A DNA stretch of 61,594 nt, counting the filler, from Jimgerdemannia flammicorona (lineage: Eukaryota), in assembly GCA_003990765.1 (NCBI GenBank). It is 3 parts of 3 records of this genome, joined end to end, with 100 filler letters (N's around TTAATTAATTAA, not from the genome) between each part and the next. Parts side by side here need not be neighbours in the genome. Positions count along the whole stretch, not along the records: positions 20,566 to 41,030 come from RBNJ01001676.1; positions 41,131 to 61,594 come from RBNJ01001677.1; 1 more part is not named here. One strand, 5' to 3'. The notes under the pieces are model-generated. The model had not been told where the DNA came from, made no database searches, and saw nothing but the letters and a program-made list of their open reading frames with translations. The position numbers and the translations under genes are program-made. Positions 1 through 61,594 of this stretch are shown in pieces; position 1 is the first letter of the stretch, and the number at the start of each line of letters is the position of its first letter.

Positions 1-3000
1 TTTTTATTATCAAATGAGTAGATAATAGAGAAAGAGTTTAGAGCAAGATGTGATACTATTACAGTAGATATGAAGGTTGGTGGTAAGAGGTTAAGTAAGA
101 AAAGATAATGATCTTATATGAATTTTTATAATGGAATAAGGAGGCAGAATAAAGTGTTTTCCAAAGCAAGGTACAATTGATCTACAACCTGCTCTTGGCA
201 CTACAGTATATGGTAGTCTTTATTCAAAATTGAGAACAAAGTTCAGGTAAACAAAGACACAGATCTAACCCCAGAATTCTGGAATTGGAATGGTGTATAA
301 TATACCCAGACCTTGCCTCAATCCAAACAAAAATTTGAATCAGGCTTCATCAATCTATATACATGATGGGCCATTAAAAACTCGATATAGAAACAATTGG
401 GAAAAGGTACCAGTCATATGATCAAATGTTATATATATACATATAAACAAATACCAAAAACAGAACTAGACTAATGATAATCACATATCATCATGTAATT
501 GTCACTTGTAGGTTTAAAACCCTAAAAATTATTAGCATCTGAAGTTGCAGGTATCAGGCCTAGAGCCTCAGCACTAGAGTGAACAAAGTGAGCAGAGGTA
601 GATAGGTATCATGGAGTATAGATATGCAGGCATCAGGCTTCGAGCCTCATGCCAGAGGTTGTCTGGTAATTTTTCACATTTTTAAACATCACATGGTACA
701 TATGGGCAGTGTGCCTTCAAGGAGGACTTAGAGCAAAGCTGGTATTTGAGATGGTATTCAGAACAGTAAAACCATTCTTCTAGGCAATGATTGGTCATTG
801 GGTGGTCACAGGGAAACCAAAACAAAGCAAAGTGGTATGTAGAGTCTTATCAGGCTGTTGATGTAGCTATTGGGCCATGTTGTATTGGATGACAAGCAAT
901 AGAGGAGGAAAAGTGGAGTGGGGGATAGGGGAGTAGAAAATAAGGAGAGGAGTAAGAAGTGAAGTTCAGACCTCAAGCCAATCAATCAAACTCAACTGAG
1001 CAGTTACAACATCAACAGGGTATCCTTTCCTGTGAACCAGAAATTTGGCCAAAGACTAACACTCATTAAGTCAATCATGATAAGAAGAGTAGAGGAGTGA
1101 TAGGTGGCAGGCCTCATTCACAATGCATAGACGAAGCATCTTCCTAGGATGATTACTCAACCAGTTAACAAACTGAGTACTATGTGGAAATTTGGCAAAG
1201 CAGCCTATGTAGAATAGTATGACTCAGATTTCCAGGTCCAGGTAATGATATGGTCTAGCAGACAAGACTTCTCATTTGATATGATAGTACAGAGGATAAA
1301 CAGTATCAAAAATTGAGGCCAAGTTTATAATTACTATAAAGACAATAAGATCATTGATATAGCAGTAGAACTTTAGCCTAGTGGTGATAGCTTAGCTAAG
1401 TGGATGATCAGGCACTTGCAAGGCATGCAACTCATGGGCAAAGCCAACAAGATTGGTAAGATCTAGAGTACAATTAGTATCCATAGTAATACCAGTCACT
1501 GAGTAAAAGGAACCAATGGCAGATGTAAATATTGTACAAGTCATGACTATGCAGACAAAGTTGAGAATGACATCACGTGGTAATGAGCCAGGGGAGAAGG
1601 CCATAGTTGACAAAAAAGTGAGATAGTCAATATACTCATCTAGTGTGATCCTGGTGTAGAATATGGCAAAATCCCCAGTAGCAATAAGAGAATAAGCAGA
1701 CATATCAAGGTAATCTGATTGAACTAATTGTAGTAGTTCTAATATATTATGTAGAGGTAAATAGCACAAGAAACCTATATTATAGTATAGATGGGCCAAC
1801 TACAGATAGAGAAAGCAAGATAGAAAATATAAAATCTCAGTTATGGGAGAGTTAAATGCACTAATGATTAGGTACTATACTATATATAACCCTTTGTATA
1901 CCTTGGGCAACATATGAAACATGGGAAACTTGCAATCATTGGGCTCTATGAAGTGTTCCCAAATCAGTATACAATTCAAGTCACTAATATAAAACTCAAG
2001 TAGACCAAGCAGGTCTAGTCTTACTGATTCCTTAACATTATCAATTATAGAGAAATCATTCACGTATACAGGATCAAGAAGGAGAGACCAAAGACTGTTA
2101 AGATATAGAGTATGCAGAATGACAGTACACTCCAAATTCTTGTCAGTAAGACAGACAGATAAGTCTTTATGAGTACAGATGTCTTTGAGAAGGCATTGGA
2201 ACTTCTTTGGTATAAGTATGCCAGACACATTCATCATGAGTCAGACAGCTTGATTCAGCATAGTACTCATATAAAGCATAATTTGCATATTTTCCATATA
2301 GTCTGGTGGTTACTATTTAGATGGCACCCAGACAGAGATCTCTGGAACATTATCAAGATTACCCATAGAGGTTCAGAAGGTAGCTAGGTCAAGTTGCCAT
2401 TAGAACAACAATAATAAAATTGGATCAATAGTACTGTTCATTGATACCAACCTGGAGAGAACAAACTTAGGGCCAAAGTTCAGCATATATGTAAGCTTGG
2501 GGGTAAGCTAAGTAGAGGTATATCAGTAACAAAGCTCTCCTCAGTAAATATCTGAAACTGAGGGATAAAGAACTGACTTAATTGAGAACTGAGAAGAGAA
2601 GATACAAAGGCAAAATTCTGAATTGGTATTGAGGCCACTACTCTATGTAAAATGGAGACATCAGGGCCAAACTATGCTGCTGGAAAGTCATATAAGATAT
2701 CCGGGCTAGGGACCTCTAGTTTTTTGAAACCAGAGGACAGATATCACTGGCATTGTACCAGATGACATGACATTTGACAGTAGTATACTTATTGCACTAC
2801 AGTACAAAAGCTCTGATAGTGCTCTTAGATAAGCAGCTCGAAGTTGATAAGTGGCTAGTCCCAGTAGAAGCAGATGAAATGGACAGAGAAAGTGAAGCCT
2901 TGTGTGCTTGCTTGACACCTTTTACAGAACCTACTGACATGGCAGAAGATAGGAGGCATCCAGAATAGCTACAGTAGTTCAGTGCAGTAGAGGTTGAAGT

Positions 3001-4354
3001 CACACTTACTTCCTTAGCCTTTCCCACAGCACCTGCAGACATAGCAGTAGAGGGTTAGAGAGTAGGGACACTCTTTTTCAGTCAGGCAGAACTAGTGGCA
3101 GCAGAAGCAAACATGTGTTTAGCACCTGGAGTAACAACCTCAAGATGCTTCTCAAGCTCCTCAACTATGGCTTTATAGGTGGCAGTAGAAATCCCATCTT
3201 GCAGAGATGAGGATATAGGGACAGTCAGGCAGACAGTGGCAGCAGCAGCCTTAGCAGCAGTGGCAGTGGTAAGATGGTGAGATTGATGCATGAAAATGTC
3301 AAAATCTTGGAGCAAGAACAAGTTTGTCTTGGCCCAGTTGGAGGCAGCAAGGGTAGCAACATTTTACTAACCCCTTGTGAGATATTGGCAGAAAGGCCAA
3401 AAAAGGTATAAGTTTCTGTTGATGCTTGCATGACTTTGTTGATTTTAGTATACTAGTCCTTAGTATGCTGGGTGGTGGCAGCTTGATCAGTTACAGCAGC
3501 CTTGATTGCAGCCATAGTATGGTGCTTAGCTTCTGCAGATATAGTAGTAAGAGTGGTAGTATGCTGTTCCTCTGGTAGGAGGGTAATCATAACAGCTACT
3601 TTCTTGGAAGCAGTAAACTTCCAGTCAGCAACCTGGGTGTGTAGGAAGTCAGTGCAGTGTTCTTTTATAGCAGTAATCTCGAGGGTAGAAAGCACTTCAG
3701 TATAAGCAGTATGGAAGAGAGCTGGGATCTTGACCAACATAGTAGTGACATAGGTGGCTAGGTTATTGAACTCCACCAAATTGGTGAAGGAAGTGAAGGA
3801 GATAGTAGCATTGCCATCTACATTTATATTATTTGTCATGTTATGTATTATAAAATAAGTAGATAATAGAGGAAGAGTTTAGAGTAAAATGTGATACTAT
3901 TATAGTAGATATAAAGATTAGTGGTAAGAGGTCAAGCAAGAAAAGACAATGATCTTATAGATAGAACAAGGAAGTGGAATAAAGTATTTTTCAAAGTAAG
4001 GTACAATTGATCTATAACCTGCCCTTAGCACCACAGTACATGGTGGTCTTTATTCAAAATTGAGAACAAAGTTCAGATAAACAAAGACATAGATCTAACC
4101 CCAGAATTCCAGAATTGGAATGGTATATAATGTACCCAGACCTTACCTTGATCCAAATAAAAATCTGAATCTGGCTTCATCAATCTATATATATGATAGA
4201 CTATTAAAAACCCAATATAGAAACAATCAGAAAAAGGTACTGGTCATGTGATCAAATGTTACACATACATAAACAAATGCCAAAAATGGAACTAGACCAA
4301 TGATGATCACATGTCATCACATAATTGTCACTTATAGGTTTAAAAACCTAAAAA
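1..4354 (-). mobile_element. Penelope-like retroelement family A, degenerate copy (left arm of giant palindrome)
   Basis: Reverse complement of ~4516-8946. RT fragments FHMLPKVYK (1875..2237) and GDFAIFYTRI...GITMDTNCTLDLTNL (1392..1799); ORF1 fragment 3453..3839; terminal repeat at 1-675 repeated at 3848-4360. Confidence 0.85.
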
Positions 4355-5044
4355 TCACCAGACAACCTTTAGCATGAGGCTCTAGACCTGATGCCTGCAT
4401 CCCTATACTCCATGATGCCTGTCTACCCTGCTCACTTCACTCACTCTGGTGCTAAGGCTCTACTCTGCTCTGGTTGCAAGGCTCTAGGCCTGATACCTGT
4501 ACCTTTAGGTACTAATGATATTTAGGTTTTTAAATCTATAAGTGATAATCATATGATGACACATGATCATTATTGGTCTAGTTCTGTTTTTGGCATTTGT
4601 TTATATATGTGAAACATTTGATCACATGACCATTACCTTTTTCTGATTGTTTCTATATTAGGTTTTTAATGGTCTATCATATATATAGATTGATAAAGCC
4701 TGATTCAGATTTTTGTTTGGATTGAAGCAAGGTCTGGGTATATTATGTACCATTCCAATTCCAGAATTCTGGGGTTAGATCTGTGTCTTTGTTTATCCAA
4801 ACTTTGTTCTCAATTTTGAATAAAGACTACAATGTACTATAGTACTGAGGATAGGTTGCAGATCAATTACATCTTGCTTCAGAAAATACTTTATTCTACT
4901 TCCTTGTTCTATCATGAAACTTTATATAAGATCATTGTCTTTTCTTGCTTGATCTCTTACCACCAACCTTCATATCTACTGTAATAGTATCACATCTTGC
5001 TCTAAACTCTTTCTCTATTATCTACTTGTTTTATAATATACAAC

Positions 5045-6215
5045 ATGATAGATAATATGAATGTAGATGGTGATGCTGCCATCTCTTCTACTTCCTTTGC
5101 CAATTTGGCAAAGTTTGACAACCTGGCCACCTATGTCACTACTATATTAGTTGAGGTCCCAGCTCTCTTCTGTACTGCTTGTACCAGAGTACTTTCCACC
5201 CTTGAGATTGCTGCTATGAAAGAATACCATGCTGACTTCCTATGTATCCAGGTTGCTGACTGGAAGTTTACTACTTCTAAGAAAGTAGCTATTATGATTG
5301 CCCTCCTACAGAAGGAACAGCATACTACTGCTCTTGCTACTGCTTCTCCAGAAGATAAGCACCATGTTATGGCTATGATCGAGACTGCCATGACTGATCA
5401 AGCTGTCACTGCCCAGTATACTAAGGACCAGCATGCTAAAATCAACAAAGTCATACAAGCATTGATAGAAGCTTATACCTTTTTTGGCCTTTCTGCCAAT
5501 ATCTTACAAGGGATTATTAAGAATGTTGCTACCCTTGCTGCCTTCAACCAGGCCAAGACAAACTTGTTCTTACTTCGAGGTTTTGATATTATTGTGTATC
5601 AATCTCACCAACTTGCCACTACCACTGCCACTAAGGCCGCTGCTGCTACCATTCACCTGACTGTCCCTGCATTCTCATCTCTACAAGATGAGATTTCTAC
5701 TACTACTCACAAAGCCATAATTGAGGAGCTTGAGTAGCACCCCAAGGTTATTACTCTGGGTACTATACATACATTTGCTTCTGCTGCTGCCAGTTCCACC
5801 TGACTGAAAAAGAGTGTCTCTGCTCTCTGATCCTCTACCACTATGCCTGCAGGTGCTACAAGAAAGGCTAAGGAAGTGAGTGCAACTTCAACCTCTGTTA
5901 TGCTAAACTGCCATAGCTGTTCTGGATACCTTGGTGTGCCTACAAAGGGCCACTGAGGTCCTTGCCCCCTATCCTCTGCTATATCAGTGGGTTCTATAAA
6001 AGATGTCAAGTGAGCATGCAAGACTTTGCCTTCTCCATTCATTTCATCTGCTTCTACCAGGACCAGCCACTCATCAACTTTGAGCTACTTGTCTAAGAGC
6101 ACTGCCAGAGCTTTTGTGCCATAGTGCAACAAGTGCACTGCTGCCAAATGTCATGTTATCTGGCATAACACCAGTGATGTCTGTTCTCTGATTTCAAAAA
6201 ACTAGAGATCCCCAG
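5045..6215 (+). pseudogene. PLE-A ORF1: Ala/Thr-rich helical protein with C-terminal Cys/His motif, interrupted by stops
   Basis: ORF 5045..5737 followed by further coding-like sequence ending in CNKCTAAKCHVIWHNTSDVC at 6125-6184; homologous fragments on the minus copy at ~2700-3839. Confidence 0.7.
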
Positions 6216-6299
6216 TCCAGATGTCTTATATGACTTTCCAGCAGCATGGTTTGGCCTCAATGTCCCCATTTTACATGAGATAGCAGCCTTGACACTAAT

Positions 6300-8250
6300 T
6301 CAGAATTTTGCCTTCAAGTCTTCTCTTCCTGGTTCTCAATTAAGTTAGTTCTTTATCTCTCAGTTTCAGATATTTACTGAGGAGGGCTTTGTTACTGATA
6401 TACCTCTGCCTTGGCTTACCTCTGAGCTCATGTATATACTGAACTTTGGCTCTAAGTTTGTTCTCTCTGGGTCAGCATTGATGAACAGTACCATTGATCT
6501 AATTTCATTATCATTATTCCAACAGCGACTTGACCTAGCTATCTTCTGGACCTCTATGGGTAATCTCAATGATGTTCCAGAGATCTCTGCCTGAGTGTCA
6601 TCTAAATGGTGACTACCACACTATATGGAAAATATGCAAATTATGCTTCATATAAGTGCTGCACTAAATTAAGCTATCCAACCCACAACAAATGTGTCCA
6701 GTGCACTTGTACCAAAGAAGTTCCAATATCTTCTCAAAGATATCTATACTCATAAAGACTTCACTGTCTATCTTACCAATAAGAATTTGGGGTTCACTAG
6801 CATTTCTCATGCTCTATATCTTGATGGTCTTTGGTCACTCCTTCATGATTCTATATATGTGAATAATTTCTCTATGATTGATAATATTAAGGAATCAGTG
6901 AGGCTAGACCTACTTGGTCTACTTGAGTTCTATATCAATGACTTAAATTGTATGCCAATTTGGGAATATCTCATAGAGCCCAATTATTGCAAGTTATCTG
7001 TATTTCATATATTGTCCAAGGTACACAAAGGAGTATATATATAGCATGGCACCCAATCATTAGTACATTTAACTCTCCTACAACCAAGATTTCATGTTTC
7101 CTATCTTGCTTTCTCTATCTGTGGTTGGCCCATCTGCACTATAATATGGGTTTCTCATACTATTTACCTCTATGTGATATGTTAGAACTACTATAATTAG
7201 TTTGATCAGATTATCTTGATGTGTCTGCTTGTTCTTCTGTTGCTATTGGGGATTTTGCCATATTCTACACCAGGATCACACTAGATGAGTGCATTGACTG
7301 CCTCACTTTTTTATTGACTGTGGCCTTCCCCTCTAGCTCATTGCTGCTTGATGCCATTCTCAGCCTTGTCTACATAGTCATGATTTGTATGATGTTTACA
7401 TCTGTTATTAGTTTCTTATGCTCAGTGACTGGTATTGCTATAGGTACTAATTATACTATGGATCTTGCCAATCTTGTTGACTTTGTCTATAAGTTGCATG
7501 TCTTGCAAGTGCCCAATCATCTGCTTAGCTGAGCCATCACCACTGGGCTAAAGTTCCACTACTATATTAATGATCTTATTGTCTTTACACCTGTAATTAT
7601 GGACTTGGCCTTGATTTTTAGTACTATTTATCCCTTGTATCATCATATTGAATAGAAAGTCTTGTCTACTAAACTGTGCCATTACCTGGACCTGGAAATC
7701 TGAGTTGCACCATTCTACACTGATCACTTTGCCAAATTCTCATATAGTACTCAGTTTGTCAACTAGTTGAGTAATCATTCTAGAAAGATACTCTGACTAT
7801 GCATTGTGAATGAGACCTACTGTCTATTGCTCTTCTGCTCTTCTTGCTGTAATTGGCTTGATGAGTGTTAGTCTTTGGCTGAATTCCTAGTTTATAGGAA
7901 AGGATACCCTGTTGATGTTATAACTGCTCAGTTGAGTTTGGTTGATTGGCTTGAGGTCCAAACTTCACTTCTTACCCCTCTCCTTATTTCCCACCCCCCC
8001 ATCCTCTACTCTGCTTTTTCTCTCCTATTACTTATCATCCAATACAATACAGTCTGATGGCTACATCAACAGTCCAACAAGACTCTATATATCACTTTAC
8101 TTTATTTTGGTTTCCCTGTAACTGCCCGATGACCAATTATCACCCAGAAGAATGGTTTTACTATTCTGAATGCCATCTCAAATATCAGCTTTACTCTAAG
8201 TCCTCCTTGAAGATTGCACTGCCTGTATATACTGTGCAATGTTTAAAAAT
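6300..8250 (+). pseudogene. PLE-A reverse transcriptase, no GIY-YIG endonuclease seen
   Basis: ORF fragments 6694..7044, 6948..7196, 7221..7532 and 7875..8057 carry PLE RT and thumb motifs; the coding region runs into the pseudo-LTR shortly after the thumb. Confidence 0.8.
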
Positions 8251-8971
8251 ACAAAAAATCACTGAACAACCTCCAGTGCAAGGCTCTAGGCCTAATACCT
8301 GCATACATACCTATACTCTATGATGCCTGTCTATCTCTGCTTGCTTCGCTTGCTCTGGTGCTAAGGCTCTACTCTACTCTGGTCACAAGGCTCTAGGCCT
8401 GATACCTGCACCTTTAAGTACTAATGATTTTTAGGTTTTTAAACCTATAAGTAACAATCATATAATGACATATGATCATTATTAGTCTAGTTCCGTTTTT
8501 GATATTTGTTTATGTATGTGTAACATTTGATCATGTGACTGGTACCTTTTCCCAATTGTTTCTATATCTGGTTTTTAATGGCCTATTATGTGTGTAGATC
8601 AATAAAGCCTAATTCAGATTTTTGTTTAGATCAAGACAAGGTCTGGGTATATTATATACTATTCCAATTCTAGAATTCTGGGGTTAGATCTGTGTCTTTG
8701 TTTACCTGAACTTTGTTCTCAATTTTGAATAAAGACCGCCACATATTGTGGTACTGAGGGTGGGTTGCAGATCAATTGCACCTTGCTTTAGAAAACACTT
8801 TATTCTGTTTCCTTGTTTCATCATAAAAATTCACATAAGATTATTGTCTTCTCTTGCTTGACCTCTTACTGTTGACCTTCATATCTGTCATAACAGTATC
8901 ACATCTCACTCTAAACTCTTCCTCTATTATCTACTCATTTTATAATAAAAAAAAAAAAAAAAAAAAAAAAA

Positions 8972-11900
8972 GATATTGATAGAATGATGTGAGATAACTA
9001 GAGGGTTTATACTCTTTGAGTAAATAGACTTGAGATGAAGATAGATTGAGTACTGATAGCTGACTGCTGAGAGATAGATATTTGGATGGCTTTAGAGATA
9101 GAGTAGTATCTGTGGCTAACTATTAGGGACTATTGAGATATGACTGATTTGGAAGGAGTAGAGATAGATCTGAATATTAGTATCTCAATTTCCCTATATT
9201 AGAGAAGAAGGAGTTGTGAGATATATGAGTAACTGATATTGAGATGAAGATTGCTTATTGAAAAGGTAAGAGATCTCTAGTGGGGGTCTACTAGGTAAAG
9301 TTGAAGGAAGCTGCCAAGTTATATTAAAGTAAGGCTAGCAGATTTTGAGAGGCTTAGCAGAGAAGGTAGATAAGGTGGGCTTCCTGCAGAATGAAGATAT
9401 TGTAGCTGGTGGACTAGAATATTAATACAGAAGGATGTGGTGGACTGAAGGCTAGAGCAGACTCAGCTGAAGATAGAGGAGTTAAAGAGAGTATTGAGAG
9501 AGAAGAAGAAGACTCATATATAGGATATGGCAGCTCAGCTGAGGTAGCAGAGGCTTGAGGAGAGCAAGAGGCCAACTAACTATTTATTTTAGCTTCTATA
9601 GGTGAGGAGAGTCAGATAGTAGTAACATAGGGTACTTAATGAGGAGGACATCTAGATCATTGAGATGTAGAGAATCTTGAGTTTATTGAGATATAGATAG
9701 AGAGATATATAGAGTGAGAAGGAGGGTAATATGATAAGAGAGAGATTGAGTACTATCTGGAGGATTGGTATCCTCTAGAAGTAGATGATCTTGAGAAATT
9801 AGCTCAATCAGTCTGAGGGAAAGAAATTTTGAGTATCTTGTTAACTACAAAATAGAGCATAGCTCTCAGTAAGAATGTCCTGTCTTGGGACTTTTGGAAG
9901 AAGATAGTGGAAGTCACATAGGTCTTAGTGGAGATAGTAGTAATATATAACTTGGTCCTTATATCTGTAGAGTAGGTTGGAGATCAGAATCTTAGTCTAG
10001 TGATATTGCTTTATAAAGATAAAGGCAGGAGAGAGGATTGGAAGTACTGGAGACAGATTATGCTTTTGGATATAAACAGAAGTTAGTCATGAAGGTAATT
10101 GTTATGAGATTATAGAAGATAGCTCAATAGATATTTGGGGTTAAACAGAGAGACTTTGTTAGTAATAGTCTGATAAGAGATAGAATGGCCTGAAATTACA
10201 ATATAATTGAGGGGGCAAGAGCTAGCAGACTAGATAGCTAGTTGGTTTCTTAAATCAGAAGAAGGCCTATGATTAAGTACAGTGAGTCTGGCTTAAGAAG
10301 ATATTGGAGAGAATTAGTATCTCTTAAAAATTTTAGCTAGTAATGATCAGTCTTTTGAAAAATACCTGAGCTGTAATCTTGTATAATAGTCATTATAGGG
10401 TCTCATTCTTATTGAGAAGAGGAGTCCTCCAGAGGGACCTACTGTCTCTTATTCTATATATACTATTATTAGAATCTTTGATAGATAGGATTTACCATAG
10501 GATATCAGGGCATTTAGTATAGGTGGTTTGGAAGGTTGGGGTCTTTATAGATAATATAGTAGTGGGACTTAGCTCTATTGATAATATTGATAAGCTGAAG
10601 GCTACTGTTGACTTGTACAAGGAGTGCTCTGGAGCTAAGCTTAACTGGCATAAGTATGAGATAATAGTATTGAAGAATAGTTTAGTAGATAGAGATATTG
10701 TGGGTACTATTGTCTCAGTAGAGGAGATAGTATAGTATCTAGATATATTCCTATTAGTATATAGATCAGTTTTGCTCAGAGTTTGGTGGAAAGAAAGATG
10801 GTAGAATGGAAGAAGGTTTTTCAGAGTTAGGGGGGGTACTATATCTTTCTTGTCAGATGGGTGTCAATTTTTTATATCTACTAGTTGTCAAAGTTATAAT
10901 ATCTGATATATTACATGAAATTTCTAGAGTAAGTGGTGAGGAGATTGTTGAAGATAGGTAAGAGCTGGATTTGGATAGAAAGGCAGAGTTAGATATGTTG
11001 GGAGATCTTAACTGCTCTGGTGAATAGAGGAGATTTAGATCTAGTAGACTTTCTAAAGAGATTATTTTGTCTTAGAGCTTAGTGAATGAAGAGAGCTATT
11101 GAGTTGCAGGGTAGAGAGTAGTTGTCTTTGATACAGAAGGTCTGAGAGGTGACATTCTCCCCTAGAGAATCTTTTGGTGATTTATTGTCAATAATTATAC
11201 TGAGATAGTAGATACTTATAATATAAAGAATTCTAATAGAAAGTGGTAAGGAGGGCTCACTATATTGATCTATATTAGTAGAGTAATAAGGGGGAGACAC
11301 ATTGGAGAACTACAATATAGAGATAGAACAGGCTTTTATTAAGTAGAGTACTAGTTATAGAATTCAATATTAGTACTAGTATTGAGTCTCAATGGAGAGT
11401 GGGACAGAATTTGTAGCCAGTAAGCTCATAGTTAGCAGGCATTGATAAGATATAGAACTAGACTAGAGTCTGGTCCTGAAGTACTGAGAGATAGTAGTAG
11501 TATTCTCTAAAGTTCTGAGTAATGTAGTAGTATATCTTTAAAAGAAATATCATACTGAACTTTAAATTGGAATAATTGGAAAAAGGAGGGTTTTTAAGTT
11601 CAAAGATTGTTATAATATCAGACAGGAGAGAGAAATTGTACAGAAGCCAGAATATTGGTTGAGTGAGTATAATATACTTAGTGACTTCTGAAAAGTAGTT
11701 GGGGGTTGTCTAGAGATAAGGCATTGAGGGGAGGTAGGATGATTTGAGAGAGCAGTTAGTAGATTATATTGATAATGGATAGCTTATAGTTAAGTAGATA
11801 CATATTGGTAATGTGAGTTAAGTTGGTTAGATATTAACAATATGTTTTCAAAAATAGAAGACAGATGATTTTGAGAGAGAGGGTAGTAAGGTATGAAGGA

Positions 11901-12183
11901 TTGATAGTAAATGTTCTGTCAGATTGATAAAGAGAATAGAGCTCTTAAGAGGATTACTTAAATATATATTTAATAGTAGAATATGTATAAGAAGTAATAG
12001 ATAGTTTGAGATAATTAATAATCTGGTAGTTTTTAAAAGAGTGAGAGTAGGGGAGAAAAAGTGTTTTGAGATAGAGTAGGGTAGAGTTGGGTTAGAGTTA
12101 CTAGTGTGGTATGAGAACTATATGTTTGTTATATATTAGTTAATAAAAGAGCCTAGTACTTATAGAAGAAAAAAAAAAAAAAA
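8972..12183 (+). mobile_element. L1/Tx1-like LINE, 5'-truncated and heavily mutated
   Basis: ORF 10523..10735 (WKVGVFIDNIVVGL...SGAKLNWHK) matches the RT at 42295..43758; GV.QGDPLS remnant near 10417-10450; AATAAA then A-run ending 12183. Confidence 0.85.
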
Positions 12184-13641
12184 TAGAACAGAAGTTAATA
12201 TAGAAGATACCTACTCATATTGAAATGATGATTAAAAGATAGCCTAGAATAGACTATTCTTTAGTGAGGACTGATGTAATAAGTCAGGAGAGAAATATAC
12301 TAAGTTATCATCTAAATCAGTTATTATAATTTAACTATATACTATACTAGGCAACCAGGATAGCTCTATTATATAAATTTATATAAATAATTCAGATAGC
12401 CAAATAAGGGCATAAATAGTTCCTAACCAGTATACTATATCAGAATTTAAGATTAGTATTCCTAGCTAGTATATTGTATTAAAATTTGAGATTTATATTT
12501 CTAATAGAAATAGCTAAATATTATTAGAAATAGTAATCTATAGTTAGTTATATAATAACTAGATAGTATCTATAATTATATAAAATACTCTAAGATTTGA
12601 GTAAATAAACCTTAGTCCAAAAAGTTTAAAAGTAAAAGTCAATTATCTACTATACTTAGAAAAAATATCTACTAAAAGCCTCTTAATTCAGGAAGAATTG
12701 TAATATTTTAGAGATATGTTTACCAATAAGCTACTGCAAACTTTGCCTTATTTTTACTCTAATTCACTTTCTGATAGAAAGCCTGATTTTTTACAAAGTT
12801 TAAGTAAAGAACTTTACTATCATTTTTAAATAGTTTGCTAATTTAGGAAAAATCTGTACTATCAAAGTTATTTTCAAATAGTCTACTAATTCTATCTAAT
12901 TAGAAAATTATCTATATTATGCAAATTTGTACCAGAAACTATTGAACATTTTATTGCTTTTTAATAAAGTAACTGGGAGCTCATACTAAACTACATAGTA
13001 GCTCTAACTTTATAATTTATCTCTATTGAGCTAACATATTATAATAGTTATATTCAAAGCTCATAGCTCAGTTCACATATTGGCTGATCATATTCAAAGC
13101 CAAACAATAGGTAAAATATATAAATAAGTTCTTTAAGTTACTACTGAGGAGGAAGAAGGCCCAGTGGGAGCCAAGGGAGCAAACCCAGAGCCAGTGTCAA
13201 AGCGAACAGAAGACATGTGGAATAGCATGTATAAGGGAGACGAACAAAGAACGTAACCAAAAATGCATCAGCCATTTATTGCCATGTAAAAATGCAGTCC
13301 TTATATACAAAAAACGACATCCCAAAAGGGAGGATGTGCCACAACTCAGGGCGAACCGAATTAGGAACCACATGACTGCTGGAGATAAGCGGAGATAAAG
13401 GGGGAGCCAATCCCAATTGCAGGATAAAAATCACAAACAAACACAAACAAAACAAATCCAAATCGAGATTAAAAAACATCTACAGACCTCGGAGGAGTGA
13501 GCACGAGCGAGGGGTGAGGCCAAAATGGAGTGAGCTGCAGTGAGCCCAAGTGAAGTGAGGGGCCGAAGGGAGTGGAGGGGAGCGGAGTGAGGCCGAGACC
13601 CCAGAGTGAGCGTGAGACCCTGGAGGGGGCAAGAATGTTTT

Positions 13642-15591
13642 TTAATCCTCTCCGGCAGAACCGGAGACACCAGAAGGTGATGAAAACGCAAAACGAGAGC
13701 AATGGATTGAAGAAGAAACAGAAGGAAGACGCGAACAAGCAATCAGAGGGCATTGGGAAAGAGGTGAAAGTCCATGGTGTGAAAGAGAAGAGTGCAGGAT
13801 GGTATTAGGGCATTGAGCGACCCAGTGAGCATAATCGAATAGTATGACAAGAATCGGGGGTGGGAAGGAAGAGGGGGTATGGAGAGAGTAAGGGGGGAGA
13901 GAGGGAAGGGAGGGGGGATAAAGAGAAGAGAGTAGGGTAGAGTGAACAACAGACCATTCAACAGAAGCAAGCAGATCACGAACGATAGAAATAGGGTAGG
14001 CACGATAATGGACCACGAAATTGCCGAGAACCCGAACAGCAGACACCCAATCAGAATGATGGGAGCAGTATAATACAAGACGACAAGCCTCACCCTGAAC
14101 GCATTCAAGAAGAGTGTGACGAGGATGATTGGACAAGAAGTCAGAGAACTGTTGGGAATGGGGAAAACGAGAATAAACAACAGTTCAGAAAGGAGAAAGA
14201 GAGATGGAAAGGTCCAAGAAGGAAATATTAGTCATACTGCACACCCAGGTAATAGAATGGTGGGGAGGGTAGACACCCAGGAATACACTAGGGATATCAA
14301 TACCAACAACAGCGAAGATAATAAAGTCATCAATGTATCGGCGAAAGAAGATATCCCCAGCCTGGAATACAATGGAAAGAGATGAAGTAATATCACGTAA
14401 TGCACATAATTCGTGGGCCAGGCCAATGAGGTTGGCAAGGGTGGGGGCACAATTCATTCCCATGGCAATACTAGAAGTCTGGTGAAAGGAGCCAAGGGCC
14501 GACTCAAAATAATTAGAGCTGCAGACAAGGAGTGTAAGCTTGACAATAGAAGCCAATGAAACCAGGAAATCCAAAGGAAAAACAATGGAACCCAGGAAGT
14601 GAAGACAAGCATCAATCTCATCAAAATGAATAGCAGTATAAAAAGAGGAGAAGTCACCAGAGGCCAAGTGGGAAAAATGATGAGCAGGCACAATGGTGGA
14701 GCAGAGAAGGGTGAGCTCCTGAGTATCATGAAGAATGGTATACTCAGGCCCAAGATGGTATTATAAGAGAGCCATTCAGGAGAGAAAGAAGCAGGATAAC
14801 CACTTCGAAATCTTGGTGGTAGGAGAACTGTAAGTAGCTATAATAGGACGCCAAGCCAAAGTAGGCTTGTGAACTTTAGGAAGAGCATAGAAAACTGGAA
14901 GAGAAATATCTGGGGAGGACAAAGAGTCCTGGAAGAAGTTAAAAATGGGGTTTGCAAATGGTGAATCCGAAAGCAATCTAGCATGAGCCAGAGAAACCCA
15001 AAGAAGAGTGAGAACCTCATCCAATCCAAGAGCACTAGGCTCGTAAGCCATGGCTCGAAGGAGGGCAGAAAGGCCATCAAGGTAGAGCAACTTAGGAATA
15101 AGTGCAAAACCCTGATTCTTATCAGTGACTGTGAGCAAATGCATAGGCAATTGCTTGACCGATTTAAGCGCAGTATGCATGGCACGGTCCGAAATCAAGC
15201 AAGAGTGAGCACATCTGGGAATGGACAGTGAGCAAGCCATGTCGAGGAATATGCAGTGTGAAGAGACATTGGGAGGGGGGACCCAATCACTAGGAACAAA
15301 ATAGTGAGAGAGCATCTCACCATGATCTTGAAAGAAAATGGCAAGGTCAAGAGCACAATGAAAACATGTGAGACGAGCCAGATCAGTGAAGGAGAATTGT
15401 GAGGGAGTCGCAGGAAAAACAAAGCGAGGACCCAAGGATAAGGCAAAGACTTGAAGGGGAGAAAGGGGGCAGTCAGCCGAAGAAAAAAAAGGAGACAATA
15501 GAGTTTCAAGAGAAGAATAAACCCGAAAGTTTGGGACAAGTAACTGGGAAAGACAAAGAGGGGACAATATGAGGAACCACTCAGGGTGCAC
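13642..15591 (-). pseudogene. PLE-B reverse transcriptase (single frame with a few premature stops), no endonuclease domain
   Basis: ORFs 14776..15591, 14185..14691 and 13642..14136 are in the same frame: TDKNQG, FYALPKVHKPTLAWRPII..SPTTKIS, DFSSFYTAI, IAMGMNCAPTLANL, FFRRYIDD, ISFLDL, SNHP..GEACR..CS, RAYP. The frame ends soon after the thumb with no GIY-YIG. Confidence 0.9.
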
Positions 15592-15656
15592 CAGAAGTGA
15601 TGATAGAATCCAAGAAGGGATGGGGACACTGGGGGAGAATCATGCCGGGGGGAAGT

Positions 15657-16900
15657 TTAAGAGCAAGAGGCCTTCCCCTTCCCTCTGACTTTTTTTGAAG
15701 GTGGCGAGCCCAACGAATGGGAGCACACCCCATCAGAGTGCCAGACCTTGTGGCCACAGGCTTTCATGCAGCCCTTACATTCAGGGGCATGGGTAGAGGA
15801 GGCAGAGGAGGAACCGGTAGAGGAGGCTGAAGGCAAGTGAGCAGCCGAAGGGACAGCAGTGCAAGAAATACCACCATGAGGACAGACAGACTTGGCTGGG
15901 TGCCAGTAGGCATAGTGGAGGCGACTGGAGCAGACAGCGCAAGGCCAGGCCCCGACAGGGTGGAAACCAAGTTGGCAGCCATGCTTGGGGGCAGGGGGAA
16001 TGGAGGAGGAAGCCTTGGCGGGGGAGGGGGACCAGGAAGAGGCCAACGAAGCCTGATTGGGCTTGGTGGGGGTCTTGGTGGGGGTCTTGGAGGGGGCCTT
16101 GGTAGTGGCAGCGGCAAAGGAACAAACCTCAGTATGAGCAGCAGCACGAGCTTCGGCACGGATGGCCTTGGAGACCGAAACCTCGGGGGAGGTGGGCAGG
16201 GGAGCAGTAGCAGCAGTGCAAGCAGTGGCGGCAGTACATGATGACTCCTGCTCATGAAGGTGAGCAACAAAAGAGGTGCCAGCGAGGAGGAAATGACGCA
16301 CAGTGTCAATGTCGGCAGTGACAGAAGGAACGTCTTGGATGGCGAAGCCACAGAAGGGAGCAGTATCCGAAAGGCGGGAGGAGGCGAAGGCCACAAAGGC
16401 AGCACAGGCACATTGGAAGGAGATGGAAGTGGCAGCAGCAGAAGCAGCGATGGCATCAGCAGCGGTGAGTTTGGCAGCAGCAGTGGCAGCGTGAACCTCT
16501 TCAGAGAGGGCTTGGTGGTAGGCTTCAGGGAGAATGGAGTAGTGGATGGCAGGCAGAGCGACAACATCGACGTCACGCAGAGATGAGCCTCCTTGGCAGA
16601 GAGGGCAAGAACTGACTGGAATTGAGAGAGAAGTGGATGACCAGAGGGACAAAGGTCTAAGGGGAGAGAGAGGATGGCAGACGAGACATAAGACTCAAAT
16701 GAGACAGTGGCAGGGGTGAAGGCAGGGGGAGGAGGAGGAGGAAGTGTCTCATCTATGAGCTCGTCGACGAGGATGGAGGCCCCGAGGGCAGGCCGTACAG
16801 CAGAGGAGGAAGAAGGCCCAGCGGGAGCCAAGAGAGCAAACCCAGAGCCAGTGTCAAAGTAAACAGAAGATATGTGGAAGAGCATGTATAAGAGGGACAA
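15657..16900 (-). pseudogene. PLE-B ORF1: Ala/Pro/Ser-rich protein with two C-x2-C-x8-WH-x4/5-C motifs
   Basis: ORF 15657..16652 contains CAVCSSRLHYAYWHPAKSVC and CKGCMKACGHKVWHSDGVC; the N-terminus probably lies in the 15764..16900 frame (frameshift). Confidence 0.7.
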
Positions 16901-17625
16901 ATAAAGAATGTAACTGAAAATGCATCAGCCATTTATTGCCATGTAAAAACACAGTTCTTATATACAAAATATGACATTCCAAAAGGGAGGACACACCACA
17001 ACTCAGAGCAAACCGAATTAGGAACCACATGACCACCAGAGATAAGCAGAGATAAAGGGGGAGCCAATCCCAGTTGCAGGATAAAAATCACAAACAAACA
17101 CAAACAAAACAAATCCAAATCGAGATTAAAAAACATCTGCAGACCCCAGAGGGGTGAGTACGAGCAAGGGGTGAGGCCAAAATGGAGCGAGCTGCAGCAA
17201 GCCTGAGTAAAGTGAGGGGCTGAAGGCAGTGGAGGGGAGCGGAGTGAGGCTGAGACCCCAGAGTGAGCACGAGACCCCGGAGGGGGCAAGGATGTTTTTT
17301 AATCTCGATTTGGATTTGTTTTGTTTGTGTTTGTTTGTGATTTTTATCCTGCAACTGGGATTGGCTCTCTCTTTATCTCCACTTATCTCCGGCAGTCATG
17401 TGGTTCCTAATTCGGTTCACCCCGAGTTGTGGTGCATCCTCCCTTTTGGGACATCATATTTTATATATAAGGACCACATTTTTATGTGGCAATAAATGGC
17501 TGATACATTTTCGGTTACATTCTTTGTTTGTCCCCCTTATACACGCTCTTCCACATATCTTCCATTTGCTTTGACACTGGCTCTGGGTTTGCTCCCTTGG
17601 CTCCTGCTGGGCCTTCTTCCTCCTC
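16803..17625. repeat. Inverted pseudo-LTR pair (~335 bp arms, 153 bp loop)
   Basis: 16803-17137 is the reverse complement of 17291-17625. Confidence 0.95.
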
Positions 17626-17627
17626 TT

Positions 17628-17661
<34 letters not shown>

Positions 17662-18289
17662 TCTAAAAATCTAAACAAAAAAAAAATAGTATCTAATAAT
17701 CTTTGAACTTACATTAAATCCATTTCTGACCATTTTGAGATATGAATAATATAATTAGCAAAACTGTTATTTTGTTGAATAATAAAATCATTAGAATAGA
17801 TAATAACTATAAGAAATATAAAAAACAAAAAAAAATTATATGATTAAATAATTTATTTAGCTATCTAATCTCTAACTACTATCTCTCTTACTACTACCTC
17901 TCTAGCCTCCACCAGTCTGGCTACTGTCAGCTTGATTACTATTACTACTAGTCTGACTACTATTACTGCTAGCTCAGCTACTATTAGCTTAACCATAGCT
18001 CTAAAGCAAAGAGATCATCTCTATAAAGATTGTTTTAATTATAGACAATAAAACTTGTCTTACTTTTTCCAAGATCTGCCAATACTTGAATTTATTGATC
18101 TCTGACCTCTCTCTAAGAAAGAGACTATATAATAACTTTTACTAGACTACTGTTACTACTGCTAGAAGAAATGCAGATAAATACTGATCATATTACTATA
18201 TATATTAGATTGCTATATATATATATAATAGTAAATAAAAATACTATATAATAACAAATAGTTAATATATTATCTTATATTGTACCTTT

Positions 18290-18429
18290 TAGATTAAATC
18301 TTAATTTGATTTAAATCAAATTGAATTAGACCTCAATTCAATTTAAATTCAATTTAATTTGAATTCAATTTGAATCCAAAAATTCTCATTTAATTCAATT
18401 TGAATTAATTTGATTTATTTGAGAGTACT
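18290..18429 (+). mobile_element. Probable decayed right end of a hAT element related to the MITE at 19654
   Basis: AT-decayed aattcaattt repeats ending ttgatttatttgagagtacta, resembling the MITE end ttgactcgttaggagcacta after C->T/G->A changes. Confidence 0.45.
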
Positions 18430-18859
18430 AGATGAGTTCAATTTAACTTTCTCTAGTATATCTAATATCTTCTTCAATATTACTCTATCTATAATCTTAT
18501 TAAGATCTTGTATTTTCTCAATCTATCAATTATCTTATAATATCTCACTTATATTACTTTTAATCTTTATCAATAGTAGCTCTATTATGTATCTCATTAT
18601 AAAGTCTGTTACTTTTCCGAAATCTCTCTCAATATTTCCTCAGTCTTTATTACCTCCTCACTATTATCTTACTGAACAACAGATCAACTTTATCTTATCT
18701 TCTATATCTTTAGTACTTTAGTTAAAAACTTTGTTGACCTCTGATCTTCTTCTATTCTATAAGTTTACAATCTTATCAGCAAACTATCTATTATACTATT
18801 CACATCTGTCTTCAACTCAGTCTGCATCATCTTAACTTCTTTTATCAGCTTAACCAATC
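18430..18859 (-). mobile_element. LINE fragment (endonuclease-RT linker), probable continuation of the LINE at 28054-30958
   Basis: Translates to a helical linker with an EEDQRSTKFL-like remnant; reads across as LERL|VKLIKE with CAATC at 18855-18859 and 28054-28058. Confidence 0.55.
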
Positions 18860-19021
18860 TACTGTAACAGACCAAAACATACCATCTGAATTATAACTTA
18901 GCCAGATGATATAAACAATTAGCATATTTACTCAGCATAATGTGACTTCTAGTATATCATAGTTACCCATATCTACTATACTTATAATTAGCCAAGATAC
19001 CAGATAAGGATTGTTTATCTG

Positions 19022-19133
19022 TATCCTGAGGACACACTCATATCCTGTGGACACACTCATATCCTGTGGACACACTCATGTCCTGCAGACACACTCATAT
19101 CCTGAGGATACACCTGTATCCAGAGGATATACC
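19022..19133 (+). repeat. 19-bp tandem repeat (TATCCTGTGGACACACTCA), about 6 copies
   Basis: Read directly from the sequence; head-to-tail, no spacers. Confidence 0.9.
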
Positions 19134-19653
19134 CAAACATTACCAGAAGTAGTAAATCTATAGTTAGCCACATAGCAATCAGATAGCATCCAACTTGTAT
19201 AAATTACCCCAGAGACAAGAGTGAATAAACCTCAGTCCGAAATTGAATCCAAAAGCAAAAGTCAAGTCTGCCTACCACACTTCAAGAAGAACTCTACAGC
19301 TACTGTTAGGAGATTGTGAGCATTGGTCCCCTTTTCCCACTCTGGTCCACTTTCTGATACAAAGCTGATTTTGACACCAAGTTTGAGTGAAGAACTTTGC
19401 CACCCTTTGAAGAGAAACCTGCCACTTAAGAAATAAGCCACGCTATTGGTACACTTGCCAGATAAGCCTGAAGAACTCAAGTTATCACTGCCATTCTTGC
19501 CACAAGCCAGTCTTTCTGACACAACTTCGCAGTGGAGCCAGTCTATGATATAACTCTATGCAAATGAAGCCAGTCTTTGACAAAACTTACCAAGAATCCT
19601 AGTTAATTCTCAGTTGAAGCCGCCGATTCAGGAGAATCCGCATCATCTGCCGT

Positions 19654-20232
19654 TAGTGCTCCGAACGAGTCAATCCGGATGGGATTCGGATGGATTCGAA
19701 TCAGATTCGAATCGGATTCGAATCGGATTCGAATCAACCATTGTTTTGATTTCCAAATTAGACAATTAAATGTTTACATCAATAACTTGATGAATAATCA
19801 TCCAAATTTGATGATCTTGGTGTCATTTGAAAGCCCTTAATAAGGCCTTTCTAATGATACCAAGAACATTAAAATCGGATAACGTGTTGCTGAGATGTTA
19901 AGGAAAACGTTCCATTTGACGAAATTTCCAAAATCGGTGATTCAGACGTTTTCCTTCATAACTCAGCAACGCATGATCCGATTTCAATGTTCTTGGTATC
20001 ATTAGATAGGCGTTATTAAGGGCTTTCAAATGACACCAAGGTCATCAAATTTGGATAATTATTCATCAAATTATTGATGTAAACATTTAATTGTCTAATT
20101 TGGAAATCAAAACAATGGTTGATTCGAATCCATCCAGATGGGATTCAAATCCCATCCGAGTTGATCTGGATGGGATTCAATCCGAATCAATCTGAATCCA
20201 ATCCGAATTAAATTGACTCGTTAGGAGCACTA
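19654..20232. mobile_element. hAT-type MITE, almost fully palindromic
   Basis: TIRs TAGTGCTCC(G/T)AACGAGTCAAT; 8-bp TSD TCTGCCGT at 19646-19653 and 20233-20240; subterminal GATTCGAATC repeats; long internal inverted arms. Confidence 0.9.
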
Positions 20233-20465
20233 TCTGCCGTTTCTAAGTTAACTGCCATATTCCCAGTTGAAGCTGCTAATTCAGAAAGAATCCATGCCAT
20301 TGTATTCCTAGAAGAATCCGATTCAGAAGAACTCATGCCATTTGAGTAGTATTTCCAGAGAGCCTGCTGATTCAGGAGAATCTACATTGTCTGCCTTCTT
20401 CGAGTTATCCATATTCCCAGAGAATCTCACTGAATCCATGATATGCGAATTGCTTATTCCCAGTG

Positions 20466-20565
20466 NNNNNNNNNNNNNNNNNNNNNNNNNNNNNNNNNNN
20501 NNNNNNNNNTTAATTAATTAANNNNNNNNNNNNNNNNNNNNNNNNNNNNNNNNNNNNNNNNNNNN
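20466..20565. other. Assembly gap with TTAATTAATTAA linker
   Basis: N-run with a central linker, same design as the gap at 41031. Confidence 0.97.
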
Positions 20566-21450
20566 GTCCAAAGCTTCATTAGTGTAGTTGACACCAACTT
20601 TGAAGCCAATCAATGGACCAATGAGCGAGTTGCTGACTGCATTCTGACAAACAATCAAGACCACACCCTGGAACAACTCTTTGCTACAACTATAGCCTAT
20701 GTCCACCGAGTTGTTACATTCTTCTGAGGACCTGCCGAAGAATAGTGGCGAACCCTTCCTGAAAAGCCCCTCACATGGGATACCCGACCTGCAGTAGTTA
20801 CTCAAAATGCAGCAAACAATGCCCCAGGATATGGAGCCCATCCTGCAGCCCCTGGACTCAAACAACTCATGATTGCTCAATACTGCAGTGAAACCATGAT
20901 TGCTGAATCTCGAGTAAAACTCCGCAACCTCAAATTTGATATACATGGCAAAGAAGAATTCGAAACCTTCTGTACAAAACTCGAGTCACTCCTGAACACT
21001 GTTGGCCTAGGATACATTGCCAATGATGAAGCATGAAATGGTATAAGAGCAGACCATCTATTCGACGTACTGCCTGAATAGCTTACTAGAAAAATCCGAG
21101 AACAAGGCCGCCCAGTTGGTTGTGATCACCAACAATGGTGCCTGGTAAGAATCAAGACCATGGTCAAGCAAATTCTAACAGCTGGACCAATTCTGCCTCA
21201 AAGGCAATTCAACAACAAGGAAAGAACTTGGACCAAGAAAGAAGAACCCAAGCATGAAGCATCCCGAGCTCCCTCCACATCCACCTCTTGGACACCCAGA
21301 AATCCTGAACCCACCCAGCCCAGTACCTTCAAGAAACTTACTGAAGGTAAACGAAATGAACTTCGAAGAAGTGGAGCATGCTTCTATTGCCGAAAGACAG
21401 GACACATGGCCAGTGCCTGCCCCAACCGAAAACCCCAAACAGCAACATGA
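20566..21450 (+). pseudogene. gag: Gag (partial) with CCHC zinc knuckle
   Basis: KLTEGKRNELRRSGACFYCRKTGHMASACP in ORF 21160..21450; upstream part disrupted. Confidence 0.85.
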
Positions 21451-21498
21451 GCAACTGTTACTACTCTATACCACCTCAACAACCTGACCACCAGAACA

Positions 21499-21906
21499 CT
21501 AGACTTTGTCAAGTTAAGACAAACTGCTAAGGCCCCAACCAAAGGAAGTCAAAAAGCAGCCGGATATGACCTGTATGCAGCCGAAGAAGCTATAGTTTCC
21601 AACCGAGAAGTCAAACAAGTCTATACAGGAATCAGTATCCAAATCCCTGAAGGACATGTTGGAAGAATATGCTGTCACAGCAGCCTAGCGCTGAAAGGAC
21701 TCTCAGTAGAAGGAGGAGTCATTGACGAAGATTATACAGGCGAAATCATTGTTCTCATCCGAAATCACAGTTGGACACCCTTCAAGATCCCTATTGGCTT
21801 CTGCATCGCCCAGATCCTATTCGAAAAAATCGAGTCAACCCTGATAGTTAAGGAAGTCCCTGAACTACTACCCACCATCTGAGGATCCAAAGGATTTGGC
21901 TCATCA
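21499..21906 (+). pseudogene. dut: dUTPase domain of the polyprotein
   Basis: Manual translation in frame with gag and pol: AAGYDL, GRICCHSSLA, GGVIDEDYTGEI, IAQI, *GSKGFGSS, matching the five trimeric dUTPase motifs; the motif-5 Arg codon reads TGA at 21880. Confidence 0.93.
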
Positions 21907-22023
21907 AACAAGACCCCAGCCCAACCTACTGTGAGCAAAGAAGAACAATTCTACAAGAAGATAGAAGATGGATATGTACCAAGTAGCCGATGCCCTCATG
22001 GTATTAGAATGTACTCTTCCTGA

Positions 22024-25000
22024 ATGATTGATGATTGCTTCTCTTGTGTCAACGAACTGGCTCAAAGAAGAACCAACAGAAGAAAGGCTCCTACAACCGA
22101 AATCACCACCATTGGATCAGACAAACTGCTCACCCTTAAGGCTTTTGTCAATGGAGCACCTGTCAAGATCATGATAGACAGTGGGGTCTCAGGCAATTTC
22201 ATCAATGAGGAGATAGCCAACAGACTCAAGGTCTTCACCTCCCCAGTACAGCAAACTCAAGCAGTTGCTACAGCTGATGGAACCTCACATGTTATTAGCA
22301 AAGAAGTCCACAATCTATCCTTTCGAATTGGTGACTACCAAGTACATGTTACCCTCCAAATTGTACCACTTCCTGACAATGAAATCATCCTTGGAACTCC
22401 ATGGTTAAAACAAGAAAACCCCATGATCGATTGGGTAAACCATTCTCTGACCATCAAGAAAGGATGCCACAACTTCAAACTACAAGGCAAGAAGGACCCA
22501 CTCAACTCTAGTGACCCTGGACCAAAGATCACCCACATCAACAAGCTACAACTCAAGAAATTGGCCAGGAAATGCCCTCTCTTCGCTATCTCCATCCGCC
22601 CATCCAAAGGAGAACCCGAGAACTCTGAAGAAGATTTTTCCAAAGTTGACAACCATGTCAGACCACTACTCCAGAAATTCCGAGACATATTCCCAAAGAA
22701 GCTCTCGAAAGACCTACCTCCCAAACGAGCAGTAGACCATGCAATCAAAACTATCCCAGATGCCAAACCAGCCTTCAAGTCAATCTATCACATGTCTCCG
22801 AGAGAAATTGATGCACTCAAGAAGGAAATCGATGAACTCCTAGAACAAGGATTCATCCGACCCAGCATATCACCCTATGGTGCACCAGTCCTCTTTGTTG
22901 TTAAGAAAGGAGGAGACCTACGAATGTGCATTGACTACCGTGATCTCAATGAACAGACCATCAAGAACTGTTGCCCACTACCGAGGATCGATGAAATATT
23001 CGATAGACTTACCAACCCACAATTCATGAGCTCTTTTGACCTGCGAAATGGTTACTGGCAAATTGCCATGAAAGAAGAAGACATCTACAAGACAGCTTTC
23101 CGAACTCGCTATGGACACTTCGAGTTCCTGGTTATGCCCTTTGGCTTAACTAATGCTCCAGCAACCTTCCAGACACTGATGAATACCATTCTGCATCCAT
23201 ATCTGGACAAATTCGTTATTGTCTACATTGACGACATCCTAGTCTTCAGCAAAACCCTAGAGGAACATCTTGAACACCTTGAACTAGTACTACTGAAACT
23301 CCGAGAAAACCAACTCTTTGCAAAACTCAGTAAGTGCGAATTTCTTCTGAAAGAAATTCAATTCCTTGGACACATTGTCACTCCAAATGGAATCAAAGTG
23401 GACCCTAGTAAAATCTCTGCAATCAAGGATTGGCCCAGACCCAAGAAGCTAAAAGACCTCCAGTCATTCCTGGGATTAGCAAACTATTACAGGCGATTTG
23501 TGGCCAACTTTGCTAAAATCGCTACCACCCTCACCCAAATGACCAAGCACAACAAGAAACAAGAACAACCCTGGACCATGAAACAAGAGAAAGACTTCAA
23601 CAATCTTGTAAATTGGGGACCCAAACAAGATACTGCTAAAAGATGCCCTGATAACCACACCAGTACTTCAAGCAGCAAACCCTGCCCTACTATATGAAGT
23701 CACCACTGATGCCTCTGACCTAGCTCTTGGAGCAGTGCTCATGCAAGAAGGACACCCTGTAGCCTATCACTCCAGCAAGGTCAATAATGCCGAAATCAAC
23801 TACGCAACTCACGAAAAGGAAATGCTAGCCATCGTAGACACTCTGATCAAATGGCGACCATATCTAGAAGGAGCACACTTCACTGTATTGACCGACCACA
23901 AGTCATTAGTCAACATCAAGACCCAGGCTACTCTTTCTCGAAAGCAAGCCAGATGGATGAAAGTCCTCACCAACTTTGACTACAAAATTCAGTACTGCCC
24001 TGGTAAGGAAAATATTATTGCTGATGTAATCTCCAGACCACCAATCGAAGAGGTTATCCAAACCCTGACCTTGGTTACCAACACTATCATGGAACAAATC
24101 ATTGCAGCATGTATTGATGATAAAGAAGCTCAAGCACTCCGAGAAATCCTGAACAATGATGATGCTGACAAGCATACCAGGTACAATTAATACCAACTCA
24201 AGGACAATGTGATCTACTACAAGGACAGATTGTATGTCCCAAACAACCAAGACCTCCGAAGGACTATCCTATTCGAATGTCATGATGCCCCTATAGCTGG
24301 ACATTTAGGATTTGATAAATGTTATGAAGTTATCTCCCGAAACTTCTATTGGCCCCGCATGGCAGATCAGCTCAAAACCTACATTACTTCCTGTGATGCC
24401 TGCCAAAGAAACAAGTCCTCAACACTAGCAAAACCCGGCTTACTCCACCCTATTCCAGTACCATCTGCAAATTGGGAATAAATCTCTATGGACTTCATTG
24501 TACAACTACCCCGAACCAAGAATGGAAAAGATACAATTGTTGTCTTTGTGGACTATCTCAGCAAACAAGCCCACTTTGTGCCTACTACCACTACTGCAAC
24601 AGCACCAGACATAGCCACACTCTTGTTTGATAATATCTTCCACTATCATGGTCTTCCTAAGATCATTGTTAGTGACCGAGATCCAAATTTTACCAGCCAC
24701 TTTTGGAAAGCCCTCTATGTGTACCTTGGAACAAAACTTGCACTATCCACAGCCTTTCACCCCGAAACTGATGGCCAAACTGAAAGAATGAACCGAACTC
24801 TGGAACAAATGCTAAGGAACTATGTTTCCTATAGACAAGACGATTAGTATGAACACCTCACTGCAGTTGAGTTTGCCTACAACAACAGCAAGCAAGCCTC
24901 TCTTGGAATGACTCCATTCTTCGCTAATACTGGACAAAATCCAAACACCCCATTGACACTTATCCGAACTACTGAAGAACCCTCCACAGTCGAAGCCATT

Positions 25001-25554
25001 GAAGAATTCTTACTTCGAATATGCAATTTAAGCCAGATTGCCATCGAGAATTTATCGTGAGCTCAAGAACAACAATCACAGTATGTTAACCAACACCGCC
25101 GAGAAGAAACTTTTGATATTAGAGAAAAAGTCCTACTAGACATCAGAGGATACCGAGTTGACAACCTCAAGCACAGACCATCCACAAAGCTGAACAGCAA
25201 GTTCATTGGACCATTCGAAGTCATTTCACAAGTCTCTCCAACCTCCTACAAATTGGCGCTACCAGACACTATTAAGATTCACCCAGTCTTTAATGTTCAA
25301 CGTCTCAAGCGATACAATGACAATGATGATAGCTATTTCCAAACTGAACCACCAAACCACCTGCACCTGTCATCATTAATGACCAAGAAGAATACGAAGT
25401 TGAACAAATCCTCAACAAACGTGGTAACAAGAACCATCCCGAGTACCTTGTCAAATGGAAAGGTTACCCGATCCACAATGCAACCTGGGAACCCAAGACC
25501 AATCTTCAGAATGCTACCAACCTAGTTCAGGAATATGATTCCTTGAACAACTAG
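22024..25554 (+). pseudogene. pol: Pol: aspartic protease, RT, RNase H, integrase, chromodomain (frameshifts and stops)
   Basis: [38 protein letters not shown]..., EKEMLAI, TDHKSL; H..AGH..CDAC, MDF, SDRD, TDGQTERMNRTLE; IHPVF; EYEVEQIL..YLVKWKGY...TWEP at ~25390-25545. Confidence 0.95.
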
Positions 25555-25965
25555 AACCAAATACTCTGCACCGATCCATACATACTATATATTATCCTTC
25601 TGAACATTATAACTATCATGAACCAAGTCAGGAACTCAGCAAAACAAGACAAGAATATCGACCCTCTGGAAAAATAGCAAAACTGAAAGCAAGCCTATTC
25701 TCTCCATACCACTAGTGGGAAACAAGGCATAGACATTTAAGAAGATTCCTTAGAGGAAATTCTCCAGCAGTAAATGATGTCAGAATCACTTCCGGTGCAC
25801 GGTATTGAACACATGACCCTTTAATGTGTGAATCCAATGCGTTAGGCAACTGTACTACGAGCATGCCACTTTCTGAGAAAATGGACCTTACTAGACTTTT
25901 GACCTTCCAAACGGTATAACAACACTAGAACAAATTAGAAGGCCCCGACGAGGACATCGAAAGCT

Positions 25966-25978
25966 AAGAAGGGGAGAG
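25966..25978 (+). promoter_or_regulatory. Polypurine tract
   Basis: AAGAAGGGGAGAG one base before the TG start of the LTR. Confidence 0.85.
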
Positions 25979-25979
25979 T

Positions 25980-28053
25980 TGTAAGCGCACAACCTCCAAG
26001 CCACCGAAGTTACATGTCACCCTCTGAACAAGCCACTGAAATCACACGCGACCTCTGAACAAATCTGGAAATCACCTGCTTGATCACAAAGCTGAGTCAA
26101 ACTGAAGTCACAGTGCACAAAGCTGAGTCAATACGAAGTCACGGAACACAAGATCTACACAAATGGAATCTTACCAATCAGGACCAAATGCATATATACT
26201 GAGCACTGAGACGCGTCGAGTCAGAGAACCAAAACAAACAACAAACCACAACTTCTAAACACACAAACATGACCACTGAGATCTACAACCATATCCGCGC
26301 TGATATTTGGAATGCCATTGTCAACCGAGCTACACCCCCTCTACCCCTCATGAATATCCATGGCCTGGCACCCCTCTACTTCATGGAAGCCCGATGGAAT
26401 GCCCTGAACATGCTTAGCGAGGCCCACCGAATTGGACAAATCTCAAGCTACTACCAGATCGGCCACCTCCTGGAAGACATGGTCGAACACCACCATGATA
26501 CAGATATTACCCAGATGTCTCAACACCAGAAGCTCATTGCCCGCAAACATCGGGAACTCTTCTATGAGTACAATACCTTTATTCCCCGCCTCCGAGTCAC
26601 TACCAGCGAAATGGTTGCTACCCTATCCTACAGCCAAATCGAGGACATGATACAAGAACTCAACCACAAGTACCTCAAATATATCCAGACTACAGACAGA
26701 ACCTTCCTGCACCCTGACGACCACATCCTGCAAATGCCTCAAGTTGGATACGCCATGAAGGACGTCTATGATATAATCCACTTCGATAAAGATGAAGCAG
26801 AAGACAATGATCCCTCTGACACCGACATGACCTCTAGCCAAGGATCTCTGCCAACCCTGATCACTCCGCCAACCTTGCCGATGAACTTACAACAGTTCAT
26901 AACTACATACGAGACCTATTGGGACAATGACCACTGGCACGAATACCAACCTGCGTTCACCCCCAACTACTTCAACTATAATGAAGAGACCGGAGAACAC
27001 AACCTGTACCTCCAAACAACCCTAGAGATCGAACCAACAACCCCACCACCTGAGTATGAGCGACTCGAACTACAGCCGCCAGCTTACTACAACCCCGCGA
27101 CTCATAGTGCTGTAACTTATAAAAGGTACGCAGACAGCAAATCCGATGAAAGCGAAGACAATACACCCATCCTTCGCCCACCAACACCTTATCCAGCATA
27201 TGAAACAGATGATACTATCCTGTGGGACGGAGATGAAGTCCCAATGTATTACTATCTCAGCCAACAAGGAGAAGTTATCCACGAACCACTCTTCCTAGAT
27301 GACTACTTCATCAGAGATGATGCAATCGATGGTGATGTCATCGAAGACTACCCAGATAGTGCCTAAACCTATAATTAGTCTAGCAGTCATAGTATAGATA
27401 GATTAGCCTTGTACAACGTGACTGTGAACTGACTCAGCAGTCAGACGATCTCTTGACATGTCAGATCACACTTGTACTATGTGACTGCATTCCAACTCAG
27501 CAAGGTACTTAGTGCTACATCCATATCTAGCATAGTCCAGATAGCCCCTCACTAGTATAAATACCCCCTCCCCCAGACCTCAGAATCTCAGACTCGAACA
27601 GACTTGAACAATCCGAACACAACTCCTGAGCACTTCCCCACAATATCCCTTCACACAAATACTCCTAGTATAGCAATATCATGAATAGCAAATAAACCTA
27701 TTCCATAACCCACAAACCACTCTTAAGTAAACCCCCTCCCTGTTAGGTCTCATTCTTAACCCCATCACGAAATTTCCTAATTGGGTATTGTCTGCAGCGA
27801 TACACCAATTCAACTAAGCTGGTCTTAGTTTCTTGAACTTCCTGAAATACAGAAATCCTGAACATCCAGAACTAGTCCGGAAAAGGACTTTGGTTGAGAC
27901 GTCAACCCAATCTTGAAATCAATAAGCATAGAGGACGTACTCTATACGAAATTGATCTTGACCATAAGAAAATGGTCTTCCAGAATATCCAGAACTTCCA
28001 GAAAACCCTTCCAGAACTATGTAACGGTTATCCTAAAAAGCAACCCTCTTACA
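25980..28053 (+). repeat. 3' LTR (2074 bp) containing a gene cassette
   Basis: Starts TGTAAG after the PPT and ends CTTACA (6-bp IR); TATAAATA at 27556, AATAAA at 27691. The 5' LTR is not visible for confirmation. Confidence 0.8.
26269..27366 (+). CDS. LTR-embedded accessory protein (365 aa): helical N-terminal domain plus acidic, Pro/Tyr-rich tail; function unknown
   Basis: Intact ATG-to-TAA ORF; CCAAT at 26174 and TATATA at 26193, CA-rich leader; homologous to the ORF at 46789-47775. Confidence 0.85.
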   Translation: MTTEIYNHIRADIWNAIVNRATPPLPLMNIHGLAPLYFMEARWNALNMLSEAHRIGQISSYYQIGHLLEDMVEHHHDTDITQMSQHQKLIARKHRELFYEYNTFIPRLRVTTSEMVATLSYSQIEDMIQELNHKYLKYIQTTDRTFLHPDDHILQMPQVGYAMKDVYDIIHFDKDEAEDNDPSDTDMTSSQGSLPTLITPPTLPMNLQQFITTYETYWDNDHWHEYQPAFTPNYFNYNEETGEHNLYLQTTLEIEPTTPPPEYERLELQPPAYYNPATHSAVTYKRYADSKSDESEDNTPILRPPTPYPAYETDDTILWDGDEVPMYYYLSQQGEVIHEPLFLDDYFIRDDAIDGDVIEDYPDSA

Positions 28054-30958
28054 CAATCTCTCCAAAATCTTCTCCTTTAGATTCCTACCTATAATCTTTG
28101 TCAATACTATTTCAATCTCTTATCCAGTCTTTATTTCTTAACTTTCTACTTATAGCCTATAATCTTATCAATATTCTTCCAATAAGTACTAGCTGGGTAC
28201 TTAAATCTGCTCTATCACTCTTTTAAAGACAGTCCTTCTGTCTACTATCTAGATATCTCAGATATTGCTACTTCTATAAATCTCACTCTCTCTATCCTAT
28301 AATATAAGAAGATAATATTAAGTCTTCACTAATGATTCTCACTCTTCTGATACCTAAATTATCCTTCTATCTCTACTTTCTAATGATCTGACCAATGATA
28401 CTATTAGATATTTATCTTATCTAAAATATTTTTCAATTTTTTCTCACTAGAATCCAATCTAGCTAAGAGCCAATCAGTCTTCTTGTTAATGAGTATCATC
28501 AAGTAAATAGCCCAGTGTCCTCATCTTTTTAGAGTTTAACACTATCTATCAGGCCCATCTCTCTCTCTAACTATAGTTATTTTGTTAAACCTGGAGATAT
28601 AGTCACCTCAGTACTCTCATCTGATCTGACTAATTACTTCTCATATATTATATTAAAATATCCTCACAGAATATTCAAAGCAACTTCTTCTATACCCTTC
28701 TAAGCTAACCATCTCTTTAGCTATTGCTTTTGCTCTCTATTAATTGCTAGAAGATATATTGAACTAACTACTAGCCTATCTCTCATTTCTCTCTACAGCT
28801 GACCTCAAACTACTATTGTTGAAAGTTCTAACTTCTGTCAATTTTCTTTTTCCATATCTACCAAGATCTCAACTTATTCACTCTATCTTATACTAATAAA
28901 CTATTTCTTACTCTATTCTATAAAATACTCCTCTCTCCTTATTTATATATTTACAAAAAGATTATGTTATAATATTGAACCTTCAATTAGTAGAATACCT
29001 TTCTTCTCTTTACTTTATCTTACATCCTATTGATATTTAGAGATATTATTCACAGTTATTTTATAATATATAATAAAATATTTAAAGGTCTGTAGCCTCT
29101 CTATATCATTTTTAGTTTTAGTAAAAATGATATCCTTCTGCTCCTTACAAATTGCTCTTCAGATATATCTCTCTTTCTCACTCTCACAGAAGTTGGACAC
29201 TCTTTTTACTATCTCTTGCCTAATTACTACTATGTATATCTTATCTATCTCATAGTCTTTCTTCTCTATCATAATAGCAATCAGAGCTATAAGGACCTTA
29301 GACTCCTAGAGGACAATATTCAAAAAGCTTTTCCATTTCTCCTATAACTCTTTAAACATATCCATCTCCTTAACATTCTTCTCTTTCAGCTCCTCTAGTA
29401 CTAGCTTAAACCATACTCACTTTGAGAACTGAAGTTAAGAGTCTAGAGGCTCTGCTCAGCTTCTAAAGTATCTTCCAATCCTCTGAAATATCTAATAATA
29501 TATCTATCAACTCTAGCTCTCTTTTCTTATCTACTTTTATTAACCTTACTACCTCTCCTATCTCTAGATAGTCCCAGAATACCCTTATTACTCCAGCTAT
29601 TTAAACATTCTTACTAGAGGTCTTCTTTATCACTTTGGTCTCTCTATCTTCTTCAAAGCCTTCTCTATATTCCTCCTCTATACTGACCTATTTTCTTACT
29701 ACTTAGATATATTGAAAATATATCATTCCTTCTAGCTATAAGTGTGACACCTCAGTCTCTTTTATCACCTCCATCTGACTGCTTATCTTCTAGACCCTTT
29801 TCTCTATTTTAGCTATTATATATATGCTCTACTATCTTCTATAGTCTCTCTAATTCTGTTCTTCTCATTCTCTTCTACTTATTATCTTTTTCAATTTAGA
29901 TCTAGTTCTTAGATACTTCTTTTTACTTCTTCTTTTATAGGAGTCTTTTTATCTCTCTTTTCTCTAAAGTTATTATCAGTTTATCTTTCTTTTATTCAGA
30001 TCCTTTTCTCCTCTATATCTTATACTCCTGTTCTATAATTTAAATAATTTCAGATCAATTCTTCTTTAGATATGTCTTTTCTTTTTTATCTAGTCATACT
30101 ATTATCTCATAATTGCCATTCTGTAACTTTATGCTCTCTCAGAATATAAAACTAAAATTGACCATCTCTCTATATGGTCTAAAGACCTCTGTAATTATTA
30201 CTTTTATCTCCTGCCTCTCTAATATATAGATACCTTTTACTACTAGTCTCAATGTCCTTAGATCTTATCTCAGATATCTTATTATTTCAACCTTGATACT
30301 CTTTACCACTAGACTCTTCTCTAAGATAGTTACTGTCTTTATCTTCTTTATAAATTCAATCTCTACTATCTCTATAGAAGAGATAAACTCTAGCAACTCT
30401 ACATCCTCTACTATCTCTTTAATAAGCCTCAACATCTCTCTAGCAGAGAGTCTCAATCTTAGAAAATTTGCCAAGACTACTTATAAAGATACTGACTTAT
30501 AGAAATATAATTACAGTATTAGCTCACCAAATCTAGCTATAAGGGAAACCTTTCTCTTATATACCCTCAGAAATATTAGCAATTATACTTTCAGTTACTC
30601 TATTTCTACTTTTAGTAGCTTTCTCAGCCACTCTCTCAGCTCCAGAATTCCTAGTCACACTCTCTTACCTCTGACTCTATCTGTTATCTAACTAGTTATC
30701 TAACTCCTCTCTCTATTAATATTATAAATTTCTCTCTCTATTACTATAGGTTCCATAGCTCTATTCTTCTTTTCTATTATAGTATACCATCTCTCAGCTC
30801 CTCTTTCACTTCTTACCTCTCTCTCACTACTCTCTATATCTCTTATACCAGCTACTGCTATAAAGCTTTTAGACAGTCTCAGCCCAGATCTTCTTCTCTT
30901 TAGTCTCTTTAAGCTCATTGAATTCTAGCTCACTATACCTCCAAAGTTTACCTGAATA
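28054..30958 (-). mobile_element. L1/Tx1-like LINE, 5' half (ORF1 plus endonuclease), heavily mutated
   Basis: ATTCAGGT near 30958; ATGAGC at 30918 as at 49614; IISLNIN endonuclease N-terminus remnant near 29050. Confidence 0.7.
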
Positions 30959-33523
30959 TTATATTATTAGAATCAATTGAAAGCTTAACTCTTATTATAT
31001 CTAGTATATTCTAAAAGATGAAGTAAAAACTATTTAATATATTGATTTTATGAAAGTATGCTCTTGTGGCTTAGCTCTTTCTAAATAGTTCAAATATACT
31101 CATACTTAGTATACTTATATATCTTATAGTATAGTATATATTAGAGATATTTATAGTTACTACCAGAGCTCATAATCTTTATTATAAATGATTATACATA
31201 AGACTGAACAGAAGAAGTAGTTTATTTAAATTATATAAATTATATATATATATATTATACATTACTGATAAATGATATAAAACTGATAAAATAGTATAAA
31301 GTTATATACTGATTTATTAAGTTGCCATCTTAATAATAAAAGCAGTACTTACTGAAGAAGTTTAAGAAAATTTATAGTCCATTATCTTTATAAATAGTAT
31401 TATCTCAGATATCAAGAAATATATTCAAAAGATAGTAGTTAATATTGATCAGTAAGTATGAATTATCTAAAGATATTAAGAAGTTGACCATGAAGATCTC
31501 TGTCTAATACTTAGATCTGATTGTTAAATTCAGTATATTAACAGTTAGCTACCCTGTAAGCAAAGCTAGCAGCTATAGAGAAAGCAAGGAAATAAAGTAT
31601 TATAATTCTCTCACCAGTATTACTATTAAGAGTACACTACTCTCTTCCTGTCACTATCATTACTGGACCACCACTCTGACCTCCACAGCCACAGTCAGAT
31701 ACCATGATAGACAGCATGACTCAGTTACTATAAGACCTATCCACTGCAGTAACTCAACTCACTCAAAGAATGAACTGACCTTCAGGACCAAGGCCCCCAT
31801 GGAACAATGCTCTTAGATCTAATGATACCAAGCAACCTAGCCACGTGTAGTTTCTTGTAAAATTTCTCGCCATATGCCCTAGAAATGGTGTACTTCGGGA
31901 CAGCTAATAGTAAGATATGCGAGAACACAATGGCCGGAATTGGTTTTGTTAGTAGGGTAGTGGATGAAAATGTTGTTGAGTGGCGGAAGTAGGTGAGTGG
32001 AGTATGAGGTGGTTCGCGACGGCTGCGATGGTTGATATTAAATCGCGAGATCTCATTTGTCTTCTTGAAAAGGTTGCGGAGGATATCGGTCACTTGATGC
32101 GTTGGTATCCTTTCTATCGTAAACAGGAAAGAAAAGTATGGATTAAAGATTGAAAATTGTGTTTGCGCACGCAATCGCCTATAGATGGGAAAACTAGCGT
32201 AGCGGAGATTGTACAGTTTCGCAATCGATATTTTCAATTTTCCAAGCGGATCGGAGTATATGTTGGAAAATCAGTAACCTTTTGCAATTAAGCGTTCGGA
32301 CCAGGAATCCTCTTCCAGAAAACATTCATCATCTCCCAAAACAATTGCACATAAAATGCGATATTTTTACATGTATATACATATTAAATATTTTATTTTA
32401 TTTTATTTTAATTTTTTGTAGCGAATGGGATTCAGATAACGTGCAAAGCCAAAATCTTTAGCTCAGATCTGTCTAATATTTACCGGTGTGGAGAATCACC
32501 GATACATATATTCGCCGTTTAACCTCTCGCCCTTTCATCATTCCAATGCCAGCCCAAATTGACATTACATAGTGGAAGTCATGCTATTCACGAATGTGAT
32601 ACCGTTCTACTTTGACGAGGGTGAAACATAATTTTCTGATGACGTGGGTAAATCCAAGCTGTCTAAATTTTCCTGTCCGAGCGCCCGTCAACTGATAACG
32701 TGGTAAATCCAAGCTGTCTAAAGTTCTCCCGCACCGGCGCAGGTTGTGCGACGGCCCAGCAACTCTTTCTAGGTGAAATGTGAGCTCATCGTTTGCCACG
32801 CTGTGTATATCTCGCGTCGCATGGATCCTAATTTGCGAGACATCCCACCTCCGCAGCAAGGGAAGCGTAGCGGTGAAGTATACCAGAATACAGTGACATC
32901 GTAATCTGACGGAATACCGAGATTAAATAGTTGGGTGTTAATAAATATTGATGCCGCTGATTTCGCGCAGAAATTGCACATTCACATGGCATCTACAAGT
33001 ATTATATTACCATCCCTCTAGTTATTTTTCCCAGCAACAGACTAACATGCATCTGAGATGCAGGAGAATAAAATGGAAATGAACTTTTAAGTCTTGGGTA
33101 TCAGGTTGCATGATTGTAATACGATACGTCGATTTCATAGAGTTGACGGCGTGGAGAACAGACCAAGCGATCTCGAAAAATCCCGTCGTGTTGGTATAAT
33201 CAGGGTGAATGGAAAACGTACCATGCGCGATCCATAAGACTAGCAGGGAGCATCTAGATATCTGGTTAATCAAGTCTGTGGGCATGATCCTAAGAAAATT
33301 GGTACTGAACAAGAATATTGCCCGTGTTTTGCGTAATGTGAGTAGTATCTACAAATTTGTATTGCAAACGTACGTTGCCTTTATTCAATTTTTAGTTTCA
33401 GTTTTGGGTTGAAAGTCATTTTGTGTTTTTCTTTGTGCATCTTGACCACAACCACCAAAACCCCTCGTGCCAAAGAAAATTCGGCTATTCCAGCTCATCC
33501 TGCAACTGCGACGGCGGCACCGA

Positions 33524-33895
33524 CTATGACAACTTAGCATGAACGCGAAGCCTCTGGCAGGTGTTGACGTGGGCCCTGTATTCAGCGACAGTCAACCACT
33601 CCCCACAATAGGGACAGCAGGCGTGCTCACCGTCGTACATGTCCGGGTATTCGGGTGGCGGGGAAAGACCTTCAGGATGCTTATGCTTTCTGTAGGCTTT
33701 GGTGCCCTGGAACTTGACGAGGCACTGGGGGCACTGAAGGTCGAGGTGCTTTTCCAGGATGTGGAGGTAGTATTCTCCCTCTACGCGACACACGTGGTTA
33801 CACTTGACTCTTGGACGCTTGTCGTAGGTACACCGTTCCCAGAAATGAACAGGTTCTATTGCGGGGGAGCCGATGCATAGGCACAGTTTTAGCAT
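33524..33895 (-). CDS. Small zinc-finger protein (123 aa; C2H2-like, C2H2-like and C2HC motifs)
   Basis: C-x9-C...H-x4-H, CPQC...HKH, CPYC...H-x3-C; TATATATAAA ~140 nt upstream and a CA-rich leader; lies in CpG-retaining DNA. Confidence 0.65.
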   Translation of the reverse strand: MLKLCLCIGSPAIEPVHFWERCTYDKRPRVKCNHVCRVEGEYYLHILEKHLDLQCPQCLVKFQGTKAYRKHKHPEGLSPPPEYPDMYDGEHACCPYCGEWLTVAEYRAHVNTCQRLRVHAKLS

Positions 33896-36800
33896 GATCG
33901 TCTCGCTTATTGCCTCAGCCGAAGGTTAAAGTTTCCGGGCTCGCGTTGCAGGAAGCAGGGGGGTTGAAGGAAAGGATGAGTTGTGTTTGTTGTCTGTTGT
34001 TTTAATTAGTATTTGAGGGTACTTCCCCTTTTTTTATATATATTATGACTGCTTGAGATTGTTTTCCCTTATCAGGATGGTTTCCGTGGTCTCGGCAACG
34101 CTGTCAAAAGTCCTCCGCGGCAACGCACGGCAACGCACGGTTCTACCGAACGATCTTTTTCAGATTCGGAAACCGCATTGTTGTTGGGCCCGCGCCTGGT
34201 CACTTGGCATCATTGAACCTATGATAGGTTGTTTCTGTGGGACCAACACCTTCCAATTGGAAGCCCCTTTCCGTAATAGGCATCGGTCATTTTTGTATCG
34301 TTCCTAAACTCATTTTTAGCGATTGAGGCCGCAAGAACCAGGCACTTGGATGTAGGAAAGCGTTTTGCAAACACGAACGTCAACAAAGCGTCGGCGAACG
34401 TTTACTGTCTTCAAAGTAATTATATTGACAGACAAACAAACATTACCATTACCACTACCATGCTCCTAAAATGACTTAGTGAGATATCTCGCCAAGATCA
34501 ACTATTGCTAGCACACTGGCTAGCACCGGCTGCCTAACCAACTCTGGGAATAAAATAATCACGAGGAAAATTATAGCATGCTATTGAATTCCTCGTAGGG
34601 TTGGTTGGTCTTTGGACTTTGTCTACGGCATTCCAACCAGTTCACGTGCTTCTTGCCGGGATACCTTACCGTTTCAATATCCTAAGTGCTACCCCAGTTC
34701 CATTTTCATCGTCACGCTCAATCGGTAAATCCATCAACTCCAATAACCCTGCTTGTTTCCTGTGCTCACACATATTCGCTACCATCTATAGTTCAGAAGC
34801 TCCCTGTTTGTTATTTTGACGTGGCGGTTAGAAGAGGAAAATCATTGAAAGTGTTGGCCCTCGTTTTTGTTGTGCCCGAGTGTGAGCTGCATCTTCATTG
34901 TCATTGGCGCAATCCGCGACGTCGGCTATTAATTATTTATATGTAAATTTCTAAATGTCGCTGAGAGGAATTGGCATTTATTCCTGTGTATAATGCCCGT
35001 TTTATTGACAGACCTCATTCCCGCCCCGCAATACATGGCAAAGGAAAGCGATTCCCGTACACATTAAGAGCATTGGCAAATTTTGAATAAATATAAGTGC
35101 CCCTCGCATCGTAATTATTCTTCCGTCTAAATACAGCTCGTTGGAATCGTCCCTTACCGTTTGCAACTACTTTTGGTGTTGTATGAGAGAGCACCAGTAC
35201 TGTTAATAAGGACGACGACCACAACAATTTCGAGCAGACGTGCAGATCCCGTAACATATGGCCCCGGCAATGGTGTCGACCTAGTCGCAATGGGACTTAT
35301 ACTCACGGCTACGTTTTAATATGGCGATTGTTGCTCCTCTCAACGTCGGCCATAACCTTTTGGCGGAGGAAGCTCCACGACAATTTAGACGTCGATCGCC
35401 CGAAGGCTTTAGATAACCGCACGCTGCGCTAACTGGCCGATATTGCCTTGTTGGTGAACTTAGAAAACTGAGAGGGTATATGCAGGAATTACCGAAGGGT
35501 GAGGTTGGGGTGGATGGGTGATGCGGCGGGAGGTGGGAGACACGAAGGTTCCAGGTATTGGTTCCTAAGACGGATAGCAGGATGAGCCGAGCAGCGAGGA
35601 CTGGAACAACCACGTCCTCAAAATCAGCCCTACTGAGAATGTTCGTCGCCATCACAAAGACGCCACCGCGCAGACATGCAGATGTAGCATACTAGCATAG
35701 AACGATTACGTGCAACCCTCTTAGGGTTGCGTCTGCTTCCACGTACCTTATAGAATTATAGAGTCCTTAAAAATCTCCCATCCATCCAGATCATCCCCGA
35801 CGCCGACTCCGACGTCTTGCTGCCTCTCCTCCTAGCCAACCAAATACAGGTGAGACAGCTCCACTTACCCTGGGGAGTACACCACAGCATTTCGACCTCT
35901 TGACTCCTCCAGCCCTTGTGAAAGACGGAGGTGACACTATCTCTTCTGGCTTAAGGCTGCCTTTGACTCATCCTTATAGGGTAATAGTGCCTCATCCTTG
36001 ACTCGGTGGCTCAGTTAGACTCAACCTTTACCTTTGGTTAAGATTAACAATAACATAAACACAAACATAAACAGAAGCAGAAACAGAAACACGCCAAGGA
36101 GGCCTTGACCGAACCGGTCCGAGAGGTGGGAACACCACACTAAACCTGTTGAGAGGAGGGAGGTCCTGTAGAAAAAAAAAAAAAAAAAGGAAGAAACGTT
36201 AGTAGGTTAGTATTACGCCGCTACGCCGGGCCTGTGAAATAATAGAAAAAGAAAAAAAGAGTGGCTCTCCGATCAAACTGTGGTGGGTTGTCAACGGGCG
36301 CGAAAAACAGAAAGGAAAGAGGTGGAGACGGCGACGGTTGGAAGTGCTAGCCGCGTTCAGAAGTCACTGCATTTCATGCATTCTGGCGCACCGTCAACGT
36401 CCGCTGAAACACATGCAACGATTTCACATACTGAAGAAAAAAAAAACTAGCGAAAGATGACGGAAAGCTGGCGGATAAATTTTTACGGAAGAATAAGAGT
36501 GAAAACAACGATGGCAACATTTGAAATGGTACGATAGAAGAATTTTAAATTATGATCAATCATTCTATCAGGTTGGAAATCGTCTACATAGAATCTGAAA
36601 CACTTCGTTCCTTCCATAATTCTATTTCCCGCCACAAGTTCCATCGTTCATGATAAAATGCGAAAAATTCAAAACTATTATTTATTAAAGCACCGATAAG
36701 GTATAACGAAATGAGAACAAGAATGGGCCAAGGTAAGAACCAGTTCCCCTTGGCGAACGCAATTGTGCATGGGCGATTATACGTAATAAGGGCTTGTTTC

Positions 36801-39374
36801 CCTTCTGTGTCTGAACGTGTTGAGGTGGCGCTGCATGTTGATGGACCAGACATTTTAACACTACTCGTTCTAGAACCTTTCTTGTGAATTTCCAAGGGTC
36901 GTGCCCAGTATGAAAACGATTAGAAAGGATTTTATTTTTCAAATGCTTGAACTAATTGCACTGTCGTTTGTTCACAGCACGTCTACATCCTATTTATTTA
37001 TAACCATATCAATCTACCTTTCCTTAATATATCCGTTAGCTATTTTCTTTTTGTCACGATCACGATGATTCGATAAAAAAATAAAAATAAACAAATATGG
37101 GAGATCCACAATTAAAAAGATTCTCCCAAGTCACTTTTTAATCGCCTTGACCTCACATAAACCCAACAATAATTTGGTCATGGTTTAAATTGCAATGTTG
37201 TATTGTAGGATTCGACAAGTGCTGTCGGCTCCGCGAATAAAGATGGTAAAACTCCAACAAACGAACGTTTCACTCCTAGAATGGCAAGCGTTTTTCATGC
37301 GCATTGGTGTTTTGTCCTCTAGGATGGGAATTGGTAGGTCGAAAGAGTCTTTTTGGATTTTTAAATAATTTATTCACGAATGAGGATCACTGCTAAAATG
37401 TAAGGAACGGCTGAAGACGAAAGTAATAACGGTAATCGCGTGACGTTGGCATTTCCCCAGCCACTCTCCTACCTCTCCCTACCCTTACAATCGCCACAGC
37501 CGCGAGGCCAAAGACCCGTCTCTCTGCACTGACCAACACTTCCGCGAGGTCCCGCAAGCGACCCGTTACTGCACTGACGACCCATCTCTAACGTCGCTCC
37601 ACCCTATCGCACCCGTGAATGGCGACATGAAGGTTTCAAGGGGTGGGAGATAGGGGTATGGAGTGAGAACGAGGAGGCTAAGGTGAGCTGTTCAGTTATA
37701 TATATATCCTGTACGGCGATAGCCCTCTTTTTTGTTCCCGTGGCTCACTAATGTTCAATTATTCCTATGTCTTGATACAGCAAGCAGCCGCCGATAACAG
37801 AGTGAGTTGCTTAGGATACAGGAGGAACTTTTTTCGGCACGTATCCACCATTACCACTACCTTATTACCGGATCTCGTTATCACACACTTGATTTTAATT
37901 GTAACGTCTATTCCCGAAACAGCTCGGGATCGAGAAGGCGAACCGTACCAAATGACCTAGGTGACGCTCTCGAACGAAGAGTTTCGCCCCTCCGCTTCTA
38001 ACAACATGTAACATATCTTGCCTCTCTAAAAGACACCAAGACCGTCCGTCTGCACATTCTCTCCACGGATTAGGACTTCCTCCTGGTGCAGCAGCGACCG
38101 CTCCAAGTTTGGCTCAAGCAGCCGTACGCCGGAGACTGCATTCGTGTCGAGCCCGAGTTCCACCGGTAAGACATGGGCAGTTTGGGCTTGGTACTGAATA
38201 CAATCTCTGTTGGTCCCCGCCATGCTAAATTCTTCTACCCTCCCTGCACCCCACTTAGTGAGCCGCCCACGAGCGATCGGGAGCATCGCGATGGTGCCGG
38301 CGGATGCAGATAACGTTACCGCATGGGGAACGGGGCAGGTGTCGGAGGCGGATCTGGTATGTCTTTGTCTGTTTGGATTTTGTTGTATTGACGGGTCAGG
38401 TCTTCGTTCTCGAAAGAGCTCATGGGCCACAATCTGATGTGGTCGACCAACTCGGACGAACCGTGCGTGAGATGCAGGCGAGGGTTGTCAGTGGGGAGGG
38501 GGGTGTGTGTGTGATTATATGTGGGGAGGTTGGGTGTTGGGTGTCCGCCGGATTGAGCTTATTGAAACACTATTGCACTCAAATCAGAACATCCTATACG
38601 ACCTATTCGGTGGTGATCGCAATCGAATACCAGCCACCACAGTATTTCAGGATCCAACGTGAGTGAGTTGTATAAACAATATTTTTTTTTTGTATGATTC
38701 CGAAAATGAGTGACATTATTCATGGTTAAGAATTTAGATAATTGTGCGATAAGGGTGCAGACTGCCACAATACATAATAATGTATCTTCTGGCAAAATTG
38801 TGCGACGCATAAATTGTGAATAAGTTTCGCCGATCGGAGGGGTTGCACGAGACCGAATACATGATCACCAGGGTCCCTTTGCTCCACCTCTCCTTTTCCG
38901 TTATCAGCAATGCCTCGCGCGATACGCCGGGTGCAACATTGTCAAATAAGGAAACAGCCTCCTGTTAATTGGGTTGTGACGGATAAGATTGTTGTTGGCC
39001 CCGTTTGAGTTCTCAATTCGATGGTAACCGAAAACGGAAAAATTCGAGCGTCCAATCTGAAAGGGGTTTGTGGTCTGATCTCGATGATAATAGCTCCACG
39101 TTAATACCTAGGTCATTCACGCACAGTTATTGTACTCATTCCTCAATTTGATCTTCGAGCCACCCTTGGCGGCCATGCGAACACGTATATATGAGTGTGT
39201 CGCCCAGAGCGATTTCGTCCAGGTCGTGCGATAACACCTGGGCCAACAGTAATCTCCTAGAAGGTAAAAAACCAAAGTATACTCTCGCCATTGAGACACC
39301 AGCGCCTTCATTTCCGGGACGCTTATAATCAAGATACGTATATACTGGAAAGCAAACGTTCTCGATCCAGAAGG

Positions 39375-39375
<1 letters not shown>

Positions 39376-39410
<35 letters not shown>

Positions 39411-39448
39411 CAGAAAAAAAAAGAAAAAAAAAAAAAAAAAAAAAAAAA
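39376..39448 (+). repeat. Long interrupted poly(A) tract
   Basis: Read directly from the sequence. Confidence 0.9.
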
Positions 39449-41030
39449 GCCGCGTCCTATTGGGCCAGGAGATAACGCTAACGGAAAAAAATCGCCAATC
39501 ATACTTATCATATACAAAATGTTTGGCCAAAGGAACCTGTTTTTTTCTACTCTCAGGACATTTTATGCTACATTTGTGAAGTCAATATACTAAAATCACT
39601 GTATTTAATCCCCCTCTACGTAACGCGCCCCTCCATTTGTTGTCTTCAAACCAAACAGGACTCATTACTTTAATCGAAAATGTCGTTCGGAGAACGCTGT
39701 TAAAGTAAACGTAAAAATATTGACGTTTAGTTTGGGATATTTTATTTATTATTTCTGTCACGGCCCTGGCCGAGGCAGGAATTCGAGCCTGTCGTGGCTG
39801 GAAGTCGCCACAGGATATGACTCCATCACCTGTAAAATCCGGTGGTAATAACTGCAGTTAAAGCCCGGCGCGTGAACGGAGGAGGGACGGTGCCGCTGCT
39901 CGGCGGATTGAGAGAATGCGAGGCTAAGAAAAAGGAGTACTGGAAAGCGGTTGTCGCGTGCGTGATGATAGGGTTGGTAGGAGAGGGAGGGGGACTCTAC
40001 CATCAAATCCAAACAGATTGGATAAGGTCATACAATGTGGAAGAGCTGTACTTCATATACGTAGATGAACCTGGTATATACCACGTGTCACTGCTCGTCG
40101 CGTACGGAGAGCGCGTTGCCCTACACCATCACCTGTTTGGCAATGGCGACGCATGAGAAGGGCTTCGTCCTCCAAAGCACATATATTTGGTAGTTGACAA
40201 AGGTGCAGGGAGCGGCGCCGAAAACATTGTTTCGGCGTCGTCGGAACTCTTGAGTCATTTCCGCGATACAAAATGTTGATATAGTTCCCGACATATATAA
40301 GCTAATTCACGTATCGTGGCATCGAGCATAATTATCTCTAATAAACAGTCATCAGCTGACAATTTGCCACGTATAACATGGAGCGGGGCACGCTAAACGT
40401 AATATCTTATTATCAAGAACGGCGCGGTGGACATTTTGATGATCCCATTGTCTCCAAGGTACAATTTTCGATGTGTCCCGATTGGAAATAAGGATGAAAG
40501 ATTGTACAAAATAGAGTGTGGGAAATGTCCCTAAGGACTTGGCTTTGAAGGTAGTCCGCGTTCTTGAACTACCGACAAAGACCATAGGAATATATTACTA
40601 ATCAAATGAAAAGGTCATAAAACAGAGCAAATATTCTCCAGGAACCTATAGATGGACTTTCCTGCGATCCAGTGACTACAACAACCCAATGATCCGATTC
40701 GGATCGGAAAATTTTCATATCAGGATATCAAGGTTCATATGCAAAGACTAGTTTGCTCATAAGGTGACCACTTTTAAAAAGTTACTTCCCAGAGGTATCA
40801 CGATACGCCGTCGAAAGTTTTAGCCAGCAGTTCCTTTTGAAAGTTTTCGTTGGATGATGAGAAAACACGCCATCTCTCAGGGATCTTGCCGTTTCCGCCT
40901 AGGAAAGAATCCACGTATGATGGCACTCGTCAAACTTTGGCCGATCGCACGCGCAGCGCTAAGTCAACCAGTGTGTAAAGATATTATTTGTTTGTTTTTT
41001 GTTTTTGTTTTTTTTTTTTTTTTTTTACAT

Positions 41031-41130
41031 NNNNNNNNNNNNNNNNNNNNNNNNNNNNNNNNNNNNNNNNNNNNTTAATTAATTAANNNNNNNNNNNNNN
41101 NNNNNNNNNNNNNNNNNNNNNNNNNNNNNN
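41031..41130. other. Assembly gap with TTAATTAATTAA linker
   Basis: N-run with a central linker. Confidence 0.97.
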
Positions 41131-44100
41131 GTTTGGAGGGGGAAAGTGAGTATTCTTGTTCGGAAAGGGATGGGGGACATTGGGGACATTGGACATTGGG
41201 GGTTGCAGGTGGTGTGGGGAGTATGGAAGAGGCCTGGATGGGGCTCGTTGATGGTTGGGTCTTGTTACTGCCTGGCTGAGAGAGGGGAGAGGGTGGATTG
41301 GATTCGCAGATTGAAAGAGGCTGGTTTATTGAGAGAGGTTGGGTTTGACTATATGGGGGGGGACTTCAACATGGTACAGGATAAGGAGTTGGACAGAACT
41401 GATGGAGGGAGAGGCATGCGAGGTGAAAGTGGTGGGTTGGCGGACTGGTTGGAGATGGAAAGGTTGTGTTCTTTAGTGGACTCAGGGAGACATTTTTGGG
41501 CTGATTGGCAGGTGTATACTCATTGGGCAGCAGGACTGGGCTCTAGGATTGACTGAGTTCTAACAGCAGCGTGTTGGGGAGCAGATGTCTGGACGGTGCT
41601 GGGAGTCATATGGTGTCCATGGTCTGATCACTGGGGGTTACTTGAAGGGGGGAGGTTTGGGGGAAATGAGGATGGGCCCGGACATTGGTGGCTAAATTCT
41701 TCCTTATTGGAGGATAGGGTGTTGTGGGAGGGTTGGGAAATGGAGGTGGTTGGAGATATTGGCAGGTGGTGAGATCAAGGACTGGCAATTGGGGACCACT
41801 GGAGAAGGTTGAAGGTGAAGGCTCAGGGGTATTGGAGGGAAGTGGGGAAAGGAAAGAGTGCCCAGTGAAGGTGGCAGGTGATGTGGGCCTCGCGGCATCT
41901 GGCGGCGCTCATAGAGAGATAGACGGGTGTGCTGGAGAATAGGGCTGAGGCTGATTGGTATATTGCGAGAATCCGGCAGGAGGTGGAGGAGCTCAAAGGG
42001 GTGCTATGGAGAGAGGAAGAGGAGCAGCTGCAGGGGATGGTGGCCCACTTGCATTAGCAGGGGCTTGAGGAAGGGAAGAGACCTACCAGGTTCTTGTCAC
42101 AGTTGTTACAAGCACGACGAATGAGGCAGCAGTGGGAGAGAGTTTTGGATGAGAATGGCGAGCTGGTGGTGGGGACCTTGGTGATTTTGGGCCTATTGCA
42201 ATCCCAGTGGGGGAACCTTTAGAGTGAGGATGAAGGGGGACTAGATGCTCTGGACATTGAAAGGCAGCTGGGGGATTGGCACCTGGACCCTGCCATGGGA
42301 CTTGTGGCATTGGGGGACCCAGTGAGCGGTGAGGAGATTTGCAAGGTGGTGGCCTCTACGAGTAAAGGGACAGCCCTGGGAGAGGATGGACTCCTCTGGG
42401 ATTTTTGGCAGAAGATGACAGGGGTGCATGAGGTACTAGAGAAAATGATTGCTATATGTGATGAAGTTCTTCGGTCTGGTGCCTGGATTGGGGGACAGTG
42501 CTTGGGGCTAGTCTCCTTGCTATATAAGAACAAGGGCAGGCAGGAGGATTGGAAGAACTGGTGGCCAATCATGCTTCTGAACATGGACCGCAAACTGGTG
42601 ACGAAGATCTTGGTATTGAGGTTGCAAGGGATCACTCAGCAGGTGCTTGGTTTGGAGCAACATGGGTTTGTCGGTGGTCGGTTAATTCAAGATGGGACGG
42701 CCTGGGTTCATGGAGTGATTGAAGGTGCCCAGGCTACAGGGGTGGATGGCAGATTGGTGTTTCTGGACCAGGAGAAGGCTTATGATAGAGTGCGAAGAAT
42801 ATGGCTGGAGGGAGTGCTGAAGTGGATTGGTATCCCCCCGGGGTTCCGAGGTTCATTGATCAGCCTCTTGGAGAACAGTCAGGCAGCATTGGTCATCAAT
42901 GGCCACTGGGGGGTGACCTTCCCCCTGGGCCATGGAGTGCCACAAGGGGACCCCTTGTCACCCATATTGTATGCCCTTTCCCTGGAGCCACTACTGGACA
43001 GGATTCGGCATAAGATTGGAGGTTTGGACATTTTAGGGGTGAACTGGAAGGTGGGGGCCTTTGCTGATGATATGGTGGTTGGACTGGGTTCCTTAGGGGA
43101 TGTTGGAGAGTTGCAGAGGATGGTGGAATGGTATGAGCAGGGTTCTGGTGCTAAACTGAACTGGCACAAATGCGAGATGCTGGTGCTGGGTGCTGGAATT
43201 GTTGGTGGCGATGTTATTGGAACGATGGTCCCAGCTGGTGAACCAGTGTGCTACTTGGGGATCTACTTCTTGGTATTCAGATCTCTTCTTCCCCGGGCAT
43301 GGTGGGACCATAAACTGCTGGAGTGGGGTGATGTCTTGATGCGATGGGGAGACTGGCATATGTCTCTTGCCGGAAGGGTAATGGTGTTGAATGTGTACTG
43401 GATACCGAAGCTGTGGTATGTTGGATATTATTTGGATTTCCCACCTTGGGTAGTTAAGGGGTTGTTGAAGATGGCGAGGTCATGGATTTGGGGAGGACAG
43501 CAGAGCCAGATTGGTTGGGAGGTGCTCATACTGCCCTTGGAAAGAGGTGGGCTGGGCTTAGTGGACTTTACTAAGTGGCTTTTATGTCTGAGGGCCTGGT
43601 GGCTAAGGAGGGCAAGTGAGCTTAAAGGTCAGGAGTGGGTGCCACTCATGCAGAGGTTGTGGGAGGTTCGATACTCCCCACGTGGTGGCTCTGGTGACCT
43701 GCTTGCAATGGTGGCCATGGAAGGGAGCTGGAGGATGCAGTTTACAGGCTTTTGGTAGGGAGCAGTGGATGGTGCTAAGAAAATTGGCCTTCGGTAGTGA
43801 GGTGATGAGGCCGAGGAGGTTTGGGGACTGCAGATGTGGAGATGGGACAGGCTTCTATTGGGTGGTGTTCTGGTGGAGGACTTTCAGCTTGGCGAGGGTC
43901 TGGAGTGTCTGTGAGGCCTAGGTGGAGACCTGTGGCCTGAAGCCTGGCAGAGGGTTGGAATCGGAGAAGAGTGGGATTGGAATGGGCTCTGGCTTTGGAG
44001 CAAACAGGTGAGGCAGTGGCTGCCCCCCAAGTTCTGGTTGGCATGGTGGCAGATCCTATGGTGGAATGTGATGCTGAACTATCAGTCTGGTCACTTGGTG

Positions 44101-44677
44101 GATGGTGGGGTATTCGAGTGCAAGGATTGTTTCAATGTTGGTCAGGAGGGAGGAGTGGTACAAACACCTGAACATTGGCTTGGTGAGTGTGAGGTTTTGG
44201 GGGAGTTCTGGAGATGTATTATGGGCAGGATAGGGTTGGGGGCTGGGGGAGGGGAGGGAGGGGGGAGATGGGGAGAGCTTCGCCGGTGATTAGTGGGTGG
44301 GGTCGGGGATGAATGGCTGACCCTTGGCTGGGCCTTGGCTATGTGGGTTGGGTTGGCGGAGCATTGGGTACATGTATTTGAGGATGAGCATCGAGTTGGG
44401 GTTGGTGAAAAGGTGGCATGATGGGAATGGTTGCTGTTGGACATTTTGAATAGCTGGTGGCAGGGTTGGGGGATGGGTTGGGGGTACTGTAGGGGTTTGG
44501 TGCAGTGTATCTCTCAGAAGAGTGGTGGGAGGGTTCAGGTAGTGAGTGATCGGATGGTGCTTGGGTAGGGGGGGGTTGAGAGAGGGAGGTTGGGCCCCTG
44601 GGGAATTGGTTGAGGGAGTGGGTGCCATTGTATTGTTAACACTATAGACTTCGGTAATAAAGGGCAGTCTAAGAGAC

Positions 44678-44732
<55 letters not shown>
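41131..44732 (+). mobile_element. L1/Tx1-like LINE, best-preserved copy (5' end in the gap), with poly(A) tail
   Basis: APE motifs GGDFN, YTHW...SRID, SDH; RT; C-terminal CKDC...EHWLGEC; AATAAA then A-run 44681-44732. Confidence 0.95.
42295..43758 (+). pseudogene. LINE ORF2 reverse transcriptase segment
   Basis: NWWPIMLLNMDRK, QHGFVGGR, LDQEKAYDRV, GVPQGDPLSP, FADD, SGAKLNWHKC, YLG, GGLGL. Confidence 0.95.
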
Positions 44733-44735
<3 letters not shown>

Positions 44736-44955
44736 TATATCTCAGACATAACTGAAGGTATCAGAAACTGCAAAAAAGTAAAGAAGACACTGATCTGATA
44801 TCAATAAAGGGATAACTCATTACTATTGCCTTTCTCTTACTACCCTACAATAGGTATAGTAAATCAACCTAAGGTAGAGGGAGTATTTGTTGTGAAAAGT
44901 GGACTCAAAAGATTATCTACCAAATTTTGTAACTAGTAAAGTAGTAGGGAAAGAT

Positions 44956-45245
44956 ATCTGAATTACTCTATCTGAACTATTTCATTCAAATCACTTAATC
45001 CAAATTACTCAATCTGAACTACTTAATCTGAATTACTCAATCTAAACTACTTAATCTGAACTACTCAATCTGAATTACTCAATCCAAATCACTCAATCTG
45101 AATCATTCAATCTGAATTATTCAATTTAAATTATTCAATCTAAATCACTTAATCTGAATCACTCAATCTGAATCATTCAATCTGAATTATTTCATTCAAA
45201 TTATCTAATTTGAATTCTTCAATCTAAATTCTCCAATCCAAATTC
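44956..45245 (+). repeat. ~15-bp tandem repeat (ATCTGAATTACTCAA-like), probable hAT subterminal array
   Basis: Follows TAGGG at 44945 (hAT-like terminus) and precedes the transposase remnants. Confidence 0.75.
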
Positions 45246-46032
45246 TCTATATAACTATATACTGGATATATCTATATATGCAAATACACATATATAAATA
45301 TATATACATATAAAAATATATATACAAATATATATATATATATAAAAACATATATATAAATATATAAATATATATATTAATAGATCAGTCTTCAACAGTT
45401 TATAGTACCAAATGATACTTCAAGTCAAACATTTTCTAAAATCTAGCAATATTATGCTAAGACTAGAGATAATATTATTTGTAATTATTATAGGTAAAAA
45501 ATTAAAAAAAGAAGATATATTTATGATATAACTAATGCTTTTATTTAATATATATATTGTGGTGTTCGGTTATGTATAATGAACTTCAACTGCACGGCTC
45601 AATGTGTGCCACTTGGTGAAGCACGCGATGTATATGAGTGCATTCGCGATGGTTATGGGTCGATGATCACGTGACGGGTCGTTTGAAACGTGTGATAATA
45701 GCAGGAGATCGTTCAACGATGGTGGCTCAGGACGTTGATGGCTCAATTGTTTAGTGGATAAGGTGTTGTTGCTAACAGAGGGCGGTTATTATGCTGGCTA
45801 AGTTTCCTGGCGGCAATTAATCTTGTCGGCAAACTCGGCAACGATGGGCTTGCTCTTTATGCGGTTAATTAAAGTGGGCGACAGTCTTGACTTTAAGCGG
45901 TTCGTGGCACAGTAGGTCGGGAAAACGGAGGTTGACGGCTCGCTCATCCGTCTAACTTGTTAACTTGAGGGTGGGTTTACTGGGGTCCTTGGTGGTTGTT
46001 CTTGCTAGCTAGCGGGTCTTGTACTGGTATCC

Positions 46033-46471
46033 TTGAGTTCCTTGGCTTTTCGGGGTCTTGAATCTCGAATGGCGGTGAATGGCAGTCTCAAATGGTGGTG
46101 GTCGGGTAATGTTTTCTTTCTGTGGCAAGAGAAAATTCTTTAACTCAAACCTCGAGCGATCGTTGCTCTAGTTATCTTGTTCTCAGAATTTATCCGGTCT
46201 CTTGGAGGCAGTGTGTTTTCTCTGTAAAACTATCTGGCTGAATTGCGGGCGGTCCGTGGTCTTGAATTCTTGGCTGGGTCTCGGGTCTCGAATGGCGGTC
46301 GAATGCGCGGTCCAAATGGTGGCAGTCGGGTAACATTTTCTTTCCATGGCAAGAGAAAATTCTTTAACTCAAACTTCCGAGCGATCTGTTGCTCTAGGTT
46401 GTTATCTTGTTCTCAGAATTTATCCGGTCTCTTGGAGGCAGTGTGTTTTCTCTGTAAAACTGTCTGGCTGA
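46033..46471. repeat. ~200-bp tandem duplication inside the solo LTR
   Basis: ~46033-46241 versus ~46257-46471 (shared GGCAAGAGAAAATTCTTTAACTCAAAC and CTCTTGGAGGCAGTGTGTTTTCTCTGTAAAAC). Confidence 0.9.
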
Positions 46472-46788
46472 GGCTTTATTCACTCTAAGAATATGGGTTA
46501 TTTATACAAGTTTGCTAGCTATGGGAGGGGGGGCACAACTAAGGCTAAAGTATACTATGTTGTGGCGAACTTATGCTATTGGTTTGCATGATGCGAGATG
46601 CAGGCTATTGTTTACTACAGATTGGGTTGTAGGGGATAGCAATGCTGAAAACGGGTGTGACAATTATTTGCGCCGAATAGGGATAAGATGAGTGCTAGTG
46701 CTGGATATGGATGTTGTGGGTGGTAACACTGGGTTCGGACTTGCTGACATGAAGGCTACACAATTCTCATGGCTGACAGGTGGTGGTT

Positions 46789-47775
46789 CTAGAGGAAATA
46801 GTACCCTTTGTCCACGGCGAGCAAATCTTGCTGGGTTAAGATTTCTTCTTCATCATACCTCTCCTCAAAAGGGGGAAGCGCGGGCCAAGAAGTGAGGGGG
46901 TAGAAAAGTGGCCAGTCATCTTCGACAACATTCTCCAACCCTTGAACAGCTTGAATGCAGACAGAGGACTGGTAGACTCTCTGTTGCTCCTCTTCTTCTT
47001 CTGAAGGCTCATCAGTTTCAGTGTCAGAGGGGGTTTCTTCAGGGGCAGGGTCTTGGAGTTCTTGGGCTTCCTCCTTAAAGACAGGGACCTCTTGGGCTTC
47101 TTCTTGATTCGGTTCCCAAATGATGAGATGTGAATTGTGGCTGACAGGGTGGTGGGTGGTAGGGGTAGCTCCAACGGATGCTTCTATAGTAATGGGTGGT
47201 CCTTCAAACATCTCCATAAGGCTCATCAGGTGACCTTGATGGTTGTCTCGGAGTGGGGTGGTGTGGAAACCTGGTTGAGTAGGTTCGGTTTGTTGACTTC
47301 CTACAGCAATGCGGTTGCTGTCAATAGAGTTGGCTACTTCAGATTCTATCCAGTCAGCATCTTCAGTTGAAAGGCAGGAAAGGCTGCCAGTTGTTACTCC
47401 TTGTAAGTGTGCTATGGCCCAGGGAATATGGCAGAAGATTTGGTGGACACGGAGGGCTCTCTTGATTAGCCGGCTAGTGGTTATCAATTCAGTAATGAGG
47501 CCTTCCCGGTCATCTTCTTGAGTCTCATTGCGAAGGCGGTGTCCGATTTCGTAGTTATGCCAGAGGGTCATTCGTTCAGTAGTATCTTTGAGCTATTGGG
47601 TCATTATATACCAGTAGTTGATGAAGTGTCCAAGGTTCTTGGTGTAGAAGTTCAAGTGTTTGGAAGTATCTGGGTGCCAAATGGCCTTCTTGATAGCTTC
47701 AAAGATTAGGGTCTTTGGGCCAGGCAGAGGGGTAGAGTGGCGGGAGGTCTGGTTGGTTCGGTGAGTGGGAGGCAT
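46789..47775 (-). pseudogene. LTR-embedded accessory protein homolog with one premature TAG
   Basis: ORFs 47593..47865 and 46789..47571 are in the same frame, separated by one TAG; TATTTAA at 47831-47837 precedes an ATG at 47775; motifs shared with 26269..27366. Confidence 0.8.
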
Positions 47776-49350
47776 TGTGTGGTGGGTACTTGGTTCTTTG
47801 GTGCCGATCCCTGAGGCGGAGTATGGTTCCTTAAATAACGTGGTCTTCATTTTGGCTCGGATCATCTTGTCTTCTTTGGGATGATCACCTAATGGGTCAG
47901 GCTGTCTATTTGATTGTTATGCCATTATGTCATCTGACCTTAGCAGTCACTGGTACTCTATTGTCAATTGTGTACATCACAATATATATAATGTTATTTC
48001 TACCAACTTCTTTATATTATATAGCCAGAAGTTCAAAATACTTAGTGGGTCAACTTCAAATATATACATATCAATATATAAAAGACAAACACTCTAACAA
48101 AATCAAAAAGAATACAGAAATAAATAAAATTGATATCCAAGCTATAGTAGGTATATTTATCTGATTGCTCAACCATTTCTATATCAATAACCCTATTTAA
48201 TCAAAAATATTTAGTTATATTTTTTAGCAGAATTTTGAAATTAACTCATTTACTAGATTGTGTATACAGACTAACTATTCATAATCATTGAGAGTGACTA
48301 ATTATATAATATCTTTGATCTCCTCAAGTATGATTTATGTATATCTGCCAAGTACTGACACTATTTGTAAGATATTCTGGAGGCCTATAGGAAGAAATAT
48401 AATAATATTTGCTAGATACTTTAGATAAAATAAATAAATCAGAGCAATACTATAACTATTGTAAGCTGAATTATATATATATATATAAAGAGCTTATCAA
48501 TTTAATCTCATATTCAATAAATAGAATTTGGTAGACAGAATTTCATTTATAATTGATACATAGATATCTTCCAATGTAATTTTATTTCTGAGCATTAATA
48601 GTTATTAGATTGATCTCAATTGATAACTTAAATCTCTTACTTTTGACTTCATCAAACTTACTGATCCTCATTCTAGAGAAAATATCATGAATATTTTTAT
48701 TAATTATATCTGAGAGCTTGGGGTCACAAATAAGGTAAAAAGGAGAGACTTGTTATCTGGTTGATATTTTGAGAGAAGTCTTAAAATAAAACAGATTTTA
48801 TTGATTATTTATTTTTGCATAAATTTGCTAACTGAAAATTTCAAGTACAGATTTTAACTATTACAATAGATAATATTACAAATAACTTAACATTTTTCTA
48901 AAATTTAGTAGCTAATCTTTAACAGAAAAATATAATCTTTGGTATAGAAAACTGTTGTATATATTATTAGGTCCATATACTGAACCTTACTGTTCAGGAT
49001 TATCTTATGTATATAGACAAAATATCTGGAAGTAAAGAAACTCTGAGTATTGTCTTCAAGCTATACAAACTGGTTGTATTGATCTGATCATCTCTATAAT
49101 AATAAGATAAATTTACTGCACAGTACAGAGTAATTAGTTTAGTTCTAAAAGAGCTGATATTAGATGTCTGTATATATTAGAACTTGATATTTGTAATGAT
49201 CTAGCATATACTCTTTTTTCAGTTGGCTGAAGCAAATTATTTTGAATGACTAAGAATTGTTAATTAATTTCAAAACAGAAATTTTTTTTAAAAAAAAAAA
49301 AAAAAACTGATAGATTCTATAGTTACTGTTGATAAGGAAATACAGAGTGA

Positions 49351-52300
49351 TAGGCAGTAGATACTCTTTTCTCTGATAACATTCAGGTTACACAAACTTC
49401 TGGCAATACTCAAGATATTATTTTTAGAGAAAAGATACTAGCAATATAGCAACTGATGGGCTTTCTGAGGTATATACTAGATAGGGTAGCCCTAGTGCAT
49501 TTAACTGGCAGTATATAGAGAGGAGTCATGGCTTGGAGAGAAGTATGTAGAGTTTGCTGGCTGGAGAACATAGAAGAGGAGAAGACAGTACTGGGGGATA
49601 GGAGACTGAGAGAATGAGCTTCACAGACAAGGTGAAGGAGGGTCATTTGATGACTAGACTGAAGAGCTGGCTGAGGAAAAGCAAGAAGATAGTAAGGGCT
49701 ACTAAATGTAGTAGAGTGGTCCAGAGCAGTAAGAGCAGTAGGGCTGAGAGAGTAGTAACTGAAGAGAGTAGGACTACTAATAGCAAAAAGACTACTAATT
49801 AGGAAAAAAATCCAGATATAATAGCTGATAGTAGATCTGAACCAGGGGTGGGCATGAGGCTCAGAGATCTGATAGATAGTGTAATGAGCCTGGTGACAGT
49901 ACTATTACTCAAGAAATCAAGATCAGAATTTGCTATCATACTATATTTTTAGGGCTTAGCAGTGACTGCAAGGATAATTCTGGGGCTTCTGGCTCAGGAG
50001 GTGAAGAGAGCTGCCTTAGTGAAGTTTTTGAAGGAGCTGAAAGGGGTGGAGATTGGATTCAAGAAAGAGGATGTACTGTTGGAGGTAATAGAGAAGAGAG
50101 TAGTAGTGGGAGGGGTGGCAATTTTCATAACCAGGTGCTTATGTTGAGACTCTCAAGTAGTGTAGTTGACAGTGATGGATGTCTCTATAGTGTCAAAGGA
50201 AGTGGTCAGAAGACTGATTGTAGAGGCCATCAAGAAGTATGGGGGTATTGTAGATATTGGGTTTGGGGTCTAGGAAGGCACAGAGTTCAGAATAGGAGAT
50301 ATAGATATCAGAGTATAGCTGATAGATAAGGAGAATACAGAGAGAGCACAGGACTGACCAGTGGTACTCAAATGGAGACCAGTGGAGTATAAAGTCTCTA
50401 GAGTAAAAGAGACACAAGAGAAAGAAAAGGACTTGCTAAAGATATTGGAAGATCTGGCTGAGACTATTGAAAGGAGGAGACTGACCTGGAAGGAGTTTGA
50501 GGCTGCAATGATAGTAGAGATTATGAATGGCAAGAAGGTTAGGCTGAATTGAGCAGCCTGAGAGAGAACACAGAGGAGATATATTCAAAAGAACCTATTG
50601 GCAAAGTTGGGAGAGAGAGGAGCAGAGGGACCCATTACTGAAGAAGCAGGATCAAGAGTAAGTACCTGGGCTAGAGAGAAGAGAGCAGCTCAAGAGGTGA
50701 CCTAAGAAGAGAGAGGTGGCTCTGAGTTGAGTATTATTGTAAAGGATGTGGAGATGGTTGAGGGGGAGTACCCTCAGTATAGTGTGCTGAGTGAGATTAC
50801 TAGTGAGAATAAATTGCAGAATATACTGAAAGAGGATTGAGATAAGTCAGCAGGAAGAAATACAGAGGGTGAGCAGGTAGAGAGAGAGAAGAGAGTGACT
50901 CAGAGAGTTGAGAAAGTGATAGATAAAGAGAAATAGCTGTAGAAAATGCTTGAGAATATGGTAGCTGAGGAGCTGGAGGGAGAGAACTTTTGGATATTGA
51001 ACAAGAGATACTGGACTGAGATCCTATATAGTGAGGAGGTACCAAGGAAACTCCAAGATAGGATAATGACAGCCTTATTAGAAGCTGAGATATATCAAGT
51101 AGATGATGATAGGGAGGCAGCACTTTAGGTGATTATGAATAATTAGACTATATATATGTAGGGTCTAAGGAAAGAACTAACAAAGTGGCAGATAGTGTGT
51201 GAGGAGTATCAGATAGAGATAGAAGCTGTGGATAGTATGGATTGTCAGGAGATCATAGTGGTACTAGATACTCAGCAGAGAGAGATAGACAAGCTTGAGG
51301 CAGAGAGGAATCTGGATCTTGCTGGTAAAGAGATGAGTATAAAATTGTAGGATGGATACTCTTTTTCTAAATATTATTTAAAATGAATAGTACAACAAGA
51401 ATCTTCTCTTTGAATATCAATGGTCTGAGGAGTGCAACAAGGTATCAGAATATCTTTAGTTAGTTGGAGGGGCTGGAAGCAGATCTTTTCTTACTACAGG
51501 ATATGGATTATAATGTAGACTTGGACTTATTAGATTAGATGAGGAAATGGGGAGATATAGCAGTATGGCAGAGTTGGGTAGACATTCTGGTTAGGAAGAC
51601 ATTGGGGACATTGGACATTGGGGGGGCAGATTAGTATAATGAGTGTAGAGGAGGCCAGACTGGAGCCCTCTAACTGTTGGATCATACTACTGCCTAGCAG
51701 AAAGGAGAGAATATATAGATTAGATAAAGAGTCTGTGAGAGGCAGGTGTTTTGGCAGCTGTAGAAATTGACTGTCTGGAGGGTGACTTTAATATAATATG
51801 TAATAGAAGGATAGACAGGACTGATAGAGGGAGGGGAATAGTAGACTGGAGTGGAGAGATGGAAGATTGAGAGGAAATTGAGAGAATGAGCTCTTTGTTG
51901 GATGCTGGGTAACTTGGATAGAGAGATCATCAGATCTATACTCACTGGGTGGCAGGGTTGAGATCAAGGATTGACTGGATATTGACAGCTGAGTGCTAGG
52001 GTACAGATGTCTGGAGTAAGATTGAGATGGTCTGGTATCCTTAGTCTGACTACTAAAGATTGCTGAACAGAGGGAGGTTTGGGGGTGGAGAAGAGGGGCC
52101 TGGACATTAATGTCTAAATATCTCACTACTGGGGAACCACATCTTGTGAAAAGAATAGGTGGTAGATATTAGTACTAGGATTGTTAGCTAGAGGGCACAG
52201 GGGTTGGAGATCAGGGATCATTAGCAGTAGTTGAAATCTGATACTCAATAGTACTGGGGCAAAGCTGGGAGAGAGAGGGAAGCTCAGTAGAGGAGTCATA

Positions 52301-55101
52301 TTAGGTAGGCTTCAAGAGGTTGGAACAACTACTAGAGAGATGGGCTGGATCTTTGGCTAACTATGAGAAAGGAGATTAGAGGACTCAAAGAATCCAGTAG
52401 AAGGTAGAGAAACTGAAGAAACTGCTTAGATAGAAGGAGAAATGGCAGGTGAAGGGGTTGGTAGTAAGGCTATAGTGATATGGTCTGGAGGAGGGAGAGT
52501 GGTCTACAAAGTATTTATTGCAATTGCTATAAGTAAGGAGGATAAGGCAGTGATGGAAAAGAGTACTGAATGAGGTAGGAGATATAGTAACTGGGATGCC
52601 AGAGATCTTGAGCCTACTGCAGTCTTGCTGGAGATAACTGTAGAGTGAGAAAGAGAGTAGTGAGGATACTATTAGCATTGAAAGGCAGTTGGAGGATTGG
52701 TACTCAGATCTAGCTGTGAGTCTAGGTAAACTTAAAGCTCCTATATAAGAAGAGAAGGTATGTTGAGTTTTGGCAATAATGAGTATGGGGACAGCCCCAG
52801 AGGAGAATAGATTGCTGTGGGATTTTTGAAAGAAGATGGCTAGAGTTGAGGTTGTGCTAGAGGAGATGGTGTAGATATATAATGAGGTTATTGGCTCAGA
52901 GACCTAGATTGAAAGATAGCATCTAGGGCTTATAGCTCTATTGTATAAGAACAAGAGAAGAAGAGAGAATTGGAAGAACTAGAGACCAATTATGCTTCTG
53001 GATATAGATCACAAGTTGGTGATGAAGATTTTGATAGCCAGGCTGCAAGAGGTGGCTCAGTAGATATTAGGGGCTGAACAGAGGGGCTTTATTAGAGGTT
53101 ATTTGATCTGAGATAGGACAGCATGAGTTTATAGTATTATTAAGAGTACTCATATAGCTGGGGTAGATGGTCAACTAGTTTTTCTAGACTAAGAGAAGAC
53201 TTATAACAAAGTTTGACATGTATGACTAGAGAGAATATTGAAGTAAATAGAGGTCTCTCTAGGGTTTAGGAGATCATTGATTTGTTTATTGAAGAGGAGT
53301 TAGGTAGTTATTATAGTAAACAGATAGAGGAGAGAGTCCTTCCCCCTGGGTAGAGAAGTGCTGCAAGGGGACCCACTATTACCAATTTTCTATACCCTCT
53401 CATTGAAGCTCCTATTAGACAGAATATAGTATAAAGTTGGGGGTTTAGACATTTTAGGAGTAAACTAGAAGGTTGAGACCTTTGCTGATAATATAGTGAT
53501 TGGGCTGGGCTCTGTAGAGGATGTAACAGCTCTGAAGAATATAGTGGAATGATATGAGAGATACTTAGATACTAGACTCAATTGGCATAAGTGTGAGACT
53601 CTAGTCCTAGGTAGAGGAATAGTTAGTAGTGATGTGATTAGAATGGTAGTCCTAGCTAGAGAAGCAGTCTACTATCTGAGAATTTATTTTTCAGTATATA
53701 GTTCCCTATTATCTTATGATTAGTGAGAGTAGTGGCTACTCACATAGGGGGATATACTCTTGAGGTAGGGAGGCCATTATATCTCTCTGGCAGAGAGAGT
53801 GATAGTGCTGAATGTATACTGGCTGCCTAAGCTGTAATATTTGGGATATCACTTGGACTTTCTGGTATGGGTAATCAAGAGACTGATGAAGATGGCCAGA
53901 TCATAGATCTGGGCAGGATGGCAGAACCAGATTGGCTAGAAGGTATTGAAAATACTAGTAGACAGAGGAGGGCTGGGCCTGGTGGACTTCACCAAGTACT
54001 TATACTGCTTGAGAACATAGTGGTTAAAACAAGTAAGTGAATTGTAGAGACATAGGTATGAGAGGCCTGGGACATAACTGATGACCTACTCACTCTAGTG
54101 GCTCTCAAAGGGAGTAAGAAGATGTACTATAGAAGATTCTGGTGAGAAGTGATAGATAGTATTCACTGCATTGGTCTCTAGTGAAGAGATGATAAGGGAG
54201 AGAAGAAATTGAGACTCCAAATGTGGAGATGGGACTGTCTACTATTAGGAGATATCTCAGTGGATAATTTTTGTCTAGAAGATAACATAGAGTATCTGCA
54301 GGAGCATGAGAGGGATTTGTGGCCAGAGGCATAGTAGGGGGTAGGGATTGATGAGAAGTGGGACTGGAATAGTGTCTGGCCTTGATGTAAGAAGGTGGTG
54401 AGATAGCTGCCCCCTAAGTTCTGAGTGATATAGTGGAGGCTACTTCAGTACAACATGATGCTGAACTACTAGTTGGGATATTTGGTAAAAGAAGGTGCTC
54501 TGGAGTGTAAGAAGTATCTTAATATTGGGCAGGAGGGGGTATAGTGCAGACTCCTGAGTATTGGCTAGGGAAGTGTGAGGTTTTGGGAGATTTCTGGAGA
54601 ATTATTAAGAACCAGATGGGGTTGTAACCTTTGGAGAGAGGGGAGGATGAGAGGTGGGGTGATCTTTGATATATGCTAGTAAGAGGAGTTAGAGATAAGT
54701 GGTTGACTTTTGGGTGGGCTCTGGCCATTTGGGTTGGGCTCACTAGACATTGGCTTTATATATTTGAGGATGGTCAGTGCTTAGTGCTTAGTGCTTGGAG
54801 TATAGGTTGTATAATAAGAGTGGCTATTGCTGGACATTCTGAATGATTGATAGTAGGGGTAGAGACCTAGAGGAGAAATCTATAGAAGACTTAGGGAATA
54901 TATTTACAAGAAGAGTAGGGAGAGGATTAGAGTTGCTGGAGGTTTGGTGACCCTCCAGAGAGAGGGAGAGGGGGGAGGAGAGAGGGGTTTATATGGGATT
55001 AGATGAAGGGTACATTCATACCTTTGTATTAATATAATATAGATTAGATAGTAATCAGTAATAAAGTGGAAGTCCAAGTAACTATAAAAAAAAATAAAAA
55101 A
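49351..55101 (+). mobile_element. Full-length L1/Tx1-like LINE, heavily mutated
   Basis: 13-bp TSD AAATAC(A)(G/A)AGTGA at 49338-49350 and 55102-55114; ORF1 from ~49614; ORF2 MNSTTRIFSLNINGLR at 51383; collinear with 41131-44732; AATAAA plus A-run. Confidence 0.9.
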
Positions 55102-55570
55102 AAATACAAAGTGAGACTATAGATAAAAGTAAGTAAGATATACTAAGAAATGTTATCAGAGTTTTGAAAGTAAGTGATGATTTCTTTGACTTTATATTTA
55201 TTTTATCTGTCTCTATATAGTAATATAATAATTTATCATTCTTAACTACCAGTATTTTGATAATTGTATAAAGAATATAATCAAACAAACTACCCTAATG
55301 ATAAGCTCTACAATACCAGTATACAATCTTTTGATTGATTGACTAGAGAATAAGCTTGAGAAAAGACTAGAGGGTAGTGATGATTTTTAGTTTAGCCTGA
55401 ATCAGAGAGATATTATAGAGATTGCTCTGAGCAAGCTTAGAAAATACTACTCCAAAACAGATACTATTATATATTCAATCAGTATAGATATATCAGCATA
55501 GCAGTTATCTCTTTTAAAAAAGAAAAATTCCCACAAAACTCACTCTCTTTTTCAAAACAGTATTGAATTT

Positions 55571-58500
55571 TTTTTTTTTTTTATATAGTCACTCAGACTT
55601 CCCTTTATTACCACTTAATCTATAAATAATAATACATTTATACCTACAACCTCTCAACTGATGCTTCTCAGATTCCCTTCTTCACTCTCCATCTCTCCCC
55701 ACTAGAGTATAACTTAGCCACCTGCTACCCAAACCCTCCCTCCACTCTTCTTGTAAATATAATTCACCAGACTCTACCAGCCCCCCCCCACCTGGTCCCT
55801 ACCCTTGCCACCAGCCATTCAAAATATCAAGTATTAACCATTCCCACCATACTACCTTAGCCCCAATCTCAACCCACTGGCCCCTCTTGAATACATATAA
55901 CCAATGTCTAGCCAGCCCAACCCAAATTACCAGAGCCCATTCCAAGATCAACCATTCATCCTCAACCCTACCCACTAACCTTTAGTGGAGGTCCCCCTAT
56001 CTCCCCTCTTCTCCCCTCACCAGGGCCCCCAGTTCTAACCAGTTTGCAATATGGTATCAAAACTCCTCTAATACTTCACACTCTCTAAGCCAATATTCAG
56101 GCATTTATACCACTCCTCCCTTCTGGCCAATGTCTATGCATTCCTCACACTCAAATATACCATCTACTATCAAGTGCCCAGACTGATAGTTCAGCATCAC
56201 ATTCTACCTTAGAAACCTCCACCATACTACCCAAAACTTGGGGGAAGCTACTGCATCACCTGCTTACTCTAAGGCCAAAGACTATTTCAGCCCCACTTCT
56301 CACCAATCCCCACTCTCTGCTATGCTTCAGACCACAGAACCTCCCTGAGACCCCACATATATTCCATTCTATTGCCAAGCTGAAAATCCTCCACCAATAT
56401 ACCTCTCAGTAGTAACCTGTCCCATCTTCACATCTGTGGTCCCCAGTCCTCCTCCCCCTCATCACTCTGCTACTGAAGTCAAATTCTCCTTACACTATCT
56501 ACTACTCCCTACCAAAAGCCTTTATAACACATCCTTCTGCTCTCATCCAGGGCCACTATTGCAAGCAGGTCACCAGTCACTCCACAAGAGGAATACTGGA
56601 CTTTCCACACTCTCTGCATGAGTAGAACCCACTCCCAGCCCCTCAACTTGCTTGCCCTCTTCAGCCACCATGCTCTCAGATAATAAAGATATTTGGTAAA
56701 GTCTACTAAGCCTAGCTCACCTCTGTCAACAGGCAAAGTCAGAATCTCCCAGCCTATCTGACTTTGCCTTCTGGCTCAAATTCATGATCTCATCATCTTC
56801 AGAAGTCATCTGACCACTTATACTAAGAAGTCCAGATGATACCCTACATACTATAGCTTTGGCAGCCAATACATATTTAGCACTATCATCCTTCCTGCCA
56901 AAGAAATATACTGACCACCCCACCTCAAGAGAATATTTCTCTATGCCAGTAGCTGCTGTTCCTACCAAGTATAGGGCAGAAGAGACCTATATACTGAAAA
57001 GTATATTCCCAAGTACTAGACTGATTCTTTTGCTAGAACCACCATTCTAATCACATCACTGCCAACTATTCTACCACCTAGCACCAGAGTCTCACATTTG
57101 TGCCAGTTGAGTTGAGCACCTAAGTCTCTCTCATATCATTCTACAGTCCTCCTTAATTCCTCAACATTCTCTAAGGAACCCAGTCTAACCACCATATTAT
57201 CTGCAAAAGCCCCAATCTTCCAGTTAATCTCCAAAATATCTAAACCCCCAATTCTACACCAGATCCTGTCCAATAAGGGCTCCAAGGAGAGGGTATAAAG
57301 AATGGGTGACAAAGAATCTCCTTGTGGTACCTTATGACCAAGTGGAAAAGTCACTCTTCTGTATCTATTTATCTCTAATACTGCTTGACTATTCTCCAAT
57401 AGACTGATTAATGACTGCCTGAACCCCAGGGGAATTCCCACATATTTCAGCACCCCCTCTAGCCAGGCCCTCCTCACTCTGTCATATGCCTTCTCCTGAT
57501 CTAGAAACATTAAGCAGCCATCAACCCCAGCCACCCTAGCACCTTCAATCACTCTATGAACCTAGGCAGTTCTATCTCAGATTAACCAACCACCTACAAA
57601 TCCCCTCTGCTCTACTCTCAGTATCTGCTGAGTGATCCCCTACAGCCTAGTCACCAAAATCTTCATCACTAGCTTGCAGTCTATATCAAGGAGCATGATC
57701 AGCTGCTAGTTCTTCCAATCTTCTCTTCTCTTCTTATCCTTATAGAGCAAAGAGACAAGCCCTAGGTACTGGCCCCCAATCCAAGTTCCAGATCAAAGTA
57801 CCTCATCACACATTGTTTTCATCTCTTTCAGTACCACCTCTATCCCAGCTATCTTCTTCCAAAAATCCCAGGACAGCCCATCCTCTTATGGAGCTGTCTC
57901 TTTACATATCAAAGCCAAGACCTTGCACACCTTCTCTCCCTGCACTGGGTCTCCCAGTAACCCCAGACCCATTGCTGGGTCTAGATGCCAATCCTCTAAC
58001 TGCCATTCAATGTTCAGGGCATCCTCACTCCCTTTACTGTTACTCCATAAGTTCTCTCAGTGAGTCAACAGCAATTTCAAAATTATTGGAGTCCCTGCTA
58101 CTATCTCCCCCTCCTCATCCAAAATACCATCCCACCTCTGTCTGGTTCACTAAGCTTGGAGCAATCAAGATAGAAATCTAGTAGACCTCTCTCTCTCCTC
58201 CAATCTCTGCCATCTCAATCTTGCCACCATCTCCTTCAGCTTAACCTCTTCTGCCCTTTATAGCACTTCCTTAAGCTCATCTACTTCTTTTTGTATCTGC
58301 AAAATTCTCCAATCAGCCACCCCCCTATCCTCCAGTGATGCCACCCACCTCCTCAGAAGTACTGTCAATCTCTGTGAAGCCTATTGTACTTGCTGCTGCC
58401 ACTGAGCACTCCTTCCTTTCCCTGCCTCCCTCCAGTATCTCTGAGCACTCAATTTCAGCTGCCACCAGTGATCTCCAATCACCAGTCCCTACTCTCACTA

Positions 58501-61347
58501 TCCACCAATCTTCTCAATAACTTCCACCTTCCAGTCCATCTATAAAGAACCATCCTCCAATAAAGAAGAATTCAATTGCTAATATCCAGGCCCATCCCCA
58601 CTCCTCCCAAATCTCCCACTCCCTATCAGACCCTAGTGATCTGATCATAGGCACCAGACTACCTCCAGCACATCCCAGACACTCTCTCTCTAGCACTCTA
58701 CTGTCAATACCCAGTTAATCCTAGAGCCCAGCTCTGCCACCCAGTGAGTATAAATTTGGTACTCTGCTCAAAACTAATGCCCTGAGTCAACCAAGGAGCT
58801 CAACCTCTCAATCTCTATCTAATCTTCTAACCCACCACTTTGGCCTCTCATTTCTCTCCCACTATTTGTCCTGTCCACTCCTCTATCATATACCATGTTA
58901 AAATTACCTCCCAGACAATCAATCCCTGCCTCACCCATAATATCAGCCTCTCTCAAGCCTCAGATCCAATCGATGCATTTCCACCTCTCAGTTAGGCAAT
59001 AACATAACCCAATAGTTAAGGGATTCTACCCAGATCTCTTCCATACTTCTCATACCAGCCAACTCCCCCAATGTTCAATATCCTCAATATTCCCCATCTC
59101 CTTTTGAACCAAGATTCTCACCTACCCAGTCTACATAGCTACTCCACTACATTCTCTAGTCTAGTCCTATAAATCCATGCCTTTCTCATACCACACATCT
59201 TGCAATAAGAAGAGATCCACATCTAGTTTCTTCAACCAGCCAAAGATATTCCTTCACCATATCACACCTCTCAACCCATTCATATTCAAAGAAAAGATTC
59301 TAATTGTACTATTTATATTGAATAATGTTTGATATTGAGAGCTCAGTCTAGAATTCCATACTCATCTCATCACTAGTAAGATCTAAGTGCTACTCTGCCT
59401 CCAACTCACCCTCCACTATAGTCTGAGCATCCAGTGCTTCTAAGATTTTCTGATACTCTACCCCATTTACAACCTCCATTTCTGCCCAATAATCCATGCA
59501 TACCACTCTCCACTTCTCTAACCTCTTCCTCAAATTCCACAAGTATACTGCCTGGTTATTTGCAATCTCTTGAAGGGCCTCCTCCCTCTGATCATCAACT
59601 TGATATTCCTCTAACTCCAAGAGCACTACCAGGATCTCATTTCTAATCTTCCTCAGCACCTCCTCCTCATGGAGAATTTCCTCCCAATGTCTATCACTTA
59701 GGACCTGAAGTTCTCTCCCTCTAGCTCCTCAGCTGTCACTTCCTCCAGAGTCTTCCACAGCCACTTCTCTTCATCCACTACCTCAGCAACATCCTGGGCA
59801 ACTCCTTTGACCTCCACCACAGAGTCCACTAAGGTGCTCCTCCTCTCCAACTCATCTCACTTCTCCTCCAGTACATCCAGTAGTTTCTTCTCTCTATTTA
59901 CTCTACTCAAGATACTATACTGAGGGTGGACTTCCTCACCCATTTTGGCATCCTCCACCATGCTGCCTAGTCTCTCCTCACTCGATCCACCCTGGGCTAT
60001 ATCCTGGGCCATCCTGCACTCCTCTGCCTAAGCACTCTCCATCAGTCTAGCACTCTCTTCTCCTGCACTGCTATCTGCCACATCCCCTCCCAACTTCTCC
60101 AACAGCTCCTTTTGGATTTGCCTTCTCTGCACCTTCTCCCAGACCACCCAGTCTATCCTGATCTTCTTTCCATCCACAATCTCTACCACCATCTTAGCTT
60201 CATACTTCTTCCAAGCCAATCTTCTCCTCTTCACTGCTTCTGCCAGATCCTCAAGAGCCTTCAGCAAGTCCTCCTCTTCCTCTGACATCTCCTTCATCTG
60301 TGAAACCTTGCATTCAACCAATCTCCACTTAAGGGTTGCTGGCCAATCTCTCACCTTCCCAGTATTCTCTTTTCCAGCCAGCCTCACCCTGACATTAACA
60401 TCTTCTATCTGGAGTTCAGTACTCTCCCAGACTCTAAACCCAATGTCCACAATTTCTCTATATTCCTTGACTACCTCCACAATCAACTCTCTGGCCTTCT
60501 CTCTCAATACCATAGAAAGATCCAATACTATCAACTATATCACTTGGGAGTTCCAGTATATGTACCTGACCATAGAGACCACTACTCTGCCCACTACTAT
60601 CTCCTTCTCCACAGTCTCCAACAATGATGCCTCTCCCTCAAATCTAACCTTGACCCCTTCTTTCCCCTTTAAGAACTTTATTGAAGCCGTCCCCTTCACC
60701 TCCTATACCACTAGCTCCAAAATCATCCTTATAGTTACTGCTAAGCCTCAGAAGCACAATGTGATAGCAAATTCTAACCTCAACTTTTTGAGTAATGGTG
60801 CCAACACTATACCCATCATGCTATCAGCCAGGTCCTCAGGCCTCATGCTCTTCCTCTATCCTGATCTGCCAACAACCATTATATCTGGATTTTTTTCCAG
60901 ATCCCCAGTCACAGCTTCACTAGCTATCATATTCCTAGCCCCTATACCCACCCCCTTACTGCCAGACCCTCCTATGGGGGCCCCTTTCTGTCCCCTAGCT
61001 GAAGTTATTGATGCCTTCCCCAATCTCAGCCAACTATCCAGACCAGACATCATTCTTCCCATCTTGATCTTATTGGTAAAGATCATCCTCCCCCCTCCTT
61101 ATTATCTCATTCTGCTCCCCCCTCCTCCACCAATATTCCAGCCAACCATAGGGAGCTCTGATATTCCCAACCTGTCTCCTTGCCTTCTTTCAACTTGCTG
61201 CCAGTCAAAGGCCCTGTTGCTCCCCTGGCCAATACACTCACTAGCATACTTGTTACTGTCTATATTGATAGTCTCCTTTCACCAAAAATGTTTTGAAAAG
61301 TGTTGTCTGAGTCTTGTGTTATCTGAATGTTACTAGTAAAAGGTGTG
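55571..61347 (-). mobile_element. Full-length L1/Tx1-like LINE, mutated
   Basis: 13-bp TSD CAGTATTG(A/G)ATTT at 55558-55570 and 61348-61360; RT fragment 57136..57552 (LDQEKAYDRV, PQGDSLSP, FADN); ORF1 fragments 60028..60534 and 59390..59659. Confidence 0.9.
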
Positions 61348-61572
61348 CAGTATTGGATTTATACTTAAAGCTACAATACTATAAAGATCAGGACTAGAAG
61401 CAGTACTATATTGAGGAAGCCAAGCAAGTCATAATTGAAATATATTAGAAAAACTATATACTACTACAAGGTACTGACTAAAGTCTAGATGAATATGCTA
61501 AAGAATCTCTTTTATCACATATTTACTTCAGCAGAAAGAGAAAGAGAGAGCCATTAGTAGAAGAACTGCTGT

Positions 61573-61594
61573 TTTTTTTTTTTTTTTTTATAGT
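61573..61594 (-). mobile_element. 3' tail of another LINE copy continuing beyond the window
   Basis: T-run followed by ATAGT, i.e. ACTAT(A)n on the minus strand, like the other LINE 3' ends. Confidence 0.55.

Follow-up and report, generated by a model that had tools for sequence, protein, structure and literature searches.

A short inverted repeat at the reverse transcriptase stop codon as the pivot of long inversions in two endonuclease-less Penelope-like elements of Jimgerdemannia flammicorona

How does a Penelope-like element (PLE) come to carry an inverted copy beside its upstream pseudo-LTR (pLTR)? The formation of tandem and inverted pseudo-LTRs is still described as undefined in the accessible part of one account of PLEs (PMC8557442), and the first in vitro system for a PLE dates from 2024 (PMC11167929). 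This question is raised by two PLE families, A and B, in a 61,594-nucleotide stretch of DNA from Jimgerdemannia flammicorona, which was analysed as a whole and is termed the window. An earlier note on this DNA had claimed that both families invert at a module rich in GAGC and GCGAAGC and flanked by a short inverted repeat (IR), and had proposed this module as a conserved cis element for snap-back priming of cDNA or for protein binding. The evidence base is two insertion events within one window, and the copies are old and decayed.

A and B have the traits of PLEs, namely a reverse transcriptase (RT) of this lineage, direct pseudo-LTRs and an inverted copy beside the upstream pLTR. The motifs TDKNxG and LPKVHK, which we take to be PLE signatures, are visible in the RT alignment. 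A phmmer search with the RT frame gives 3295 relatives at E≤0.001 in public protein sets, and 147 metagenomic stretches with relatives are confirmed by tblastn; the Protein Atlas gives generic metazoan PLE-like clusters only. When the three sense frames of each element are scanned, GIY-YIG is not detected at E≤1, a weak RVT_1 is the only domain match and no domain of Rep/HUH type is found. The intact relatives P0002 and P0003 end without GIY-YIG, and RVT_1 is combined with a C-terminal GIY-YIG in 4 of the 15 metagenomic relatives scanned. The absence of an endonuclease and the presence of an upstream ORF1-like frame are shared, when compared by description, with Athena/Coprina elements, which carry reverse-complement telomeric repeats, have a hammerhead near the 3' end and are associated with telomeres, as given in the accessible text of PMC8557442. 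In contrast to these elements, A and B have pLTRs and inversions, and hammerhead motifs and TTAGGG-type repeats are not found in the window. No hammerhead family is detected in the whole window with a threshold of E≤1, nor in 1-9100 and 12900-17900 when the threshold is relaxed to E≤10, and a search of the loops for the YTGANGA core gives nothing convincing. An ancestral hammerhead ribozyme may have been lost to the heavy decay of the copies. Neither a TTAGGG dimer with up to one mismatch nor a telomere-like array is present in the window, and TTAGGG may not be the repeat of this host.

In family B, the 3' terminus of the element is position 13146, and the unit, which lies on the minus strand, consists of the 3' tail (T1, 13146-13480, including one IR arm at 13467-13479), the 3' loop (13481-13633), the ORF-side IR arm (13635-13647) with the RT stop codon TAA inside it at 13642-13644, the RT reading frame (13645-15639, 665 codons with three in-frame stops and without an endonuclease domain), an upstream ORF1-like frame (15657-16694, 345 aa, without a Pfam match), the 5' tail (T2, 16802-17137), which is the direct pLTR copy, and the 5' loop (17138-17290), at which the inversion pivots. 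The inverted tail (T3, 17291-17626) follows on the plus strand. The direct pLTRs (13146-13647 and 16803-17304) match over 502 bp at 90%, and the inversion (17291-17626 against 16802-17137) covers 336 nt, also at 90%. The inverted arm is exactly the 336-bp tail and nothing else; it ends at the 3' terminus of the element, and it meets the flank where the other two tails also end. A T22 A14 run beside it (17627-17662) is probably target sequence rather than a poly(A) tail.

The inverted arm of family A is not short. The alignment of 4516-8951 with 4357-1 (81.9% over 4441 columns) shows, beyond what the earlier note had described, that the arm is a whole second copy running from 4357 to 1, so that A is a head-to-head dimer with one common loop. 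Copy 1 (1-4357, minus strand) is, by repeat alignment and tblastn, a complete inverted element with tail, body, loop and tail. Its RT is matched by tblastn at 2507-720, and its 3' loop module (about 510-667, minus strand), which is the third A loop, aligns with a 24-nt deletion. The 3' end of this copy with its A-run is cut off by the start of the window, which reads TTTTT and then the reverse complement of the end of the A tail. The central loop (4358-4515, plus strand, 158 nt) is single, is common to both head-to-head copies and is oriented as copy 2. Copy 2 (4516-8970, plus strand) contains the 5' tail (about 4516-5046), ORF1, RT, the 3' pLTR and an A25 run at 8946-8970, so that the outward ends of both copies are A-runs. 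In its non-inverted 3' part, the left IR arm (IR-L, 8241-8264), which has the stop codon TAA of the RT frame inside it at 8244-8246, is followed by the 3' loop (8265-8421) and the right arm (IR-R, 8422-8444), which is the start of the tail (8422-8945), all on the plus strand. The direct pLTRs of A (4338-5038 and 8241-8947) match at 84%. Where the left arm reaches the centre of the dimer (4334-4357, plus strand, alignment columns 41-63), its sequence is of the IR-R type with CCT in the middle, unlike the IR-L type found in the 3' copies of A.

In both families, the pseudo-LTR fills the interval from the RT stop codon to the start of the next ORF1, and it begins at the stop codon with a short IR that closes a loop of 153-158 nt. 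The B arms, GATTAAAAAACAT (13467-13479) and ATGTTTTTTAATC (13635-13647), lie 155 nt apart and pair without a mismatch; the perfect pairing in this non-inverted copy had been stated in the earlier note. This 13-bp IR is the longest perfect one listed in the B unit (first of eight pairs), and it scores 13, whereas 30 shuffles score 6.7 on average and at most 8. The same pair of 13-mers borders the 5' loop at 17138-17290, where the right arm continues as the inversion. The IR of A, proposed to be imperfect, is indeed so: 8241-8264 and 8422-8444 form a 9-bp block, a mismatched bulge of 3-4 nt and an 8-bp block. Some 18 of the 24 positions match, and the repeat search gives lengths of 19 nt (79%) and 17 nt (82%). 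In an ungapped test, this IR does not exceed shuffles, its score being 9 against a mean of 7.9 and a maximum of 10. It is present in both 3' copies of A and sits exactly at the start of the long inversion. Thus, the IR is found in non-inverted copies and also at the inner end of both long inversions, and the alignments bear out for each family that the long inversion starts at the IR. These results support the conclusion that, in A as in B, the long inversion has its pivot at a short IR intrinsic to the element. Insertion of a MITE as the source of IR and loop is rejected, because no target-site duplication is visible beside the IR; a MITE may be their ancient origin, which is irrelevant to their present role.

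With an identity of only 82-91% between the arms, an assembly fold-back artefact is rejected. Identities among the three B tails are 90.7, 90.7 and 89.9%; the tails have 14, 17 and 17 changes of their own, and the ratios of transitions to transversions are 29:2, 29:2 and 34:0. Among the A tails, identity ranges from 84.5 to 88.8%, and it is 82.4% for the A bodies. The changes are about 95% transitions, and the observed/expected ratio of CpG in family A is 0.04-0.05. The equal divergence of the repeated parts fits one event per family, and A and B are consistent, as judged from the sequences, with two old single-event insertions of endonuclease-less PLEs. It could also come in part from a mutation process that hits all repeats alike rather than from equal age. 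A search of sequencing runs gives one soil-metagenome run, with a small share of common words, and no RNA run. At a likeness cut-off of 80%, 309 contig pieces of this run fall on 1-18000 and are mostly less than 90% alike, their differences from the window being mostly transitions. The opposite-strand joints that occur in A (e.g. 4350 to 4527) can be explained as ordinary loop-tail contigs that switch between similar arms.

The inversions might also have been formed in the DNA after insertion, either by a break beside the IR with fold-back repair or by two insertions head to head. Short IRs seed large DNA palindromes after breaks, and the left end of the A palindrome is cut by the window, so that the palindrome may extend into the flanks. 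Against such a change, the B arm ends at the terminus of the element and includes neither body nor flank, all repeated parts are equally diverged, and the same exact abutment on the IR would have to arise by coincidence twice, in insertions unrelated to each other. We consider this origin highly improbable.

The RTs of A and B are about 33% identical and their pseudo-LTRs do not align outside the module, in agreement with the dissimilarity noted earlier; what the pseudo-LTRs share is the outer stem and a central word of the loop. The stem core in both families is G-W-TTAAAAA paired with TTTTTAA-W-C, with the TAA stop codon inside. The outer 9-bp stem that includes this codon is identical at 8 of 9 positions, and the remaining position shows a compensatory exchange from T:A to A:T. 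An 11-mer is identical in the A and B loops at offsets 73 and 74. For the best pair among the 6 compared, such sharing occurs in none of 200 position-restricted shuffles and in 9 of 200 when position is left free, and the 11-mer is exact in only one of the six A-B copy pairs. The alignment of the A and B loops as a whole is weak, with z values of 0.1 to 3.8 in eight sense-versus-sense comparisons that vary by copy pair. The shared stem and central word fit a conserved cis element that would act in strand switching during reverse transcription.

The central word is CTCRCTTYRCT, and it contains GCGAAGC on the cDNA strand. GCTTCGC survives at 8343-8349 in the 3' loop of A copy 2, as previously noted. 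The loops had also been called GAGC-rich. This description holds when it is transferred to the other strand: on the sense strand, the loops are rich in GCTC and CTC[AG]C, for which they are the densest 155-nt windows of each element, and GAGC is absent there. The GCTC/GAGC words are scattered, with 3-6 per loop, and the GCTC counts of the four loops tested are matched in 19, 177, 18 and 125 per 1000 dinucleotide shuffles, so that the enrichment over such shuffles is moderate. The CpG-restored motifs fare unequally. That of A is backed by alternation of CA, TG and CG at three sites in three copies; in that of B, the variants TA, TG and CA at 17208-17209 and 13553-13554 back one CpG, and the second is without support.

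d(GCGAAGC) forms a DNA mini-hairpin, and the AAV ITR carries a Rep-binding element. The module resembles these two in having GAGC-type words on the cDNA strand, one surviving GCGAAGC and a second that is partly restorable. It differs in that it has no tandem GAGC array in its extant sequence, lies inside the element rather than at a genome terminus, and belongs to elements that encode no Rep/HUH protein in their three sense frames. The parallel with Rep-binding sites is thereby reduced to a resemblance of short words, and the analogy is superficial. A bolder proposal is that A and B represent a clade of endonuclease-less PLEs with a programmed replication hairpin, made of the stem at the stop codon, the loop of about 155 nt and a mini-hairpin of GCGAAGC type at its midpoint. 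This hairpin would prime or template the second strand in place of the endonuclease nick, and dimers of the A type would be unresolved intermediates similar to those of parvoviruses. We regard this proposal as unlikely.

The extant modules fold no better than shuffles (z of -0.15 to -1.8). The majority/CpG-restored A module forms a long hairpin with GCUUCGC at its apex and a z of -5.5, a value that is inflated because the copy at the centre supplies a perfect stem, and the corresponding B module has a z of -0.7 and is without a GCUUCGC apex; we regard this result on restored modules as weak. The stem-loop might have another main job, with the inversions as incidental by-products of its self-complementarity; it could be an RNA structure of the 3' UTR or of the upstream promoter region that is bound by RT or ORF1, or a signal for pausing or termination of RT. 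The module directly follows the stop codon and precedes the TATA-like and AATAAA words of the tail, it is conserved when the rest of the pLTR is not, and the RT of the anole PLE recognises an RNA stem-loop and initiates at it (PMC11167929). On the other hand, the folds are not more stable than those of shuffles, and the modules match no RNA family at E up to 10. Such a job is compatible with strand-switch models, and it would explain why the IR is retained but not how the inversions are formed. As the main explanation it is quite unlikely.

A metagenome scan gives 79 loci of relatives, all distant (22-29% identity), and an inverted repeat of at least 60 nt is present in only 2 of them. Among the 55 loci with at least 330 nt past the ORF stop, only L079 has a stop-adjacent IR that exceeds its own shuffles. 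This IR (13 bp with one mismatch) closes a 149-nt loop that is not GCTC-rich, and it is possibly due to chance. The presence of an IR at only one of these 55 loci indicates that the module is not general to PLEs.

The pivot role of the IR is most naturally placed at the stage of reverse transcription, and the route that we put first, at somewhat less than even confidence, is a strand switch in which two converging cDNAs anneal at the IR. Each DNA end of the insertion site would give rise to one antisense cDNA, and both cDNAs would initiate at the fixed 3' initiation point of the element. Because two strands of the same sense have matching bases only in a self-complementary part of the element, their annealing would occur via the IR. 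The shorter cDNA would halt at the tail-side arm; its 3' end would anneal to the other cDNA, at the complement of the ORF-side arm, and be extended along it, and this extension would also serve as second-strand synthesis. The product would contain, in this order, the inverted arm, one loop and the direct element. A second cDNA that switches at the first IR it meets would give an arm of the tail only, as in B, and one that reads through to the next IR would give an arm of a whole unit, as in A. The centre-left arm of A has the tail-side variant of the IR and not the ORF-side one, which indicates that the strand at the junction was copied from the tail inward; the crossover at this junction lies within the loop-proximal 8 nt or so. 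Two DNA 3' ends are assumed here for an endonuclease-less element, by analogy with an endonuclease-bearing PLE from which extension on both strands is known (PMC11167929). In vitro, this anole PLE protein cleaves and extends both target strands and has a fixed internal site of initiation on the RNA, which offers a basis for two converging cDNAs from one defined RNA point, and the 3' terminus of the element is at the pLTR/ORF boundary in the anole PLE as in A and B (PMC11167929). The anole system differs in being in vitro, in bearing an endonuclease and in having a hammerhead ribozyme, and joining mediated by an IR is not described in the main text (PMC11167929).

The snap-back that the earlier note had in mind is self-priming, in which the first-strand cDNA copies the upstream pLTR, folds back and copies itself. 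When synthesis has reached no more than a few bases into the ORF-side arm, the 3' end of the cDNA would pair with its own tail-side arm, and the outcome would be an inverted arm together with a primed second strand. An intrinsic IR at the junction in both families agrees with this route, and a cDNA that copied itself completely would be expected to yield a full-length inverted copy with a single asymmetric central loop, as seen in A. Self-priming has been inferred from palindromes at the junctions of inverted pLTRs in endonuclease-containing Penelopes of Adineta vaga, in the accessible part of a 2013 report (PMC3846280), and cDNA snap-back junctions are known for R2 proteins in human cells, according to the portion available of PMC11371274. 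However, the B arm halts exactly at the tail/body boundary, though the cDNA template would run on into the body, so that for B an extra assumption is needed, such as a stop where a nick separates two RNA templates. The ORF-side IR variant, which a full-length primer would have, is missing from the centre-left arm of A, and snap-back would here need a switch after no more than 8 nt or so. Snap-back is thus a possible but somewhat doubtful route. What survives of the earlier proposal is the IR as pivot and the shared stem and central word, whereas simple snap-back does not predict where the B arm ends. Converging cDNAs are favoured over simple snap-back for these reasons; both fit the A dimer, and the data separate neither from the other.

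The layout of A and B is similar to that of the Adineta vaga Penelopes, which have direct pLTRs adjoined on the 5' side by an inverted pLTR, head to head, with self-complementary sequence of the 5' edge of the pLTR lying at the inversion junction (PMC3846280, accessible part). By the same partial text, the palindromes of Adineta vaga are continuous and 15-38 bp long and the elements have GIY-YIG, whereas A and B are without GIY-YIG and have an IR of 13-24 bp, a loop of about 155 nt and a conserved central word. If the IR is the pivot of a strand switch, the stem-loop would be the endonuclease-less counterpart of the palindrome at the pLTR 5' edge in endonuclease-bearing Penelopes. In R2 snap-back, the 3' end of the cDNA primes on its own cDNA and gives antisense sequence at the 5' junction, as here, but the snap-backs described in the available portion of PMC11371274 are sporadic and at unprogrammed positions, whereas a conserved, built-in IR is the pivot here. 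The inverted arms also differ from those of L1. In L1 twin priming, synthesis on the RNA is also primed by a second DNA 3' end and leaves an inverted segment on the 5' side, and this segment comes from inside the RNA and directly adjoins the part copied in direct orientation. Unlike this, the arm in A and B begins at the 3' terminus and duplicates sequence of the direct arm.

The concept is not new, since self-priming was published in 2013 for endonuclease-bearing PLEs, and the copies of A and B are dead. As two old insertions, they are natural experiments, and the pivot that they suggest is a single cis element, short and mutable. The lengths of inverted arms and the positions of their outer ends provide a prediction that separates snap-back from converging-cDNA models. 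Endonuclease-less PLEs of protists and fungi are stated to be without such an organisation in the accessible part of PMC3846280. As A and B indicate, the layout of pLTRs and inversions thought typical of endonuclease-bearing PLEs can also occur in a lineage that has no endonuclease.

Positions 1-17700 contain two related families of retroelements, family A on the plus strand and family B on the minus strand, whose RT frames are approximately 33% identical to each other. In a set of 5.8 billion proteins, these frames match one protein, the intact relative P0002, at 44% identity. When P0002 is used as a query in an exhaustive profile search, only two proteins, P0002 itself among them, are detected below 1e-30, and 3295 are detected below 0.001. 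An RVT_1 domain followed by a C-terminal GIY-YIG domain is a mark of Penelope-like elements (PLEs), and 4 of the 15 metagenomic relatives scanned have this combination. In the three sense frames of A and of B, the only domain detected is RVT_1, with a weak match, and GIY-YIG is not found; the proteins of the intact relatives also stop at this C-terminal region and have no endonuclease. We therefore call A and B endonuclease-less PLEs.

Both families have the unit order tail, ORF1, RT, loop module and tail again, and the pseudo-LTR (pLTR) is the spacer between the RT stop codon and the next ORF1 start. The direct pLTR of B (502 bp; 13146-13647 vs 16803-17304, 90% match) consists of a 13-bp arm of a short inverted repeat (IR), a loop of 153-155 nt and a tail of 336 bp. 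As an earlier note on this DNA claimed, the loop is bounded by a perfect 13-bp IR in the non-inverted copy (13467-13479 / 13635-13647). No other perfect IR in the unit is as long, the score of this one is far above those of shuffles, and the RT stop codon TAA (13642-13644) lies inside it. The same loop is present at the 5' end (17138-17290) and is directly followed by an inverted tail (17291-17626). This inverted arm is exactly the tail and stops at the element end, whereas the tail of the direct copy continues straight into the body. The B termini have no A-tail, and a T22A14 run adjoins the inverted tail. The sense strand of B (13146-17137, minus strand) is strongly pyrimidine-rich, so that its translations are rich in Ser, Leu, Pro and Phe; on the plus strand, the skews over 14001-16000 are +0.24 for GC and +0.39 for AT.

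The imperfect IR claimed to bound the loop of A in the non-inverted copy (8241-8264 / 8422-8444) is also found; its paired blocks of 9 and 8 bp are separated by a mismatched bulge, and it contains the RT-frame stop codon TAA (8244-8246). The inversion of A is not short but spans a whole element: 4516-8951 matches 4357-1 at 82%. As judged from this match, A consists of two complete elements joined head to head as a dimer, with one central loop (4358-4515) in common. This loop is oriented as in copy 2. A separate 3' loop belongs to copy 1 (approximately 510-667), and A-runs close the outward ends of both copies. A TATA-like word followed by AATAAA is present in each tail (TATATAAGG in B, approximately 13300-13330, minus strand; TATATATAG in A, approximately 4675-4690 and 4815-4830), which suggests that promoter and polyadenylation signals are held in the pLTR. 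An Rfam search of the pLTRs gives no match to the hammerhead or any other family.

Apart from the following features, no alignment is found between the pLTRs of the two families. The outer stem is nearly identical (GTTTAAAAA/TTTTTAAAC in A, GATTAAAAA/TTTTTAATC in B), with one pair exchanged on both sides, and the loops are 153-158 nt long. Sense-strand GCTC and CTC[AG]C words are frequent in both loops, GAGC is absent from the loops on that strand, and the loops are the densest windows for these words within each element. The proposed likeness to AAV Rep sites holds for short words only, and no domain is found in the sense frames beyond the weak RVT_1 match. One A/B copy pair shares an identical 11-mer at loop offsets 73 and 74, matched by none of 200 position-restricted shuffles; this pair is the best of six, the others sharing 7-8 nt there, and the loops align weakly overall (z 0.1-3.8, sense versus sense). 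The CpG-restored A motif of the earlier note, including the GCTTCGC surviving at 8343-8349, is supported by three copies in which CA, TG and CG alternate at three positions within the central word. For the restored B motif, one CpG is backed by TA, TG and CA variants, drawn from the two window copies and metagenome contigs at 17208, and the other has no such support. In minimum-energy folds of the RNA and of the DNA, the loop is closed by the IR, and the stability of the modules is no better than that of shuffles in either fold. Since no comparable stop-adjacent IR is detected in 55 distant PLE loci, except for one marginal case, the module looks clade-specific. L079, a distant endonuclease-less PLE-like metagenome locus and the only one of the 55 above its own shuffles, has a 13-bp IR with one mismatch and a 149-nt loop (4587-4761), beginning 6 nt past the ORF stop; it may have arisen in parallel or by chance.

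Identities among the three B tails are 90.7, 90.7 and 89.9%, and the tails have 14, 17 and 17 private changes, nearly all transitions. Among the four A tails, identity is 84.5-88.8%, and between the two A bodies it is 82.4%, the latter with 529 transitions and 26 transversions. This star-like divergence fits a joint origin of the repeated parts in one event per family, followed by decay, and excludes an assembly fold-back as the source of these structures. The distances could also have been evened out by mutation that is directed at repeats or driven by methylation. The CpG observed/expected ratio is 0.00-0.05 in the repeat blocks 1-10000 and 50001-61594 (0.04-0.05 over 1-10000), approximately 0.3-0.4 over 10001-20000 and approximately 0.85-1.07 over 30001-40000. 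Approximately 95% of the differences between repeat copies are transitions, which in the B tails are not limited to CpG. This pattern, together with the CpG depletion, points to C-to-T hypermutation aimed at repeats, or to their heavy methylation.

The window is rich in transposable elements. A near-perfect long hairpin of 285 nt (19786-20070) matches the Rfam MIR7533 precursor model (E 3e-20; 104.6 bits, well below the gathering score of 230), and resembles a MITE-like fold-back repeat more than an established miRNA gene. An LTR-retrotransposon pol region (22024-24190, plus strand) encodes an aspartyl protease, RVT_1 (E 2e-36) and RT-RNase H in two adjacent frames. A 511-codon open frame (42223-43758, plus strand) whose RVT_1 match is strong (E 1e-24) belongs to another, unrelated retroelement, flanked by long A-runs (39375-39449 and 44681-44733). 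Four 44-N runs, in two pairs with 12 bases between pair members, are regular-size masked or gap stretches at the filler positions (20466-20565 and 41031-41130).

Where its left arm ends at the centre, A has the tail-side version of the IR, with CCT in the middle, and not the ORF-side version, TAC/TGT plus one extra base, that both A 3' copies have. It follows that copying of the junction strand ran from the tail inward, with a crossover within the last approximately 8 nt beside the loop. This junction and the exact end of the inverted arm of B both limit the possible mechanisms. From one fixed site inside the RNA, a PLE protein extends both strands of its target (PMC11167929). For both inversions we favour a model of converging cDNAs. 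Two antisense cDNAs would begin at the fixed 3' initiation point of the element, one at each DNA end. Being of the same polarity, they could pair only at a self-complementary stretch, the IR. A cDNA stopping at the tail-side arm would anneal to the other cDNA at the ORF-side arm complement and be extended along that strand, yielding the order arm-loop-element and completing the second strand. B would result if the switch took place at the first IR met, and A if this IR was passed and the next one used. The main rival is the snap-back of one cDNA, proposed in the earlier note. It fits A equally well and has precedents, namely rotifer Penelopes, whose junction palindromes led to the inference of self-priming (PMC3846280), and R2 proteins, with which snap-back junctions are documented (PMC11371274), but it requires an extra assumption for the end of the inverted arm of B. 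The anatomy described in the earlier note holds and is extended here, and its interpretation is partly supported: the IR lies at the inversion junction in both families, and the switch may be snap-back or the annealing of two cDNAs. DNA-level palindrome formation, or two independent insertions, fits B poorly.

No description of a stem-loop of this type is found in the open-access papers matched for PLE self-priming, of which only PMC3846280 is relevant, or among the matches listed for pLTR inversion. According to PMC3846280, a self-complementary 5' edge of the pLTR is the pivot of the inverted pLTR in endonuclease-bearing PLEs, for which the same mechanism is inferred, and the endonuclease-less PLEs of protists and fungi do not have this organisation. 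A and B differ from the elements described there in that their lineage lacks the endonuclease, the palindrome contains a large spacer, the conserved stem extends across the stop codon, and a central loop word is common to both. The stem-loop may be retained for the strand switch or for another RNA role. The architecture of A and B is an interrupted version of an arrangement already known in endonuclease-bearing PLEs.

Follow-up and report, generated by a model that had tools for sequence, protein, structure and literature searches.

In MMTV, the sag gene ('LTR ORF') is a sense ORF of ~320 aa that lies wholly in U3 and hence in every LTR copy; from it this vertebrate retrovirus makes Sag, a type II membrane glycoprotein. 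Foamy viruses carry Tas/Bel1, a 3' accessory gene that reaches into U3 and is served by a second promoter; the encoded transactivator has an acidic activation region and acts on both promoters. In the TRIM element Cassandra, each LTR contains a 5S RNA gene that is independently promoted and so is kept by solo LTRs. Extra genes of LTR retrotransposons, called aORFs, are described in excerpts of Vicient and Casacuberta (2020, PMC7264820) as having unclear function and no outside relatives and as conserved across copies, brtn of Botrytis Boty, which is antisense, being one of them; the same excerpts assign them an internal location, for the most part after pol and ahead of the 3' LTR, or else before gag. 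CERV, from the Gypsy-group element Cer1 of C. elegans, is presented in part of another report as an accessory protein for genomic RNA export (PMC10309623), and the Podospora chromovirus crapaud is listed, in a portion of its description, with LTRs of 339-443 bp (PMC10787394). Certain fungal elements are drawn with an 'add. ORF' whose location the cited passages leave unstated (Novikova et al. 2010, PMC2864245). Phrase queries on ORFs located in LTRs, and on related terms, returned MMTV papers only, apart from unrelated uses of the wording.

We analyzed a 61,594-nt stretch of Jimgerdemannia flammicorona DNA (the window), in which a pair of long LTRs, one of 2.07 and one of 2.42 kb, may each carry a sense accessory gene internal to U3, with its own transcription unit and a regulatory product. 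We prefer this reading but hold it tentatively, as falling a little short of probable. The window consists of three unlinked 20.46-kb pieces with N44-TTAATTAATTAA-N44 linkers, and the two LTRs, here called LTR A and LTR B, are not neighbours but lie on separate pieces of this non-contiguous stretch. Self-BLAST of the window revealed no second copy of either, and comparison of the two at the DNA level gave a best E-value of 0.29, in agreement with the original observation that they share no obvious DNA similarity.

The element that carries LTR A is a Ty3/Gypsy chromovirus with a dUTPase. The internal part of this element (20566..25551, + strand; assigned from Pfam matches, a frame map and the piece edges) encodes gag with a zinc knuckle, dUTPase, protease-RT, RNase H, integrase and chromodomain, in that order by Pfam. 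It begins at a piece edge, with gag start, PBS and 5' LTR absent; the 5' LTR is out of view because the three pieces are unlinked and the element's own piece starts inside gag, at 20566. This Gypsy copy is dead, with at least 9 in-frame stops and two frame changes, and every listed contig of public runs X1 and X4 has a sense codon in place of the stops at 21080, 24188 and 24846. A polypurine tract, AAGAAGGGGAGAG (25966..25978, + strand), lies 428 nt past the chromodomain and one base 5' of the start of LTR A.

LTR A (25980..28053, + strand, 2074 bp) is the 3' LTR of the element, with inverted termini TGTAAG...CTTACA that match at 6 of 6 positions. Contigs from four public runs lose similarity to the element at 25980 and at 28051/28053 (loose ends), and contig joints at 25982 and 28053 in public runs mark the same termini. 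One contig runs from 28053 back into pol at 23859, and in another gag at 20773 is fused to 25982; the two appear to be nested copies and mark identical LTR A termini. Depth of read contigs is 0 from 28164 onward in all four runs. The original prediction of a 25980-28053 span thus stands on the AAGAAGGGGAGAG tract adjoining TGTAAG, on the CTTACA end and on contig breaks in four runs, and ORF A, described below, lies inside the LTR A boundaries, being placed there by the adjoining polypurine tract, by inverted TG/CA ends and by independent contigs ending at both termini. One contig of run X4 continues past 28051 into a stretch with a PBS-like 12-mer, TGGTAGCAGCAG, whose only matches in the window are to triplet repeats, the window having no tRNA genes for comparison. 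Since the public runs were selected with LTR words, their excess depth over LTR A counts for little as evidence.

Within this repeat, ORF A (26269..27366, + strand) reads as the predicted intact 365-aa frame with zero stops, an assignment based on the ORF itself, shuffles, composition and substitutions. From stop to stop it spans 387 aa, a length reached by 0 of 500 dinucleotide shuffles of LTR A (maximum 229), and the five other frames over it contain 7-27 stops each. Its codon positions (G1 above G2 and G3, with a C-rich third position) match those of PR-RT and integrase in the same element. It is sense-oriented and wholly in U3, ending 190 nt upstream of the main TATAAATA of LTR A. Contigs from all four runs cover it. 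Five of the best 40 of 1311 substitutions fall in ORF A, and four of these five are synonymous, third-position changes; for gag-pol, 13 of 26 within the same best 40 are synonymous. ORF A substitutions therefore lean toward synonymous change, as in pol, with a small sample (n=5) drawn from the best 40 of 1311. The only indels listed inside ORF A are one compensating pair, at 26738 and 26740. Contigs of runs X14 and X20, which are presumed RNA, span portions of it as well; none of the listed runs is on record as RNA, and contigs of this kind do not report on transcription, its starts or its levels.

Upstream of ORF A a 31-bp module occurs twice in tandem (26085..26152, + strand), 40-110 nt before a putative TATA-like box, CATATATAC (26191..26199, + strand). 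Each copy holds TGAGTCA (at 26093 and 26124) and AGTCAC. The TATA-like box itself lies 70-78 nt before the ORF A ATG, with a CA-rich leader in between. Two inverted copies of the module (27400-27439 and 27463-27502, - strand) recur further along, 54-156 nt ahead of the main TATA box, TATAAATA (27556..27563, + strand), which is followed by an AATAAA polyadenylation signal (27691..27696, + strand). The score of the inverted match was reached by 1 of 1000 shuffles. LTR A thus has two promoter-like units, each composed of a doubled 31-bp module and a TATA element at similar spacing, and a separate promoter for ORF A gains support from the presence of the doubled module upstream of both TATA elements. 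Across the whole window TGASTCA is not enriched (11 found, 12 expected), and 3 of the 11 occurrences are in LTR A.

LTR B (45558..47981, - strand, 2424 bp) sits within a (TA)n tract flanked by LINE-like elements. The inverted ends, TGTGATG...CACCACA, match at 6 of 7 positions, and together with the split (TA)n tract they favour reading the insertion at 45558-47981 as a solo LTR; the solo status proposed for it originally is accordingly retained as probable. Because both flanks are (TA)n, which fits a target-site duplication of 4, 6 or 8 bp, the duplication is uninformative. ORF B (46789..47775, - strand) has 328 codons and reads through with a single TAG (47593-47595), which agrees with the ~330-aa, one-stop frame first described; the TAG position is Q in its relatives P0004 and P0006, introduced below. 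ORF B ends 283 nt upstream of the TATAAATA of LTR B (46499..46506, - strand), after which comes an AATAAA (46475-46480, - strand), both read from the sequence. Downstream of this TATA box is a 230-bp tandem duplication (46032..46471, - strand). The TATA-like boxes, TATAAATA and AATAAA elements of both LTRs were all found where they had been predicted. Two in-frame ATGs of ORF B, at 47868 and 47850, are upstream of its supposed private TATA box, so its start codon and promoter are uncertain; the box may fall inside an N-terminal extension of the protein and, as a private promoter, is doubtful. LTR B did not show a module of this kind repeated ahead of its two TATA elements. The prediction of a private promoter for each ORF gains support for ORF A, where the module precedes both TATA elements, and is doubtful for ORF B.

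Judged from their sequences, ORFs A and B are genuine coding sequences in sense orientation inside the U3 of long LTRs. Under the preferred reading, the LTR would form a transcription unit of its own, served by a promoter within U3 that in LTR A would consist of the doubled TGAGTCA-bearing 31-bp module and the TATA-like box at 26191. This promoter would drive an mRNA of ~1.5 kb through ORF A, ending at the LTR's AATAAA (27691), and the main promoter, TATAAATA at 27556, preceded by the inverted modules, would produce genomic RNA. Any copy of such a unit, whether 5', 3' or solo, could alike make the protein.

The closest competing account grants that the accessory genes are real but gives them no promoter of their own: each would be the last gene at the 3' end of the genomic transcript and be expressed through subgenomic RNA made by splicing (like env, CERV of Cer1 and MMTV sag), and the copies in 5' or solo LTRs would be silent passengers. 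We regard this as unlikely, though a serious contender. It is consistent with the position of ORF A, which lies directly 3' of pol on the genomic RNA since that RNA includes the U3 of the 3' LTR; the upstream modules could be plain U3 enhancers of the main promoter; and the private TATA box of ORF B is doubtful. Against it, the arrangement of module plus TATA occurs twice in LTR A at similar spacing, and ORF A is intact despite a dead pol, a weakly informative point given that we estimate ~2 disabling changes to be expected per 1.1 kb.

According to the preferred reading, the product would be a soluble trans-acting regulator or adaptor. Maximum Kyte-Doolittle means over 19 residues are low (0.76 for ORF A, 1.07 for P0004), so that neither the ORF A protein nor P0004 is predicted to have a transmembrane segment. 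Both proteins have a neutral, helical N-terminal domain (140-155 aa; ~140 aa in ORF A), followed by a tail of 170-220 aa, and no Cys. The predicted acidic, Pro-rich tails are present in both (21% D+E and 11-12% P, the latter 11% in ORF A; net charges -38 for ORF A and -30 for ORF B). Composition alone would suggest a trans-acting activator or anti-silencing role, and by analogy with foamy-virus Tas the preferred form is an activator of the shared LTR modules. The 9aaTAD pattern is not enriched in ORF A (0 matches, with 1.8 expected from shuffles), which leaves the activator idea without motif support.

The relationship between the two proteins is less clear-cut. Their N-termini, originally aligned by eye, align again in MAFFT at 21-26% identity, and the similarity is statistically marginal (p about 0.001-0.05). 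As a single pair, ORFs A and B gave a BLASTP E of 0.009. The pairwise shuffle test called for at the outset was also marginal, the Smith-Waterman score being reached by 27 of 2000 shuffles and the profile score by 11 of 400 column shuffles; three HMM tests gave 96/2000, 2/2000 and 10/2000, and hhalign of A against B was negative (probability 0.2%). AlphaFold models, likewise part of the proposed checks, were obtained for both proteins with low confidence (mean pLDDT 31.3 and 36.7), too poor for fold comparison. The two ORFs are nonetheless alike in position, orientation, size and architecture across two LTR families, and on this evidence they are probably divergent homologues, a judgement that is close to evenly balanced. 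With homology this marginal, a single family for A and B is hypothetical, and it is possible but rather unlikely that the two represent one undescribed family of LTR-resident, self-promoted regulatory genes of fungal Ty3/Gypsy elements. In that case each LTR, even a solo one, would encode protein autonomously, its product would act in trans on LTR promoters or on the host's control of the elements, and solo LTRs would go on feeding the activity of the family.

Searches for relatives of each ORF recovered a handful of short fragments or near relatives only. P0002 and P0001 match ORF A (91% identity over 128 aa and 67% over 247 aa, respectively); P0004, an intact protein of 325 aa, matches ORF B at 79%; and P0005 and P0006 are further ORF B relatives, the latter with many Arg-to-Cys/Trp-type changes typical of decay. 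Frames of the diverged relatives stay open at 67-91% identity to A and 67-79% to B, and aromatic patches are conserved, being identical in ORF B and P0004. The statement that the domain is not a recognised one was upheld: across Pfam (0 families even at E<=10), PDB sequences (none below E 0.2) and 1.84 billion representatives, neither ORF matched a known family. Queries A1 and A2 found no extra copies in metagenome, genome or viral contigs, and a joint N-terminal profile returned just three fragments already known. The ESM Atlas yielded nothing usable: ORF A had a top score of 0.78 to a cluster that is mostly Mucoromycota, which we treat as a lead only, and P0004 had no match. One other candidate, P0003 (E 6e-7), was rejected as a relative: it consists of six near-identical repeats over which its score was summed, its Pfam matches are all zero-stretch artefacts, and it does not match P0004.

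These distributions bear on whether the ORFs are merely passengers with no role, either captured host sequence or newborn U3 ORFs, now decaying, whose likeness to each other is compositional. The limitation of homologues to a handful of near relatives, the negative hhalign result for A against B, the stop in ORF B, the decay-type changes in P0006 and the acidic, low-complexity tails would all fit such an origin. We nevertheless consider it improbable, given that frames are still open at 67-79% protein identity, that substitutions are biased toward synonymous change as in pol, that the aromatic patches of ORF B and P0004 are identical, and that two LTR families have an ORF of the same position, orientation, size and architecture.

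The modules of LTR A raise the further prospect that its ORF unit is a nested small element bounded by inverted 31-bp repeats and later copied with the LTR, since inverted modules do flank ORF A (26085-26152 and 27400-27502). This is very unlikely: bases outside the outermost module copies differ and thus give no sign of a target-site duplication; each side has the repeat twice, at promoter-like distances from TATA elements; ORF A has no transposase signature; and flanking repeats of this kind are absent from LTR B. Slightly less credible still is an error in the boundaries, under which a far shorter LTR would start after ORF A, leaving that ORF as an ordinary extra frame next to pol, and B would be either a truncated element or a single-copy host gene: the window does show no second LTR copy and the LTR B target-site duplication is uninformative in its (TA)n flanks, but a polypurine tract and TG meet at 25980 with no purine run or TG start after the ORF A stop, contigs of four runs break at 25980/25982 and 28051/28053, the inverted TG...CA ends of LTR B lie exactly at the (TA)n split, and ORF B has several diverged relatives, like a repeat family.

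LTRs are handled as non-coding control regions, an assumption built into annotation pipelines, LTR dating and solo-LTR counts. If the preferred reading of U3-internal, self-promoted accessory genes is true, LTRs of these families, with a conserved 1-kb gene in U3, would not diverge neutrally, and solo LTRs could remain genetically active rather than being inert scars. Retrovirus-like complexity, in which an accessory gene has a promoter besides the main one (sag and tas), would have arisen in fungal retrotransposons also, and there would be a concrete candidate for a transposon-encoded regulator. Even if the ORFs are passengers, they indicate that fungal LTRs can grow to 2-2.4 kb via uptake of coding sequence.

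Compared with the systems outlined above, the ORFs resemble MMTV sag in being sense and wholly within U3, but they differ in that the proteins here are strongly acidic, have no hydrophobic segment and no sequence match to Sag, and come from a fungal retrotransposon. Tas/Bel1 offers a putative working model for LTR A with its duplicated modules, although the foamy-virus genes overlap the LTR only partly and show no sequence similarity to these ORFs. Cassandra differs in that its LTR gene is a Pol III RNA gene and not a protein gene. As aORFs are delimited in the excerpts of PMC7264820, by location in the internal region, ORFs A and B fall outside them, being sense and inside the LTR itself. CERV, as far as the cited part of PMC10309623 describes it, is likewise an accessory protein of a Ty3/Gypsy-group element but is encoded internally, and it is not known to resemble the ORF A or ORF B protein. 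The presence of a protein gene in each of the LTRs described here recalls a layout known chiefly from a few retroviruses, and the two ORFs read as a fungal variation on LTR-borne accessory genes.

A conserved sense gene sits in the U3 of two long LTR families in Jimgerdemannia flammicorona. LTR A (25980-28053, plus strand), the 3' LTR of a Ty3/Gypsy chromovirus, contains the intact ORF A (26269-27366, plus strand, 365 aa), and LTR B (47981-45558, minus strand) contains ORF B (47775-46789, minus strand), which has one stop, a TAG at 47593-47595. The coordinates of the original prediction hold for both, as does their placement upstream of each LTR's own core signals, with TATAAATA and then AATAAA found 3' of each ORF. 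In LTR A these main promoter signals lie at 27556 and 27691 (plus strand), so ORF A is wholly in U3; in LTR B they lie at 46506 and 46480 (minus strand). The open frame of ORF A is 387 aa long, compared with a maximum of 229 in 500 dinucleotide shuffles of LTR A (0/500 reach it), and 7-27 stops interrupt each of the remaining five frames across the ORF. Codon-position composition in both ORFs follows that of the chromovirus pol: G is high at position 1 and low at 2 and 3, and position 3 is rich in C.

Element A begins at the piece edge, within gag, and Pfam domains for a gag zinc knuckle, dUTPase, protease-RT, RNase H, integrase (H2C2, core, SH3) and chromodomain follow in order over 20566-25551 (plus strand). 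The dUTPase domain (21451-21879, plus strand, Pfam E 1.9e-30), located between gag zinc knuckle and protease, is an arrangement reported in some fungal Gypsy elements, and a dUTPase-bearing chromovirus agrees with fungal elements in the available text of Novikova et al. 2010 (PMC2864245). The gag-pol of this copy is no longer functional: its reading frame changes twice and holds at least nine in-frame stops. Contigs from four public sequencing runs (X1, X4, X14, X20) were compared with 20566-28400, and the stops at 21080, 24188 and 24846 are W, Q and W sense codons in all listed X1 and X4 contigs. This copy was inactivated by changes of G-to-A or C-to-T type that are private to it, while the ORF in its LTR remained open.

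The predicted limits of LTR A agree with its termini, TGTAAG at the start and CTTACA ending at 28053, and with a purine run, AAGAAGGGGAGAG (25966-25978, plus strand), one base before TGTAAG. Self-BLAST of the window found no second copy of LTR A, and none is expected because the element's 5' end is outside the piece. Contig similarity breaks at the termini, with loose ends before 25980 (X20) and behind 28051/28053 (X4, X14, X20), and joints there lead from 28053 back to 23859 in one contig and from 20773 to 25982 in another, the pattern nested copies would give. Contig depth is 0 from 28164 onward in 4/4 runs. Summed depth over 26068-28163 is 928-2333 in X1 (234-869 over the internal part) and 48-172 in X4 (18-84 internally), an excess that counts for little, since LTR words served to find the runs and the depth is a sum over all contigs. 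Past 28051, one contig of X4 continues into a TGG-starting 12-mer, with no tRNA match, that could be a candidate primer-binding site. At the LTR start (25997-26152) contigs differ in copy number of 31/32-bp tandem repeats, their joints leaving out 31, 37, 62 or 70 nt; U3 is variable here from copy to copy. Metagenome runs from soil and roots contain sequences that partly resemble LTR A.

Relatives of ORF A are few: among 1.84 billion representatives, searched exhaustively, only two true ones turned up, P0002 (residues 1-128, 91% identity) and P0001 (residues 115-364, 67% identity). The database protein P0003 (436 aa, six near-identical ~68-aa repeats) matches residues 111-148 of ORF A at E 6e-7 and is probably not a relative, because adding up its repeats inflates the score. 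ORF B is related to P0005, P0006 and P0004, the last intact at 325 aa, 79% identical and with Q where ORF B has TAG. Substitution counts rest on the 40 listed of 1311 contig differences, a small, tool-selected sample; five of the 40 fall in ORF A (4/5 synonymous, at the third position) and 26 in gag-pol, 13 of them synonymous and three of the remainder restoring sense at this copy's stops. Within ORF A, the listed indels amount to one compensating pair. Both of these small, tool-selected samples agree with constraint on ORF A similar to that on pol.

LTR A and LTR B are in different pieces and are not genomic neighbours, since artificial linkers (N44-TTAATTAATTAA-N44, at 20466-20565 and 41031-41130) join three separate pieces of 20465, 20465 and 20464 bases. 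They have no detectable DNA similarity (best E-value 0.29), as had been noticed. LTR B starts TGTGATG and ends CACCACA, inverted at 6/7 positions, and, with (TA)n on both sides, looks to have inserted into a TA microsatellite; a target-site duplication is compatible with these flanks, but they are uninformative. No Gypsy coding sequence adjoins LTR B, its neighbours being LINE-like elements, and LTR B is best interpreted as a solo LTR. A 230-bp tandem duplication (minus strand) lies farther downstream of ORF B, past TATAAATA and AATAAA.

Repeats are abundant in the window, which contains AT-rich spacers, LINE-like elements with RVT_1 and small elements bounded by direct terminal repeats. A 4.4-kb element occupies 1-8951 as two head-to-head copies that are 82% alike, each with direct terminal repeats of ~525-700 bp; no Pfam domains were found in their ORFs, and they may therefore be non-autonomous LTR elements. 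At 13146-17625 a 4.1-kb unit lies between 500-bp direct repeats (90% alike), with an additional inverted partial copy at 17291-17625; the sole match of its long minus-strand ORFs is a weak RVT_1 (E 6e-4), GC reaches 0.55, and AT skew is very strong over 13001-17000 (+0.37 to +0.41). The LINE-like elements (41140-44697, 49802-55109, 55563-60898), which carry an RVT_1 domain, are mutually 65-70% alike and have extreme sense-strand GC skew (~+0.3 to +0.58), its sign flipped in inverted copies.

The N-terminal homology proposed between the two proteins stands as an alignment, which MAFFT recovers at 21-26% identity (IW; Y-IGH-L; L..R; F; I..L; T; LS; three small gaps), but its statistics are marginal. 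BLASTP of the single pair gives E 0.009, and Smith-Waterman scores are reached by 27/2000 shuffles for the N-terminal parts (z 2.96), 316/2000 at full length and 527/2000 for the tails only. A family-A HMM is matched by 2/2000 shuffles against B and 10/2000 against P0004, and is not significant against P0006 (score -1.6); the family-B HMM against A is matched by 96/2000. Profile-profile column shuffling gives z 2.06 (11/400), and hhalign of A against B a probability of 0.2%. There is a second, weak, collinear match near the C-terminus. Low-confidence models (pLDDT 31 for A, 37 for P0004) predict a helical N-terminal part in each (residues 2-141 and 20-153). The acidic, Pro-rich tails are real in both (21% D+E, 11-12% Pro; net charges -38 for A and -30 for P0004); neither protein has a hydrophobic segment, and cysteine is absent from all 365 and 325 residues. 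As predicted, no recognised domain emerged, with 0 Pfam families at E<=10, nothing below E 0.2 among PDB sequences and no usable match in an Atlas search. Given their identical, rare genomic position, we consider homology of A and B about evenly balanced; a single protein family is, on sequence comparison, unproven.

Separate promotion, claimed for both ORFs, is plausible for A only. A 31-bp module that contains TGAGTCA and AGTCAC is repeated in tandem, two copies in all (26085-26146, plus strand), ending ~40 nt before a TATA-like CATATATAC (26191, plus strand), followed by a CA-rich leader of ~70 nt to the ORF A ATG. Two inverted copies (27400-27439 and 27463-27502, minus strand) stop 54 nt short of the main TATAAATA, the inverted match being reached by 1/1000 shuffles. 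Two TATA elements, each after a doubled module, would be the expected look of two promoters under common control, which supports the original idea for A. The modules could simply be enhancers; they could also be the ends of a nested element, but a supporting target-site duplication is lacking. For B, no duplicated module was found before the TATA elements of the LTR, and both start codon and promoter are uncertain because in-frame ATGs at 47868 and 47850 precede its TATA-like TATTTAA (47837, minus strand). No sequencing run registered as RNA contains the stretch.

In the proposed mechanism, transcription from within U3, starting near 26220, would yield an mRNA of ~1.5 kb that covers ORF A and extends to the poly(A) signal of LTR A itself; each LTR would then be a complete gene in its own right. 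ORF A is also expected at the 3' terminus of the genomic RNA. The protein would be soluble, its folded helical head and acidic, aromatic-studded tail suggesting a regulator or adaptor. The role we favour, from composition only, would be an activator acting on the shared 31-bp modules, like foamy-virus Tas; an activation-motif pattern is not enriched in protein A.

Literature phrase searches for an ORF located in an LTR found nothing beyond MMTV papers and texts using the wording in another sense, and the likeness of ORF A and ORF B to MMTV sag is one of position. Foamy-virus tas has a second promoter, and Tas is an activator; what LTR A shares with it is the second promoter, putative here. With neither a Pfam family nor a hydrophobic segment, the two proteins are members of neither the sag nor the tas family. 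The available text of Novikova et al. 2010 (PMC2864245) does not state the place of the 'add. ORF' drawn in some fungal elements. The original observation is largely right, and it departs from the pattern in the available text of a review of additional ORFs in LTR retrotransposons (PMC7264820): those ORFs lie in the internal region, the fungal example brtn of Boty being antisense between pol and the 3' LTR (PMC7264820; 10.1101/2021.04.13.439636), whereas ORF A and ORF B lie inside the LTR, in sense orientation.
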